A stretch of DNA of 64,000 nt, taken from positions 2,418,001-2,482,000 of the forward strand of contig CM059449.1 in the NCBI GenBank assembly GCA_030390025.1. Reading direction: 5' to 3'. The translations under genes were made by a program, and so were the position numbers. This DNA is from Squalus acanthias. Lineage: Eukaryota. Shown in pieces: positions 1 through 64,000 of this stretch. How positions within the stretch are numbered: position 1 is the first letter of the stretch; the number at the start of each line of letters is the position of its first letter. The notes below the pieces were generated by a model. That model made no database searches, was not told the DNA's origin, and was given only the letters and a program-made list of their open reading frames with translations.

Positions 1-1503
1 GTGATAAAATCACCATCAGCATTTTTCTGTTCTCCTTTTTCTACTGGGGTTTCTGTGTTTCTATATTAGGAATTTTCTTGCTGATCTAGCTTCAAAATTG
101 ATGCTGTTTTTCATTATTATCTTCCCCGTGTATTTGTTCATTCCACTCCTTCATTGTGGAAGCAGGGAAATTCTCGTCAGGAGCTGGTCTACTTCATTTT
201 TAAAAATTTGTTTATTGGATGTGGGCATCGCTGGCAAGGCCAGCATTTAATGCCCATCACTAATTGTCCTTGAGAAGCTGGTGGTGAGGGTACTCCCACA
301 GTGCTGTTAGGTAGGGAGTTCCAGGATTTTAACCCAGCGATATATTTCCAAGTCAGGATGGTGTGTGACTTGGAGGGTAACTTTGGAGGTGGTGGTGTTC
401 CTATGCGCCTGCTGCCCTTGTCCTTCTAGGTGGAAGAGCTCGCGGGTTTGGGAGGTGCTGCCGAAGAAGCCTTGGCGAGTTGCTGCAGTGCATCTTGTAG
501 ATGTAACCAGTTCTTCCATTTATTAACTCTCTGAACATAGAAAAACGTCCCAAGGTGCTTCACAAAGGGAAAAAAGCCAATTTTCATGAACTTACTGTGC
601 CCGAGCGATCCAATAGCCCCAGGAACAGGGCAGTTCAGTTTGCCACCTGTGCATAAACTGGTATTGTAGATTTTCCTCCCATAAGAAATAGGAGCAGGAA
701 TAGGCCACTTGGCCCCTCGAGCCTGCTCCGCCATTCAATAAGATCATGGCTGATCTTGGGCTCAAAGCCACTTCCCCGCCCGCTCCCCATAACCCTTCAC
801 TCCCTTACCTTGCAAAAATTTGTCTATCTCCACCTTAAATGTATTTAATGACCCAGCTTCCACGGCTCTCTGGGGCGGTGCAGAGAAATCCACAGATTTA
901 CGACCCTCTGAGAAGAAATTCCTCCTCATCTCAGTTTTAAAAGGGCGACCCTTTATTCTAAAACTCTGCCCCCGCGTTCTAGATTTCCCCACGAGGGGAA
1001 ACATCCTCTCTGCATCTACCTTGTCGTGCCCCCTCAGTATCTTATATGTTTCAATAAGATCACCTCTCATTCTTCTAAATTCCAATGAGTATAGGCCCAG
1101 CCTGCTCAACCTTTCCTCATGAGGCAAACCCCTCATCTCTGGAATTTACCTAGTAAATCGTCTCTGAACTGCCTCCATGCAAGTATATCCTTCCTTAAAT
1201 AAGGAGACCAAAACTGTACGCAGTACTCGAGGTGTGGTCTCACCAATACCCTGTACAGTTGTAGCAGAACTTCCCTGCTTTTATACTCCAACTCCTTTGA
1301 AATAAAGGCCAACATTCCATTTGCCTTTTTGATTACTTGCTGTACCTGCATGCTAACTTTTTGTGTTTCATGCACAAGGACCCCCAGGTCCCACTGAACA
1401 GTAGCATTTTGTAATCCCTCTCCATTTAAATAATTAGCTTTTTTATTTTTCTTGCCAAAGTGTATAACCTCGCACTTTCCCACATTATACTCCATCTGCC
1501 AAA
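1..1503 (-). repeat. Inverted duplicate of 28174-29722 (gene B last intron)
   Basis: Window start is the reverse complement of sequence ending at 29722, including unique flank, LINE fragment and CR1 3' end. Confidence 0.93.
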
Positions 1504-2215
1504 TAATTATAGAATCCCCTACAACTACATTACTCTTCCTCTCCTCCTCCTCCTCCCGTAGGACAGCTTCCTGCTCCAAAGTGCCATGGGCTGCATTCTG
1601 GCTGTCCTTCCGACAGTCTTTATCCTTATCCTCACAGGTAGCAAGTATATTCTACTTGTTGGATAATATCAGTTTCCATGAATCCTCGTTCCCTTTCTTA
1701 TCTGGGTTCCCCTTACTCTGCACACTATTGGTCACACCAACCCCATTCTGATCCTGCACCTCTCTACGAGGTGTGACCAAAGTCTGGAGCAAACTGTTCA
1801 GATACTCCTCCCCCTCCCTTATGTGTCGAAGTGTCTCCAACGCGCACTCCAGCTCAATGACTCTGAGCCGGAGAGAATCGAGACGGAGACATCTCCTGCA
1901 GACGTGTTCGCTCGGGACAGTCTCACTGTCCACAAACTCCCACAACCTGCTCTGCCATATCTTAGTCTAGACTTATTTTATTTATTTAATTAGTTAAAGT
2001 CTTTATTCAATGATTATTTATAGTTATGTTAATTTGTTTAACTAGTTAAGTTATAAATTTAATAAATTGTGTTACATTTTCCCGCTCATAGTTTAAACCA
2101 CTGTCCTAGGTTAGAGAGAAAATACGTTAATACTCACCCACCAATCACCTACCTGCTGCCCTGTGACATAACTCCTTCGTTTTTGCTGTTCTTGAAACCG
2201 TCGGAGGTGCTGCCA
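685..2215 (-). mobile_element. CR1 LINE composite: 5'UTR/ORF1 (Cys-rich coil, GDS esterase start) fused directly to ORF2 C-terminus
   Basis: MWEF...VCRRCLRL...; VVVGDSII joined to [13 protein letters not shown] at ~1503; CR1 3' UTR. Confidence 0.88.
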
Positions 2216-2218
2216 CCG

Positions 2219-2735
2219 CTCAGATCCACAGTGCCTCTCCTCTCACTGTTTAAATCTTGCTGCTGTCGCCTCTCAGATCCACACTGTCTCTCCTCTCACT
2301 GTTTAAATCTTGCTGTCGCCTCTCAGATCCACACTGCCTCTCCTCTCACTGTTTAAATCTTGCTGCTGTCGCCTCTCAGATCCACACTGTCTCTCCTCTC
2401 ACTGTTTAAATCTTGCTGCTGCCTCTCAGATCCACACTGTCTCTCCTCTCACTGTTTAAATCTTGCTGTCGCCTCTCAGATCCACACTGTCTCTCCTCTC
2501 ACTGTTTAAATCTTGCTGCCTCTCAGATCCACACTGCCTCTCCTCTCACTGTTTAAATCTTGCTGTCGCCTCATATTTCCACACTGTCTCTCCTCTCACT
2601 GTTTAAATCTTGCTGTCGCCTCTCAGATCCACACTGCCTCTCCTCTCACTGTTTAAATCTTGCTGTCGCCTCATATTTCCACACTGTCTCTCCTCTCACT
2701 GTTTAAATCTTGCTGTCGCCTCTAAGATCCACACT
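2219..2735. repeat. Minisatellite, ~50-bp unit, ~10 copies
   Basis: ctctcagatccacactgtctctcctctcactgtttaaatcttgctgtcgc repeated. Confidence 0.95.
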
Positions 2736-3221
2736 GAATTCAATAAATCTATTAATTTGTGGGCCAGGACCAGAAAAAATTTGATCACCACTGACATTTA
2801 CCCCTCATTTCCCGGCACCGTGTGTTGTTGTAAAAGCAAATAGTCTTCAGGGAGGAGAATCTGTCACTTAGACCTGCACTGGCCTAGATGTGGCTTCAGT
2901 CACAACATAGTGATTCTTAACATCCTCAGCAAAACTGAAGATTTCCATTAGACAGTAGCTTCAATCTTAGTGATAATTCACTGAGAACTTCATATCTGAA
3001 CAGTATAGAGGCAACTCTGCCACAGAATACCAAAATGTGACGGTATTTTACGCTAGCTTCAGTCTGGTTATTTTCGAGCATGTGTACGTCCCACTGCAAT
3101 TATCACAATTTAGATCCAGTACCACATCTGTACCAACTGATGGCAGAGGTCAAGACCGTATTTATCCAATAGATGTATTGGTAGAATAAAATAATATGCA
3201 GCTTATTTTCCATATTTGTAG

Positions 3222-6200
3222 TGTCTGGGAGTCAGCCTGAGATCCATGTTGAAGGATTCCATGAGCGAGGGGGGAGTCTTGTGTGTAAATCCAGTGGATG
3301 GTACCCGGCCCCTGAGGTATCCTGGAGATACACAGATGGACCGGACATTTCTGCACCGTCTAAAACCCTGAATACTGCAGAGTCCAGCGGAGCTGTCACT
3401 ATCGAAAGTCACATCAACATCACAAAGGATCTTGGGGAAAGCTACTCCTGTCTGATAAGGAACAGATTGCTCTTCGAGGAAAGAGAAGGAATTATTGAGA
3501 TAGCAGGTCAGTGACAATCCCTCCTGAACAGAGGGTTGATGACATATTTATGAAATATTCACATGAACACATTCATCAGTCTGATTGATTTATTGTTTGA
3601 CATGTCAATGGTATCTTAGTTCTACAACAAATAAGGTTGTTTGTTTATTTACAGATGAGTTTTTCCCTCAGGAGATGGGAGTTTCAGGATGGAGTGTGGC
3701 TTTCTGGAAACTCACAGTTCTCACTGCTATTCTAATAATTGCAGCTCTCCTCTACTGGTTAGAACGATGGAACGGTGTTTTCTATACATGGAAAGAATTG
3801 AAAGGTAACATCTTACAAAAAATGTTTAAAATCTTGCATTGTGTAAACACTGAAATATACAGAGAATAATTTTTTATAATTGTCCAGAATAAGATGATCC
3901 ATAATCTCGCAGTAACAGTGATTTAATATCACTGCGTTCCATTTCACTAAAGTACGTCACAGTACAAACCATCACTTACTGATCCGGGATTGGGAAAGCC
4001 TGCATTCAGCTGCAGAACTCTGAATTGCTGTTCCATATTCCAGTGGAGTTTCACAGTCTCTCTGTGCTGGATACCTCCAGCTCTACCTGCTTCACGCCAC
4101 TTAACACACTGGAAAAAATCCTTACATGTGAACTTACAACAGGTTACATTTTAGATACACGTTTTCCATCATTTTCAAAAACTGATGCTTGCTGCACTAG
4201 AAATGCTACAAACAGAAACAGCCCTGAAATTGCTGTCAGTGACATTAGGAGGAATGGTTAACCGTGTCGTATGTAATTCCTTCGTTTGCTAGTTCAATTA
4301 AATTTAAGCATATTTATTTAATACTACTCAGTCTCCCGTGGCCATTCCACACGTGAAGTCAAAACCAAAAGAAATCTTCAGGTGGAGCGGGATATGAGCG
4401 TGTCGGGTGCGGGGGGTGGGTGCTGGAAGGGGGTCGTGTAGTAAGTATTCAAACCAGGGCTTGTAGTTGAATCATAGAATGGTTACAGCACAGAAGGAGG
4501 CCATTCGGCCCGTCAAGCCTGTGCTGGCTCTCCTCAAGATCACTTCAGCTAGTCCCACTCCCCCACCCTTTCCCCGTAGCCCTGCAAATTCTTTTCCTTC
4601 TGGTACTTATCCAACTCCCTTTTGAAAGCCACGATTGAATCTGCCTCCACCACCCTTTCAGGCAGTGCATTCTAGATCATAATCACTCGCTGCGCAAAAA
4701 AGGTATTTCCTCATGTCGCCTTTGGTTCTTTTGCAAATCACCTTAAAACTGTGCCCTCTGGTTCTCGACCCTTCCATCAGTGGGAACAGTTTCTCTCTAT
4801 CTACTCTGTCTAGACCCCTCATGATTTTGAACTCCTCTATCAAATCTCCTCTCAACCTTCTCTGCTCTAAGGAGAACAACCCCAGCTTCTCTAGTCCATC
4901 CACGTAACTGAAGTCCCTCATCCCTGGAATCATTCTCGTAAATCTTTTCTGCACCCTCACTAAGGCCTTCACCGAGGAGGCGCTGAAAGTTCGCTTTGGC
5001 AATATTAAGGGCCATCTTGCAGGCAGCCTCATCACCAATGCCTGCGCTGTCAGTCATCTGCAAGAGGAGACAAGTTAGAGACCGTTCTAACCCTCTACAC
5101 AGCAGTTTAAATTAGTTACTGTGGAAGTTCACAGGATAGAGAGCTGTATGTTGCTTCACTCCCAGTCTCCAGCCCCACTTCGAAGGGGAAATGGTTTATC
5201 CATCACGTTTTATACTATCCCACCCCAGCAAAGGCTTTGGGCCCAGAAAACATTCCGGCTGTCCTTCTGAGGACTTGTGCTCCGGAACTAGCTGCGCCTC
5301 TAGCCAAGCTGGTCCAGTACAGCTACAACACTGGCATCTGTCTGAAAATGTGGAAAACTGCCCAGGTATGTTCTGTCCACAAAAGGCAGGACAAATCCAA
5401 TCCGGCCAATTACCTCCCCATCAGTCTACTCTCAATCAATGTAAGGTGTCATCAATAGTGCTATCAAGCGGCACTTACTCACCAATAATCTGCTCAGCGA
5501 TGCCCAGTTTTCTGTTACGCCAGGACCACTCGGCTCCAGACCGCATTACAGCCTTGGTCCAAACATGGACAAAATAGCTGAATTCCAGAGCTAAGGTGAG
5601 AGTGACTGCCCTTGACATCAAGGCAGCATTTGACCGAGTGTGGCTTCAAGGAGCCTGAGTAAAACTGAAGTCAATGGGTAAAGGGGAAAACTCTCCACTG
5701 GCTGGAGTCATACCTCGCACAAAGGAAGATGGTTGTGGTTGTTGGAGGCCGATCATCACAACCCCAGGACATCACTGCAGGAGTTCCTCAGGGCAGTGTC
5801 CTCGGCCCATCCATCTTCAGCTGCTTCATCAATGACCTTCTCTCCATCATAAGGTCAGAAGTGGGAATGTTTGCTGATGATTGCACAGTGTTCAGTTCTA
5901 TTCGCAACTCCTCAGATAATGAAGCAGTCCATGCCCGCATGCAGCAACTCCTGGACCACATTCAGGCTTGGGCTGATAAGAGGCAGGTAACATTTGTGGC
6001 ACACAATGGCCAGGCAATGACTATCTCCAACAAGAGGCAGTCTAACCACCGCCCCTTGACATTCAACGGCATTACCATCGCCGAATCTCCCACCATCAAC
6101 ATCCTGGGGGTCTCACCATTGACCAGAAACTTAACTGGACCAGCCACTTAAATACTGTAGCTGCAAGAGCAGGTCAGAGGCTGGGGATTCTGCAACAAGT

Positions 6201-9200
6201 GTCTCACGTACTGACTCCCCAAAGCCTTTCCACCATCTACAAGGCACAAGTCAGAAGTGTAATGGAATATGCTCCACTTGCTTGGATGAGTGCAGCTCCA
6301 ACAACACTCAGAAGCTCAACACCATCCAGGACAAAGCAGCCCGCTTGATTGGCACCCCATCCATCACCTTAAACAGTCACTCCCTACAGCACTGGCGTAC
6401 CGTGGCTGCAGTGTGTAGCATCTACATGTTGCACTACAGCAACTCGCCAAGGCTTCTTCGGCAGCACCTCCCAAACCCTCGATCTCTTCCACCTAGAAGG
6501 ACAAGGGCAGCAGGTGCATGGGAACACCATCACCTCCAAGTTACACACCATCCTGACTTGGAAATATATCGCCGTTCCTTCATCGTCGCTGGGTCAAAAT
6601 CCTGGAACTCCCTCCCTAACAGCACTGTGGGAGTACCTTCACCACACAGACTGCGGTGGTTCAAGAAGGCGGCTCACCACCACCTTCTGAATGAATAAAA
6701 AAACATCTTGAGGCTCCATTGGTTCAGTTTCGCTCATTGATTGCACTGATTCATGGATGATTTTAGGTTCAGGATTATGATAATTAGGTTTGCGCGGCCA
6801 TTTGGGCGGAATTCCACCTCGACCATTTTGGGTTCAATTTCCTGATTGCGAACATGCAGAAGCCCTTGAGTTTTCACTTAAACTTTATCTGGGCCAACAC
6901 CACCCAAACCAGATTGAACTGGTTATTCATTTTGTTTCTCTCGGTGGGATCATACTGAGCATAATATGGCTGATGCTGTTGCTTACATAACGGTCACTGC
7001 ACTTCAAACAGTAATTGATCGGATGTGGTGCGCTTTTGGGACATCCTGAGAATGTGATCAGTCGCTATACAACACCAGCAACAACTTGTATTTACACAGC
7101 GCCTCTAACATAGTAAAATGCCCCAAGGTGCTTCACAGGAGTGTTATCAGACAAAATGTGAGACTGAGGCACATGAGATATTGGGACAGGTAACCAAAAG
7201 CTTAGTCAAAGAGGTTTTAAGTAGCGTCTTCAAGGAGAAGAGAGAGGTAGAGAGGTATAGGGAGGGAATTCCAGAGCTAAGGGCCCAGGCAGCTGAAGGC
7301 ACGGCCGCCAATGGTGGAGTGATTAAAATCGGGGCTGCGAAGGAGGCCAGAATTGGAGGAATGTAGAGATCTCGGAGGGTTGTAGTGCTGGAGGAGGTTA
7401 CAGGGGTGGGGGGGGGGGGGGTGGGAGGGGGGCTGCGGGGTGAGGCCATGGAAGGATTTGAAGACAAGGATGTGAATTTTAAAATTGAGGTGTTGCCAGG
7501 ACGGGAGCCAATGTAGGTCAGCGAGCGCAGGGGTGATGGGTGAACGGGACTTGGTGCGAGTTAGGACACGGACAGCAGAGTTTTGGATGAGCTAAAGTTT
7601 ACAGAGGGTGGGAGATGGAAGGCCGGCCAGGAGTGTGTTGGAATAGTCAAGTCTGGAAGTAACAAAGGCATGGATTTAGGATTTCAGCAGCCTATGAGCT
7701 GAGGCAGGGGCGGAGAAGGGCGATGTGATCACTCGCTATATAAAGACAAGTCTTCCTTTGTCCACTGTCTGAATTTGATTCTGCTCTTTAACTCATTAAT
7801 GAAAATTTTTCCAAGTCCCATGAAAATCACTCAAACCAGTCAGGAAACTGCAGGTTGTTTCTAATGAAAATTTATTCTCTTCCAGATCTACAGGAGCAGC
7901 TAATACTCTCAGGTAAGAAGAGTTGTGAGAAAATCTCAGCTGTGGTTCCACGGCCCCTCCGTGCAGTGTGTAATTATTGAAAGGGATGATGCCCAGTATC
8001 AGTGTAGCTGGATTGTATTTTGTCGATAAGTATTGTGATGAATTCTGGTGATATTTATCTGCTCTGTGTGATGTCTCCGCTGAACAGCAGCTGTGCTGTA
8101 AGTTTTCCCGAAGGTTTTTACACAGGGTCACACACCACGAGCTGCTCCCTCCTGATCCACAATTACTGAACGACCTCGTTCCCACAGAAAGGTCTTACTG
8201 ACGGAAATAAGCATCTTCTCACAGTGAGTGGGTTCGGCTCCTTTAAGGTTCCTGTCTAGAAGTGGACAGTCCCGAGTGTGGTGGATCCTGTGTGATGTGC
8301 AGCTCTCAATGAGATATGTCAGTGGTGTCCGGGTCACTGTAAATAAATGACAATCATTGTGTCACACGGATCTGTGATTCATTTATGCTCGGTATTTACA
8401 CTTTATTATGTGACGGCGCCATTGATGTTATTTTTATCTGTTTTTCAGAGTGGAAGGGGATTACGATGTTTCCAGGTAAGAGACTTCAGATCCTGGGGCT
8501 GTGCCGGTTTCTATCTTGTGAAGTTCAGGTTCTGGTCTGTGCGGAGTGTTTAACATCCGTGGGGGAGCCCTGTCAATAATTAAAACATCAGCATTCCCAG
8601 AAGTCCTGTCTGAAACACCGTCTGTCTATAAATACTGCAGTGAGTGAGAGGGGACTGTGCCACAGGGTCAGGGTGGTAACTCATTCCCGACAGAGCTGTT
8701 GTCTGTTTCTCCCTGTAACAGCACATGCCACTGATATTAAAATAAAGATTAATCTCTTTCTTAATTCTAAAAATGAGAAGTTGCACAACACCAGGTTATA
8801 GTCCAACAGATTGTTGGACTATAACCTGGTGTTGTGCGACTTCTCATTTTTGTCCACCCCAGTCCAACGCCGGCATCTCCTCATCTTAATTCTAAGGCAT
8901 AGCCTGAGGTCTCACAATCCAGCTGGGGGTCGGGCCCGGCAGATTCGGTGAACATACGAACATACGAATTAGGAGCAGGAGTCAGCCACTCAGCCCCTCG
9001 AGCCTGCTCCGCCATTCAATAAGATCATGGCTGATCTGATTACTCCACATTCCCGCCTACCCCCGATAACTTTTCACCCCCTTGCTTACCAAGAATCTAT
9101 CGACCTCTGCCTTAAAAATATTCAAAGACTCTGCTTCCACCGCCCTCTGAGGAAGAGAGTTCCAAAGACTCACCACCCTCACAGAATCCCCACAGTGCAG

Positions 9201-12200
9201 ATAGAGGCCATTTCGGCCCATCGAGCCTGCACCGACACATATCCCACCCTATCCCCGTAACCCCACGTATTTAATCCCCCCCCTAACACTAACCCTCTGA
9301 GAAATTTCTCCTCATCTCTGCCTTAAATGGGCGACCCCTTATTTTTAAACAGTGACCCCTAGTTCTAGATTCTCCCACAAGAGGAAACATCCTCTCCACA
9401 TCCACCCTGTCAAGACCCCTCAGGATCTTGTATATTTCAATCAAGTCACCTCTTACTCTTCTAAACTCCAGCAGATACAAGCCTAGCCTGTCCAACCTTT
9501 CCTCAGAAGACAACCCGCCCATTCCAGGTATTAGTCGAGTAAACCTTCTCTGAACTGCTTCCAACGCATTTACATCCTTCCTTAAATAAGGAGACCAATA
9601 CTGTACACAGTACTCCAGATGTGGTCTCACCAATGCCCTGTATAATTGAAGCATAACCTCCCTACTTTTGTATTCAATTCCCCTCGCAATAAACGATAAC
9701 ATTCTATTAGATTTCCTAATTACTTGCTGTACCTGCATACTAACCTATTGCGATTCATGCACTAGGACACCCAGATCCCTCTGCATCTCAGAGCTCTGTA
9801 ATCTCTCACCTTTTAGATAATGCTTCTTTTTTATTCTTCCTGCCAAAATGGACAATTTTACATTTTCCCACATTATACTCCATTTGCCAGATCTTTGCCC
9901 ACTCACTTATTCTATCTATATCCCTTTGTAGCCTCCTTATGTCCTCTTCACAATTTACTTTCCTACCTATCTTTGTGTCATCAGCAAATTTAGCAACCAT
10001 ACCTTTGGTCCCTTCATCCAAGTCATTTATATACATTGTAAAAAGTTGAGGCTCCAGCACTGGTTCCTGTGGCACACCACTCATTACATCTTGCCAACCA
10101 GAAAATGACCCATTTATGCCTACTCTCTGTTTCCTGTCAGCTAGCCAATCTTCTATCCATGCCAATATGTTACCCCCTACACCATGAGCTTTTATTTTCC
10201 ACAATAACCTTTGATGTGGCACCTTATCAAATACCTTTTGGAAATCTAAGTACAGTACATCCACCGGTCCCCCTTTATCCATAGCACATGTTACTTCCTC
10301 AAAGAACTCCAATAAATTGGTTAAACATGATTTCTCTTTCACAAAACCATGTTGACTCTGCCTGATTACCTTGAACTTTTCTAAGTGCCCTGCTATAACG
10401 TCTTTAATAATAGCTTCTAACATCTTCCCTTTGACAGATGTTAAACTAACTGGACTGAAGTTTCCTGCTTTCTGTCCCTTCCCCCCCCCCGCCTCCTTTT
10501 TTGAATAAAGGAGTTGCATTCGCTATTTTCCAATCTAATGGAACCTTCTCCGAATCTAGGGAATTTTGGAAAATTAAAACCAACGCATCAACTATCTCAT
10601 GAGCCATTTCTTTTAAGACCCTAGAATGAAGTCCATTAGGAACCGGGGACTTGTCAGCCCGCAGCGCCAACAATTTGCTCAGTACCACTTCCCTGGTGAT
10701 TGTAATTTTCTTGAGTTCCTCCCTCCCTTCCATTTCCTGATTTACAGCTATTTCTGGGATGTTACTTGCACCCTCTATAGTGAAGACCGATGCAAAATAC
10801 CTGTTGAATTCAACTGCCATCTCCATATTTTCCATTATTAATTCCCTAGACTCACTTTCTATAGGACCAATGCTCACTTTGTTAACTCTTTTCTTTTTTA
10901 AATATCTATAGAAACTCTTACTATCTGTTTTTATATTTCTAGCTAGCTTTCTCTCGTACTCTAATTTTTCTCTCCTTATTAATCTTTTAGTCATTCTTTG
11001 CTGTTTTATATATTCTGTCCAATCTTCTGACCTGCCACCCATCTTTGCGCAATTATATGCTTTTTCTTTAAGTTTGATACTATCTTTAACTTTTTTAGTT
11101 AACTACGGATGGTGGGTCCTCCCCTTGGAATTTTTCTTTCTCGTTGGAATGTATCTATTCTGTGTATTCTGAAATATCCCCTTAAATGTCTGCCACTGCA
11201 TCTCTATTGACCTATCCCTGCTCCAGGCCTGGGCTGTTGGGCTTGGCCTGTCCCTGGTGTGTGTGTATTTTACTTGTCCCTTTCCTACAATAATTGATTC
11301 TCAATCTGTTTGGAAGGGTGAGGGTCTGCTCCTGCTCGCGGGCTGGGGTTCAGGGTCAAAGCGGCTGAATGGGCCGATCCCCAGACAGGAGAGAGACTGA
11401 GAGAAATGGTCTGCAAGTGATTATTGGACTGGGTCCGGTCCGTGTGTGGCCTAGAGGTACACTGAGCCGGTCCGTACCGGGATTGCATCGATGTGAATGT
11501 GGAGTTGGGTCTGTGTGTGACCTGCAGGTGCACTGATCCGGTCCGTACCGGGATTGCACCGGGTGTGAATGTGGAGTTCGGTCTATTTGTGACCTGCGGG
11601 TACACTGAGCTGGTCTGTACCGGGATTGCACCGGGTGTGAATGTGGAGTTGGGTCTGTGTGTGACCTGCAGGTGCACTGATCCGGTCCGTACCGGGATTG
11701 CACCAGGTGTGAATGTGGGTCTGCGAGCTGGGATCAGGCCGCTCCCGGTTTTTGCTCCTGATCGGTTTTATATTTTTATTGCAGAACCTGTGACTCTGGA
11801 TCCGGTCACAGCGAATACCTGGCTCATCGTTTCTGAGGACCGGACCAGTGTGAGACTCAGAGACAAACGGCAGCCGCTCCCTGACACCCCGGAGAGGTTT
11901 GATTTCTGGCCCTGTGTCCTGGGATCGGAGGGATTCACATCAGGGAAACACTACTGGGAGGTGGGGGTGGGGAACAAGACTCAGTGGTTTGTGGGAGTGG
12001 CCCGAGAGTCTGCCGGGAGGAAAGGGAGAATCAGACTGAGCCCTGAGAGCGGATACTGGGTTGTGGAGCTGAGACCTGGAAGTGTCTATGCTGCCAGCAC
12101 CTCCCCCTCACGGACCCCCCTCACCCCGTGTGTGGATCCCCGGAAGATCGGGGTGTACCTGGACTGTGAGAGCAGACAGGTGTCATTTTACAATGCGGAC

Positions 12201-12329
12201 AACATGTCCCATCTCCACACATTCACCCACACTTTCACTGAGAGAATCTTTCCCTTCTTCAATCCGGGATGGAATGACGGTGGGAAAAACTCCGCCCCCC
12301 TGACAATCTGCAGGGTTAAAGGTCACTAA
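3222..12329 (+). CDS. Duplicate of gene A, 3' part only in window (IgC-TM-microexons-B30.2); 5' end rearranged or outside window
   Basis: Exons 3222-3506, 3655-3804, 7886-7912, 8449-8475, 11785-12329, intact and near-identical to gene A; no leader or IgV exon in 1-3221. Confidence 0.85.
4470..4975 (-). mobile_element. CR1 LINE 3' fragment (copy at ~53248-53753)
   Basis: [12 protein letters not shown]...LFSLEQRRLRGDL. Confidence 0.88.
5215..6700 (+). mobile_element. Degenerate CR1/L2-superfamily LINE RT fragment (copy at ~53993-55480)
   Basis: [25 protein letters not shown] motifs with frameshifts. Confidence 0.88.
8769..8883. repeat. Short insertion with 40-bp hairpin and 12-bp TSD (copy at 57538)
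   Basis: Arms 8769-8808 and 8812-8851; tcttaattctaa on both sides. Confidence 0.8.
8950..11220 (-). mobile_element. CR1 LINE ORF2, 5'-truncated and decayed (copy at ~57720-60003)
   Basis: SQHGF, YLDFQK.FDKVPH, KFADDTK motifs; CR1 3' UTR. Confidence 0.93.
11445..11720. repeat. 72-bp minisatellite, ~4 copies, just upstream of the B30.2 exon (copy at ~60229-60504)
   Basis: 24-codon periodicity in the ORF track. Confidence 0.9.
11785..12329 (+). CDS. B30.2/PRYSPRY exon of gene A duplicate
   Basis: Acceptor ttattgcag at 11784; differs from the 60569 copy by D/N and S/G substitutions. Confidence 0.93.
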
Positions 12330-12606
12330 CAGTAATGGGCCTGTTTCTTTTTACCTCCAATTTCAGTTTCTCATTCCATTTGCTCCCGGGTGTTTCTGTG
12401 TAATAAACATTCCCAATTGTAACTCAGTTTGTAATCAGTGTTTGACTGGAACCCCAGCAGGGCCGGGGTCACTGAATAACCCTCCCACCCTCACCCTGCA
12501 ACTTATCATCCCCGCCCAACCTGTACTGGAACGGAGTCTCTGCCCCTCCAGAGACCACAGCCTGGAATTCTTGTGCAGATATTACCCGATCGATCTGTGA
12601 GGTTAT

Positions 12607-12962
12607 CAGTCCCGATCCGGAGTGAAGTGTCTGTAACTCAGTCCCGATCCGGAGTGAAGTGTCTGTATATCAGTCCTGATCCGGAGTGAAGTGTCTGCAA
12701 CTCGGTCCCGATCCGGAGTGAAGTGTCTGTAACTCAGTCCTGATCCGGAGTGAAGTGTCTGTAACTCAGTCCTGATCCGGAGTGAAGTGTCTGTAACTCA
12801 GTCCTGATCCGGAGTGAAGTGTCTGCAACTCGGTCCCGATCCGGAGTGAAGTGTCTGTATATCAGTCCTGGTCCGGAGTGAAGTGTCTGTAACTCAGTCC
12901 CGATCCGGAGTGAAGTGTCTGTAACTCAGTCCCAAGCTGAAGTGAAGTGTCTGTAACTCAGT
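12607..12962. repeat. 32-bp VNTR, ~11 copies (~5 copies at 61391-61555)
   Basis: cagtcccgatccggagtgaagtgtctgtaact; duplication offset shifts by exactly 192 bp across it. Confidence 0.95.
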
Positions 12963-14078
12963 CCTGTTGTACCAGCCCCGTGCTCTCTCCCATGATTATA
13001 TTCTGGGCAGGGAATTTTTCGGAGGCAGTTTTGAGGGTCAGGTCACCAGGACTCGTGTTTCTGCTCGCAGTGTTTTATATTATTGCTGTAACAGCATTAT
13101 TCCAGCACTGGGCTAATCTCTACTTTGGGAGCGACACATAGAGTGGCCAAACCCAGGGATGTCAGCCCCGGGGTCCAGCTCCTCCGAGGGATTATTGCCG
13201 AGTTTCCATCACTCGATATTAATCAGTTAATGTTTGTAAAGGCTTCTTTCAGTAAAATAGATTTTATAAATCTGCTAACGCCACAAATGAACAACACGTT
13301 TATCGGTGTTTCCATGTCACTGGCTTTTTACAGAGTGAATAAATAGATCCGTGGAAACAATGAGGTTGATTTGAGTGGTGTTTTATTCCAGAAATTTCAA
13401 GTATTTCCTTGCTCGTTTTGTGGCCCCATTTACTCCACGTTTTACTGTTTTCAGACTCTTGTCGGCAATCCTGATCTCAGCAATTCTGTGAAGATTCAGG
13501 AAGATTGGCCTAGAAATTGGTTATGGGTAACATTTAATTAACCTGTACCATGTTGTGTGTAATTTCACACGGTACCGTTACATTTATGTAGCCCATTTCT
13601 GTTAAACAGGTTAATGACTCGGCTCAAACACCTTGTGTTTCTCTGCTAATACCACCAACCAGCCAGAGTATTTCAATATAACCTGAATTATATTGGAAAG
13701 CAGAGTCTTAACATCACTGGGGAGAATGATGTTTGTACAATATGACATACAAGGAATGCACTTTTCAGTAGATGCTTTATTTTACACTCTAACTACAAAC
13801 TCTGATCAGATTTTTTGAGTTTTTTTGCATTGTTTGTACTGTGGGCGTCAGTGGTAAGGCTGACAATTATTACCTGTTCCTAATTGCCCTTGACAAGGTG
13901 GTGGTGAGCTGCCTTCTTGAACCGCCACAGTCCGTGTGGTGAAGATACTCCCACAGTGCTGTTAGGGAGGGAGTTCCAGGATATTGACCCAGCGACGATG
14001 AAGGAACAGCCAATATATTTCCAAGTCAGGATAGTGTGTGACTTGTAGAAGAATTTGGAGGTGGTGGTGTTATTTTAT

Positions 14079-14690
14079 TGTGGAGCATTTTAAACCAACA
14101 CTCGACACAAGGTTTTCGGATCGATAATCAAGTCGTCTTTATTACACCGGTGGGGAGATAGCCCACTCTGTCTTAGCTAGACATCTCCAAATTGTTACAG
14201 CAAACACTACATTTTTATACATTACAATACACATGTCCAATGATGCAAAATTCATTCCTGCCACCTGATTGGACCTTGGCCCGCATGCATCTTCACTGAT
14301 TGGTTGCCTATGCCGCGTTACATTAAAGTACCGCCTCTATTATCGGAAAAGTATATGTCTGTTATCCCCCAAGCTGTTGTTGCACCTCTGACCTTTGTTT
14401 ATGCCAAATGGGGTCTCATCAACATTGTACTTCTGACTCATTGTCCTCCTTTCCTGCCTCTCCGGTCTTTTACTTCTAACCCATTGTTTACTTTCCTGCC
14501 AGAACAGGACTTACATCCTCTGGCCTCTTATGGTTTCCACATCCAACTATTTGCAACTGTCTCTAAGTGAGACAGTATGCAATTCTAACACTACTGCTTA
14601 GATTATCTCCATTGCCAGATCAGCAATTTTAGAAAAAGCTTACTACTGCAAAAGGCCTAATAGATTATTGTCTTTATCACACCATTCAGT
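14079..14690. mobile_element. Interspersed repeat, possible solo LTR (relatives at ~22655-23290 and ~62671-63285)
   Basis: Starts TGTGGAG; minus-strand AATAAA; diverged copy at 22.7 kb shares internal blocks. Confidence 0.45.
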
Positions 14691-14734
14691 TAAACTGCCA
14701 TCGATGTCAGTTTAACTCTTTTCCCCCCTGCAAT

Positions 14735-15240
14735 TTGATGGGGAATTTGGAGGTGGTGGTGAATTTGGAGGTGATGGTGTTGGATTTGATGGGGAATTTG
14801 GAGGTGATGGTGTTGGATTTGATGGGGAATTTGGAGGTGGTGGTGTTGGATTTGATGGTGAATTTGGAGGTGATGGTGTTGGATTTGATGGGGAATTTGG
14901 AGGTGGTGGTGTTGGATTTGATGGTGAATTTGGAGGTGGTGGTGTTGGATTTGATGGGGAATTTGGAGGTTGTGGTGTTGGATTTGATGGGGAATTTGGA
15001 GGTGATGGTGTTGGATTTGATGGTGAATTTGGAGGTGATGGTGTTGGATTTGATGGGGAATTTGGAGGTGGTGGTGTTGGATTTGATGGGGAATTTGGAG
15101 GTGATGGTGTTGGATTTGATGGTGAATTTGGAGGTGATGGTGTTGGATTTGATGGGGAATTTGGAGGTGATGGTGTTGGATTTGATGGGGAATTTGGAGG
15201 TGATGGTGTTGGATTTGATGGGGAATTTGGAGGTGATGGT
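14735..15240. repeat. 33-bp G/T-rich minisatellite (~15 units; >=20 units at 63328-64000)
   Basis: tggatttgatggggaatttggaggtgatggtgt repeated. Confidence 0.97.
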
Positions 15241-15799
15241 GATGGACTTGGTGATGATTGGAAGTAACTTTGCCTCAAATTAGTTTGCAAAAACTTGGCT
15301 TCTATTCATTAGCGTTTAGAAGGTGACCTAATCGAAGTATTCAAAATTATGATATTCGATATAGGGTAGATAGAGAGAAACTGTTTCCTGTGGTGGGAGA
15401 ATATAGAATAAGGGGACGAAACATTAACATTAGAGCTAGGCCATTTAATGAAAAAATTATTTGTTCCTGGGATGTGGGCGTTGCTGGCAAGGCCAGCATT
15501 TATTGCCCATCCCTAATTGCCATGAGGAGGTGGTGAGCCACTGCCTTAAACCACTGCAGTGCGTGTGGTGAAGGTACTCCCCCAGTGCTGTTAGGGAGGG
15601 AGTTCCAGGAATTTGACCCAGCGACGATGAAGAAACAGCAATATACTTCCAAGTCAGGATGGTGTGTGACTTAGCAGTGAAATCAGGAATCATTTTCCCA
15701 CATAAAGCGTAATGGAAATCTGGAATACTCTTTCCCAAAAGGCTGTGGGTCAATTAAAAATGTAAAACCGGAGATCGATAGACTTTTGCTAGCCAGGGT

Positions 15800-16270
15800 A
15801 TAAGAAAGAAAGATTTGCATTAATAGCGCCTTTCACGACCACCGCACGTCTCAAAACGTTTTACAGCCAATGATGTACTTTTGGAGTGTAGTCACTGTTG
15901 CAATGTAGGAAACGCAGCAGCCAATTTGCGCACAGCAAGGTCCCACGAACAGCAATGTGATAATGACCAGATAATCTGTTTTTGTTATGTTGGTTGAGAG
16001 ATAAATATTGGCCAGGACACTGGGGATAACTCCCCTGCTCCTCTTCGAAATAGTGCCATGGGATCTTTTACGTCCACCTGAGAGGGCAGATGGGGCCTCG
16101 GTTTAACGTCTCGTCCGAAAGACGGCACCTTCGACAGTGCAGCACTCCCTCAGCATTGCACTGGAGTGTCAGCCTAGCTTTATGTGCTCAGGTCCCTGGA
16201 GTGGGACTTGAACCCACAACCTTCTGACTCAGAGGAGAGTGCTACCAACTGAGCCACAGCTGACACTGTG
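15800..16270 (-). mobile_element. tRNA-derived SINE (SacSINE/DeuSINE-like)
   Basis: Pol III A box TGGCTCAGTTGG and B box GGTTCAAGTCC on minus strand; second copy at 39490-39912. Confidence 0.8.
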
Positions 16271-16435
16271 GGCTATCAAGTGATATGGAGCCAAGGTGGG
16301 TAAATGGAGTTGAGATGTAGATCAGCCATAATCTAATTGACTGGCGGAACAGTCTGGAGGGGCTGAATGGCCTCCTACTGTTGCTATATCCGGGCGGTTA
16401 GCAATTAGCATTCTCACTGGTCTCTTGGTACTCAC

Positions 16436-16775
16436 CAAACACACACAGTTTAAACAGATCCCGGTCATTGTTCCTCAGTTGTTTTCCAAGGTAGTCCGTC
16501 TCTATCTCATACACCCCATTGTCATCAAGTTGGACATTCTGTAGCTCAATAAAGCCATCGCGGTGGAACTGAACCCGGTGTTTGTAGTAAGGGTCAGAAT
16601 TCCAAGCCATGATTTTAAGATTGACCGGGATCTGCGTCTTTCATACTTTCTCATCGCTACGGTGATTTGATGGGAAACCTGATGTATTCGCCAATGGAGA
16701 GATTAGTGAGGAAGTTCAGGAAGGCTGGTGTTGCTGCTCTCCACAGTGTAATAGTGAAGTACTGGAATGGAACTT
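16436..16775 (-). pseudogene. Decayed Cys-less IgV-type exon (CEACAM/SLAM/HEPACAM-like N domain)
   Basis: YKHRVQFHRDGFIELQNVQLDDNGVYEIE...FKLCVF then phase-1 donor GTGAGT; upstream part has stop/frameshifts and abuts a CR1 tail. Confidence 0.6.
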
Positions 16776-17345
16776 AAGAACATAAGAAATAAGAGTATGA
16801 GTCGGCTATATGGCCCTTCGAGCCTGCTCCGCCATTCAGTAAGATCATGGCTGATCATTGACTTCAACTCCACTTTCCGGCACTATCCCCATATCCCTTG
16901 CTTCTCTTCGAGTCCAAAAATCTATCGATCTAAGCCTTGAATATGCTCAACGAAGTTCATTCACCGCCAGCTGAGGTAGAGAATTCCAACAATTCACAAC
17001 CCTCTGAATGAAGAAATTGTGCCTCATCTCAGTCTTTTAAATAACCTACCCCTAGTTCTAGACTCTCCAGCCTGGGGAAACAACCTCTCAGCTTCTACCA
17101 AGTCAATCCCCCTCTAATCTCCAGAGAATATGGACTCAATCGCCTCATGGGGCAACTTTCTAATCCCAGGGATCAATCTCATGAGCCTTCGTTGCACCAC
17201 CTCTATGGAAAGTATATCTTTCCTTAAATAAGGAAATGAAAACTGTGCACAGTACTCCAGGTGTGATCTTGCTCTTGTACTCCAACCCCCTTGCAATAAA
17301 GGCCAACATGCCATTTACCTTCCGAATTGCTTGCTGTGGCTGCAT
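16776..17345 (-). mobile_element. CR1 3' fragment
   Basis: [22 protein letters not shown]; CR1 3' tail. Confidence 0.85.
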
Positions 17346-17419
17346 CCTGACTCTGACAGACCACAGAGGGAGTGAAGGATGAGGAGTGTATATAAACCCT
17401 GCCGGAGGATGGGTCTGGA

Positions 17420-18065
17420 TCCACGGCACGATGTGGTCTCCTCTACATTGGGGAGACCAAACGCAGCTTGGGTGACCGCTTTGCGGAACACCTCCGTTCA
17501 GTCCGTAAGGGGGACCCCGAGCTCCCGGTCGCCTGTCACTTTAATTCACCGCTTCACTCCCACTCTGACCTCACCGTCCTCGACCTATTACACTGTTCCA
17601 CGGAAGCGCAGCGTAAGCTCGAGGAACAGCACCTCATCTTTCGTTTAGGCACGCTACAGCCCTCTGGACTCAATATCGAGTTCAATAATTTTAGATCATA
17701 ACCTCAGCTCCAATCACATTTATATTTTATTTTTTCATCCACCCTTTTATTTGGCCCCCCCTTTTTTTTCTCCTAGAAGCTGGCAGCTGTCCTTCATTCT
17801 GCCAGTGGATTTCACACTTCTTTCAGCCTTAACCTGTCACATTAACACCACCTCTTGCCTTGCATATCTCTTAATGTCTCTTTATCTCCCCTTTTGTTCC
17901 TTTATCCCCTCCCCCTTTTCCCAGCTTTATCCTGGCCTTAAATCTATTTGATTTCCGGCTCTTTCCAGTTCTGACGAAAGGTCATCGACCTGAAACGTTA
18001 ACTCTCTTTCTCTCTCCACGGATGTTGTCTGGCCTGCTGAGTTTTTCCAGCGTTTTCTGTTGTTA
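17420..18065 (+). mobile_element. Penelope-like element 3' fragment (GIY-YIG endonuclease end plus pLTR)
   Basis: CGLLYIGETKRSLGDRFAEHLRSV...VACHFN...KLEEQHLIFRLGTLQPSGLN. Confidence 0.88.
17967..18003 (+). ncRNA. Minimal type-I hammerhead ribozyme motif (Penelope pLTR)
   Basis: agtt-CTGACGA-a-aggtc-atc-gacct-GAAAC-GTT-aact. Confidence 0.65.
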
Positions 18066-18149
18066 TTTAGGCGCTCGAGGTGGAGTCCATTTTACCCAAA
18101 CCAGGTGCAAGGATGCTGTTGGCAAGGCTCCCGGGGCTCAGCAAGAAAG

Positions 18150-18700
18150 ACAATGGGCGGGAACGGGTGGTGATTGGCGTGTGGGCGCGGGAGCGGGCGG
18201 TGATTGGCGGAAGGGAGCGGGCGGTGATTGGTGCCGGCAGCGGGAGCGGGCGATGATTGGCGGAAGGGAGCGGGCGGCGATTGGCGCCGGCAGCGGGCGG
18301 TGATTGCCGTGCGGCTGCGGACGGTGATTGGCGGGGCGGGCGGTGATTGTCGAGGAGGGGGGGGGGAGCGCGCAGTGATTGGCGCCGGCAGCGGGAGCGG
18401 GCGGTGATTGGCGGGAGTGGGAACGGGCGCTGATTGACGGGACAAGCGGGAGCCGGCGGTGATTACGGGAGGGGGGGGCGCGATTGCGGGAGGGGGGGGG
18501 GCGCGAGTACGAGAGGGAGGTGATTGGCGGGGAGCGGGAGGTGATTGGCGAGGGTAGAGCAGGAGGTGATTGGCGGAGGGGGGTTGGAGCGGCCGTTGAT
18601 TGGCGGGGAGCGGCAGCGGGAGCGGGTGGTGATTGGCGGGGTGGGGGGAAGCGGGGGCTGATTGGCGGGGAGCGGGAGCTGGCGGTTGGGCGGAGTCGGT
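18150..18700. repeat. GC-rich degenerate tandem array of GATTGG (CCAAT) and GGGCGG boxes
   Basis: About 14 exact GATTGG plus variants at ~20-30 bp spacing. Confidence 0.8.
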
Positions 18701-18949
18701 TTGAAGCGGTTGAGCGGGAGCGGAATGTCCGGCCCGCCTCTGCCAGCCGGAGATTGAAGGGCGAGGCGGCCCTTCCTGGGCGATGAGGAGCTGGGCCCGG
18801 GGCCGGGTCTTGTCTCCTTCCTCCCGGGCTCGGAAGCTTCAGCCACTCTGGGACACCAGCGGCCTCCGGAACCTTGTCCCCCTTCACTGCCCTCTCAGCC
18901 CCTCCGTCCTTCCACTCCCAGCCCCTGCCGTGTGTTCACCGTCCCCTCT

Positions 18950-20320
18950 GAGCGGCCCCTCTCTGACCCCCAGCCACGGCCTCGGCTTCACCCCCCTCCC
19001 CGCCCACCTCGCTGGATTCCCAGCCCGGCTCTCCCGCCACCTTCGCCTCCGCGCCCGGCCCGGAGTCTCCCCCCCACCCCCTACACCGCCGACCCTTTCT
19101 CCCCTCTTCAGAATCCTCGCTCCGCCCGGACCCCTCCCTCTGGCCTCTCGCCCTCTCTCCATCTCTTCATGGTGAACTGCCGGCCTGACATCGGCCGTCT
19201 CACTGTCTCTGCTCCCCTCGCTCACTCTAACCTCCCTCCCTCTGAACCTGCAGCTCTCCGTTCTCTCAGACCCGGCCCCGACCTGCTCACTGAACCTGCT
19301 GACAAGGGCGGCGCTGCTGCTGTTTGGCGAACCCACCTCTGCCGTGCGGAGGCTGAACGGCAAATTCTCCGCCGCCTCCTCCTCCCTCCCCCTGGACCAC
19401 GACCCTACCACCCAACATCAAGCCATCGTTTCCAGGACTGTCACTGACCTCATCCCCTCTGGAGATCTTCCCTTCACGGCCTCTCCCCTGATCATCCTCC
19501 AACCCCGCACAGCCCGCTTCGACCTCCTTCCCAAGATCCACAAACCAGACTTCCCTGGTAAACCCATCGTTTCAGCCTGTTCTTGTCCCACGCAACTGAA
19601 TCCTTCCTCGCTCAACTCCAGTTTTTCTCCCCTTGTCCAGTCTCTTCCCACTTGCACTCTTCCGACGCCCTCCGCCAGTTTAACATTTTCCAGTTTCCTG
19701 GCCCCAACCGTCTCCTTTTCACCATGGACGCCCAATCCCTCTGTACCTCCATCCCCCACAATGATGGCCTGAAGGTACACCGCTTCTTCCTTGAACAGAG
19801 GCCCAGCCCGTCCCCATCCACCACCACCCTCCTCCGCCTCACTGAACTTGATCTCACATTGAACAACTTCTCCTTTGACTCCACTCACTTCCTCCAAATT
19901 AAAGCGGTTGTGATGGGAACCCACATGGGCCCTAGCTATGTCTGTCTTTTTGTGGGATATGAGGAATGTTCTTTGTTCCAGTCTTACTCAGGTCCCCTCC
20001 CTCACCTCTTTTTCCAGTTCGTTGATGACTGTATTGGTGCCTCTTACACTGTTCCAACGAAGCTCAACGTAAGCTCGAGGAACAGCCTTCTGGACTCAAC
20101 ACTGAGTTCAACAATTTCAGACCAGAACCTCTGCCCCTATTTTTCACATGGCAGCTGATGACTCCACTGTTCCAATTTACACCTCTTCTAGACTCACCTG
20201 TTGTTTGTTAACCTGTCCCATTACGAAAGGACATCGACCTGAAATGTTAACTCTGTTTCTCTCTCCACAGATGGTGCCTGACCTGCTGAGTATTTCCAAC
20301 ACACACTGTTTTTATTTTAT
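18950..20320 (+). mobile_element. Penelope-like element RT, decayed
   Basis: PADKGG, LPKIHKP..PGKPIVS, TMDAQSLCTSIPH, MGTHMGPSY, FVDDCIG; degraded pLTR at ~20220-20320. Confidence 0.88.
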
Positions 20321-20597
20321 TATAAGGAGCGGGACCCGATGTGTGAGATGAGGGCCCAGGGCCGGGCCAGGTGGCAAACGGCTGGTGAAGAGTGATGGAG
20401 GGGCGGCGGAAGACCAGGTAGGAATCCCCCTGGCTGGGCTCTGTGGGTTGGACTTTGCCGAGTGAGTGTGAGTGGGGACAGTCTGTCTCCTTTTGCCTCC
20501 CCCTGTTGAACTTGTCCCACATGCTGAGGTACAGCAGCTCCTGCAGCCCTTGCTGGAGTGATTTATACAGATGTCAGTGGCTGATCAGGTACAGGAC

Positions 20598-20823
20598 CAA
20601 TGTTGTCGCTGCCCAATACCACACGGGCACTGGTGGCCCGAATCAATGTTATCCCTGTCCAACACCACACAGGCACTGGTGGCCAGAATCAACGTTGTCG
20701 CTGCCGAACACCACACGGGACTGGTGGCCAGAATCAATGTTGTCCCTGCCCAACACCACACGGGACTGGTGGCCAGAATCAATGTTGTCCCTGCCCAACA
20801 CCACACGGGACTGGTGGCCAGAA
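20598..20823. repeat. 45-bp minisatellite, 5 copies
   Basis: aatgttgtccctgcccaacaccacacgggactggtggccagaatc. Confidence 0.93.
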
Positions 20824-21125
20824 TCTCCGGTTAACACTCAGCAGTGACTGATTCTTGTTCCTCTCTGGCTGTTAAAGGCAATGGTGAATTCCAGCACTTC
20901 CTGACTGAGAGCAGAATATCTGTGCTGTTTAGAAAGATGTGAACCTGCCTGCCAGTTAATTGGAGCTAGCAATAGACACATGTCCCTGCCAGGAGTAATG
21001 TTCAAACCCATTAATCTGTCCAACTGTTTCTCAGAGAGGAACCCGAGGCGAGTTTTACCAGCAGCAGCAGATGGTTCTGTTGTAGTATTTGAGTTGTTTG
21101 ACAGGGAATGTGAGCAGGGACTGGA

Positions 21126-21292
21126 CCATGGGGTAGATTTTCACATTGTAGCCCGGGTGTAAACCTGGCATTGTGAATCAGCCGCCCGCTGTTCTTTAAT
21201 AGAAATGAAAATCGGGCGGGTTCTATAATGGGCCTTCGATCTGCAATGCCAGTTTTATGCCTGGGCAGCTCATTGAAATTCTATCCCCATGG
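21126..21292. mobile_element. Fold-back MITE-like element
   Basis: Ends ccatggggtagattttca / tgaaattctatccccatgg with further internal inverted matches. Confidence 0.6.
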
Positions 21293-21299
21293 GTTAGTA

Positions 21300-22540
21300 T
21301 TTATTACTCAAGATAAAAAATCACTGGATTGGGGGTAATATTCTGGCATGGGTGGAGGATTGGTTATCTAACAGGAAGCAGAGAGTTGGGATAAATGGTT
21401 CATTCTTGGACTGGCAACCAGTAGCCAGTGGTGTTCCGCAGGGGTCGGTGCTGGGTCCCCAACTCTTTACAATCTATATTAACGATTTGGAGGAGGGGAC
21501 CGAGTGGAACATATCAAAGTTTGCAGATGATACAAAGATGGGAGGGAAAGTAGAAAGTGAGGAGGACATAAAAAACCTACAAGGGGATATAGACAGGCTG
21601 GGTGAGTGGGCAGAGATTTGGCAGATGCAATACAATATTGAAAAATGTGAGGTTATGCACTATGGTAGGAAAAATCAGAGATCAAGTTATTATCTTAATG
21701 GCGAGAAACTGGAAAGTACTGCAGTACAAAGGGATCTGGGGGTCTTGGTGCAAGAAAATCAAAAAGTTAGTATGCAGGTGCAGCAGGTGATCAAGAAAGC
21801 CAATGGAATGTTGGCTTTTATTGCTAGGGGGATAGAATATAAAAACAGGGAGGTATTGCTGCAGTTGTATAGGGTATTGGTGAGACCACACCTGGAGTAC
21901 TGCATACAGTTTTGGTGTCCATACTTAAGAAAAGACATACTTGCTCTCGAGGCAGTACAAAGAAGGTTCACTCGGTTAATTCCGGGGATGAGGGGGTGGA
22001 CATACGAGGAGAGGTTGAGTAGATTGGGACTCTACTCATTGGAGTTCAGAAGAATGAGAGGCGATCTTATTGAAACATAAGATTGTGAAGGGGCTTGATC
22101 GGGTGGACGCGGTGAGGATGTTCCCATTGATGGGTGAAACTAGAACTAGGGGACATAATCTTAGAATAAGGGGCTGCTCTTTCAAAACTGAGATGAGGAG
22201 AAACTTTTTCACTCAGAGGGTAGTGGGTCTGTGGAATTTGCTACCCCAGGAAGCTGTGGAAGCTACTTCATTAAAAAAATTTAAAACAGAAATAGACAGT
22301 TTCCTAGAAGTTAAGGGAATCAGGGGTTACGGGGAGCGGGCTGGAAATTGGACATGAGTTTGAGTTCGGATCGGTCAAGGCCCTGTGGGTGGCGGAGCGG
22401 GCCCAGGGGCCTGGTCCTGCTCCTACTTCTTGTGTTCTTTAGAGTTGAGGTTGGATCAGATCAGCCATGATCTCATTGAATGGCGGAGCAGGCTCGAGGG
22501 GCCGATTGGTCTACTCCTGCTCCTATTTCTTATGTTCTTA
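21300..22540 (+). mobile_element. CR1 LINE 3' part
   Basis: 242-aa RT ORF ([14 protein letters not shown]) plus 3' UTR. Confidence 0.93.
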
Positions 22541-25108
22541 TCTCAGTGCTACCTGGAGGTATTTCATTCACCGACACACAGACACGTGCACTGCGTACAA
22601 AAGCAGGTATCTTCACACTGGGTTTTTATGTTAAATGAAACGTTATTTTCTGAATTGTGGAGTGGAGTATTTGAAATAAACACTCGTCACCAAATCTGCG
22701 TTCGAAGATTCAAGCAGTCTTTATTCGCACCGGTGGGGAGACAACCTGCTATCTGTCGAGCCAGGCTTCTCTCCAATGATACAAAGTTTTAAGCAGTCTT
22801 TTATACAAAATATAGGTACATAATTAGCCTCGTGCATGATCCATCTTAACAATTTGATTGGGTTTCGCCCTGTGTGCACATTCACTGATTGGTTGCCTCT
22901 GCCGCGTTACATTAAAGTACCGCCTTTATTACCGGAAAAGAATATGTCTGTTATCACCGCAAGTTGTTGTTGCACCTTTGACCTTTGTTCATGCCAGATG
23001 GGGTTTCACCAATATTGTACTTCTGACTCATTGTCCTCCTTTCCTGCCCCTCCAGGACGTTTTACTTTCCTGTCAGAGCAGAACTTACATCCTCTAGGCC
23101 TCTTATGATTCCACGTCTGGCTATTTGCAATTGTCTCCAAGTTATACAACTTGCAGTCGTCAATCATTCTAACACGACTGCAAAATCAACATGTCATTCT
23201 TAGGTTCTCTCAACTGCCAGTTCAGCAACTTAGAAAAAGCTTCCTGCTGCAAAGGCCTATTAGCTCATTCGGTTCCCATTCTTAACCCTTTAATTATAGT
23301 GGAGCTCGAAAGCCCCACTTTAACTGTATCCCAATAGTTAGGACATGCAAATAAAAATAAAATCCACATCACACTAAATACAACAGGATAATAATACTGC
23401 AACGGTAACCAATTTATATACAAGCTTGTGGACAGTCAACCATTCGAGTCAATGCTGATCTGATCACTGAATGTTCACAGCAGATATGGTGAAAACTCAA
23501 CAAGGACTAAGTTAAGGAGAAGAGTCTGTTCTGGCCCACTATTGGCAGCAGTTATTGGGACCAGGAGAGCAAATCATGAAAACAAAACCAGGAAAAGTAT
23601 AAGTATCAGGGCTGTACAGGATCAGTTCAACAAGACAGAATGAGTAGTCTGGAGAGCTCTGGCAGAAAGAAAACTATTGTATTGTTTCACTTTTGAGGAG
23701 CTAGATGATAGATTTTTACTGTTAATCTGTGTGTAATACATTTGCTTAATGTGGTTTAATAAATTTTCCTTTAGACAAGCTAATAGAATTTCTGCTGCAT
23801 ATATCTCATCAGATTATGTATTCGCTTGCGGATTAATAAATTTGCTTAATGGTTCAAACCTAAAACGAGGTCTGATGATGCGCTGGTCTCTCCAAGGCTA
23901 GAGAAAACTCTTGCGAAAGCAAAAGATAATTTCCAATAGCTAACCTACTAACAGAATGATTGTTCTGTTTGTTATGCTTGGCGTGTTACTGAAGGTTATT
24001 GAGAAAGCGAGGAAAGTGAAGAGTCATAAACATAGGGAGTCACAACTCCCCCATGGAAATGATTTAAAATTACAGGAGCCAAAAAAATCTAGATTAAACA
24101 GGGTAAAGACTCAAAAATATACCCGGGACCACAGGAAGATCCAAGGAACAACCTCTCGCCTCGTTTTCTTGGTGAGGACCTTAAAATTATGGCCCACCAA
24201 ACCGTGGATATAGTTTGTCCCCTCGAATCTTATCAAAATCCTTCATCACTTCTGTTTGGTCTCCTCTTAATCTTCTGTGTTCCAGTGAAATGAGTCCCAG
24301 TTTCTCCCGTCTCACCTCACAACTGAACCACATCTCTGATATCCTCTAACTGAATTTCTTCTCCAGGGCCTTGACACCTTTTCCAAAGTAAGGAATTGAA
24401 AACTGGACACAATGTTCTAACTGAGGCCGAACCAATGATTTGTATCGGTTTAGAATCATTTCTCTGTACTTTAGACTCGTGATTTATAAAACCCAGGATC
24501 CCATATACTTTGATCTTTTAATAAATGGAACGGCTTTATCAACTTCTGCTTCATTTTAACATTTGGAGACTTCCTTATGATCCCCAAGGTATTGAAACTG
24601 CCCATCTCCAGAACACTCAGATGAGTTGCAATTCAAAAGAGGCTAAGAGAAGGCCAACTCACAGACAGGGAAACACTTTCAGTACAAGAGACTGAAGCAT
24701 CTCTCCAAGTGTTGGAGGTGAAACGAGTATTAATCATTTCATGAAATACTTACAACGCTAATTCAGTAGTCATCCTTCAAGTCAGCTAGAAACCATCTGG
24801 GCCAAGAGCCTTATTAGCCTGAAGAGAGCCAACAGCTTGGAGTACCACAGCCTGACTGATGGGGCATCCAGAGATGTTCAAACTGCTCAATCCAGGCACC
24901 TCAGAGGGAGAGTAACATATGGGCTTTTAATCCAGATAAGGCACCAACACATGTCTATGCTTGTAAATATTTCTACTGAACTAGTGAATCTTAACTCAAT
25001 AAAGAACATCACATTTAATGAGTTTAATACAAAAAATAGAAATGAATATAAATGTCAACGGCTCATTCCATTTCACATCTGCGAGGCACTTTAAAAAACA
25101 CCTCTCAC

Positions 25109-25665
25109 CTACAAAGATACTTTGTCACCTCTAATGATTTGGAGAGGACAGATTTTCAGTGGTTCTGAGTTTTTGCCTCCTTGGTTCAATCCAGGACTGA
25201 ACAAAGGATACAGATCCCCACTGATAACAGTGCCTGTGTGGAGAAGAGACTGACTTTCAGGATTGTAAAATGAGAGTGTTTTTTCCTCACAGTCCAGGTA
25301 AACTCCAATCTTCTCTGGGATCTGTCTCGGGCTCAGACTGCGGAGGATTACACTTGAGCTGACAGCTTTGTACTCCTTCTCATCTTTCCGCAGCACAGCC
25401 CAGTACTCACTGTTGGGGGAAGCGGTAGTTGTGTTGTTCTCATCGACGGACTTCGTGGCAATGCCTATATCCCAGGCAGTCTTCACCCCCACCTCCACCT
25501 CCCAGTAATGTTTGCCTGATGCAAATCTGTCAGAACCCAGAACGCGTGGATAATGCTCAAACTTTTCCTCGGTGTCATGAGGCGTCTCTCGGTGGGTCAC
25601 GCTCCTCTTGTCCTCGGACACGTTTAACTCAGTGGGCGCTGTGCTCGAATCCATGGTTACTTTAG
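25109..25665 (-). CDS. Gene B B30.2/PRYSPRY terminal exon
   Basis: [10 protein letters not shown]...VSEDKRSV...[16 protein letters not shown]...IGVYLD...LYPLFSPG; acceptor tcatttag. Confidence 0.92.
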
Positions 25666-28600
25666 CTAAATGAAAGATTACATTTTATTGGCAGATTGAT
25701 TCCATGAGGTGAATTCTCACTTACCGCCGCGCGGAGAAGAGGCCGTAGCGGATTGACCGCTGGTTTTACACATTTCAAAAAGTTACAGCCTCTTCAATCT
25801 TCTTCCTTTCCAACCCCCCCACCCCCCCGCAGTGACACTCCCCTTGTGCCGGGGTCGGTCACCTGGCTGCTCAGCGGCCGGCTCCTGCTGCCCGAATTTA
25901 ATGGCTGGGCAGCCGTTTCTTGCCAACATCCTGTCTCTTTTGGTCGGGAGTTCGACAAGGGGCCTGCTCAGGAGACACGGCCATTAAAATCGGCCGAGCC
26001 TGCGTGCTGCCACACGGGCACACCGCTCACTTTGCCAGGAGTGAAATTCCCCCCCAATCTGCAGCAACATCCAAATCAAATGGAAGATTGCCGATGTGCA
26101 ACATTTCTTGTGAAATGGTAAACCCATTCTTTTCACACATCACAAATACTGCACAGAGGAAATTCTCATTTGTTCATGGTGTCGCAAAACAATATGACTG
26201 AATATCTTCACTAATAATGGCCGATTGTATTCAGACTGATTAAAATACTAATATCCAACTTCACAGCGTGCCCAATCTTTAAACATCTTCATCTCGCACT
26301 GTGCACAGCCCCTTCCCTCCCTATTTCCCACTCACCTCAGCAAGCTCTAAGCAGCCAGTTACACTGCAGGTGTGGAGTGTGAGATGGACTGACAGACACA
26401 AGTGAAGCTGTTAGATTCCACTTGATGTGAGACCACCTGTTCACAGGGTCTGCGTTTCTTGTGTCTTGGCATTCCAGTTACAATAGGCAGTTTGCTTCTG
26501 TGTAAAACTGAATCTACTATGTGGAGATACAAACTGCGTAGTCTAGCTTTCTGTCGATGGCTACTTAACCTGATCTCTGGCAAACAATGAAACCATCTCC
26601 AACTATACTGGTTCTTTGGGAGATACTGGGCGAGAGATTCAACCTACTGCCCGGTGTAAAACTGGAATTGGGGACCAGCTGCCAATCCTGGAATCTGCCC
26701 AACTTCCATTAAAATCACTGGAAATGAAATCATGCGGTTTCTATAATTCATAACAAGATAGATGAGTTGACGGCACAAATGGATACAAAAAGCTATGATA
26801 TGATCGCCATTACAGAGACGTGGTTGCAAGCTGATCAGGGCTGGGAACTGAATATTCCAGGGTATTTGACGGAAGGATAGACAGAAAGGAAAGGGAGGTG
26901 GGGTGGCTTTGTTGGTAAAGGATGGGATCAGTGCAGTGGTGAGAAGTGATATTGGCTCAGAAGATCCAGATGTACAATCGGTTTAGGTAGAGATAAAAAA
27001 TAATAAAGGGAAAAGGTCTCTGGTGGGCGTGGTCTACAGGTCCCCGAACAGTAGCAATACTGTTGGACAGTATAAATCAACAAATAATGGAGGCCTGTAA
27101 AAAAGGTACGGTAATAATCATGGGTGATTTTAATCTCCATATTGATTGGACAAATCAAATTAGCCACGGTAGCCTTGAGGAGGAGTTCATCCGGGATGGT
27201 TTCCTAGAACAGTATGTAATGGAACCAACCAGGGAGCAGGCTATCTTGGATCTGGTACTATGTAATGAGACAGAATTAATAAATGATCTCATAGTAAAGG
27301 ATCCTCTAGGAAAGAGTGATCATAGCATAGTTGAATTTCAAATTCAGTTGGAGGGTGAGAAAGTTGTATCTCAAAGTAGTGTCCTGATCTTAAACAAAGG
27401 CAATTACAGTGGCATGAGGGCAGAACTGGCTAAAATGGACTGGAAAAATAAATTAAAGGGTAAGACAGTTGAAATGCAGTGGCGGACATTTAAGCTGATA
27501 TTTTATAACTCTCAACAAAAATATATTCCAGTGAGAAAGAAAGATTTTAAGAGAAGGGAGCACCATCCGTGGCTAGCTAAGGAAGTAAAAGGATAGTATG
27601 AAATTGAAAATGAAGGCATACAATGTTGCCAAGATTGGTGGGAGACCAGAGGATTGGGAAATCTTTAAATACCAGCAAAGGATGACTAAAAAAATAATGG
27701 AGAGATGAATTATGAGAGTAAACTGGCAAGAAACATTAAAACATAGTAAGAGCTTCTACAGGTATATAAAAAGGAAGAGGGTAGCTAAAGTAAACGTTAG
27801 TCCCTTAGAGGATGAGACTGGGGAATTAATAATGGGGAACAGGGAAATGGCAGAGACTCTGAACAAATATTTTGTATCTGTCTTCACGGTAGAAGACACT
27901 AACAACATCCCAATAATGGATAATCAAGGGGCCACAGGGAGGAGGGAACTAAAGGCAATCACTATCAATAAGGAAATAGTACTCGGTAAAATAATGGGAC
28001 AAAAAGATGACAAGTCCCCTATTTACAATCTACATTAATGACTTGGATGAAGGGACCGAGTATAATGTAGCCAAGTTTGCGGATGATACAAAGATGGGTG
28101 GGAAAGCAAGTTGTGCAGAGGACTCAAAGAACCTGCAAAGGGATATAGACAGGCTAAGTGAGTAGGCAAACAGTTGGCAGATGGAGTATCATGTGGAAAA
28201 GCGCGAGGTTATACACTTTGGCAAAAAAAATAAAAAAGCAAATTATTTAAATGGAGAGGGATTACAAAATGCTACTGTTCAGTGGGACCTGGAGGTCCTT
28301 GTGCATGAAACACAAAAAGTTAGCATGCAGGTACAGCAAGTAATCAAAAAGGCAAATGGAATGTTGGCCTTTATTTCAATGGGGTTGGAGTATCAAAGCA
28401 GGGAAGTTCTGCTACAACTGTACAGAGTATTGGTGAGACTACACCTTGAGTACTGCGTACAGTTTTGGTCTCTTTATTTAAAGGATATACTTGCATTGGA
28501 GGCAGTTCAGAGACGATTCACTAGGTTAATTCCAGAGATGAGGGGTTTGCCTCATGAGGAAAGGTTGAGCAGGTTGGGCCTATACTCATTGGAATTTAGA

Positions 28601-31600
28601 AGAATGAGAGGTGATCTTATTGAAACATATAAGATACTGAGGGGGCACGACAAGGTAGATGCAGAAAGGATGTTTACCCTCGTGGGGAAATCTAGAACGC
28701 GGGGGCACAGTTTTAGAATAAAGGGTCGCCCTTTTAGAACTGAGATGAGGAGGAATTTCTTCTCAGAGGGTCGTAAATCTGTGGAATTCTCTGCCCCAGA
28801 GAGCTGTGCAAGCTGGGTCATTAAATACATTTAAGGTAGAGATAGACAAATTTTTGCAAGGTAAGGGAGTGAAGGGTTATGGGGAGCGGGCGGGGAAGTG
28901 GCTTTGAGCCCAAGATCAGCCATGATCTTATTGAATGGCGGAGCAGGCTCGAGGGGCCAAGTGGCCTATTCCTGCTCCTATTTCTTATGGGAGGAAAATC
29001 TACAATACCAGTTTATGCACAGGTGGCAAACTGAACAACTGCCCTGTTCCTGGGGCTATTGGATCGCTCGGGCACAGTAAGTTCATGAAAATTGGCTTTT
29101 TTCCCTTTGTGAAGCACCTTGGGATGTTTTTCTATGTTCAGAGAGTTAATAAATGGAAGAACTGGTTACATCTACAAGATGCACTGCAGCACCTCGCCAA
29201 GGCTGCTTTATCAGCACCTCCCAAACCCACGAGCTCATCCACCTAGAAGGACAAGGGCAGCAGGCGCATAGGAACACCACCACCTCCAAGTTCCCCTCCA
29301 AGTCACACACCATCCTGACTTGGAAATATATCGCCGATCCTTCATCATCGTTGGGTCAAAATCCTGGAACTCCCTACCTAACAGCACTGTGGGAGTACCT
29401 TCACCACACGGACTGCAGTGGTTCAAGGCGGTGGCTCACCACCACCTTCTCAAGGACAATTAGTGATGGGCAATAAATGCTGGCCTTGCCAGCGATGCCC
29501 ACATCCAATAAACAGATTTTTAAAAATGAAGTAGACCAGCTCCTGACGAGAATTTCCCTGCTTCCACAATGAAGGAGTGGAATGAACAAATACACGGGGA
29601 AGATAATAATGAAAAACAGCGTCAATTTTGAAGCTCGATCAGCAAGAAAATTCCTAATATAGAAACACAGAAACCCCAGTAGAAAAAGGAGAACAGAAAA
29701 AAGCTGATGGTGATTTTATCACGTGGTGATGTATGTTTGGCCCGAGCACAATAGAAGTGTGAGTAACTGGATCAGAGTTGTGGCGATAATTTGCTCCTCA
29801 CCATATGGAGCAAGATCAACATGGGAGCTGGGGTAGATTTACTCTGGGTGATGTTTCTTGGGAAATGGTGAATGTTCTCAGGACATTTACAATTCTGTTA
29901 CAAATACTGAGCAGAGGAAATTTTTTCCACAATTCTTCACTGCTTGCTTCACATTGTGCCTGGGAGATAATGTCCCCAATAGGGACTGTTCATAGAATCA
30001 GACTTAATAAATGTTCATATCCAACTTCACCAAGGGCCCAATCATGAAACTTTCCCATCTCTCACGATACACGGCACCTTCCCTGCCTGTTTACCTCCTC
30101 ACCTCAGCAAAGTCTAATGGGCAAGTTATACTGCAGGGTGAGAGGGACTGTCAGACACGCGCTACACTGCAGGGATCTACATCACACTCGCTCAACAAAT
30201 GCAGTTACATTTTCACACCAGAAGCGAGTGGAAACAACAGTTTAAACTTAATTTTTTAATCTTTTAAAATTCTCAGTAGTCTTAACAAATCCTGTGATAA
30301 CTCTTCAAACTTCACTTCACACTGGACTATCTTTGCCCACTGAGGGGGAGGCCAGCTCCTCATCGCACTTGTGCTTCACGTGACTTTGAACACGATTAAT
30401 AGTTCACTGTTTGCTTCCATACCAGTGTTGGCCAATACATTAACCACTGGCCACATGCGGCTAATTGGGAATCTAAATGTGGCTAATTGCATATATGATC
30501 AGTAAATAAAAATAGGTAAGGGACACCATCGTTGGGCATGATCTTAATACTCATTTGCATAGCGTATGCATGTGTACTTCATCCTTTGTGCAGTTGTTGC
30601 TAAAATGGTAAGGGAGTGTGCGAGTGTTTTCTTTCATTGACTGTTTTACCTCCTTTTGTTATTGAATGGTGGTAGGTGTTTGTTACTAAATATCCTTGTG
30701 ATGTACATTTACCCGTATTGTGAGTGTATGTAGGGCATTTTCTACTAGAATTAGTCCATGTGACTAAAGCGGTGTCACCATTGCCACACCTAGCGGCCAG
30801 TCAGCGATTTCTATAGGACAACACTATTCTATACAAAGCAGTACTAACGAACCATACAGTATAACTTTCCGTCTGTGGCTACTTCACCTGATCTCTGGAA
30901 AACTACAGCCTTCAAGCATAATGGTTCCTGAGGAAACAGCACACACACACCACCCCTGAATTTCCTGGAGCCCCCCTCTACCACCAAGTGTAGTGGGTGG
31001 GACTTCCAGCTGCTCGTCTAGCTCGGGCTTAACCCCATTCCAAATCCTCAGGACAGGCTCAGTTACACAAAGGGGGATGGGAGCCTGCACCATTTACAGC
31101 TCTACCCCAGGTGCCTGCCCATGGAAGGCGAGTAATTGCACTTGATCACTCAGTCTGTCCGCCTGCAGTAAAGGGGGAACTGGCAGGATTCCTGTGGAGG
31201 CAAGTCATCCTGCCAACCTCACCTCTTCCAATGACATCACCGCAAAGGAGGAACTTCTTTCATCAGCCCTTTCTTGTAGGAATTTAACAAGGTGGGAAAA
31301 GGGGCGGAGTCCCCAAGGAACCAGGATCTGCCCCAGTTCTGCACCTCTTCCACCCGATTTGTACTTTTATTCCACCCTCAGAAAGTCAAAGAATTTCCGA
31401 GCCATCTTCTCCTTCAAGTGACTCTTCCACATGAATAGGGAGACATTTTCCCATTGCTGTGCCTGCGACTATCGGATTACATGGGTGCAGAAGAGATTTA
31501 CTAGAATGGTTTCAGGGATGATGAATTACAGTTACGTGGAGAGAATGGAGAACTGGTGGTGTTCTCTTTAGAGCAGAGAAGGCGAAGAGGAGATTTGATA

Positions 31601-34600
31601 GAGGTGTTTAAAATCATGAAGTGTTTAGAGTAAATAAAGAGAAACTTTCCAATGGCTGAAGGGTCGCTAACCAGAAGGCACAGATTTAAGGTGATTGGCA
31701 AAGGAACCAGAGGCAACATGAGGAAAAACTTTTTCATGCAACGAGTGGTTTGTATTTGGAGTGCACTGCCTGATAGGGTGGTGGATACAGATTCAATAGT
31801 AGCCTTCAAAAGGGAATTGGATAAAAATTTGAAGGGGAAGAAACTGCAGGGATATGGGAAAAGAGCGGGGATTGGGATTAACTGGATTGCTCTTCGAAAG
31901 AGCTGGCGCAGACTCGATGGGCCGAGTGGCCTCCTTCTGTGTTGTACTATTCTGTGATTCCACGATAGTTTCCTGGGTTACCCCTTTCCCCTTTCTTGTA
32001 CTTACAAACAAATCCTTTATAATCCACACTTTATCTTCACTGGTGGAATAATGTTTAACCCACTTTCAGAGCTGCCTTTCCTCTCCACACATCACTGTTT
32101 TGTAACACAAGTCCGTTTCTTTCAGAGGTGCTGTTCACGCATTAGTCAATAAAGATAACTGGCAGTTTCTGAACATTAACATCACACTGGTTAGTGATCA
32201 AAAGATTAATGAGTGGATTTCTTACCTGCAGAGTTTGTAATCCTTTTCCATTCTAGAAATGTAAAATCAAATGGTTATTTTCTGATCTGTTATAAACACC
32301 ACGGTCAATCATATTAATTGCACAGTTTTGGGTCATCAGTTCATTAGAATGAGAAATCTGTAAACCACTACTTACTGATGCTCTGACTGTTGACTTAATA
32401 TCCTTTTTAAATTTACATCTTGTATTTAGAGATCAAGGGCAGAATGTGTCACTTTTGACAAGAACTCAATCTTATTACAATTTTTAACTTAACTGTCGTC
32501 AATGTGAACAGGATAAACTGTGCAGAGAAATAATCTTGCAACAGGAGTAAAACAGGAAACTGGGGGGTGGGGTGTCTGAAGCACAAGCACTATTGGCAAA
32601 AGAGATGGTGAGGAAGTGGTAACAGGAAGTTACTGTTGCAAGAGCTAATTATATGTAGAGAGATAATAGGGTGGAGACGATTAAAAATGAACAAAACAAC
32701 AGAATATGTTTGGCAAATTGAAATGTGCATAATGGGGTTGCACAGAATGAAGAGAAGTGTAAACATTTATCACAATCACTAGAGTCAATGATTAATTAAA
32801 TAACATGCCTAATTCCTTATTGAAATGTCCTTTCCCCAGCTGAAATGTAAAAATGTCTAACTATGTAAAAAATCTTACCTGATATTTTAATTTGTGTCTT
32901 CAGCCCTACAAAAAAGACAGAATTTAGAATTACATGTCAAGTGAATAATATTTACTGGCAGTATTTGTTTACCAATATGGTATATTCTTCTGTGTGGAGA
33001 CTGGAGTCTCTCCATTTCTTGGTCCCTCGATTAATATTATCTGATACAGTCAAAGTTTGTGCAGTTCATATATTTTATGAGTGGTGTAAAGTGTATTTTC
33101 AGGCATGGATACTGGCCATATGCTTTATCAAGTGATGGGTGATGTATTCAAAGAGAAAAGGACAATGCATTTTATCAGAGAATTTTCTTGGTTCCGTTAC
33201 TGCATTAAAAAAAAATTGAGAAACCTGTGTGATGGATCAAAGCGCAATAGTGTGGGACACCAGGAAGGCAGAAACAGTAGAAGAAAATCAGGAAAAAATG
33301 CTTAAGGGACACCATGCTGGGGTTTTCAATCCTGGGAGATTCTGGTTAAAAAAAAGTATTACAGAAGTGAGGAGGTCCTGGGGAAAAATGAGATAATGAG
33401 ACCGTGCAATGAGTCTTGATTTACAAAGATGCAGGACGAGAAGGAATGGAGGAGACATGGGAGTTTCACCAGAGTTCAGTGAGACCAAGATATCAACAGA
33501 TGAAGAAGGACCAGGGGTGGAACCATCGAAGGTAATAGGCAGTCACTTACACTGGACATGAAGAATTGAAAGAAATGGGAATTTATTAATGAAAGCTGGT
33601 CGTGAAGCAGTGATCCAGCCATTGCACTGAGAGGAACAGAGGTGTGTGCGCTAAGGATATATGATGCAAGAGAAGTTGATCAATGTAGAGTGAAATAATC
33701 GGTAAGGAATGGATATGGTTGGATGATGTTTGGAGGAGTCATTGACGAGGAGAAGAGAGAGTGAGAGAGGGACTGGAGCCTTGAGGCACCCCTGAGTTAC
33801 TGGAGAGAGTCAAAGGTGAGTCTTCAACCACAGCATAGGTAGAGGAATTTGAGGGGAAACTACACAAGTGTTAACATAGGTGATGGGAGACCACATACTG
33901 CTGGTTTGTCCAGAAGTGCCTGGTGTTGGAACTGGTGAATGGTTTTGGAGATGTCTATAGTTTTGGAGATGTCTGCGGCAATAACAAATGAATCGTCAAA
34001 GCATTCAGGAACAGGAATGCAGAGGTGTTTAACAAGACTAGGTCATAAATAGAAGAATCATTCCAAAAACCACAGCGCAATCACAGATCAGACCAGGACT
34101 TACAAGGAGATCAAGGATTGAAGAGTTAATGGCAGCTTCTATAACTTTAGAAAGCTCTGATGCGAGGACAATATGTTGGTAGTTGTAAAATGGATATGGT
34201 AGCCTGGTGGTTATGGTACTGGACGAGCAACCCAGAGATCAGACTTCAAATCCCAGACGGCAAATTGTGAAATTAGGGAATTTGTGGGCTGGCACCAGAA
34301 AAAGGACCATGAGATCTGTTACACTGTTGTAAAAGTCTAACTGCTTCACTGATGTCCTTCAGCAAAGGGAAAGCTGCTGTTGTTACCGTACATGTGACTC
34401 CAGTCCCACACTATGTGGTTGGCTCTCAATACCTTCAGGGCAACTAAGGATGGGCTCACACCAATGAGAGAACAGTGCTCAGAACAGCCCTGTTCAAAGC
34501 TCCAGGACCACAAAGTTCAAACAGGTCAAAGCAGAAAATTACACAAGGACAAATGAGAATGACTTGTCTGAACATGGTGCGCTGAATTAGCAGGGCTGGG

Positions 34601-37600
34601 GGTGTGGGGCATAGGCTGGAATTTGGTCCCCTAAAAATCTCGAGTCTAATATTAACTGCTGTTCCCATCGTTACACCCCTTACAGACTGAGATTACATTT
34701 TTAAAATTGTACACACAGTTTGATACATTATATCCTCATCAGTAAATCCTAGCACACTCTGTATTAAATCTCAACTATTTATATTGCACCATAAAGAACT
34801 TGGATGTTCAATGTCGAGCAGTTACATGTTCTTACCTTGCAACAACTTCCTCTTCTTCAAGAACAAAATGATAATTGCCACAATGGTGATCAAGGTAATG
34901 AGAAAGATGATGATGAATGCAATTTGCCAGCCCGACAAACTTAGTTCCTTGGGGAACAGTTCACCTGCAAATTAACGCACCGCTGTGTGTAAATATCAAG
35001 GCAACACAGAAAATGTAAGACAGTTGCATTCGGGTTTGTTGCCTACTATTTAACAGGAGATAAGGTAACATTTAAGGTTCATTGACTCATTTTTAGATTG
35101 TACTTGCAGTTTGATACATTATATCCACATCAGTAAATCCTAGCACACTCTGTATTAAATCTCAACTATTTATATTGTACCATAAAGAACTTGGATGTTC
35201 AATGCCGAGGTACCAACGACATAGGTAGGACAAAGAAAGAGGTTCTGCTGAGGGAGTATGAGCAGCTAGGGGCTAAATTGAAAAGGTAATAATCTCTGGA
35301 TTACTACCTAAGCCATGTGCATATTGGTATAGAGTAAATAAGATCAGAGAGCTGAACGAGTGGCTCAAAGATTGGTGTGGGAGAAATGGGTTTTGATTCT
35401 TAGGGCACTGGCACCAGTACTGGAGTAGGATGGAGTTGTTCCGTCGGGACAGGCTTCACTTGAACCAGGTTGGGACCAGTGTCCTGGTGAATTGAATAAC
35501 TAGGGCTGTAGATAAGCTAAATCTAAAGTGGGGGGTTGGGGGGAGGGATCCGCTGAGCGGAAATTAAAAAAGTCAAAGAAAAATGAGAAGGCTAAAGTGC
35601 AGGGTTGCGATAGGGGTAATGATAAACAGAGTGTGACAGGAAGGGACAGAGCAAATACACAAGAGTGCATCAGAAAGAGGGGTCAGAGTAGGGAAAAATG
35701 GTAAAAAGACAAAATTAAAAGCTCTATATCTGAACGCACGCAGCATTCATAACAAGATAGATGAGCTGACAGCACAAATAGAAATAAATGGGTATGATCT
35801 GATAGCCATTACAGAGATGTGGTTGCAAGGTGAACAAGGCTGGGAACTGAATATTCAGGGGTATTTACCATTTCGTAAGATAGGCAGAAAGGAAAAGGAG
35901 GTGGTGTAGCTCTGCTAATCAGTAGTGAGAAATGATATTGGCTTAGAAGATCAAGACGTAGAATCAGTTTGGGTGGAGATAAGAAATAATAAGGGTAAGA
36001 AGTCACTGGTGCGAGTGGTCTACAGGCCCCCAAACAGTAGCTACACTGTAGGGCAGAGTATAAATCAAGAAATAATAGAGGCTTGTAAGAAAGATACGGC
36101 TATAATCATGGGAAATTTTAATCTTCATCTTGATTGGACAAAGCAAATTGGCAACGGTAGACTTGAGGAAGAGTTCTTAGAGTGTATGCAGGATGGATTC
36201 TTGGAACAATATGTTGTGCAACCAACCAGGGAGCAGACTATTTTAGATCTGGTAATGTGTAACGAGGCTGGATTAATTAATGATCTCGAAGTGAATGATC
36301 CTCTTGGGAAGAGTGATCATAGCATGGTAGAATTTCAAATTCAGTTTGAGGATGAGAAAGCTAGGTCTCAAACTAGTGTCCTGAACTTAAATAAAGGTAA
36401 TTACAAAGGTATGAAGGCAGACTTGGTTAAAGTGGACTGGGAAAATAAATTATAGGGTAAGACTGTAGAAAAGCATTGACAAATATTTAAGGAGATATTT
36501 CATAACTCTGAGCAAAGATATATTCCAGTGAGAAAGAAAGACTCTAAGAGAAGGATGAACCATCCGTGGCTAACTAAGGAAGTATAGGATGGTATCAAAT
36601 CGAAAACAAAGGCATACAATGTTGTGAAGAATAGTGGAAGGCCAGAGGATTGGGAAATTTTTAAAAACCAGTAAAGGACGACTAAAAAAATGATAGAGAA
36701 GATAGCTTATGAGAATAAGCTAGCAAGAAATATAAAAACAGACAGAAAGAGCTTCTGCAGGTATATAAAAAGAGAGTCTGGGGAATTAATAATGGGAAAC
36801 AGGGAAATGGCAGAGACTTTGAACAAATATTTTGTATCGTTCTTCACGGTAGAAGACACTAAAAGTATCCCAATAATGGATAATCAAGGGGCTGGTGGGG
36901 TGGTAAACTTAAAACAATCACTATCACGAGAGAAAAAGTACGAGGCAAACTAATGGGACTAAAGGTGAACAAGTCTCCTGGGCCCAATGGCCTGCATCCT
37001 AGAGTCTTAAAAGAGGTGGCTGCAGAGATAGTGGATGCATTGGTTCTAATCTACCAAAATTCCCTCGATTCTGGAGAGGTCCCAGCGGACTGGAAAACCG
37101 CAAATGTAACGCCCCTATTTAAGAAAGGAGGGAGACAGAAAGCAGGCAATTATAGGTCAGTTAGCCTAACATCTGTCATTGGGAAAATGCTGGAGTCCAT
37201 CATTAAGGAAGTGGTAGCAGGACATTTCGAAAATCATAATATAGTCAAGCAGAGTCAGCATGGTTTTATGAAAGGGAAATCATGTTTGACAAATTTGCTG
37301 GAGTTCTTTGAGGATGTAATGAGCAGGGCGGATAAAGGGGAACCAGTAGATGTCGTGTATTTGGATTTCCAGAAGGCATTCGATAAGGTGCCACATAAAA
37401 GGTTATTGCACAAGATAAGAGCTCATGGGGTTGGGGTAATATATTAGCATGGATAGAGGATTGGCTAACTAACAGAAAGTCGGGATAAATGGGTCATTTT
37501 CAGGTTGGCAAACTAACTAGTGGGGTGCCGCAGGGATCAGTGCTGGGGCCTCAACTATTTACAATCTATATTAATGACTTGGATAAAGGGACCGAATGTA

Positions 37601-40141
37601 ATGTAGTCAAATTTGCTGATGATACAAAGATAGGTGGGAAAGCAAATTGTGTGGAGGACGCAAAGAATCTCCAAAGGCTTATAGATAGGCTAAGTGAGTG
37701 AGCAAAAATCTGGCAGATGGAGTATAATGTGGGAAAATGCGAGGTTATCCACATTGGTAGGAAAAATAAAAAAGCAAATTATTTTTTAAATGGAGAGAGA
37801 TTACAAAATGCTGAAGTACAGAGGGATATAGGGGTCCTTGTACATGAATCACAAAAGGTTAGCATGCAGGTACAGCAAGTAATTAGGAAGGCAAATGGAA
37901 TGTTGGCCTTTATTGCAAAGGGAATGGAGTATAAAAGTAGGGAAGTTCTGTTACAACTGTACAGGGCGTTGGTGAGACCACACCTGGAGCACTGCGTGCA
38001 GTTTTGGTCTCCTTATTTAAGGAAGGATATACTTGCATTGGGGGCAGTTCAGAGAAGGTTCACAAGGTTGATTCTCGAGATGAAGGGTTGTCTTATGAAG
38101 AAAGGTTGAGCAAGTTGGGCCTATACTCATTGGAGTTTAGAAGAATGAGAGGTGACCTTCTTGAAACATATAAGATTCTGAAGGGACTTGACAGAGTAGA
38201 TGCAGAGAGGATGTTTCCCCTCGTGGGGGAATCTAGAACTAGGGGGCATAATTTCAGAATAAGGGGCACCCATTTAAAACGGAAATGAGGAATTTCTTCT
38301 CTCAGGGTCGTGAATCTTTGGAATTCTCTTCCCCAGAGAGCTGTGGAGGCTGGGTCATTGAATATATTGAAGGTGGAGATAGCCAGATTTTTGAATGGTA
38401 AGGGAGTCGAGGGTTATGGGGAGCAGGCAGGGAAGTGGAGTTGAGGCCAAGATCAGATCAGCCATGATGTTATTGAATGGCGGAGCAGGCTCGATGGGCC
38501 AAATGACCTACTCCTGCTCCTACGTCTTATGTTCTTATCTACACACAATTACATAAAGATATAGAAATAGAACCTGATGCTGCTGCTGTTCTCTCAAGTA
38601 TAACAAATTTAATAGTGGCAATTGAGAAGTGTTCTCATGGAAATCACCATACAACACCAACCAACGGCAATAAAGCCCCTTTGTAGTGGCTCACATAGTC
38701 CAACAGATCAACTACAGTCCTGGGCAGCTGGCCACCTGTCCATCGATTTACCCCGACTTTGGTTCCATTCACAAGTGAAAACAACACACTGCACTAAAAT
38801 TATTAATCGGTGTGTTTAATCTTGTTTGCTGACCTGATATTTGAATCACGGCCTCTCCCACAGTTTTCATTCCTTCGCTGTGCACAAGACAGGTGTATTT
38901 ATTTGTGGAATCCTTCGCTATGTCGATGTGACTGAGGACAGTGAAACCTCCCTTCGGATTCTCAGTTGCCTTAGAGTTGGATGAAGCCCGTTTGTTTCCA
39001 TTTCCATCTATCCACGATATTTGAAGGTTGGAGGACGAGCTATTGGTTTCACAGAGGAGTTGGATGTTTCTGCCCAGAAACCTGTCCATGCGAATAACAG
39101 GTTGGCTGCCAAGGGCTGAAATGTAAATTTTACAACAAGAAAATTTCATAAAACAAAATGCCTCTTATGGTAATGATCTCAGGATGCATTTATCCTGCAA
39201 CTTCTGCCTAAACTAAAACATTCTTTTGCTGATGTGTACGCTACACATTCTCACTTTTATTTTGTTGGGGGGGGGGGGGGGTGTAAATAAAAGAGACTTG
39301 CATACAATGTCACTCCAATTTTTTTGAGAGCTCGGCCCATTTATGGGTTGCGTGGCCCATTCCAATTTCCGTGCATATGCGGTTTTTCCCCATTGTAAAG
39401 CTGGCAAGCGGCCTGCGCGGGAACTCCAGACAGCTACACAGCTTACGGGAACATTGCTTCCATAAACATAGCCTGTTTCTCGACCGCGGGACATGCCAAA
39501 GTGCTTTACTTGGAAGCCAATGAAATACATTCCTGAAATACAGTCACTTTTAACGTAGGAAACGTGGCAGCCAATTTGCGCACAGCAAAAGCCCACAAAC
39601 AACAATGTGATAATGACCAGATAATCTGTTTTTAGCGTTGTTGGTTGAGGAATAAATATTGGCCCCAGGACACTGGGAGAACGCTCCTGCTCTTCTTCGA
39701 AGAGTGCCATGGTATCTTTTATGTCCACCTGAGGGCAGATGGAGCCTCGGTTTAACGTCACATCCAAAAGACAACACCTCCGACAGTGCAGCGCTCCCTC
39801 AGTACAGCACTGGAGTGCCAGCCTACATTATGTGCTCAAGTCTCCGGAGTGGGACTTGAACCCATGACCTTCACAGGAGAGAGCTCTACCCACTGAGCCA
39901 CGGCCAACACTGTAATTAACTGAATTTTTACATCATTGAGTCGAACTTCTCCAGGTACAAGAGACATCCTATAATTATGTAATACAACATGAACAAAGTC
40001 AGTGAAGCTACTGTTAAAGAACACAACCTGTGTAGAATGTCAAAACATAGAAATATTACCGAGAAAGAGAGATTGCTCACCAGATACTGGACCACAAACA
40101 AGGAACAGACCGAGAAGGAGAGTTCCACACTCCATTTTCAT
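25109..40141 (-). CDS. Butyrophilin-like gene B (leader-IgC-TM-coil-B30.2, no IgV), 360 aa, 6 coding exons
   Basis: Exons (minus) 40081-40141, 38834-39115, 34836-34964, 32879-32905, 32226-32252, 25109-25665. All GT-AG phase 1; total 1083 nt, open frame. Confidence 0.82.
26700..28990 (+). mobile_element. CR1 LINE ORF2 (endonuclease to 3' end) with internal deletion at ~28020
   Basis: IMGDFN, LDLVL, SDH endonuclease motifs; DKSP jumps to FTIYIND region. Confidence 0.92.
31480..31960 (+). mobile_element. CR1 3' fragment
   Basis: TRRHRFKV...[10 protein letters not shown]. Confidence 0.85.
32226..32252 (-). CDS. Gene B 27-nt microexon (EWKRITNSA)
   Basis: tttctag|27 nt|gtaaga; counterpart of gene A EWKGITMFP. 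Confidence 0.82.
32879..32905 (-). CDS. Gene B 27-nt microexon (GLKTQIKIS)
   Basis: ttttgtag|27 nt|gtaaga; counterpart of gene A DLQEQLILS. Confidence 0.78.
34195..34455 (+). mobile_element. tRNA-derived SINE (relative at 51408-~51690)
   Basis: atggtagcctggtggttatggtactggac...ttcaaatccc head. Confidence 0.55.
34836..34964 (-). CDS. Gene B transmembrane exon
   Basis: [43 protein letters not shown]; 129 nt, tttgcag/gtaaga. Confidence 0.9.
35210..38540 (+). mobile_element. CR1 LINE, ORF1 end plus near-complete decayed ORF2, in gene B IgC-TM intron
   Basis: Endonuclease and RT motifs across ORFs 35925-38288; 3' tail. Confidence 0.94.
38834..39115 (-). CDS. Gene B IgC exon
   Basis: [11 protein letters not shown]...IQLLC...ISW...YTCLVH...VIQIS; 282 nt, phase 1-1. 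Confidence 0.87.
39490..39912 (-). mobile_element. tRNA-derived SINE (SacSINE/DeuSINE-like) in gene B leader-IgC intron
   Basis: Homologous to 15800-16270; A and B boxes. Confidence 0.8.
40081..40141 (-). CDS. Gene B signal-peptide exon ([20 protein letters not shown])
   Basis: Acceptor tttgcag at 40146-47, ATG 40141 (alternative 40135), donor GTGAGC at 40080. Confidence 0.75.
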
Positions 40142-40637
40142 AACTCTGCAAATTCAAAATAAAATGCAATTATTTGAGTGAATTGTCTCAGTACATTCTT
40201 CACAAGCTGGATAAAATCTGACTGGGAAACCGACTGAAGATTATATGGGATTGCTTGGATGTAAATGTCATTCTCAGGTGTCCATACTACAACCCTCAAG
40301 GCTGCCCAGGGACTACCACAAGGCCCACCAGCCCTGGTTCTGGTCCACAATTTCTCAGACATGAACTCACTGCTTGTGCTGAGCAAAAGGCTGCCGTGTG
40401 AAAATGCGGAAATGATTGAAGATCCGGAATAACAGAAAACGCTGCAAAAACTCAGCAGGCCAGGCCCTGTCGCTTCCAATGAACCCGCTTCCAAAGTTAA
40501 ATTAAAAAAGCGGGCGCTTCAGTAAAAGAAGCCCCGTCCCACCGGACTCAGGACAACTTGATGTGGAAAGGTTCCTGGGGCTGGGCTCACTTCAGCAGAC
40601 GGAGCGGCCCCCAAATGTACCGCAGCATCAAATGTGG

Positions 40638-40860
40638 GGAAAGGCCGGGGGCGGGAGCCGAGCTCCGGACACCTCCCGGGGGAAAAGCCGGGAGCGGGGG
40701 CGGGAGCCGAGCTCCGGACACCTCCCGGGGGAAAGGGCGGGGGCGGGGGCGGGGGCCGAGCTCCGGACACCTCCCGGGGGAAAGGGCGGGGGCGGGGGCC
40801 GAGCTCCGGACACCTCCCGGGGGAAAGGGCGGGGGCGGGAGCCGAGCTCCGGACACCTAC
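40638..40860. repeat. GC-rich ~43-49 bp minisatellite, ~5 copies
   Basis: gggcggg(a/g)gccgagctccggacacctcccgggggaaa. Confidence 0.92.
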
Positions 40861-41160
40861 CGGGTAAGATGTCCCAGGACGGGTGACAATCGGCGCTTTG
40901 CTCCAATTCAGGCCGCACCCACCGGAAGGGCAGGAAAGTGAAAGTGCTTTTGAGCAGCGAGTTTGAGGCGGGGCGTTTTGTTCGGCGGAGAACGGCGGGA
41001 AATTTGGGCGCAGACAGGTTGGTGCCATTGCATTGAGGGGGTGGAATGGGGGGAGAATGGGAGAGGGAGTGCGGCCCCCGGCTGGGCTCCTTCCTCACAC
41101 CCAGGAGCCGGACTGGAGCAGCTCCGGGCCCAGCCGTACCCTCCCCTACCCCGGGTTACA
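40861..41160 (-). promoter_or_regulatory. CpG-rich promoter and probable non-coding exon 1 of gene B, with IRF element and ETS site
   Basis: GGAAAGTGAAAGTG at 40933-40946, CCGGAAG at 40922, GC boxes; minus-strand donor CCG|GTAGGT at 40860. Confidence 0.6.
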
Positions 41161-42030
41161 GAAACAGTGAGGGTTGTAGGGCTGGAGGAGGTTACAGAGA
41201 TAGGGAGGGTTGTAGGGCTGGAGGAGGTTACAGAAATAAGGAGGGTTGTAGGGCTGGAGGAGGTTACAGAAATAAGGAGGGTTGTAGGGCTGGAGGAGGT
41301 TACAGAGCTCGGGAGGGTTGTAGGGGGTTACAGAGACAGGGAGGGTTGTAGGGGGTTACAGAGACAGGGAGGGTTGTAGGGGGTTACAGAGACAGGGAGG
41401 ATTGTAGGGGGTTACAGAGACAGGGAGGGTTGTTGGGGGTTACAGAGACAGGGAGGGTTGTAGGGCTGGAGGAGGTTACAGAGACGGGGAGGGTTGTAGG
41501 GCCGGCGTAGGTTACAGAGACGGGGAGGGTTGTAAGATTGGAGGAGGTTTCAGAGATAGGGAGGGTTGTAGGGCGGGTTGTAGTGCTACAGGTGGTTACA
41601 GAGATAGGGAGGGTTGTAAGGATGCAGGAGTTTAGAGAGATAGGGAGGGGCGAGCGCTGGAGGATGTTAGAGATTGGGAGGGCTGTAAGTCTGGGGTGGG
41701 GGTGGGGGTGGGGCTGGGATTTTACAGAGATAGGGAGGGGAGATACCGTGGAGTAATTTGAAAAGAAGAATGAGAGTTTTAAAATCGAGGCGTTGCTGGA
41801 CCGGCAGCCAATGTATGTCAGTCAGATGATGGGGTGATTGGAACTTGGTGCGATTTACGATACGGGCAGCAGAGTTTTGAATTAGTTCAAGTTTATGGAG
41901 GGTGGAAGATTGGAGGCTGGGAGGAGGTAGGGGCACCGAGATCTCAGAGGGTTGTAGGGCAGGAGGCATTTACAGAGGTGGGGAGAGGCGAGGCCCTGGG
42001 ATTTGAAAAGAAGGGTGACAGTTTTAAAAC
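41153..42030. repeat. 27/36-bp purine-rich tandem expansion within an L2-like repeat (relative at 7075-7730)
   Basis: gagggttgtagggctggaggaggttacagagatagg units. Confidence 0.85.
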
Positions 42031-42966
42031 AGATAAATGAGAATTGTTGGCACTAATCTATATGGCAACTTGGATAGATTCCCGTTGTATCTTACAATTA
42101 ATTCCTTCCGCTCACCGTATCCCATTGTTCCAGGTGTTGCATCGAGTGCATTAAATCCCCAGACATGTCCTCCAAAAACGCATCATCCATAAAAAGGAAG
42201 TTAATTATTGTAATAAATCTGAGTGACCATAATTAAGAAAAGCTCCACGTGAGTGCTTATGATGATTTCAATGAGGTAATATTTCCAGCATTGCTGAATT
42301 TCAAAACAGAAAATGCTGGAATTTCACAGTCCATTTATCACCATCTGAAAAGAGAAAAGACAGGTTAAAGTTTTCGGCAGAGTTCCTTCATCTGACAGTG
42401 GTGTAAAATCACACGCTCCAAATGCTGTCCGTTACATACTGACAGACATAGTTCCAGAGGTATGGGGCATCTCCAAACATGACCGCTGCCTTGGCAGTCA
42501 TGATGCTTGCTTCACTGAAGCACTCTCTCCTCCTCCAACCTCCCCCAGTTCAGAAAAGCAATTCAGAGCCGGTGCTCTTCTCCTTCCCTCTCAGTTCACA
42601 CTGGCACTCCCTCCTGTTCCCACTTGATGCTGGGGCAGCATTCTCACCGCCCACTGCCAATTTGTGCTGGCACTTTTCTCCCTCAATTGCATTTCATTCA
42701 GTTTTGCTGTGGAGATAAAACAAAATCGGGACCGTTCCCTTTATACTTTAGTGGATACTTTAGAAAGTGCTCAACAGCCGATGCCGCGGAGCTGCGTTAG
42801 TGAAAGCTGTTCTGTTTGTTTAAAGGTTTTACAGTAACAAGAACTCAGCTGTTGCTGTATCAATAGAAGGAATCCCAGGAATTTCTGTTCTTGTAAAACT
42901 CGTCTGTGTCCATAGATGGCGCTGCTGCACTGTTTCTCTAAACAGAGCCACCCACTCAGTGGCTAG

Positions 42967-43710
42967 ATTGGCCCAGGTTTTGCTGTACTGATAATGGCGA
43001 GGCTGTCAGTGCTCACCATTATTACAGGGTAAAACTGACAGCAACCTCTGGCTTCTACACATGCGCAGTTAAACGAGGAAATTGCTGTCAGTGATACCCT
43101 GCTTCTCCACAGGCTGTGCTGTTGCAGTCTTCGCCAATGGAATCTGCACAGAGATCACTGTAATGGCGTGAACTTAGGCTAATTACGCACTATTCTCGCT
43201 CTAAAGACAGATGAAAAAGTTAGGGCTTGTACAATCAGGAGTATCTCAGTTTTTAACAGCATAATAAGTGATAATTCCAGCTGAACAACCTCTCTGGCCC
43301 TGAAAACTTAATTTTACAGGTGTACAGTCTCATTCCCTCAAGAAAATCAATGGAGCAGATTTTTTAAAACAATTTTTAAACAGTTTTTCTGTTTTTCTCT
43401 TAAACCCGTGTGTATGTTCCAATTTTTATTTTGTTCCTGTACAATGATTTGAATGTAATGTATATTTCCTGTTTTCTACTTCCTGCTTTGCAGTCTGCGT
43501 GTCTCAGGGAGGATTCTTCAATCTGATTGGTTGAAGAGCCTCCCTGTTGTTTGCTCTGCTCACAGATTCCCGGTAGAGTGCACCGCACTGGATCAGACAC
43601 CCGTCGACAGGAAATCTCTGCTGACAAGCCCGTGAAAAGTCTCTGGGCAACTGTACATGAGGTGAACAGTGAAAGCCTTTCCTTTGCTGCTCAGCAAAAT
43701 CCGGGCCAAT
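42967..43710. mobile_element. Non-autonomous DNA transposon/MITE
   Basis: TIRs attggcccaggttttgctg / cagcaaaatccgggccaat (17/19 match). Confidence 0.65.
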
Positions 43711-43894
43711 GAGAATAACATGGACAGAAATTCTTGGGAACAAAAGGCTAAAAAACTGTAAATGCTGGAAATCTGAAACATCTGGAAACACTCACCAGGT
43801 TAGGCAACGTCTGTGATGTGTGCTTTTCCTCATTGTCCTGCAGTGAAATATGGTACAAATCTACAGAAAACACAGGGTGCTGTTTAATTCAAGA

Positions 43895-44322
43895 TGGCAT
43901 AGTGGTTAGCACTGGTGCCTCACAGCGCCAGGGACCCGGGTTCGAATCTGGCCTCGGGTGACTGTCTGTGTGGAGTTTGCACATTCTCCCCGTGTCTGCG
44001 TGGGTTTCCTCCGGATGCTCCGGTTTCCTCCCACAGTCCAAAAATGTGCGGGTTAGGTTGATTTGGCTATGATAAATTGACCCTTAGTGTTAGGGGGGGA
44101 TTAAATATGTGGGGTTACGGGGATAGGATGGGATATGTTAGGGGGAATTAAATACGTGGGGTTACGGGGATAGGGTGGGATATGTGTCGGTGCAGGCTCG
44201 ATGGGGATTCTGTGTGAGAAAGCAGGGACAGGGTACTGGATTTGGATGATCAGCCATGATCGTATTGAATGGTGGAGCAGGCTCGACGGGCCGAATGGCC
44301 TACTCCTGCTCCTAGTTTCTAT
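43895..44322 (+). mobile_element. HE1-like V-SINE with CR1-derived tail
   Basis: tRNA head, V-domain tgtgtggagtttgcacattctccccgtgtctgcgtgggtttcctccgg, CR1 3' UTR. Confidence 0.85.
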
Positions 44323-45261
44323 CTTGGGCTTCAGCTGGCCCCAGACAAAAATAGCTCGGTTGGACTGAACAGGTAGAAGACTTGAAATATTTCCCTCTGT
44401 CACACAGAAAATTACAAACCAGAATCCAGGTCGGCAGTGCCATTCAGCTCACTGAGCCTGCTCCACCATTTTGTTAGTAATAATATCTTTTTAATCTCAA
44501 TATTCCTCTGTTTCTCCATATCTTGCCATACTCACTAGGTAAGTAACTATCTGCCTTTTAAACACCTCACCTAATTCTGTGGTTCTGTCCTTCTGGAACA
44601 CTATATTCCTCATTCTAGCATCCTTTGTGTGAATTTTTCCCCCATGGACTTGTTTTTAATTGTTTATTTCCAATTGTAAGATTGCCCCTTGTTTTAGAAT
44701 CCCCAGCAGTCAGAAACTCGTCCCTTGTCTACCCTGTCATTCCCTTCATTATTTAAAACACGTTGATCATATCATCCTCTAACTGTATCTCCAGAGAATA
44801 GATCCTGAATTCACCCAGTCTCTTATGATGACTCAGTCCCTTCGTCCCACAGCTCACCCTGGTCAATTACCACTGTACTTTCTCCAAGACAGTGTATCTT
44901 TCCTATTGTTCCTGTAGTCATTCATTTATTACTCTGATCAGTGAGCAGCACTGATTACTGGATAGATCCCCACACATTTCTGCAACACACTGAAATAAAA
45001 CATCAGAGTCACGCTGTTATTTTAATGAAAACTTACTCGCCGGCCAGACAGCTTTGAATGAAGAGAGTTCTTCAGCCTGTTCTCTTTATCTTTCTGGAAT
45101 ACCAGCCCTGCCTTCTTCCTGTTGCAGCATCCAGCTGTTTCTTCCTTTCACATCAAGATATGAGAATTATTGTCAGTGATATGAAAAGGGTGTTAATAAT
45201 GCAGCATGAAAACAATGGGTGACTGATCCAGGTAACTCTGATCTAATTTACAGGGTCCACA

Positions 45262-45319
45262 ATGGAGAATCGCTTACTGGCGTCATTCCTATTGTTACAG
45301 ATTCAGATTACAGCAGCAG
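45262..45319 (+). CDS. Gene A signal-peptide exon (MENRLLASFLLLQIQITAA)
   Basis: Acceptor tttacag at 45253, ATG 45262, donor GTAAGA at 45320; hydrophobic leader. Confidence 0.85.
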
Positions 45320-48300
45320 GTAAGAGACTGGGTTAAAGGCATGGAATCTGGATTATCTGTATAATGTGTGCTGTGACAGTATTTAAATGCTATTCATTCT
45401 TCACTTACAGGAGACTTCGAAGTGACCGGTGCAGACAGCCCAGTACTAGTGACCATGGGTAGTAGCGTCACGCTGAACTGTTGGGTCACACCGAGCTTTG
45501 ACCCTCTGAGTATGGAACTGGAATGGTTAAAAGCAGATACCCGAGAAACTGTAGTTTTAGTTATAAATGGACGCAGTCGTGCAAAGTCAAGGAACTACCA
45601 TGGAAGGACTGAGCTCTTTACGGACAAATTGATTCAGGGAAATATCTCTCTCCGTCTAAGCAATGTCCGTATCTCCGATGAGGGTAAATACAGATGCATC
45701 GTGAGCACCAGTTCCTGGGGACATGCAGGAGATGCAGAACTAACAGTAGCCGGTAGGTATTGATGCAGAGAACTGATTCTGTGAATATAATCACCAAAAA
45801 TTATTCAGAAATTGACATCCCCGTGTAAAATGTCTTTTTAATTAATTTCTAAACAGAGAATACCAACATTGATTCTTAACTGTTGTTGCTGCTTCAGTTT
45901 GAGTACATGGAGTTAATGTTCCGTATTGTGATTGGATTGTGGAGGGAATGAAACCGTGCTCGATCCGTTCACTCTCATTCTGAACAATCACTCTCGGGAA
46001 CACTGGGGATCTTCTACATCTCAATCTGTACAGTGCTCACTGTGGGTGTAGATTCACTGTAGAATGTGTCACTGGGACTCTGGACCAACACTTTATCTCA
46101 TGGCCTGAGATTCCCTCCTCCTCCTCCTCCGATCACAAGATAATTACAGATGAGGAAGGCCGTTCCACCCATTTTATTTGAACTAGAAAGACCCTAACTT
46201 CCCCCATTGGGCCTCCAATTGCTTCTTAAACCTCTCCAGGGTTTTCTCCTCCCCCACTCTGTCCAGAGTCCATTCCATGTGTTGATCACTCTTTGTTTGA
46301 TGAACTGGCTGTTACCAGTCTCACATTTACCTTTTACTAGTTTGAACCTGTGTACACTTGTCCCACTCTCACAATTTAAAGTAATATTTCAGCTTTACCT
46401 TTTCAGTTCCTTTAACTACCTATATCTACCTCGACAAGGTCCCCTCTCAGAAGCCTCCTTTCCAGGTGCAAATCCCAGCTTTTTCCAGTCTTTTCCCGTC
46501 ACTCAGACCCCTGACACTGGGGATGAGTCTGGTGGATCTTCTCCGATCTGCCTCCAGTGTTCAAATGTCTCCCTTGTTTCTCAATGGCCAGAACTGGACA
46601 CTGTATTCAAGGTGGGCTCTGACCAGAGCACCGTGCAGTTTGATCATTTGGGGGGTGGGGGGAGAGGATGTTGCTCATTTTCCCTTATGAATACTTCAAG
46701 GAAATGATAATTCAGAATATTTCCTATTTTGTGCTTGCCCCCAGTTCTGATATTGTTTGAATCATTTATAGTTTACACCGATTCTCTGACATTCCTGCCA
46801 CTGCTGTAGGACTGAGGTTTATTTACTGTAATGTTTCACTTCAGCTGCTGTGTATATTCCGAGACCTCTCCTGGCCCTTCTCATCACCTGCTGAAGGTGT
46901 TTCAGCACATTCCTATATTCATCCCAGTGAATCGCTTCTCCTTTCTCCCAGCAGGATTTGTAGCCATTTCTCCTCTTATTTCACTTCAATCTCTTTGTTA
47001 ATCCATTGAGGATCAAGTGTGTTTAGCCTTAGCTTCTGATTTCAGATCCTCACCGTGTTGGGAGTCCGAGTCACCCACTGAGTCTGACTGTAACTCATTC
47101 TTTCCCAGGACTGCAGAGCTGTAGAACTCCTGGCCTCCCTCAGCTTTCTCCTCCTACAATCTACGGCTTTTAAAAACTCAAGTGTGGCCTCCCCTGATCA
47201 CAGCTTCATGATTTGCATCCTCTCTAGTCTGTTCTGTACCCTGGTGGAGGCCTCCTGTCTGGGCCTTGGCCCTTCACACCCGTTCGGCAACAATATCAAA
47301 ATGAGGCCTCCCAAAAAAAAACTTCAAATGATCTGGAGAAAGTAGAAAGAGACAAATTCCAAACGTTCACATTCTCCGGTATCTGTTAATGCCTCGTGGG
47401 AGCAGTTTTCAGGCCTAAATATTGGGAGTCACCAAGATTGGGGGAATGTGGACACTTGTGCATTTAACCAGATGTCTAAATACCTTTTTAATACAGGAAA
47501 ACTGGTTTGATAGATTTCTACAGCACAGACGAAGGCCATTCGGCCCATCGTGTCTGTGCCAGCTCTCTGAAAGAGCGATCCAATTAGTCCCACTCCGCCG
47601 CTCTTTCCCCATAGCCGATTGGCCCACTCCTGCTCCTGTTTCTTGTGCCCTGCAATCTTTTCCTTTTCAAGTATTGAGCTGAATACATTTTGAAAGTTTC
47701 TATTGAATCTGCTTCCACCCCCCCTTTCAGGCAACGCATTCCAGAACATCATAACTCGCTGCATAACAAAAAATTCTCTTCATTTCCCCTCTGTTACTTT
47801 GCCAATTACCTTTCCATCAGTGTTCTCTGGTTACTGACCCTCCAGCCAGTGAAAACAGCTTCTCCTGACTTACTCTGATCAAAAACCCTTATAATTTTGA
47901 ACTCCTCGATCAAATCTCCCCATAACCTTTTTGCTCTAAGGAGAACAAGCCCAGCTTTTCTAGTCTCTCCACATAACTGAATTCCCTCATCCCTGGTGCC
48001 ATTCCAGTAAATCTCCTCTGCACCCTCTCCAAGGTCTTGACATGTTTCCTAAAGTGTGATACCCTGAATTGGATACAATTTTCCAGCTGAGGCCTAACCC
48101 GTGTTTTATAAAGGTTTAGCATAACTTGCTTGCTTTTGTACTCTATGCCTCTAATTATAAAGCCAAGGCTCCCGTATACTTTTTTTTAACAGGCTTATTA
48201 GCTTGTCCTGCAACCCTCAAGGATTTGCGTATGTGAACCCCAGGTTTCTCTAATCCGGTACCCCCTTGAAAATTGCAAGACTTTTAAAATTGCCTCTCCT

Positions 48301-51300
48301 CATTCATCCTTCCGCAATGCATCACTTCACACTTCTCTGTTTTAAAGTGCATCTGCCATGTGTCTGCCCATCTCACCAGTCTGTCGATGTCCTCCTGAAG
48401 TCTTCTTCTATCCTTCTCACTAGATTTCCGAGATTTGTGTCCTCTCCAAACTTTGAAATGATGCCCTTTATATCCAAGTCCAGGTCATTAATATATTTCA
48501 AAAAGAGCAGTGGTCCCAACCCCGACCCCTGGGGCCACCACTTGCCTCCAGTCTCTAAAGCAACCGTTCACCACTACTGTCTGCTTTCCATTCCTTGGCC
48601 AATTTCATATCCATACAGCCCCTTCCCCTTTAATCCCATGTGCTTCAATTTTGCTATGAAGTCTAACATGTACTTTATCAAACGCCTTTTGAAATTCCAT
48701 ATACACAGTATCAACTGCACTACCCTCATCAACCCTCTCCATTATTTCATCAAAGAACTCAATCAAGTTAGTCAGATCCATTATTCAAGAAGGGTAGTAG
48801 GGATAAACCAGGGAATTACAGGCCAGTGAGCCTAACATCAGTGGTAGGGAAATTATTGGAAAAAATTCTGAGGGACAGAATTAGTCTGCACTTGGAGAGT
48901 AAAGGATTAATCAAGGATAGTCAGCATGGCTTAGTCAGGGGGAGATCATGTCTGACCAATTTGATTGAATTTTTCGAGGGAGTGACTAGGTGTGTGGATG
49001 AGGGTAGTGCAGTTGATGTGGTCTACATGGACTTCAGTAAGGCTTTTGACAAAGTCCCGCATGGGAGACTGGTCAAGAAGGTAAGAGCCCATGGGATCCA
49101 GGGCAACTTGGCACATTGGATCCAAAATTGGCTTAGTGGCAGGAGGCAGAGGGTGATGGTCGAAGATTGTTTTTGTGACTGGAAGCCTGTGTCCAGTGGT
49201 GTACCGCAGGGATCGGTGCTGGGTGCCTTGCTGTTTGTAGTGTACATTAATGATTTAGATATGAATGTAGGAGGTATGATCAGTAAGTTCGCAGATGACA
49301 CGAAAATTGGTGGGGTGGTAAATAGCGAGGAGGGAAGCCTCAGGCTACAGGACGATATAGACGGGTTGGTCAGATGGGCAGAACAGTGGCAAATGGAATT
49401 TAACCCTGAAAAGTGTGAGGTGATGCATTTTGGGAGGACTAACAAGGCAAGGGAATACACAATGAATGGTAGGACCCGAGGAAGGACAGAGGATCAGACG
49501 GACCTTGGTGTGCATGTACATAGATCCCTGAAGGCAGCAGGACAGCTAGATAAGGTGGTTAAAAAGGCATATGGGATACTTGCCTTCATTAGCCGAGGCA
49601 TAGAATATAAGAGCAGGGAGGTTATAATGGAGCTGTACAAAATGCTAGTTAGGCCAAAGCTGGAATACTGTGTGCAGTTCTGGTCGCCACACTATAGGAG
49701 GGATATGATTGCATTGGAGAGGGCGCAGAGGAGATTCACCAGGATGTTACCTGGGCTGCAGCGCTTCAGCTATGAAGAGAGACTGGACAGGCTGGGGTTG
49801 TTTTCCTTAGAGCAGAGAAGGCTGAGAGGGGACCTGATTGAGGTGTACAAAATTATGAGGGGCATAGATCAGGTAGATAGAAAGGAACTTTTCCCCTTAG
49901 TAGAGGGGTCAATAACCAGGGGGCATAGTTTCAAGGTAAGGGGCAGGAGGTTTAGAGGGGATTTGAGGAAAAACTTTTTCACCCAGAGGGTGGTTGGAAG
50001 CTGGAACTCACTGCCTGAAAGGGCGGTAGAGGCAGGAACCCTCACAACATTCAAGAAGCATTTAGATGAGCACTTGAAACGCCATAGCATACAAGGCTAC
50101 GGACCAAGTGCTGGAAAATGGGATTAGAATAGACAGGGCTTGATGGCCGGCGCGGACACGATGGGCCGAAGGGCCTCTTTCTGTGCTGTATAACTCTATG
50201 ACTCTATGAGATGCGATTTGCCTTTAACAAATCTGTGCCGGCTCTCCTTTATTGACCCATATTTTTCCAAGTGCCAAGTAATTTTGTCCCGAATTATTGT
50301 GTCTCAAAGTTTCCCCACCACCGACGTTAGGCTGACTGGCCTGTAATTGCCAGGTTTTTCCTCTCCCCTTTTTTGAATAGGGTGTAACATCTGCAACCCT
50401 GCAGTCCTCTGGCACCACTCCCATATCTAAGGAGGATTGGAAGATTGTGGCCAGAGCCTCCGCAATTTCCACCCTTCCTTCCCTCAGCAACTTAGGGTGC
50501 ATCCCACCCGGACCAGGTGACTTTTGTACTTTGATCGCTGACAACCATTTATGAACTCTTAATTTATTTTTATCCTATCCAATATCGCTATTGCCTCCTC
50601 CTTTACTGCGACATTGGCAGCATCCTCCTCTCTAGTGAAGACAGATGCAAGGTACTCATTTAATAGCTCAGCCATGCCCTCTGCCTCCACAGGAAGATCT
50701 CCTTTTTGGTCCCTAATTGGCCCCACCCTTCTCTTGACTACCCTTTTTATAAAAGACTTCAGTGCTCCCTTTTCTGTTATCTGCTAATCTATTCTCATAC
50801 ACCCTCTTTGCCCCTTTTATTTCCTTTTTCAGTTCTCCTCTGCACTTTCTGTATTCGGCTTGGTTCCCTACTGTATTAAGAACCTGACATTTATCACAAG
50901 CCTCCTGTTACTGTTTCAGTTTAACCTCAATGTCTTTAGTCATCCAGGAAGCTGTAGCTTTGGATGCCCTTACGTTCGCCCTGATAAGAATGTGTCCAGT
51001 CTGTACCTGAACTAGCTCCTCCTTGAAGGCCTCCCACTGCTCATTTACTGTTTTACCTGCCAATCATTGTCTCCAATCCACCTTGGCCAGACCCCTTTTC
51101 AGCTGACTGAAATGAACCCTCTTCCAGTTGGGTATCTTCACTTTTGATTGTTCCTTGTCTCTTTCCCATTCTCAACCTAATCATATTGTTTCCATTACTG
51201 TAATTGGAACTGAATTGGTTCCAGTCACACACATCAGAATCTGAAATATAAAAGTTTGTTAATACGCACAGATTAATATTTCTGCCAGTGAGCATGAATT

Positions 51301-54300
51301 TGTAGTTTATTGTGAAAGTCAATGGATTATTCCACTGAAATAAACATTATTTTCTCTGGTAAACCTTAACATTCTGTTCAGCGAAGAGAGGAGTGAATCT
51401 GTCTGGATATGGTAGCCTGGTGTTTATGTACTGGTCTGGTAACCGGAGGTTGAGAGTTCAAATCCCCCCCCCCCCCCCCGCCGCCCCCCTCTCCATGACA
51501 GTTATTGAAACTGAATTCAATAAATCTATTAATTTGTGGGCCAGGACCAGAAAAAAAGTGATCACCACTGACATTTACCCCTCATTTCCTGGCACCGTGT
51601 GTTGTTGTAAAAGCAAATAGTCTTCAGGGAAGAGAATCTGTCACTCAGACCTGCACTGGCCTAGATGTGGCTTCAGTCACAACACAGTGACTCTTAACAT
51701 CCTCAGCAAAACTGAAGATTTCCATTAGACAGTAGCTTCAATCTTAGTGATAATTCACTGAGAACTTCATATCTGAACAGTATAGAGGCAACTCTGCCAC
51801 AGAATACCAAAATGTGATGGTATTTTACGCTAGCTTCAGTCTGGTTATTTTCGAGCATGTGTACGTCCCACTGCAATTATCACAATTTAGATCCAGTACC
51901 ACATCTGTACCAACTGATGGCAGAGGTCAAGACCGTATTTATCCAATAGATGTATTGGTAGAATAAAATAATATGCAGCTTATTTTCCATATTTGTAGTG
52001 TCTGGGAGTCAGCCTGAGATCCATGTTGAAGGATTCCATGAGCGAGGGGGGAGTCTTGTGTGTAAATCCAGTGGATGGTACCCGGCCCCTGAGGTATCCT
52101 GGAGATACACAGATGGACCGGACATTTCTGCACCGTCTAAAACCCTGAATACTGCAGAGTCCAGCGGAGCTGTCACTATCGAAAGTCACATCAACATCAC
52201 AAAGGATCTTGGGGAAAGCTACTCCTGTCTGATAAGGAACAGATTGCTCTTCGAGGAAAGAGAAGGAATTATTGAGATAGCAGGTCAGTGACAATCCCTC
52301 CTGAACAGAGGGTTGATGACATATTTATGAAATATTCACATGAACACATTCATCAGTCTGATTGATTTATTGTTTGACATGTCAATGGTATCTTAGTTCT
52401 ACAACAAATAAGGTTGTTTGTTTATTTACAGATGAGTTTTTCCCTCAGGAGATGGGAGTTTCAGGATGGAGTGTGGCTTTCTGGAAACTCACGGTTCTCA
52501 CTGCTATTCTAATAATTGCAGCTCTCCTCTACTGGTTAGAACGATGGAACGGTGTTTTCTATACATGGAAAGAATTGAAAGGTAACATCTTACAAAAAAT
52601 GTTTAAAATCTTGCATTGTGTAAACACTGAAATATACAGAGAATAATTTTTTATAATTGTCCAGAATAAGATGATCCATAATCTCGCAGTAACAGTGATT
52701 TAATATCACTGCGTTCCATTTCACTAAAGTACGTCACAGTACAAACCATCACTTACTGATCCGGGATTGGGAAAGCCTGCATTCAGCTGCAGAACTCTGA
52801 ATTGCTGTTCCATATTCCAGTGGAGTTTCACAGTCTCTCTGTGCTGGATACCTCCAGCTCTACCTGCTTCACGCCACCTTAACACACTGGAAAAAATCCT
52901 TACATGTGAACTTACAACAGGTTACATTTTAGATGCACGTTTTCCATCATTTTCAAAAACTGATGCTTGCTGCACTAGAAATGCTACAAACAGAAACAGC
53001 CCTGAAATTGCTGTCAGTGACATTAGGAGGAATGGTTAACCGTGTCGTATGTAATTCCTTCGTTTGCTAGTTCAATTAAATTTAAGCATATTTATTTAAT
53101 ACTACTCAGTCTCCCGTGGCCATTCCACACGTGAAGTCAAAACCAAAAGAAATCTTCAGGTGGAGCGGGATATGAGCGTGTCGGGTGCGGGGGGTGGGTG
53201 CTGGAAGGGGGTCGTGTAGTAAGTATTCAAACCAGGGCTTGTAGTTGAATCATAGAATGGTTACAGCACAGAAGGAGGCCATTCGGCCCGTCAAGCCTGT
53301 GCTGGCTCTCCTCAAGATCACTTCAGCTAGTCCCACTCCCTCACCCTTTCCCCGTAGCCCTGCAAATTCTTTTCCTTCTGGTACTTATCCAACTCCCTTT
53401 TGAAAGCCACGATTGAATCTGCCTCCACCACCCTTTCAGGCAGTGCATTCTAGATCATAATCACTCGCTGCGCAAAAAAGGTATTTCCTCATGTCGCCTT
53501 TGGTTCTTTTGCAAATCACCTTAAAACTGTGCCCTCTGGTTCTCGACCCTTCCGCCAATGGGAACAGTTTCTCCCTATCTACTCTGTCTAGACCCCTCAT
53601 GATTTTGAACTCCTCCATCAAATCTCCTCTCAACCTTCTCTGCTCTAAGGAGAACAACCCCAGCTTCTCTAGTCTATCCACGTAACTGAAGTCCCTCATC
53701 CCTGGAATCATTCTCGTAAATCTTTTCTGCACCCTCACTAAGGCCTTCACTGAGGAGGTGCTGAAAGTTCGCTTTGGCAATATTAAGGGCCATCTTGCAG
53801 GCAGCCTCATCACCAATGCCTGCGCTGTCAGTCATCTGCAAGAGGAGACAAGTTAGAGACTGTTCTAACCCTCTACACAGCAGTTTAAATTAGTTACTGT
53901 GGAAGTTCACAGGATAGAGAGCTGGATGTTGCTTCACTCCCAGTCTCCAGCCCCACTTCGAAGGGGAAATGGTTTATCCATCACGTTTTATACTATCCCA
54001 CCCCAGCAAAGGCTATGGGCCCAGAAAACGTTCCGGCTGTCCTTCTGAGGACTTGTGCTCCGGAACTAGCTGCGCCTCTAGCCAAGCTGGTCCAGTACAG
54101 CTACAACACTGGCATCTGTCTGAAAATGTGGAAAACTGCCCAGGTATGTTCTGTCCACAAAAAGCAGGACAAATCCAATCCGGCCAATTACCTCCCCATC
54201 AGTCTACTCTCAATCAATGTAAGGTGTCATCAATAGTGCTATCAAGCGGCACTTACTCACCAATAATCTGCTCAGCGATGCCCAGTTTTCTGTTACGCCA

Positions 54301-57300
54301 GGACCACTCGGCTCCAGACCACATTACAGCCTTGGTCCAAACATGGACAAAATAGCTGAATTCCAGAGCTAAGGTGAGAGTGACTGCCCTTGACATCAAG
54401 GCAGCATTTGACCGAGTGTGGCTTCAAGGAGCCTGAGTAAAACTGAAGTCAATGGGTATCGGGGAAAACTCTCCACTGGCTGGAGTCATACCTCGCACAA
54501 AGGAAGATGGTTGTGGTTGTTGGAGGCCGATCATCACAGCCCCAGGACATCACTGCAGGAGTTCCTCAGGGCAGTGTCCTCGGCCCATCCATCTTCAGCT
54601 GCTTCATCAATGACCTTCTCTCCATCATAAGGTCAGAAGTGGGAATGTTTGCTGATGATTGCACAGTGTTCAGTTCTATTCGCAACTCCTCAGATAATGA
54701 AGCAGTCCATGCCCGCATGCAGCAACTCCTGGACCACATTCAGGCTTGGGCTGATAAGAGGCAGGTAACATTTGTGGCACACAATGGCCAGGCAATGACT
54801 ATCTCTAACAAGAGGCAGTCTAACCACCGCCCCTTGACATTCAACGGCATTACCATCGCCGAATCTCCCACCATCAACATCCTGGGGGTCTCACCATTGA
54901 CCAGAAACTTAACTGGACCAGCCACTTAAATACTGTAGCTGCAAGAGCAGGTCAGAGGCTGGGGATTCTGCAACAAGTGTCTCACGTACTGACTCCCCAA
55001 AGCCTTTCCACCATCTGCAAGGCACAAGTCAGAAGTGTAATGGAATATGCTCCACTTGCTTGGATGAGTGCAGCTCCAACAACACTCAGAAGCTCAACAC
55101 CATCCAGGACAAAGCAGCCCGCTTGATTGGCACCCCATCCATCACCTTAAACAGTCACTCCCTACAGCACTGGCGTACCGTGGCTGCAGTGTGTAGCATC
55201 TACATGTTGCACTACAGCAACTCGCCAAGGCTTCTTCGGCAGCACCTCCCAAACCCTCGATCTCTTCCACCTAGAAGGACAAGGGCAGCAGGTGCATGGG
55301 AACACCATCACCTCCAAGTTACACACCATCCTGACTTGGAAATATATCGCCGTTCCTTCATCGTCGCTGGGTCAAAATCCTGGAACTCCCTCCCTAACAG
55401 CACTGTGGGAGTACCTTCACCACACAGACTGCGGTGGTTCAAGAAGGCGGCTCACCACCACCTTCTGAATGAATAAAAAAACATCTTGAGGCTCCATTGG
55501 TTCAGTTTCGCTCATTGATTGCACTGATTCATGGATGATTTTAGGTTCAGGATTATGATAATTAGGTTTGCGCGGCCATTTGGGCGGAATTCCACCTCGA
55601 CCATTTTGGGTTCAATTTCCTGATTGCGAACATGCAGAAGCCCTTGAGTTTTCACTTAAACTTTATCTGGGCCAACACCACCCAAACCAGATTGAACTGG
55701 TTATTCATTTTGTTTCTCTCGGTGGGATCATACTGAGCATAATATGGCTGATGCTGTTGCTTACATAACGGTCACTGCACTTCAAACAGTAATTGATCGG
55801 ATGTGGTGCGCTTTTGGGACATCCTGAGAATGTGATCAGTCGCTATACAACACCAACAACAACTTGTATTTACACAGCGCCTCTAACATAGTAAAATGCC
55901 CCAAGGTGCTTCACAGGAGTGTTATCAGACAAAATGTGAGACTGAGGCACATGAGATATTGGGACAGGTAACCAAAAGCTTAGTCAAAGAGGTTTTAAGT
56001 AGCGTCTTCAAGGAGAAGAGAGAGGTAGAGAGGTATAGGGAGGGAATTCCAGAGCTAAGGGCCCAGGCAGCTGAAGGCACGGCCGCCAATGGTGGAGTGA
56101 TTAAAATCGGGGCTGCGAAGGAGGCCAGAATTGGAGGAATGTAGAGATCTCGGAGGGTTGTAGTGCTGGAGGAGGTTACAGGGGTGGGGGGGGGAGGGGG
56201 GCTGCGGGGTGAGGCCATGGAAGGATTTGAAGACAAGGATGTGAATTTTAAAATTGAGGTGTTGCCAGGACGGGAGCCAATGTAGGTCAGCGAGCGCAGG
56301 GGTGATGGGTGAACGGGACTTGGTGCGAGTTAGGACACGGGCAGCAGAGTTTTGGATGAGCTAAAGTTTACAGAGGGTGGGAGATGGAAGGCCGGCCAGG
56401 AGTGTGTTGGAATAGTCAAGTCTGGAGGTAACAAAGGCATGGATTTAGGATTTCAGCAGCCTATGAGCTGAGGCAGGGGCGGAGAAGGGCGATGTGATCA
56501 CTCGCTATATAAAGACAAGTCTTCCTTTGTCCACTGTCTGAATTTGATTCTGCTCTTTAACTCATTAATGAAAATTTTTCCAAGTCCCATGAAAATCACT
56601 CAAACCAGTCAGGAAACTGCAGGTTGTTTCTAATGAAAATTTATTCTCTTCCAGATCTACAGGAGCAGCTAATACTCTCAGGTAAGAAGAGTTGTGAGAA
56701 AATCTCAGCTGTGGTTCCACGGCCCCTCCGTGCAGTGTGTAATTATTGAAAGGGATGATGCCCAGTATCAGTGTAGCTGGATTGTATTTTGTCGATAAGT
56801 ATTGTGATGAATTCTGGTGATATTTATCTGCTCTGTGTGATGTCTCCGCTGAACAGCAGCTGTGCTGTAAGTTTTCCCGAAGGTTTTTACACAGGGTCAC
56901 ACACCACGAGCTGCTCCCTCCTGATCCACAATTACTGTACGACCTCGTTCCCACAGAAAGGTCTTACTGACGGAGATAAGCATCTTCTCACAGTGAGTGG
57001 GTCCGGCTCCTTTAAGGTTCCTGTCTAGAAGTGGACAGTCCCGAGTGTGGTGGATCCTGTGTGATGTGCAGCTCTCAATGAGATATGTCAGTGGTGTCCG
57101 GGTCACTGTAAATAAATGACAATCATTGTGTCACACGGATCTGTGATCCATTTATGCTTGGTATTTACACTTTATTATGTGACGGCGCCATTGATGTTAT
57201 TTTTATCTGTTTTTCAGAGTGGAAGGGGATTACGATGTTTCCAGGTGAGAGACTTCAGATCCTGGGGCTGTGCCGGTTTCTATCTTGTGAAGTTCAGGTT

Positions 57301-60300
57301 CTGGTCTGTGCGGAGTGTTTAACATCCGTGGGGGAGCCCTGTCAATAATTAAAACATCAGCATTCCCAGAAGTCCTGTCTGAAACACCGTCTGTCTATAA
57401 ATACTGCAGTGAGTGAGAGGGGACTGTGCCACAGGGTCAGGGTGGTAACTCATTCCCGACAGAGCTGTTGTCTGTTTCTCCCTGTAACAGCACATGCCAC
57501 TGATATTAATATAAAGATTAATCTCTTTCTTAATTCTAAAAATGAGAAGTTGCACAACACCAGGTTATAGTCCAACAGATTGTTGGACTATAACCTGGTG
57601 TTGTGCGACTTCTCATTTTTGTCCACCCCAGTCCAACGCCGGCATCTCCTCATCTTAATTCTAAGGCATAGCCTGAGGTGTCTCAATCCAGCTGGGGGTC
57701 GGGCCCGGCAGATTCGGTGAACATACGAACATACGAATTAGGAGCAGGAGTCAGCCACTCAGCCCCTCGAGCCTGCTCCGCCATTCAATAAGATCATGGC
57801 TGATCTGATTACTCCACATTCCCGCCTACACCCGATAACTTTTCACCCCCTTGCTTACCAAGAATCTATCGACCTCTGCCTTAAAAATATTCAAAGACTC
57901 TGCTTCCACCGCCCTCTGAGGAAGAGAGTTCCAAAGACTCACAACCCTCACAGAATCCCCACAGTGCAGATAGAGGCCATTTCGGCCCATCGAGCCTGCA
58001 CCGACACATATCCCACCCTATCCCCGTAACCCCACGTATTTAATCCCCCCCTAACACTAACCCTCTGAGAAATTTCTCCTCATCTCTGCCTTAAATGGGC
58101 GACCCCTTATTTTTAAACAGTGACCCCTAGTTCTAGATTCTCCCACAAGAGGAAACATCCTCTCCACATCCACCCTGTCAAGACCCCTCAGGATCTTGTA
58201 TATTTCAATCAAGTCACCTCTTACTCTTCTAAACTCCAGCAGATACAAGCCTAGCCTGTCCAACCTTTCCTCAGAAGACAACCCGCCCATTCCAGGTATT
58301 AGTCGAGTAAACCTTCTCTGAACTGCTTCCAACGCATTTACATCCTTCCTTAAATAAGGAGACCAATACTGTACACAGTACTCCAGATGTGGTCTCACCA
58401 ATGCCCTGTATAATTGAAGCATAACCTCCCTACTTTTGTATTCAATTCCCCTCGCAATAAACGATAACATTCTATTAGATTTCCTAATTACTTGCTGTAC
58501 CTGCATACTAACCTATTGCGATTCATGCACTAGGACACCCAGATCCCTCTGCATCTCAGAGCTCTGTAATCTCTCACCTTTTAGATAATGCTTTTTTATT
58601 CTTCCTGCCAAAATGGACAATTTTACATTTTCCCACATTATACTCCATTTGCCAGATCTTTGCCCACTCACTTATTCTATCTATATCCCTTTGTAGCCTC
58701 CTTATGTCCTCTTCACAATTTACTTTCCTACCTATCTTTGTGTCATCAGCAAATTTAGCAACCATACCTTTGGTCCCTTCATCCAAGTCATTTATATACA
58801 TTGTAAAAAGTTGAGGCTCCAGCACTGGTTCCTGTGGCACACCACTCATTACATCTTGCCAACCAGAAAATGACCCATTTATGCCTACTCTCTGTTTCCT
58901 GTCAGCTAGCCAATCTTCTATCCATGCCAATATGTTACCCCCTACACCATGAGCTTTTATTTTCCACAATAACCTTTGATGTGGCACCTTATCAAATACC
59001 TTTTGGAAATCTAAGTACAGTACATCCACCGGTCCCCCTTTATCCATAGCACATGTTACTTCCTCAAAGAACTCCAATAAATTGGTTAAACATGATTTCT
59101 CTTTCACAAAACCATGTTGACTCTGCCTGATTACCTTGAACTTTTCTAAGTGCCCTGCTATAACGTCTATAATAATAGCTTCTAACATCTTCCCTTTGAC
59201 AGATGTTAAACTAACTGGACTGAAGTTTCCTGCTTTCTGTCCCCTCCCCCCCCCCCCCGCCACTTCCACCCCCCGCCTCCTTTTTTGAATAAAGGAGTTG
59301 CATTCGCTATTTTCCAATCTAATGGAACCTTCTCCGAATCTAGGGAATTTTGGAAAATTAAAACCAACGCATCAACTATCTCATGAGCCATTTCTTTTAA
59401 GACCCTAGAATGAAGTCCATTAGGAACCGGGGACTTGTCAGCCCGCAGCGCCAACAATTTGCTCAGTACCACTTCCCTGGTGATTGTAATTTTCTTGAGT
59501 TCCTCCCTCCCTTCCATTTCCTGATTTACAGCTATTTCTGGGATGTTACTTGCACCCTCTATAGTGAAGACCGATGCAAAATACCTGTTGAATTCAACTG
59601 CCATCTCCATATTTTCCATTATTAATTCCCTAGACTCACTTTCTATAGGACCAATGCTCACTTTGTTAACTCTTTTCTTTTTTAAATATCTATAGAAACT
59701 CTTACTATCTGTTTTTATATTTCTAGCTAGCTTTCTCTCGTACTCTAATTTTTCTCTCCTTATTAATCTTTTAGTCATTCTTTGCTGTTTTATATATTCT
59801 GTCCAATCTTCTGACCTGCCACCCATCTTTGCGCAATTATATGCTTTTTCTTTAAGTTTGATACTATCTTTAACTTTTTTAGTTAACTACGGATGGTGGG
59901 TCCTCCCCTTGGAATTTTTCTTTCTCGTTGGAATGTATCTATTCTGTGTATTCTGAAATATCCCCTTAAATGTCTGCCACTGCATCTCTATTGACCTATC
60001 CCTGCTCCAGGCCTGGGCTGTTGGGCTTGGCCTGTCCCTGGTGTGTGTGTATTTTACTTGTCCCTTTCCTACAATAATTGATTCTCAATCTGTTTGGAAG
60101 GGTGAGGGTCTGCTCCTGCTCGCGGGCTGGGGTTCAGGGTCAAAGCGGCTGAATGGGCCGATCCCCAGACAGGAGAGAGACTGAGAGAAATGGTCTGCAA
60201 GTGATTATTGGACTGGGTCCGGTCCGTGTGTGGCCTAGAGGTACACTGAGCCGGTCCGTACCGGGATTGCATCGATGTGAATGTGGAGTTGGGTCTGTGT

Positions 60301-61113
60301 GTGACCTGCAGGTGCACTGATCCGGTCCGTACCGGGATTGCACCGGGTGTGAATGTGGAGTTCGGTCTATTTGTGACCTGCGGGTACACTGAGCTGGTCT
60401 GTACCGGGATTGCACCGGGTGTGAATGTGGAGTTGGGTCTGTGTGTGACCTGCAGGTGCACTGATCCGGTCCGTACCGGGATTGCACCAGGTGTGAATGT
60501 GGGTCTGCGAGCTGGGATCAGGCCGCTCCCGGTTTTTGCTCCTGATCGGTTTTATATTTTTATTGCAGAACCTGTGACTCTGGATCCGGTCACAGCGAAT
60601 ACCTGGCTCATCGTGTCTGAGAACCGGACCAGTGTGAGACTCAGAGACAAACGGCAGCCGCTCCCTGACACCCCGGAGAGGTTTGATTTCTGGCCCTGTG
60701 TCCTGGGATCGGAGGGATTCACATCAGGGAAACACTACTGGGAGGTGGGGGTGGGGAACAAGACTCAGTGGTTTGTGGGAGTGGCCCGAGAGTCTGCCGG
60801 GAGGAAAGGGAGAATCAGACTGAGCCCTGAGAGCGGATACTGGGTTGTGGAGCTGAGACCTGGAAGTGTCTATGCTGCCGGCACCTCCCCCTCACGGACC
60901 CCCCTCACCCCGTGTGTGGATCCCCGGAAGATCGGGGTGTACCTGGACTGTGAGAGCAGACAGGTGTCATTTTACAATGCGGACAACATGTCCCATCTCC
61001 ACACATTCACCCACACTTTCACTGAGAGAATCTTTCCCTTCTTCAATCCGGGATGGAATGACGGTGGGAAAAACTCCGCCCCCCTGACAATCTGCAGGGT
61101 TAAAGGTCACTAA
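45262..61113 (+). CDS. Butyrophilin-like gene A, complete (leader-IgV-IgC-TM-coil-B30.2/PRYSPRY), 477 aa, 7 coding exons
   Basis: Exons 45262-45319, 45411-45752, 51999-52283, 52432-52581, 56655-56681, 57218-57244, 60569-61113. All introns GT-AG and phase 1; total 1434 nt, open to TAA. Canonical BTN exon architecture; orthology not assignable by eye. Confidence 0.9.
45411..45752 (+). CDS. Gene A IgV exon
   Basis: DFEVTG...VTLNC...LEW...GRTELF...GNISLRLSNVRISDEGKYRC; 342 nt, phase 1-1. Confidence 0.93.
47500..51180 (-). mobile_element. Old CR1 LINE interrupted by a younger CR1
   Basis: Decayed RT pieces at 47.5-48.78 kb and 50.21-51.18 kb are contiguous across the insert. Confidence 0.85.
48779..50208 (+). 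mobile_element. Young 5'-truncated CR1 with uninterrupted RT ORF
   Basis: Open frame from PLFKKG to the stop at 50127; (actctatg)n tail. Confidence 0.95.
51999..52283 (+). CDS. Gene A IgC exon (B7/BTN-type C domain)
   Basis: GSQPEIHVEG...LVCKSSGWYPAPEVSW...YSCLIRN; 285 nt, AG/GT bounded. Confidence 0.92.
52432..52581 (+). CDS. Gene A transmembrane exon
   Basis: DEFFPQEMGVSGWSVAFWKLTVLTAILIIAALLYWLERW...; 150 nt. Confidence 0.9.
56655..56681 (+). CDS. Gene A 27-nt juxtamembrane microexon (DLQEQLILS)
   Basis: tctcttccag|27 nt|gtaaga; typical BTN coiled-coil microexon. Confidence 0.8.
57218..57244 (+). CDS. Gene A 27-nt microexon (EWKGITMFP)
   Basis: gtttttcag|27 nt|gtgaga; matches the BTN/TRIM pre-B30.2 'EWK/R' microexon. 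Confidence 0.82.
60569..61113 (+). CDS. Gene A B30.2/PRYSPRY terminal exon
   Basis: [45 protein letters not shown] motifs; AATAAA at 61186. Confidence 0.95.
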
Positions 61114-64000
61114 CAGTAATGGGCCTGTTTCTTTTTACCTCCAATTTCAGTTTCTCATTCCATTTCCTCCCGGGTGTTTCTGTGTAATAAACATTTCCAA
61201 TTGTAACTCAGTTTGTAATCAGTGTTTGACTGGAACCCCAGCAGGGCCGGGGTCACTGAATAACCCTCCCACCCTCACCCTGCAACTTATCATCCCCGCC
61301 CAACCTGTACTGGAACGGAGTCTCTGCCCCTCCAGAGACCACAGCCTGGAATTCTTGTGCAGATATTACCCGATCGATCTGTGAGGTTATCAGTCCCGAT
61401 CCGGAGTGAAGTGTCTGTAACTCAGTCCCGATCCGGAGTGAAGTGTCTGTATATCAGTCCTGGTCCGGAGTGAAGTGTCTGTAACTCGGTCCCGATCCGG
61501 AGTGAAGTGTCTGTAACTCAGTCCCAAGCTGAAGTGAAGTGTCTGTAACTCAGTCCTGTTGTACCAGCCCCGTGCTCTCTCCCATGATTATATTCTGGGC
61601 AGGGAATTTTTCGGAGGCAGTTTTGAGGGTCAGGTCACCAGGACTCGTGTTTCTGCTCGCAGTGTTTTATATTATTGCTGTAACAGCATTATTCCAGCAC
61701 TGGGCTAATCTCTACTTTGGGAGCGACACATAGAGTGGCCAAACCCAGGGATGTCAGCCCCGGGGTCCAGCTCCTCCGAGGGATTATTGCCGAGTTTCCA
61801 TCACTCGATATTAATCAGTTAATGTTTGTAAAGGCTTCTTTCAGTAAAATAGATTTTATAAATCTGCTAACGCCACAAATGAACAACACGTTTATCGGTG
61901 TTTCCATGTCACTGGCTTTTTACAGAGTGAATAAATAGATCCGTGGAAACAATGAGGTTGATTTGAGTGGTGTTTTATTCCAGAAATTTCAAGTATTTCC
62001 TTGCTCGTTTTGTGGCCCCATTTACTCCACGTTTTACTGTTTTCAGACTCTTGTCGGCAATCCTGATCTCAGCAATTCTGTGAAGATTCAGGAAGATTGG
62101 CCTAGAAATTGGTTATGGGTAACATTTAATTAACCTGTACCATGTTGTGTGTAATTTCACACGGTACCGTTACATTTATGTAGCCCATTTCTGTTAAACA
62201 GGTTAATGACTCGGCTCAAACACCTTGTGTTTCTCTGCTAATACCACCAACCAGCCAGAGTATTTCAATATAACCTGAATTATATTGGAAAGCAGAGTCT
62301 TAACATCACTGGGGAGAATGATGTTTGTACAATATGACATACAAGGAATGCACTTTTCAGTAGATGCTTTATTTTACACTCTAACTACAAACTCTGATCA
62401 GATTTTTTGAGTTTTTTTGCATTGTTTGTACTGTGGGCGTCAGTGGTAAGGCTGACAATTATTACCTGTTCCTAATTGCCCTTGACAAGGTGGTGGTGAG
62501 CTGCCTTCTTGAACCGCCACAGTCCGTGTGGTGAAGATACTCCCACAGTGCTGTTAGGGAGGGAGTTCCAGGATATTGACCCAGCGACGATGAAGGAACA
62601 GCCAATATATTTCCAAGTCAGGATAGTGTGTGACTTGTAGAAGAATTTGGAGGTGGTGGTGTTATTTTATTGTGGAGCATTTTAAACCAACACTCGACAC
62701 AAGGTTTTCGGATCGATAATCAAGTCGTCTTTATTACACCGGTGGGGAGATAGCCCACTCTGTCTTAGCTAGACATCTCCAAATTGTTACAGCAAACACT
62801 ACATTTTTATACATCACAATACACATGGCCATCTCATGCACAATTCATTCCTGCCACCTGATTGGACCTTGGCCCGCATGCATCTTCACTGATTGGTTGC
62901 CTATGCCACGTTACATTAAAGTACCGCCTCTATTATCGGAAAAGTATATGTCTGTTATCCCCCAAGCTGTTGTTGCACCTCTGACCTTTGTTTATGCCAA
63001 ATGGGGTCTCATCAACATTGTACTTCTGACTCATTGTCCTCCTTTCCTGCCTCTCCGGTCTTTTACTTCTAACCCATTGTTTACTTTCCTGCCAGAACAG
63101 GACTTACATCCTCTGGCCTCTTATGGTTTCCACATCCAACTATTTGCAACTGTCTCTAAGTGAGACAGTATGCAATTCTAACACTACTGCTTAGATTATC
63201 TCCATTGCCAGATCAGCAATTTTAGAAAAAGCTTACTACTGCAAAAGGCCTAATAGATTATTGTCTTTATCACACCATTCAGTTAAACTGCCATCGATGT
63301 CAGTTTAACTCTTTTCCCCCCTGCAATTTGATGGGGAATTTGGAGGTGACGGTGTTGGATTTGATGGGGAATTTGGAGGTGGTGTTGGATTTGATGGGGA
63401 ATTTGGAGGTGGTGGTGTTGGATTTGATGGTGAATTTGGAGGTGATGGTGTTGGATTTGATGGTGAATTTGGAGGTGGTGGTGTTGGATTTGATGGTGAA
63501 TTTGGAGGTGGTGGTGTTGGATTTGATGGTGAATTTGGAGGTGATGGTGTTGGATTTGATGGTGAATTTGGTGGTGATGGTGTTGGATTTGATGGTGAAT
63601 TTGGAGGTGATGGTGTTGGATTTGATGGGGAATTTGGAGGTGATGGTGTTGGATTTGATGGTGAATTTGGAGGTGATGGTGTTGGATTTGATGGGGAATT
63701 TGGAGGTGGTGTTGGATTTGATGGTGAATTTGGAGGTGATGGTGTTGGATTTGATGGTGAATTTGGAGGTGATGGTGTTGGATTTGATGGGGAATTTGGA
63801 GGTGGTGGTGTTGGATTTGATGGTGAATTTGGAGGTGATGGTGTTGGATTTGATGGGGAATTTGGAGGTGGTGGTGTTGGATTTGATGGGGAATTTGGAG
63901 GTGATGGTGTTGGATTTGATGGTGAATTTGGAGGTGATGGTGTTGGATTTGATGGTGAATTTGGAGGTGGTGGTGTTGGATTTGATGGGGAATTTGGAGG

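Follow-up and report, generated by a model that had tools for sequence, protein, structure and literature searches.

The 64 kb of Squalus acanthias DNA analyzed here (the window) contains a head-to-head pair of butyrophilin (BTN)-like genes, A and B, both intact and with frames open to the stop codon, of which only A has an exon for a V-type immunoglobulin domain (IgV). We predict, at about an even chance, that the two proteins form a heterodimer in which A is the sole source of a ligand-binding IgV, likely with an overlapping bidirectional promoter for the two genes. The pair bears on two questions: what gamma-delta T cells target outside mammals, and how old BTN pairing is.

Gene A lies on the plus strand and encodes 477 aa in seven coding exons, in the order signal-IgV-IgC-TM-B30.2: an ATG and signal-peptide exon (45262-45319), the IgV exon (45411-45752; PF07686, E 3.4e-13), which is the sole V exon in the window, an IgC exon (51999-52283; PF22705, E 1.1e-20), a 150-nt transmembrane exon (52432-52581) one heptad longer than that of B, two 27-nt microexons placed by the gene model (56655-56681 and 57218-57244), and a last exon with B30.2 and stop (60569-61113; gene model and Pfam), with AATAAA at 61186. 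Gene B lies on the minus strand and encodes 360 aa in six coding exons, in the order signal-IgC-TM-B30.2: an ATG and signal-peptide exon (40081-40141), a sole, butyrophilin-type IgC exon (38834-39115; PF22705, E 2.6e-9), a 129-nt transmembrane exon (34836-34964) encoding an uncharged TM and then a basic juxtamembrane stretch, microexons 1 (32879-32905) and 2 (32226-32252), each of 27 nt, AG/GT-flanked, in phase 1 and matched by nine residues in the orthologues P0001 and P0002, and a last exon with B30.2 (PRY-SPRY, by Pfam) and stop (25109-25665). All 11 introns of the two genes are GT-AG and phase 1. The start codons, at 40141 (minus) and 45262 (plus), are separated by 5,121 bp. The earlier note's description of two intact, divergently transcribed genes that share a TM, a pair of 27-nt microexons and B30.2 is thus borne out. 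Its suggestion that a charged TM helps A to pair does not survive comparison: the lysine is present in one of three sharks (Heterodontus has Phe there, and Pristiophorus Ile), and the TM of B has no acidic residue.

Pfam assigns A a V-set (PF07686), a BTN IgC (PF22705), PRY and SPRY, with the first two above cut-off, and assigns B PF22705, PRY and SPRY. A therefore has what defines a butyrophilin, namely an extracellular IgV followed by a BTN-type IgC, a single TM and a cytoplasmic B30.2 (PRY-SPRY). B has the BTN-type IgC, the TM and B30.2 and lacks the N-terminal IgV; it is BTN-derived, not a canonical BTN. With the domains and orthologues in hand, the proposed family assignment stands for both genes. 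The two proteins are 40% identical (137/342; 32% in IgC and 49% in B30.2), which is what the "very divergent" of the earlier note amounts to; Heterodontus A is 28-39% identical to other vertebrate BTNs, about the same as A is to B.

The Ig domain of B matches PF22705 and the C1 and C2 sets, not the V-set. The 965-bp intron between its signal and IgC exons holds no V exon, and neither tblastn with six homologues nor a V-domain profile found a hidden V exon or remnant for B. Across six frames of the 64 kb, the profile made one real match, to the V exon of A (E 6e-48), and its only other match scored negative. These scans and the Pfam results, together with matching layouts in the two further sharks, confirm that A is V plus C and B is C only. 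In the IgC of B, the core Trp and the two Ig cysteines are retained, and other residues stand in place of the GWYP found in the IgC of other BTNs. Heterodontus B as modeled by AlphaFold, with a mean pLDDT of 86, consists of the IgC, one continuous helix and B30.2, and its top Foldseek matches are BTN3A1 and BTN2A1 chains.

One-to-one orthologues of both genes with the same domain layouts are present in two sharks only distantly related to S. acanthias, namely in Heterodontus francisci (A, XP_067865250.1; B, XP_067865452.1) and, as gene models, in Pristiophorus japonicus; both B orthologues carry PF22705, PRY and SPRY without V. Their RefSeq label, "ERMAP-like", is misleading. The RefSeq/UniRef models of these two sharks have the same junctions, including that from signal to IgC in B, so the gene models are not chance. 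The earlier note proposed a search for the same divergent pair in other chondrichthyans: both genes are indeed conserved in two other sharks, and in H. francisci, where the A and B proteins both lie on a contig of 74,466,956 bp, they may be neighbors, although their accessions are 202 apart. No shark or ray orthologue of A or B beyond these two species was found (hits among candidates: 2 of 58; 2 of 256 including the query; 4 of 221 including two teleost proteins), a distribution that, weak as this evidence is, gives no hint of a system common to all sharks. Five further proteins scored as IgC-B30.2 without V (P0026, P0044, P0045, P0061 and P0085) were set aside on inspection as incomplete or decayed models that lack a signal peptide.

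Per-exon identity to the orthologues is 67-90% for B and 69-88% for A, so that B is as conserved as A. Given one-to-one orthologues in two sharks with an identical domain layout, B is an old, constrained V-less gene and not debris. It is very improbable that B is instead a functionless remnant, truncated or misassembled and short of its V exon. That reading can draw on the rearranged state of the locus: a 12.5-kb partial copy of A lies at 2733-15253 on the plus strand, reproducing 51510-63855 (the 3' half of A) at 98-99% with IgC, TM, both microexons, B30.2 and intact splice sites, and part of the last intron of B recurs in the window as a 93% copy in inverted orientation. Yet the frame of B is open, its splicing is canonical, 18 of 20 signal-peptide residues are identical in both orthologues, and the Ig cysteines and core Trp persist. 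For the partial copy of A itself, no signal or V exon was found inside the window; this near-identical copy was absent from the earlier note.

In an IgC tree, the three-shark clades of A and of B are both starred (100/99 and 100/100), and in a B30.2 tree the B clade recurs at 100/100 and the A clade at 97/88. Chondrichthyan BTNs cluster apart from bony-vertebrate BTNs (91/94, unstarred) in a tree made without mammalian sequences. The trees neither reject (AU p = 0.2) nor establish that A and B are sister groups. This result leaves room for a possible, if doubtful, reading in which A and B are neighbors and not partners: an old inverted duplication, which by itself can give a head-to-head layout, may have left two genes that are perhaps co-transcribed, with each protein acting alone or as a homodimer and the IgC of B serving as its own ligand- or partner-binding surface. 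Such an independent function would fit an IgC that is altered at GWYP and yet 74-79% identical to its orthologues, the existence of V-less IgC-TM-B30.2 proteins elsewhere (a 55-member Atlas cluster and a paddlefish protein), and the homodimers formed by BTN2A1 and BTN3A. The region between the start codons and the behavior of engineered BTN3A proteins, both described below, speak against it.

In P. japonicus, A isoform X1 begins with an N-terminal leader that matches window positions 40330-40380 on the strand of A (plus), 189-240 bp from the ATG of B. The match has eight base changes over 51 nt and is the best of 127,900 placements (z 7.3), a score reached by none of 100 shuffles; it occurs once in the window but may belong to a repeat spread through the genome. 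For the final nine leader residues no placement emerged, their best matches being at chance level. In Pristiophorus, it is only A that the match connects to window DNA. We consider 40330-40380 a candidate first, untranslated exon of A. A splice-site scan likewise suggests a 5'-UTR intron of B at 40146-40371 (minus), with its acceptor 4 nt before the ATG and its donor at 40371, and six consecutive unchanged codons of the leader match span this candidate donor. Acceptor-like AG sites precede the ATG exons of both genes, that of A being 8 nt before the ATG. A GC- and CpG-rich stretch at 40250-41000 (GC up to 0.67, CpG o/e up to 0.84, partly tandem repeat) is a candidate shared promoter region, and a promoter-motif scan of the A-B intergenic region, run without a control, gave nothing interpretable.

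From this homology, the first exon of A probably starts beside the ATG of B, so that both genes would be transcribed from one region. The mapping of a leader exon to this position is new here. The previously proposed gap of about 5.1 kb is thus correct from ATG to ATG, but the transcription starts are likely separated by no more than a few hundred bases. Head-to-head genes with a bidirectional promoter are defined as having starts within 1 kb on opposite strands (PMC7817982). The homology of the A leader exon to DNA beside the ATG of B lends indirect support to the predicted co-regulation, and such tightly linked 5' ends argue against the two genes being mere neighbors.

BTN dimers are held by an IgC-IgC contact and a TM/juxtamembrane coiled coil (10.1101/2024.10.02.616253). 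The IgC is required for BTN3A1-3A2 pairing, and ER retention motifs govern BTN heteromers (PMC5798315). Without a full-length partner V-deleted BTN3A does not get to the surface, which speaks against a V-less B acting alone, and V-deleted 3A1 with 3A2 still stimulates T cells (PMC10665462); in BTNL3/8, the TCR is bound by the BTNL3 IgV only (PMC6868513). By analogy, in the heterodimer that we predict, the V exon of B would have disappeared early in the history of sharks, while the regions by which mammalian BTNs pair (IgC, TM and juxtamembrane helix) stayed. B would pair with A through the IgC and membrane helix, would depend on A to arrive at the surface, in the manner of V-deleted BTN3A, and would contribute a second, different B30.2 inside the cell.

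The spacing from IgC to B30.2 is 70 aa in A and 63 aa in B in all three sharks, a difference of one heptad, and the juxtamembrane net charge in the three sharks is +8, +9 and +5 over 28 aa in B and -2, +3 and +1 over 37 aa in A. A basic juxtamembrane motif disfavors BTN3A1 homodimers, and the basic helix of B might weakly be expected to do the same, contrary to a B homodimer. The two charges differ only modestly (the Pristiophorus B value is exceeded by 3 of 29 ordinary V-C-B30.2 proteins), and basic residues are expected after a TM in any case. Spacing and charge are thus weak hints of A-B pairing. A regulatory role for B is decidedly unlikely, although mammalian precedents exist: B would pair with A or other shark BTNs but retain them in the ER, or halve the IgV dose, as a gene-encoded decoy and not a co-agonist. 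Retention motifs do control BTN heteromers, V-deleted 3A2 is rescued to the surface with 3A1 without raising stimulation (PMC10665462), and a V-less isoform cluster is known for mammalian BTNL8. A passive decoy, however, would not need the full B30.2 that B keeps (71-77% identical to its orthologues), and no common motif was seen in the C-terminal tails of the three B proteins.

In BTN-type recognition, the CFG face of the IgV sits on CDR2/HV4 of V-gamma. B, having no IgV, cannot bind a gamma-delta TCR in this way. That the IgV of A has a gamma-delta TCR as its ligand is a tentative and rather unlikely proposal. We also think it unlikely that all of a fuller scheme holds, in which A and B are an obligate heterodimer with one overlapping bidirectional promoter, the A IgV engages the gamma-delta TCR, and B supplies only an IgC for pairing together with a second B30.2, the sensor of an intracellular ligand other than a phosphoantigen. 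His351 of B30.2 is key to phosphoantigen binding by BTN3A1; by eye, the aligned position is Trp in A and Tyr in B. At five further positions, which we take to line the B30.2 pocket, about one per protein stays basic. Neither protein thus has the His351 and basic pocket of BTN3A1, and mammalian-type phosphoantigen sensing by either seems unlikely. BTNs have been argued to persist in squamates without gamma-delta T cells (2026 paper, PMC12841164), so the link between BTNs and gamma-delta T cells cannot be assumed.

Shark BTNs have so far appeared only as BLAST hits (PMC12841164), and a literature search, with most subscription papers outside its scope, found nothing on a V-less or head-to-head shark BTN pair. 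The locus offers a specific conserved pair and a prediction from mammalian work, that B needs A to reach the cell surface. If pairing is true, BTN heteromers are far older than mammals and a chain can shed its IgV permanently; if the obligate gamma-delta heterodimer is true as well, nature has its own counterpart of the V-deleted BTN3A1/3A2 complex made by engineering, and cartilaginous fish gain their first defined candidate for a gamma-delta TCR ligand. If pairing is false, B is still a conserved, misnamed V-less BTN with an IgC ligand to be found.

Among known systems, the mammalian BTN/BTNL heteromers (BTN3A1/3A2, BTN2A1, BTNL3/BTNL8, Btnl1/Btnl6) have the full IgV-IgC-TM-B30.2 layout also seen in A, and the best PDB sequence matches of Heterodontus A are BTN3A3, BTN3A1, BTN2A1 and BTNL8 (E 7e-80 to 4e-65). 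B has the parts that make up their dimer interfaces: IgC, helix and B30.2. Known pairs carry an IgV on both chains, whereas the shark pair has one on A only; His351 of mammalian BTN3A1 is absent from both shark proteins, and the shark juxtamembrane segments, at 28-37 aa, are short against the BTN3A TM/juxtamembrane coiled coil of about 120 Å (10.1101/2024.10.02.616253). ERMAP, MOG and chicken BG resemble B in having one Ig domain. That of ERMAP is an IgV (V-set in 78% of its Atlas cluster), as are those of MOG and chicken BG, whereas that of B is an IgC. The V-less order IgC-TM-B30.2 recurs in Polyodon spathula XP_041090230.1, in the 55-member Atlas cluster (taxa given only as Chordata) and in a "BTNL8 isoform 3" cluster, whose name marks it as a splice variant of a gene with V, unlike B, which has no V exon. 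The paddlefish protein is not a B orthologue: its grouping with B is rejected (AU p 6.3e-7) and it is sister to a V-bearing protein (100/99), so that its V loss is independent. MHC class II A-B gene pairs are oppositely transcribed and supply both chains of one heterodimer (PMC8812513), a precedent in layout only, from another family. A parallel to the proposed roles of B and A is engineered V-deleted BTN3A1 with BTN3A2/3A3 (PMC10665462), where one chain is IgC-TM-B30.2 and its partner gives the IgV; that pair is a laboratory construct with ectodomains 95% identical, whereas B is a natural gene, its IgC 32% identical to that of A, kept in three sharks.

The exons of the two butyrophilin-like (BTN) genes, A and B, were reconstructed from splice sites, and a Pfam search agreed with their domain assignment, matching the exons for IgV, for IgC and for B30.2. 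Gene A, on the + strand, comprises a signal exon (45262-45319), an IgV exon (45411-45752), an IgC exon (51999-52283), a transmembrane (TM) exon (52432-52581), two microexons (56655-56681 and 57218-57244) and a B30.2 exon (60569-61113), encoding 477 aa; gene B, on the - strand, has signal (40141-40081), IgC (39115-38834), TM (34964-34836), micro- (32905-32879 and 32252-32226) and B30.2 (25665-25109) exons, encoding 360 aa. The 11 introns all have GT-AG boundaries and are in phase 1, and the two proteins are identical at 137 of 342 aligned positions (40%). Since a V-domain profile run over all six frames of the window matched A's V exon only, and the first intron of B spans just 965 bp, B has no V exon; the earlier observation of two intact genes, one with V and C domains and one with C only, was thus borne out by splice-site models and Pfam. 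The surrounding DNA is of vertebrate type with abundant LINE fragments, and sharks are the source of its closest protein matches. The V-C intron of A holds a 451-aa LINE reverse transcriptase open frame (48772-50127, - strand), of CR1 type and the longest among the open frames listed. Directly upstream of A's B30.2 exon, a 72-bp tandem array (60221-60502, and likewise 11437-11718) leaves the frame open for >100 codons ahead of the acceptor and has no coding signs.

In a search with the B IgC exon, 58 candidates yielded two proteins: XP_067865452.1 from Heterodontus francisci (347 aa) and a 366-aa model from Pristiophorus japonicus. Each is signal-IgC-TM-B30.2 and labelled 'ERMAP-like'; the Heterodontus B ectodomain returned the same two B proteins and no others among 256 candidates. 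With the A V exon, four of 221 candidates were found: H. francisci XP_067865250.1, a P. japonicus model and two teleost BTNs. Compared exon by exon with the orthologues, B is 67-90% and A 69-88% identical, and each gene forms one supported three-shark clade in trees built on 49 IgC and 48 B30.2 domains after nine redundant or fragmentary rows had been dropped. Heterodontus and Pristiophorus represent the two main shark lineages, which diverged over 200 million years ago. Judged by this sequence conservation, both genes are old and under constraint, and it is very improbable that B is a relic. The Heterodontus orthologues each lie on a 74,466,956-bp contig and hence on the same chromosome, a link at chromosome level only; elsewhere among sharks and rays, the pair may have been lost, have diverged or lack annotation.

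Acceptor-like AG sites immediately upstream of both ATG exons indicate untranslated first exons. P. japonicus A isoform X1, an automatic gene model, carries a 33-residue leader ahead of the conserved Met, and leader residues 8-24 match window positions 40330-40380 (+ strand) with 8 base changes over 51 nt, the top of 127,900 placements (runner-up 15; z 7.3; none of 100 shuffled leaders reached it, their maximum being 6.06). Located upstream of A and on its strand, the match is 189-240 bp away from the ATG of B, and may be a genome-wide repeat. Because a candidate B-strand donor (40371) falls within its six unchanged codons, the first exons of A and B may overlap. The 5' ends are thus likely far nearer each other than the 5.1 kb between start codons, the layout is probably kept in Pristiophorus, and we infer a bidirectional promoter common to both genes.

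In mammals, BTN dimers reportedly pair by contact between their IgC domains and by a coiled coil of the TM/juxtamembrane region (10.1101/2024.10.02.616253; PMC11969061), and IgC is described as required for BTN3A1-3A2 pairing (PMC5798315). V-deleted BTN3A is reported to depend on a full-length partner for surface arrival, function being best with IgV and the sensing B30.2 on separate chains (PMC10665462); in BTNL3/8, TCR binding is ascribed to the IgV of BTNL3 only (PMC6868513). B would have dropped exactly what one chain of a pair can do without, and would retain the pairing parts of BTN dimers. The predicted structure of the Heterodontus B protein shows IgC, one long helix and B30.2, with BTN3A1/2A1 chains nearest. 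The IgC-to-B30.2 distances of A and B lie one heptad apart in all three sharks, and B's juxtamembrane helix is basic (net charge per residue 0.29, 0.32 and 0.18) compared with A (-0.05 to 0.08) and 29 ordinary BTNs (maximum 0.24; three above 0.18); both features are weak hints of pairing. An A-B heterodimer acting as a receptor has, on this analysis, about an even chance of being correct, independent action of the two proteins is possible, though doubtful, and a pairing in which B serves a regulatory role is unlikely.

The earlier note had proposed such a co-regulated heteromer, an idea that finds partial support: its conservation and promoter linkage are stronger than was then known, and its charged TM and gamma-delta link weaker. 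The TM lysine of A occurs in one of three sharks, with no acidic partner for it in the TM of B. Phosphoantigen sensing reportedly requires His351 (PMC10533412; PMC7348870), a position that, aligned by eye, is occupied by Trp in A and by Tyr in B. Sharks possess loci for TCR gamma and delta, but squamates lacking gamma-delta T cells reportedly keep their BTNs (PMC12841164), so a gamma-delta role is plausible, though we consider it unlikely.

The locus is also duplicated and rearranged. Positions 2733-12774 match 51510-61558 at 99.1%, extending to 15253 at 98%. This copy (2733-15253; counterpart 51510-63855) lies on A's strand, begins directly after a 50-bp tandem array and includes the IgC, TM, micro- and B30.2 exons of A; their splice sites are intact, and 4 of their 1,034 coding bases are substituted. 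The window contains no signal or V exon for this copy. Either a recent duplication or an uncollapsed haplotype accounts for it, and short-read expression of A is therefore readable only at the V-to-C junction. Positions 1-1502 are an inverted 93% copy of 29722-28174, part of B's last intron, and include ~345 bp otherwise uncopied in the window. A B-like paralogue may lie upstream on the + strand, running into the partial A copy, and a chimeric gene of the two is possible. Among the best 150 profile matches, a second A-like protein (P0043) lacks Ig domains and has a B30.2 of its own, but its TM and juxtamembrane region resembles that of Heterodontus A at ~90% by eye, which suggests that a further shark also carries partial duplicates of A. 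Between the partial copy and B lies a tandem array that is CpG-dense and GC-rich (0.64), with LINE-like reverse-transcriptase fragments after it (18150-20160). An Ig-V-like frame at 16437-16700 (- strand), with a splice donor at its end and an in-frame stop upstream, had no Pfam match and is probably a gene remnant; by eye we take it to resemble a CD2/SLAM/CEACAM-type domain.

A's type was already known, as four cartilaginous fish are reported to have V-C-TM-B30.2 BTNs (PMC12841164), and such BTNs have been traced to jawed vertebrates (PMC11788884; PMC13262535). By sequence comparison, sharks are not alone in having the V-less layout: a paddlefish signal-IgC-TM-B30.2 protein (Polyodon spathula XP_041090230.1, P0139) was among the best 150 matches of a profile run against 1.84 billion representatives, and the Atlas protein-cluster resource holds an IgC+SPRY cluster of 55 members, none with V-set (score 0.95), and a 'BTNL8 isoform 3' cluster of 77. 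A shared origin of the paddlefish protein with B was rejected (AU p 6.3e-7), indicating independent origin; its closest relative here, the database protein P0148, carries V and IgC domains separated by 87 residues. The literature searched describes no V-less BTN gene and no head-to-head BTN pair for sharks, and nothing bearing on either was found in 10.1101/2024.09.09.611499 or PMC6823204. For the gene layout of A and B, a precedent is found in MHC class II A-B pairs, as described in PMC8812513.

Follow-up and report, generated by a model that had tools for sequence, protein, structure and literature searches.

The 64,000-nucleotide window of Squalus acanthias contig CM059449.1 analyzed here contains two butyrophilin (BTN) genes that adjoin head-to-head: gene B on the minus strand, and gene A, with a V-C-B30.2 domain order, on the plus strand. 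Gene B is a shark butyrophilin without an IgV domain, and comprises a signal peptide, IgC, a transmembrane (TM) segment, a short juxtamembrane helix and B30.2. It spans 40141-25109 in six coding exons with introns that are all phase 1, and its 1083 nt encode 360 aa with a single stop. The open 360-aa frame that the original prediction obtained by splicing leader to IgC is thereby upheld; the gene limits it gave (38834..40930) were too narrow, as the gene continues down to 25109. The features of the locus are as follows.

25109..25665, minus strand: gene B B30.2 (PRY-SPRY) exon with the stop; PF13765 and PF00622; acidic
32226..32252, minus strand: gene B juxtamembrane exon 2, 27 nt; joint 32252/32879 in four of four runs
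32879..32905, minus strand: gene B juxtamembrane exon 1, 27 nt; joint in four of four runs
34836..34964, minus strand: gene B stalk and TM exon, 129 nt; joint 34962/38832 in four of four runs
38834..39115, minus strand: gene B IgC exon, 282 nt; BTN-type C domain
39116..40080, minus strand: gene B intron at the expected place of a V exon, 965 nt, GT-AG; SINE-like repeat inside
40081..40145, minus strand: leader exon of gene B; start codon ATG at 40141, coding part 40141-40081 (61 nt)
40330..40380, plus strand: aligns with the extended N-terminus of the gene A model from Pristiophorus; antisense to intron 1/exon 1 of gene B
40371..40537, minus strand: non-coding first exon of gene B, whose 5' end lies at 40537 or beyond
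40501..41000, no strand: CpG-rich stretch; GC 0.67, CpG o/e 0.84, 43-bp tandem repeat
45262..61113, plus strand: gene A, complete butyrophilin, 477 aa; proposed partner of gene B; orthologues P0096 and P0121
45262-45319, 45411-45752 and 51999-52283, plus strand: gene A leader, V and C exons
52432-52581, 56655-56681, 57218-57244 and 60569-61113, plus strand: gene A TM exon, two 27-nt exons and B30.2 exon

Read contigs from four of 11 sequencing runs were placed on 32100-40620, a range that ends short of gene A and of the last junction of gene B. The leader-to-IgC joint 39115/40081 (skip of 965, CT..AC) is present in contigs of all four runs, from three studies, in agreement with the predicted GT-AG intron of 965 nt between the 61-nt leader coding part and the IgC exon, and with the direct junction proposed across it. 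None of the 11 runs is recorded as RNA (the labels of eight are a guess); their RNA nature rests on such spliced CT..AC joints, and the contigs carry no strand, start or level. The evidence draws on 15 of 74 joints and 24 of 1451 loose ends. The last junction, to the B30.2 exon, is based on orthologue alignment, and the runs contain that exon. An X2 contig matches 40371-40537 with no differences and stops at the exon 1 donor, and the joint from exon 1 to the leader (40145/40374) is seen in X1 and X5. The CpG-rich stretch at 40501-41000 is likely to be a promoter region, in line with the earlier proposal of a promoter just upstream; the leader, however, is not the first exon, being preceded by the non-coding exon.

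Butyrophilins touch gamma-delta T-cell receptors through their IgV domain. None of the 76 stop-to-stop frames of at least 45 aa in 39116-45400 matches an Ig family in Pfam at E values up to 10. An HMM built from the V domains of 94 related sequences, applied without filters and reading stops as X, scores no higher than -0.6 bits within the intron and -1.1 bits upstream, against 116 bits for the V domain of gene A, and tblastn and blastn searches with gene A V found no hidden or decayed V exon for gene B. Neither the intron nor the region upstream thus contains a V remnant, consistent with the earlier reading of the intron as SINE and poly-G sequence without a V-set motif: a repeat occupies 39468-39913 (80% copy at 15823-16269; very high read depth), and there is a G run on the plus strand. 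A 204-aa open frame (39216-39827) within the same intron has no Pfam match and is mostly repeat. Segmental duplicates are also present in the window.

The V-less build recurs in the gene B orthologues of Heterodontus (Galeomorphii) and Pristiophorus (Squalomorphii), and the single Ig domain in all three proteins is IgC. The frame is unbroken, and the architecture spans both shark clades. Constraint was judged by protein identity between orthologues: across the three species, this is 68-77% in IgC and 66-77% in B30.2 for gene B, and 64-72% (V), 79-82% (C) and 68-72% (B30.2) for gene A, such that gene B is conserved about as well as the gene A domains, with its IgC slightly less conserved than that of gene A. 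The predicted signal peptide (21 aa) has 19 residues that align as identical in both orthologues, and the B30.2 domain has an invariant loop, VLRKDExEYKA. A word-based search with 50% clustering, which is weak evidence, surfaced no gene B orthologues in other annotated sharks or rays. The orthologues are named ERMAP by RefSeq/UniRef, which conceals the V-less feature. The comparison with orthologues, both V-less at 66-77% identity, thus bears out the C-only butyrophilin originally predicted, as do the frame, the spliced joints and the V HMM.

The IgC exon matches BTN IgC (PF22705) above cut-off (E 2.6e-9), with V-set below cut-off (E 0.16). Its AlphaFold model (pLDDT 89.4) has BTN2A1, BTN1A1 and BTN3A as best Foldseek matches (TM about 0.8), and its first atlas match is a BTN2A1-like IgC (0.95). 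Both Cys and the Trp are retained, with a loop of 14 residues, and the BC loop has SSxSSNL in place of GWYPxP, confirming the replacement (NSSSSNL) noted from the sequence at the outset. The Trp of the GWYPxP loop is absent from only three of 105 related IgC domains, these being gene B and its two orthologues. This loop likely packs against V, and its loss therefore fits permanent V loss in gene B. The end of the BC loop (SSNLQI) and the 10-residue FG loop are invariant in all three B proteins. An N-glycosylation sequon (N45) in the new loop of gene B was rejected as a conserved feature because it is missing from both orthologues.

Gene B is a derived V-less member of the butyrophilin lineage, not a canonical BTN. 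Like classical butyrophilins (BTN1A1, BTN2A1, BTN3A1/3A3, BTNL3/BTNL8), it has a BTN-type IgC, TM segment, small phase-1 juxtamembrane exons, B30.2 and a paralogue nearby; unlike them, it has no IgV in gene or mRNA, GWYPxP is replaced, the juxtamembrane region is short (two 27-nt exons), and a phosphoantigen pocket appears to be missing. For the latter, the basic pocket of BTN3A1 comprises H351, H378, K393, R412, R418 and R469 (PMC4303140); by-eye mapping places Y, D, T, K, I and S at these positions in gene B, so that one of six is basic, and the B30.2 domain has 20 K+R vs 26 D+E. A BTN3A1-type phosphoantigen pocket is thus probably absent on this mapping, and the suggestion of an intracellular sensor is not supported in the phosphoantigen sense.

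Precedents for a V-less BTN design exist, in Skint9 and in V-skipped isoforms. ERMAP keeps IgV and has no IgC (PMC6017450); gene B resembles it in having one Ig domain, a TM segment, B30.2 and similar length, and is the reverse in Ig type, so the ERMAP database name misleads. The same paper names mouse Skint9 as having no IgV (PMC6017450), and the original statement that single-Ig relatives keep V rather than C is therefore incomplete, all the more so as V-skipped isoforms of ordinary BTNs are annotated. Skint proteins are described there with several TM segments (PMC6017450), whereas gene B has one TM exon followed by B30.2; SKINT1 has three TM segments. The Skint9 subfamily occurs only in placental mammals, whereas gene B has shark orthologues. 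Skint proteins are not known to have a B30.2 domain. The Scyliorhinus torazame BTN3A1-like X2 isoform (P0087) has the gene B form of leader, IgC, TM and B30.2 by skipping V, but its gene still has the V exon, used in isoform X1 (P0117), and its WYPAP loop is intact; gene B has lost both. An atlas cluster auto-named 'BTNL8 isoform 3' (339 aa) is probably also V-skipped, judging by its length and listed families. Searches of openly accessible literature turned up no account of a V-less BTN from a shark.

Several observations connect gene B with gene A. In database searches, close relatives of each occur only in Heterodontus and Pristiophorus among named species; the Heterodontus A and B proteins sit on contigs that are both 74,466,956 long, although equal size is not proof of adjacency. 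The two 27-nt juxtamembrane exons are common to both genes, and a lengthened stalk, FPxExxxS[GS]W, is found in all six A/B rows and in none of the 16 other BTNs listed. In trees of IgC, B30.2 and both combined, A and B each form solid clades, with A-B sisterhood left undecided. In Pristiophorus, the gene A model has an extended N-terminus that gives a short match in the gene B 5' region (best tblastn E 0.028), the score of which was reached by none of 300 shuffles on the plus strand of 39116-45260 and by five of 100 over the whole window; 40330-40380 is likely part of an upstream exon of gene A, for which a simple donor-site scan located no donor. The BTN IgC-IgC contact position, V154 in BTN3A1 and M153 in BTN2A1 (PMC7083227), maps by eye to M30 of gene B, which is invariant in all three B proteins and lies within an invariant SQPVIRM strand. 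This interface is small and largely main-chain, so retention of M30 says little on partner choice. The TM exon of gene A is 7 residues longer than that of gene B, with the alignment gap just past the membrane, which would shift their B30.2 domains by one heptad relative to each other. A basic cluster follows the TM segment in gene B. The model of one orthologue shows a helix (125-171) and then a folded B30.2.

We infer, at a probability of roughly 50%, that gene B is an expressed, conserved butyrophilin that serves, with no V of its own, as one subunit of a heterodimer whose other chain is gene A. The V exon is missing from the gene and its mRNA; the product is predicted to be a type I membrane protein made up of a folded IgC of BTN type, a single long helix through the TM and juxtamembrane parts, and B30.2. 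Its V-facing GWYPxP loop has been replaced, presumably since no V packs there. From their head-to-head layout, A and B would be transcribed together from a region that they share, and their 5' ends would overlap. By analogy with mammalian BTN3A, they would pair via IgC-IgC edge strands and juxtamembrane helices, with A contributing the only V, through which the pair would contact a gamma-delta TCR or some other ligand outside the cell, and aiding the arrival of B at the surface, while the different, acidic B30.2 of B may bind a cytosolic partner other than phosphoantigen. BTN3A pairing is IgC-dependent (PMC5798315), and engineered V-deleted BTN3A1 needs a full-length partner for surface arrival and then works well with 3A2/3A3 (PMC10665462). 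The engineered protein has the domain order of gene B (leader, IgC, TM, JM, B30.2), and shows that B30.2 and V can work on different chains (PMC10665462); it is artificial, human and phosphoantigen-binding, whereas gene B is natural, V-less at the gene level, and remodelled in its IgC, with pairing that is putative. The partner-subunit role first suggested thus gains circumstantial support from head-to-head gene A, the shared distribution and the dimer-edge residue, with pairing itself still conjectural. Against it stand the lower identity of the B IgC relative to the C domain of A, the heptad offset, the trees that leave A-B sisterhood undecided and the shortness of the 5' match. More tentatively, the pair may be an ancient shark two-gene module, in which overlapping 5' ends lead to an obligate asymmetric heterodimer of a V-less inside-sensing chain and an outside-contact chain.

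It is possible, if rather unlikely, that B is instead an autonomous receptor (monomer or homodimer), in which the exposed IgC top binds ligand through the new BC and invariant FG loops and B30.2 signals. The invariance of the BC-loop end and FG loop, despite the loss of the ancestral motif, also fits an own-ligand surface and tells against the heterodimer; the B IgC folds well alone in AlphaFold, and BTNs persist in squamates without a gamma-delta TCR, suggesting other ligands (PMC12841164). However, a single Ig would reach only a short way from the membrane, V-deleted BTN3A does not surface alone (PMC10665462), and the linkage and matching distribution with A would be left without need.

The pairing evidence would serve equally if B acts on A as a brake, by halving the V domains per dimer or holding A in the ER, and thereby damping T-cell activation. 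V-deleted 3A2 with 3A1 surfaces yet adds no stimulation (PMC10665462), and BTN heteromers are regulated by ER association (PMC5798315), with the basic cluster after the B TM segment relevant here; we consider this doubtful nonetheless, as a B30.2 domain conserved at 66-77%, with the invariant VLRKDExEYKA, would be superfluous in a pure decoy. Improbable too is a membrane anchor for a TRIM/pyrin-like cytosolic B30.2 (scaffold, secretion or pathogen sensing; cf. BTN1A1 with xanthine oxidoreductase), independent of A and with IgC for folding only: among solved structures, the orthologue B30.2 matches pyrin and TRIM21 best (126 bits), with BTN2A1 (117) and BTN3A1 (103) behind them, and a relative of A with TM and B30.2 but no Ig domain (P0124) occurs in Heterodontus, but IgC is conserved as much as B30.2, above expectation for a vestigial domain. 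A decaying duplicate, or an assembly or splicing artefact, might be suspected from the lost loop motif, the lack of further orthologues in the word-based search with 50% clustering, the segmental duplicates and the fraction of listed joints and loose ends given above, but is largely refuted by the open frame and same architecture in three species across both shark clades, spliced joints in three studies, rates similar to A, and the lack of any V sequence in the locus available for splicing.

The function of BTNs beyond a few mammals is largely unexplored (PMC12841164). Gene B has dropped V yet is intact across both main shark clades, beside a complete putative partner, and this compact two-gene system lets one ask whether split roles in BTN heterodimers are an ancestral trait, and what B30.2 domains detect outside mammals. 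It also offers a natural test of the role of the GWYPxP loop, which survives in the V-skipping isoform, is half lost in the V-less model of a holocephalan (Callorhinchus, XP_042200830.1) and has gone altogether from B. If the heterodimer module is real, it would be a natural counterpart, with a non-phosphoantigen signal, of a split of roles seen so far only in human BTN3A that has been engineered; the holocephalan V-less BTN with its half-decayed loop would represent a second, independent origin; and the A/B module would be a candidate for the ligand system of gamma-delta T cells in sharks.

The window holds a small butyrophilin cluster in which gene A, a complete butyrophilin (plus strand), and gene B, the V-less butyrophilin considered here (minus strand), lie head-to-head with their ATGs at 45262 and 40141, 5.1 kb apart. 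The open 360-aa frame predicted for gene B when the leader is joined to IgC is borne out by six coding exons, with every intron GT-AG and phase 1:

Coding exons of gene B
40141-40081, minus strand, leader
39115-38834, minus strand, IgC (Pfam BTN IgC PF22705, E 2.6e-9)
34964-34836, minus strand, stalk/TM
32905-32879, minus strand, first 27-nt exon
32252-32226, minus strand, second 27-nt exon
25665-25109, minus strand, B30.2 (Pfam PRY-SPRY)

Eleven public runs contain the last exon of gene B and its 3' flank, none of them on record as RNA. Four (from three studies) were aligned over 32100-40620, a stretch that stops short of the final gene B junction. The listing covers 15 joints out of a total of 74 and 24 loose ends out of 1451, and the contigs drop rare forms. 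The original prediction had the leader spliced straight to IgC without an IgV, and the corresponding joint (39115/40081, skip 965, CT..AC) is present in all four aligned runs, where its shorter side measures 65, 65, 30 and 32 letters. The joints between IgC and TM, TM and the first 27-nt exon, and the two 27-nt exons were likewise each found in 4/4, and a 946-nt contig from run X1 covers IgC and TM with zero differences. A further joint (40145/40374) in runs X1 and X5, together with a contig from run X2 spanning 40371-40537, reveals a non-coding first exon that extends towards the CpG-rich stretch at 40501-41000. In runs X2 and X9 the 27-nt exon at 32879-32905 occurs as a variant and position 39010 is altered (I56K in IgC), and in X1 and X5 the 5' non-coding exon (40371-40510) has several indels; these variants suggest divergent alleles or a close gene B paralogue.

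No V domain was detected at gene B. Among frames of at least 45 aa in the 965-nt leader–IgC intron and the 5 kb upstream, none of 76 gave an Ig-family match in Pfam, and the gene A V used as query (tblastn, blastn) matched itself alone. As a check on the predicted absence of V-set sequence, an HMM built from 94 related V domains reached at best -0.6 bits in the intron vs 116 for the gene A V, so the prediction stands. The AlphaFold model of the gene B IgC has a seven-strand fold (pLDDT 89.4), closest to BTN2A1, BTN1A1 and BTN3A.

The gene B IgC exon has two close relatives among 58 candidates, in Heterodontus francisci (XP_067865452.1, 347 aa) and Pristiophorus japonicus (366 aa). Both have a leader-IgC-TM-B30.2 build without V; gene B is not ERMAP, although both are named ERMAP-like. 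The predicted structure of the Heterodontus protein comprises IgC, a single helix (125-171) and B30.2 (pLDDT 84.9). The three proteins form a clade in trees of IgC (100/99, 44 rows), B30.2 (100/93, 36 rows) and both combined (100/100, 24 rows).

Replacement of the GWYPxP loop, the IgC BC loop conserved in butyrophilins, had also been predicted, and a census confirms it. In matches to genes B and A, 107 BTN-type C domains exceeded 40 bits (two unparsed; isoforms kept separate); the Trp is kept in 102/105 and W-x-P in 96, and the three without Trp are gene B and its two orthologues. A Scyliorhinus isoform in which only V is skipped has WYPAP intact. The Callorhinchus model XP_042200830.1 (leader, IgC and TM, without V) has GWSSQP; its sister is a Callorhinchus BTN that has V (100/96), and it does not group with gene B. 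If correct, the model possibly represents an independent V loss with a partly decayed loop. The butyrophilin loop presumably corresponds to the Phe-Pro pair of antibodies. That pair has been described as forming the ball in the joint between VH and CH1 (PMC6963682). Most simply, the loop would have lost its function along with V. The end of the replacement loop (SSNLQI) and the adjacent FG loop (10 residues) are invariant in all three gene B proteins, which argues that the exposed IgC top is under some new constraint.

Gene A encodes 477 aa (V-C-TM-B30.2) and, as in gene B, has two 27-nt juxtamembrane exons. Of six matches among 2338 candidates, two are close relatives, in Heterodontus and Pristiophorus only; to these is added a Heterodontus TM-B30.2 copy. 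The Heterodontus gene A and gene B proteins are on contigs equal in size. The Pristiophorus gene A model is extended by 33 residues at its N terminus, and the best window match of this extension (40330-40380, plus strand, E 0.028) spans the first donor site of gene B. Its score was reached in 0/300 shuffles when the upstream plus strand was searched and in 5/100 across the entire window. The gene A leader exon has a splice acceptor directly ahead of its ATG. The shared species, equal-sized contigs, extension match and leader acceptor suggest that the two genes are conserved as a pair, head-to-head and overlapping at their 5' ends. The stalk FPxExxxS[GS]W, present in 6/6 gene A and B rows and 0/16 other BTNs listed, suggests that the two may be sister paralogues; the trees do not settle this branch.

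The upstream region common to both genes contains a GC-rich 43-bp tandem repeat (five copies, 40636-40864) and a 28/36-bp repeat array (41154-41650). Heterodontus XP_067865953.1, TRIM39-like by name, is related to gene A and has a TM-B30.2 build without Ig; its contig is equal in size to those of the Heterodontus A and B orthologues. Positions 2733-15253 (plus strand) are a 98-99% copy (0-3 differences per exon) of 51510-63855, which is gene A from ~490 bp before IgC to beyond B30.2; the 5' flank (1-2732) differs from the gene A V-C intron, with no V found there. The copy may represent either a partial duplicate lacking V or a duplicate of assembly or haplotype origin. Positions 1-1502 and 28174-29722 are 93% inverted copies, repeating part of the last gene B intron at the window start, and could reflect either a rearrangement breakpoint or a gene B paralogue outside the window. 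An open frame at 16398-16637 (minus strand), with a weak, below-cut-off V-set match (E 0.005) unlike BTN V, may belong to a different Ig-superfamily gene, as one of its exons, lying between BTN copies.

Mammalian BTN3A chains pair via IgC, and pairing governs surface delivery (PMC5798315). By itself, V-deleted BTN3A1, an engineered chain whose domain order matches gene B, fails to reach the surface; full-length 3A2 or 3A3 restores delivery, after which the construct is a good stimulator, the sensing B30.2 and the contacting V being on separate chains (PMC10665462). Of the IgC-IgC contact positions reported in BTNs (PMC7083227), V154/M153 maps by eye to M30 of gene B, invariant in 3/3, and S236/F235 to Q, Q or E. 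Based on the BTN3A precedents, this domain order and M30, we favour, at a probability of roughly 0.5, a reading by analogy in which the gene B product would form a heterodimer with that of gene A, as its V-less subunit; a length difference of one heptad after the membrane, the unsettled A-B ancestry and the conserved IgC top loops count against pairing. The partner half of the original prediction is thus retained, whereas its sensor half, as BTN3A1-type phosphoantigen sensing, is not: the phosphoantigen pocket comprises six basic residues (PMC4303140), the six positions read by eye as Y, D, T, K, I, S in gene B and W, F, R, A, S, N in gene A, and the gene B B30.2 is net acidic, so gene B would not be expected to sense phosphoantigens.

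An autonomous receptor, which the conserved IgC top loops would fit, appears unlikely beside the heterodimer; a role for gene B as a brake on gene A seems rather less likely, and that of a cytosolic scaffold acting independently of gene A is more doubtful still. Decay or artefact is highly improbable. Pairwise identities among the three gene B proteins are 68-77% (IgC) and 66-77% (B30.2), compared with 64-72% (V), 79-82% (C) and 68-72% (B30.2) for gene A in the same species, so gene B is not decaying.

V-less precedents include mouse Skint9 (PMC6017450), V-skipped isoforms and, artificially, V-deleted BTN3A1. We found no gene-level, loop-remodelled IgC-TM-B30.2 form beside a complete partner in both shark clades in searches of open-access literature, and the main text of a phylogenomic study covering shark BTNs is silent on V-less forms (PMC12841164). 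Gene B belongs to the butyrophilin lineage as a derived form, and falls outside the canonical, IgV-based definition of a butyrophilin. With orthologues in both Galeomorphii (Heterodontus) and Squalomorphii (Pristiophorus), the V-less build is likely older than the divergence of extant sharks, which took place more than 200 million years ago.
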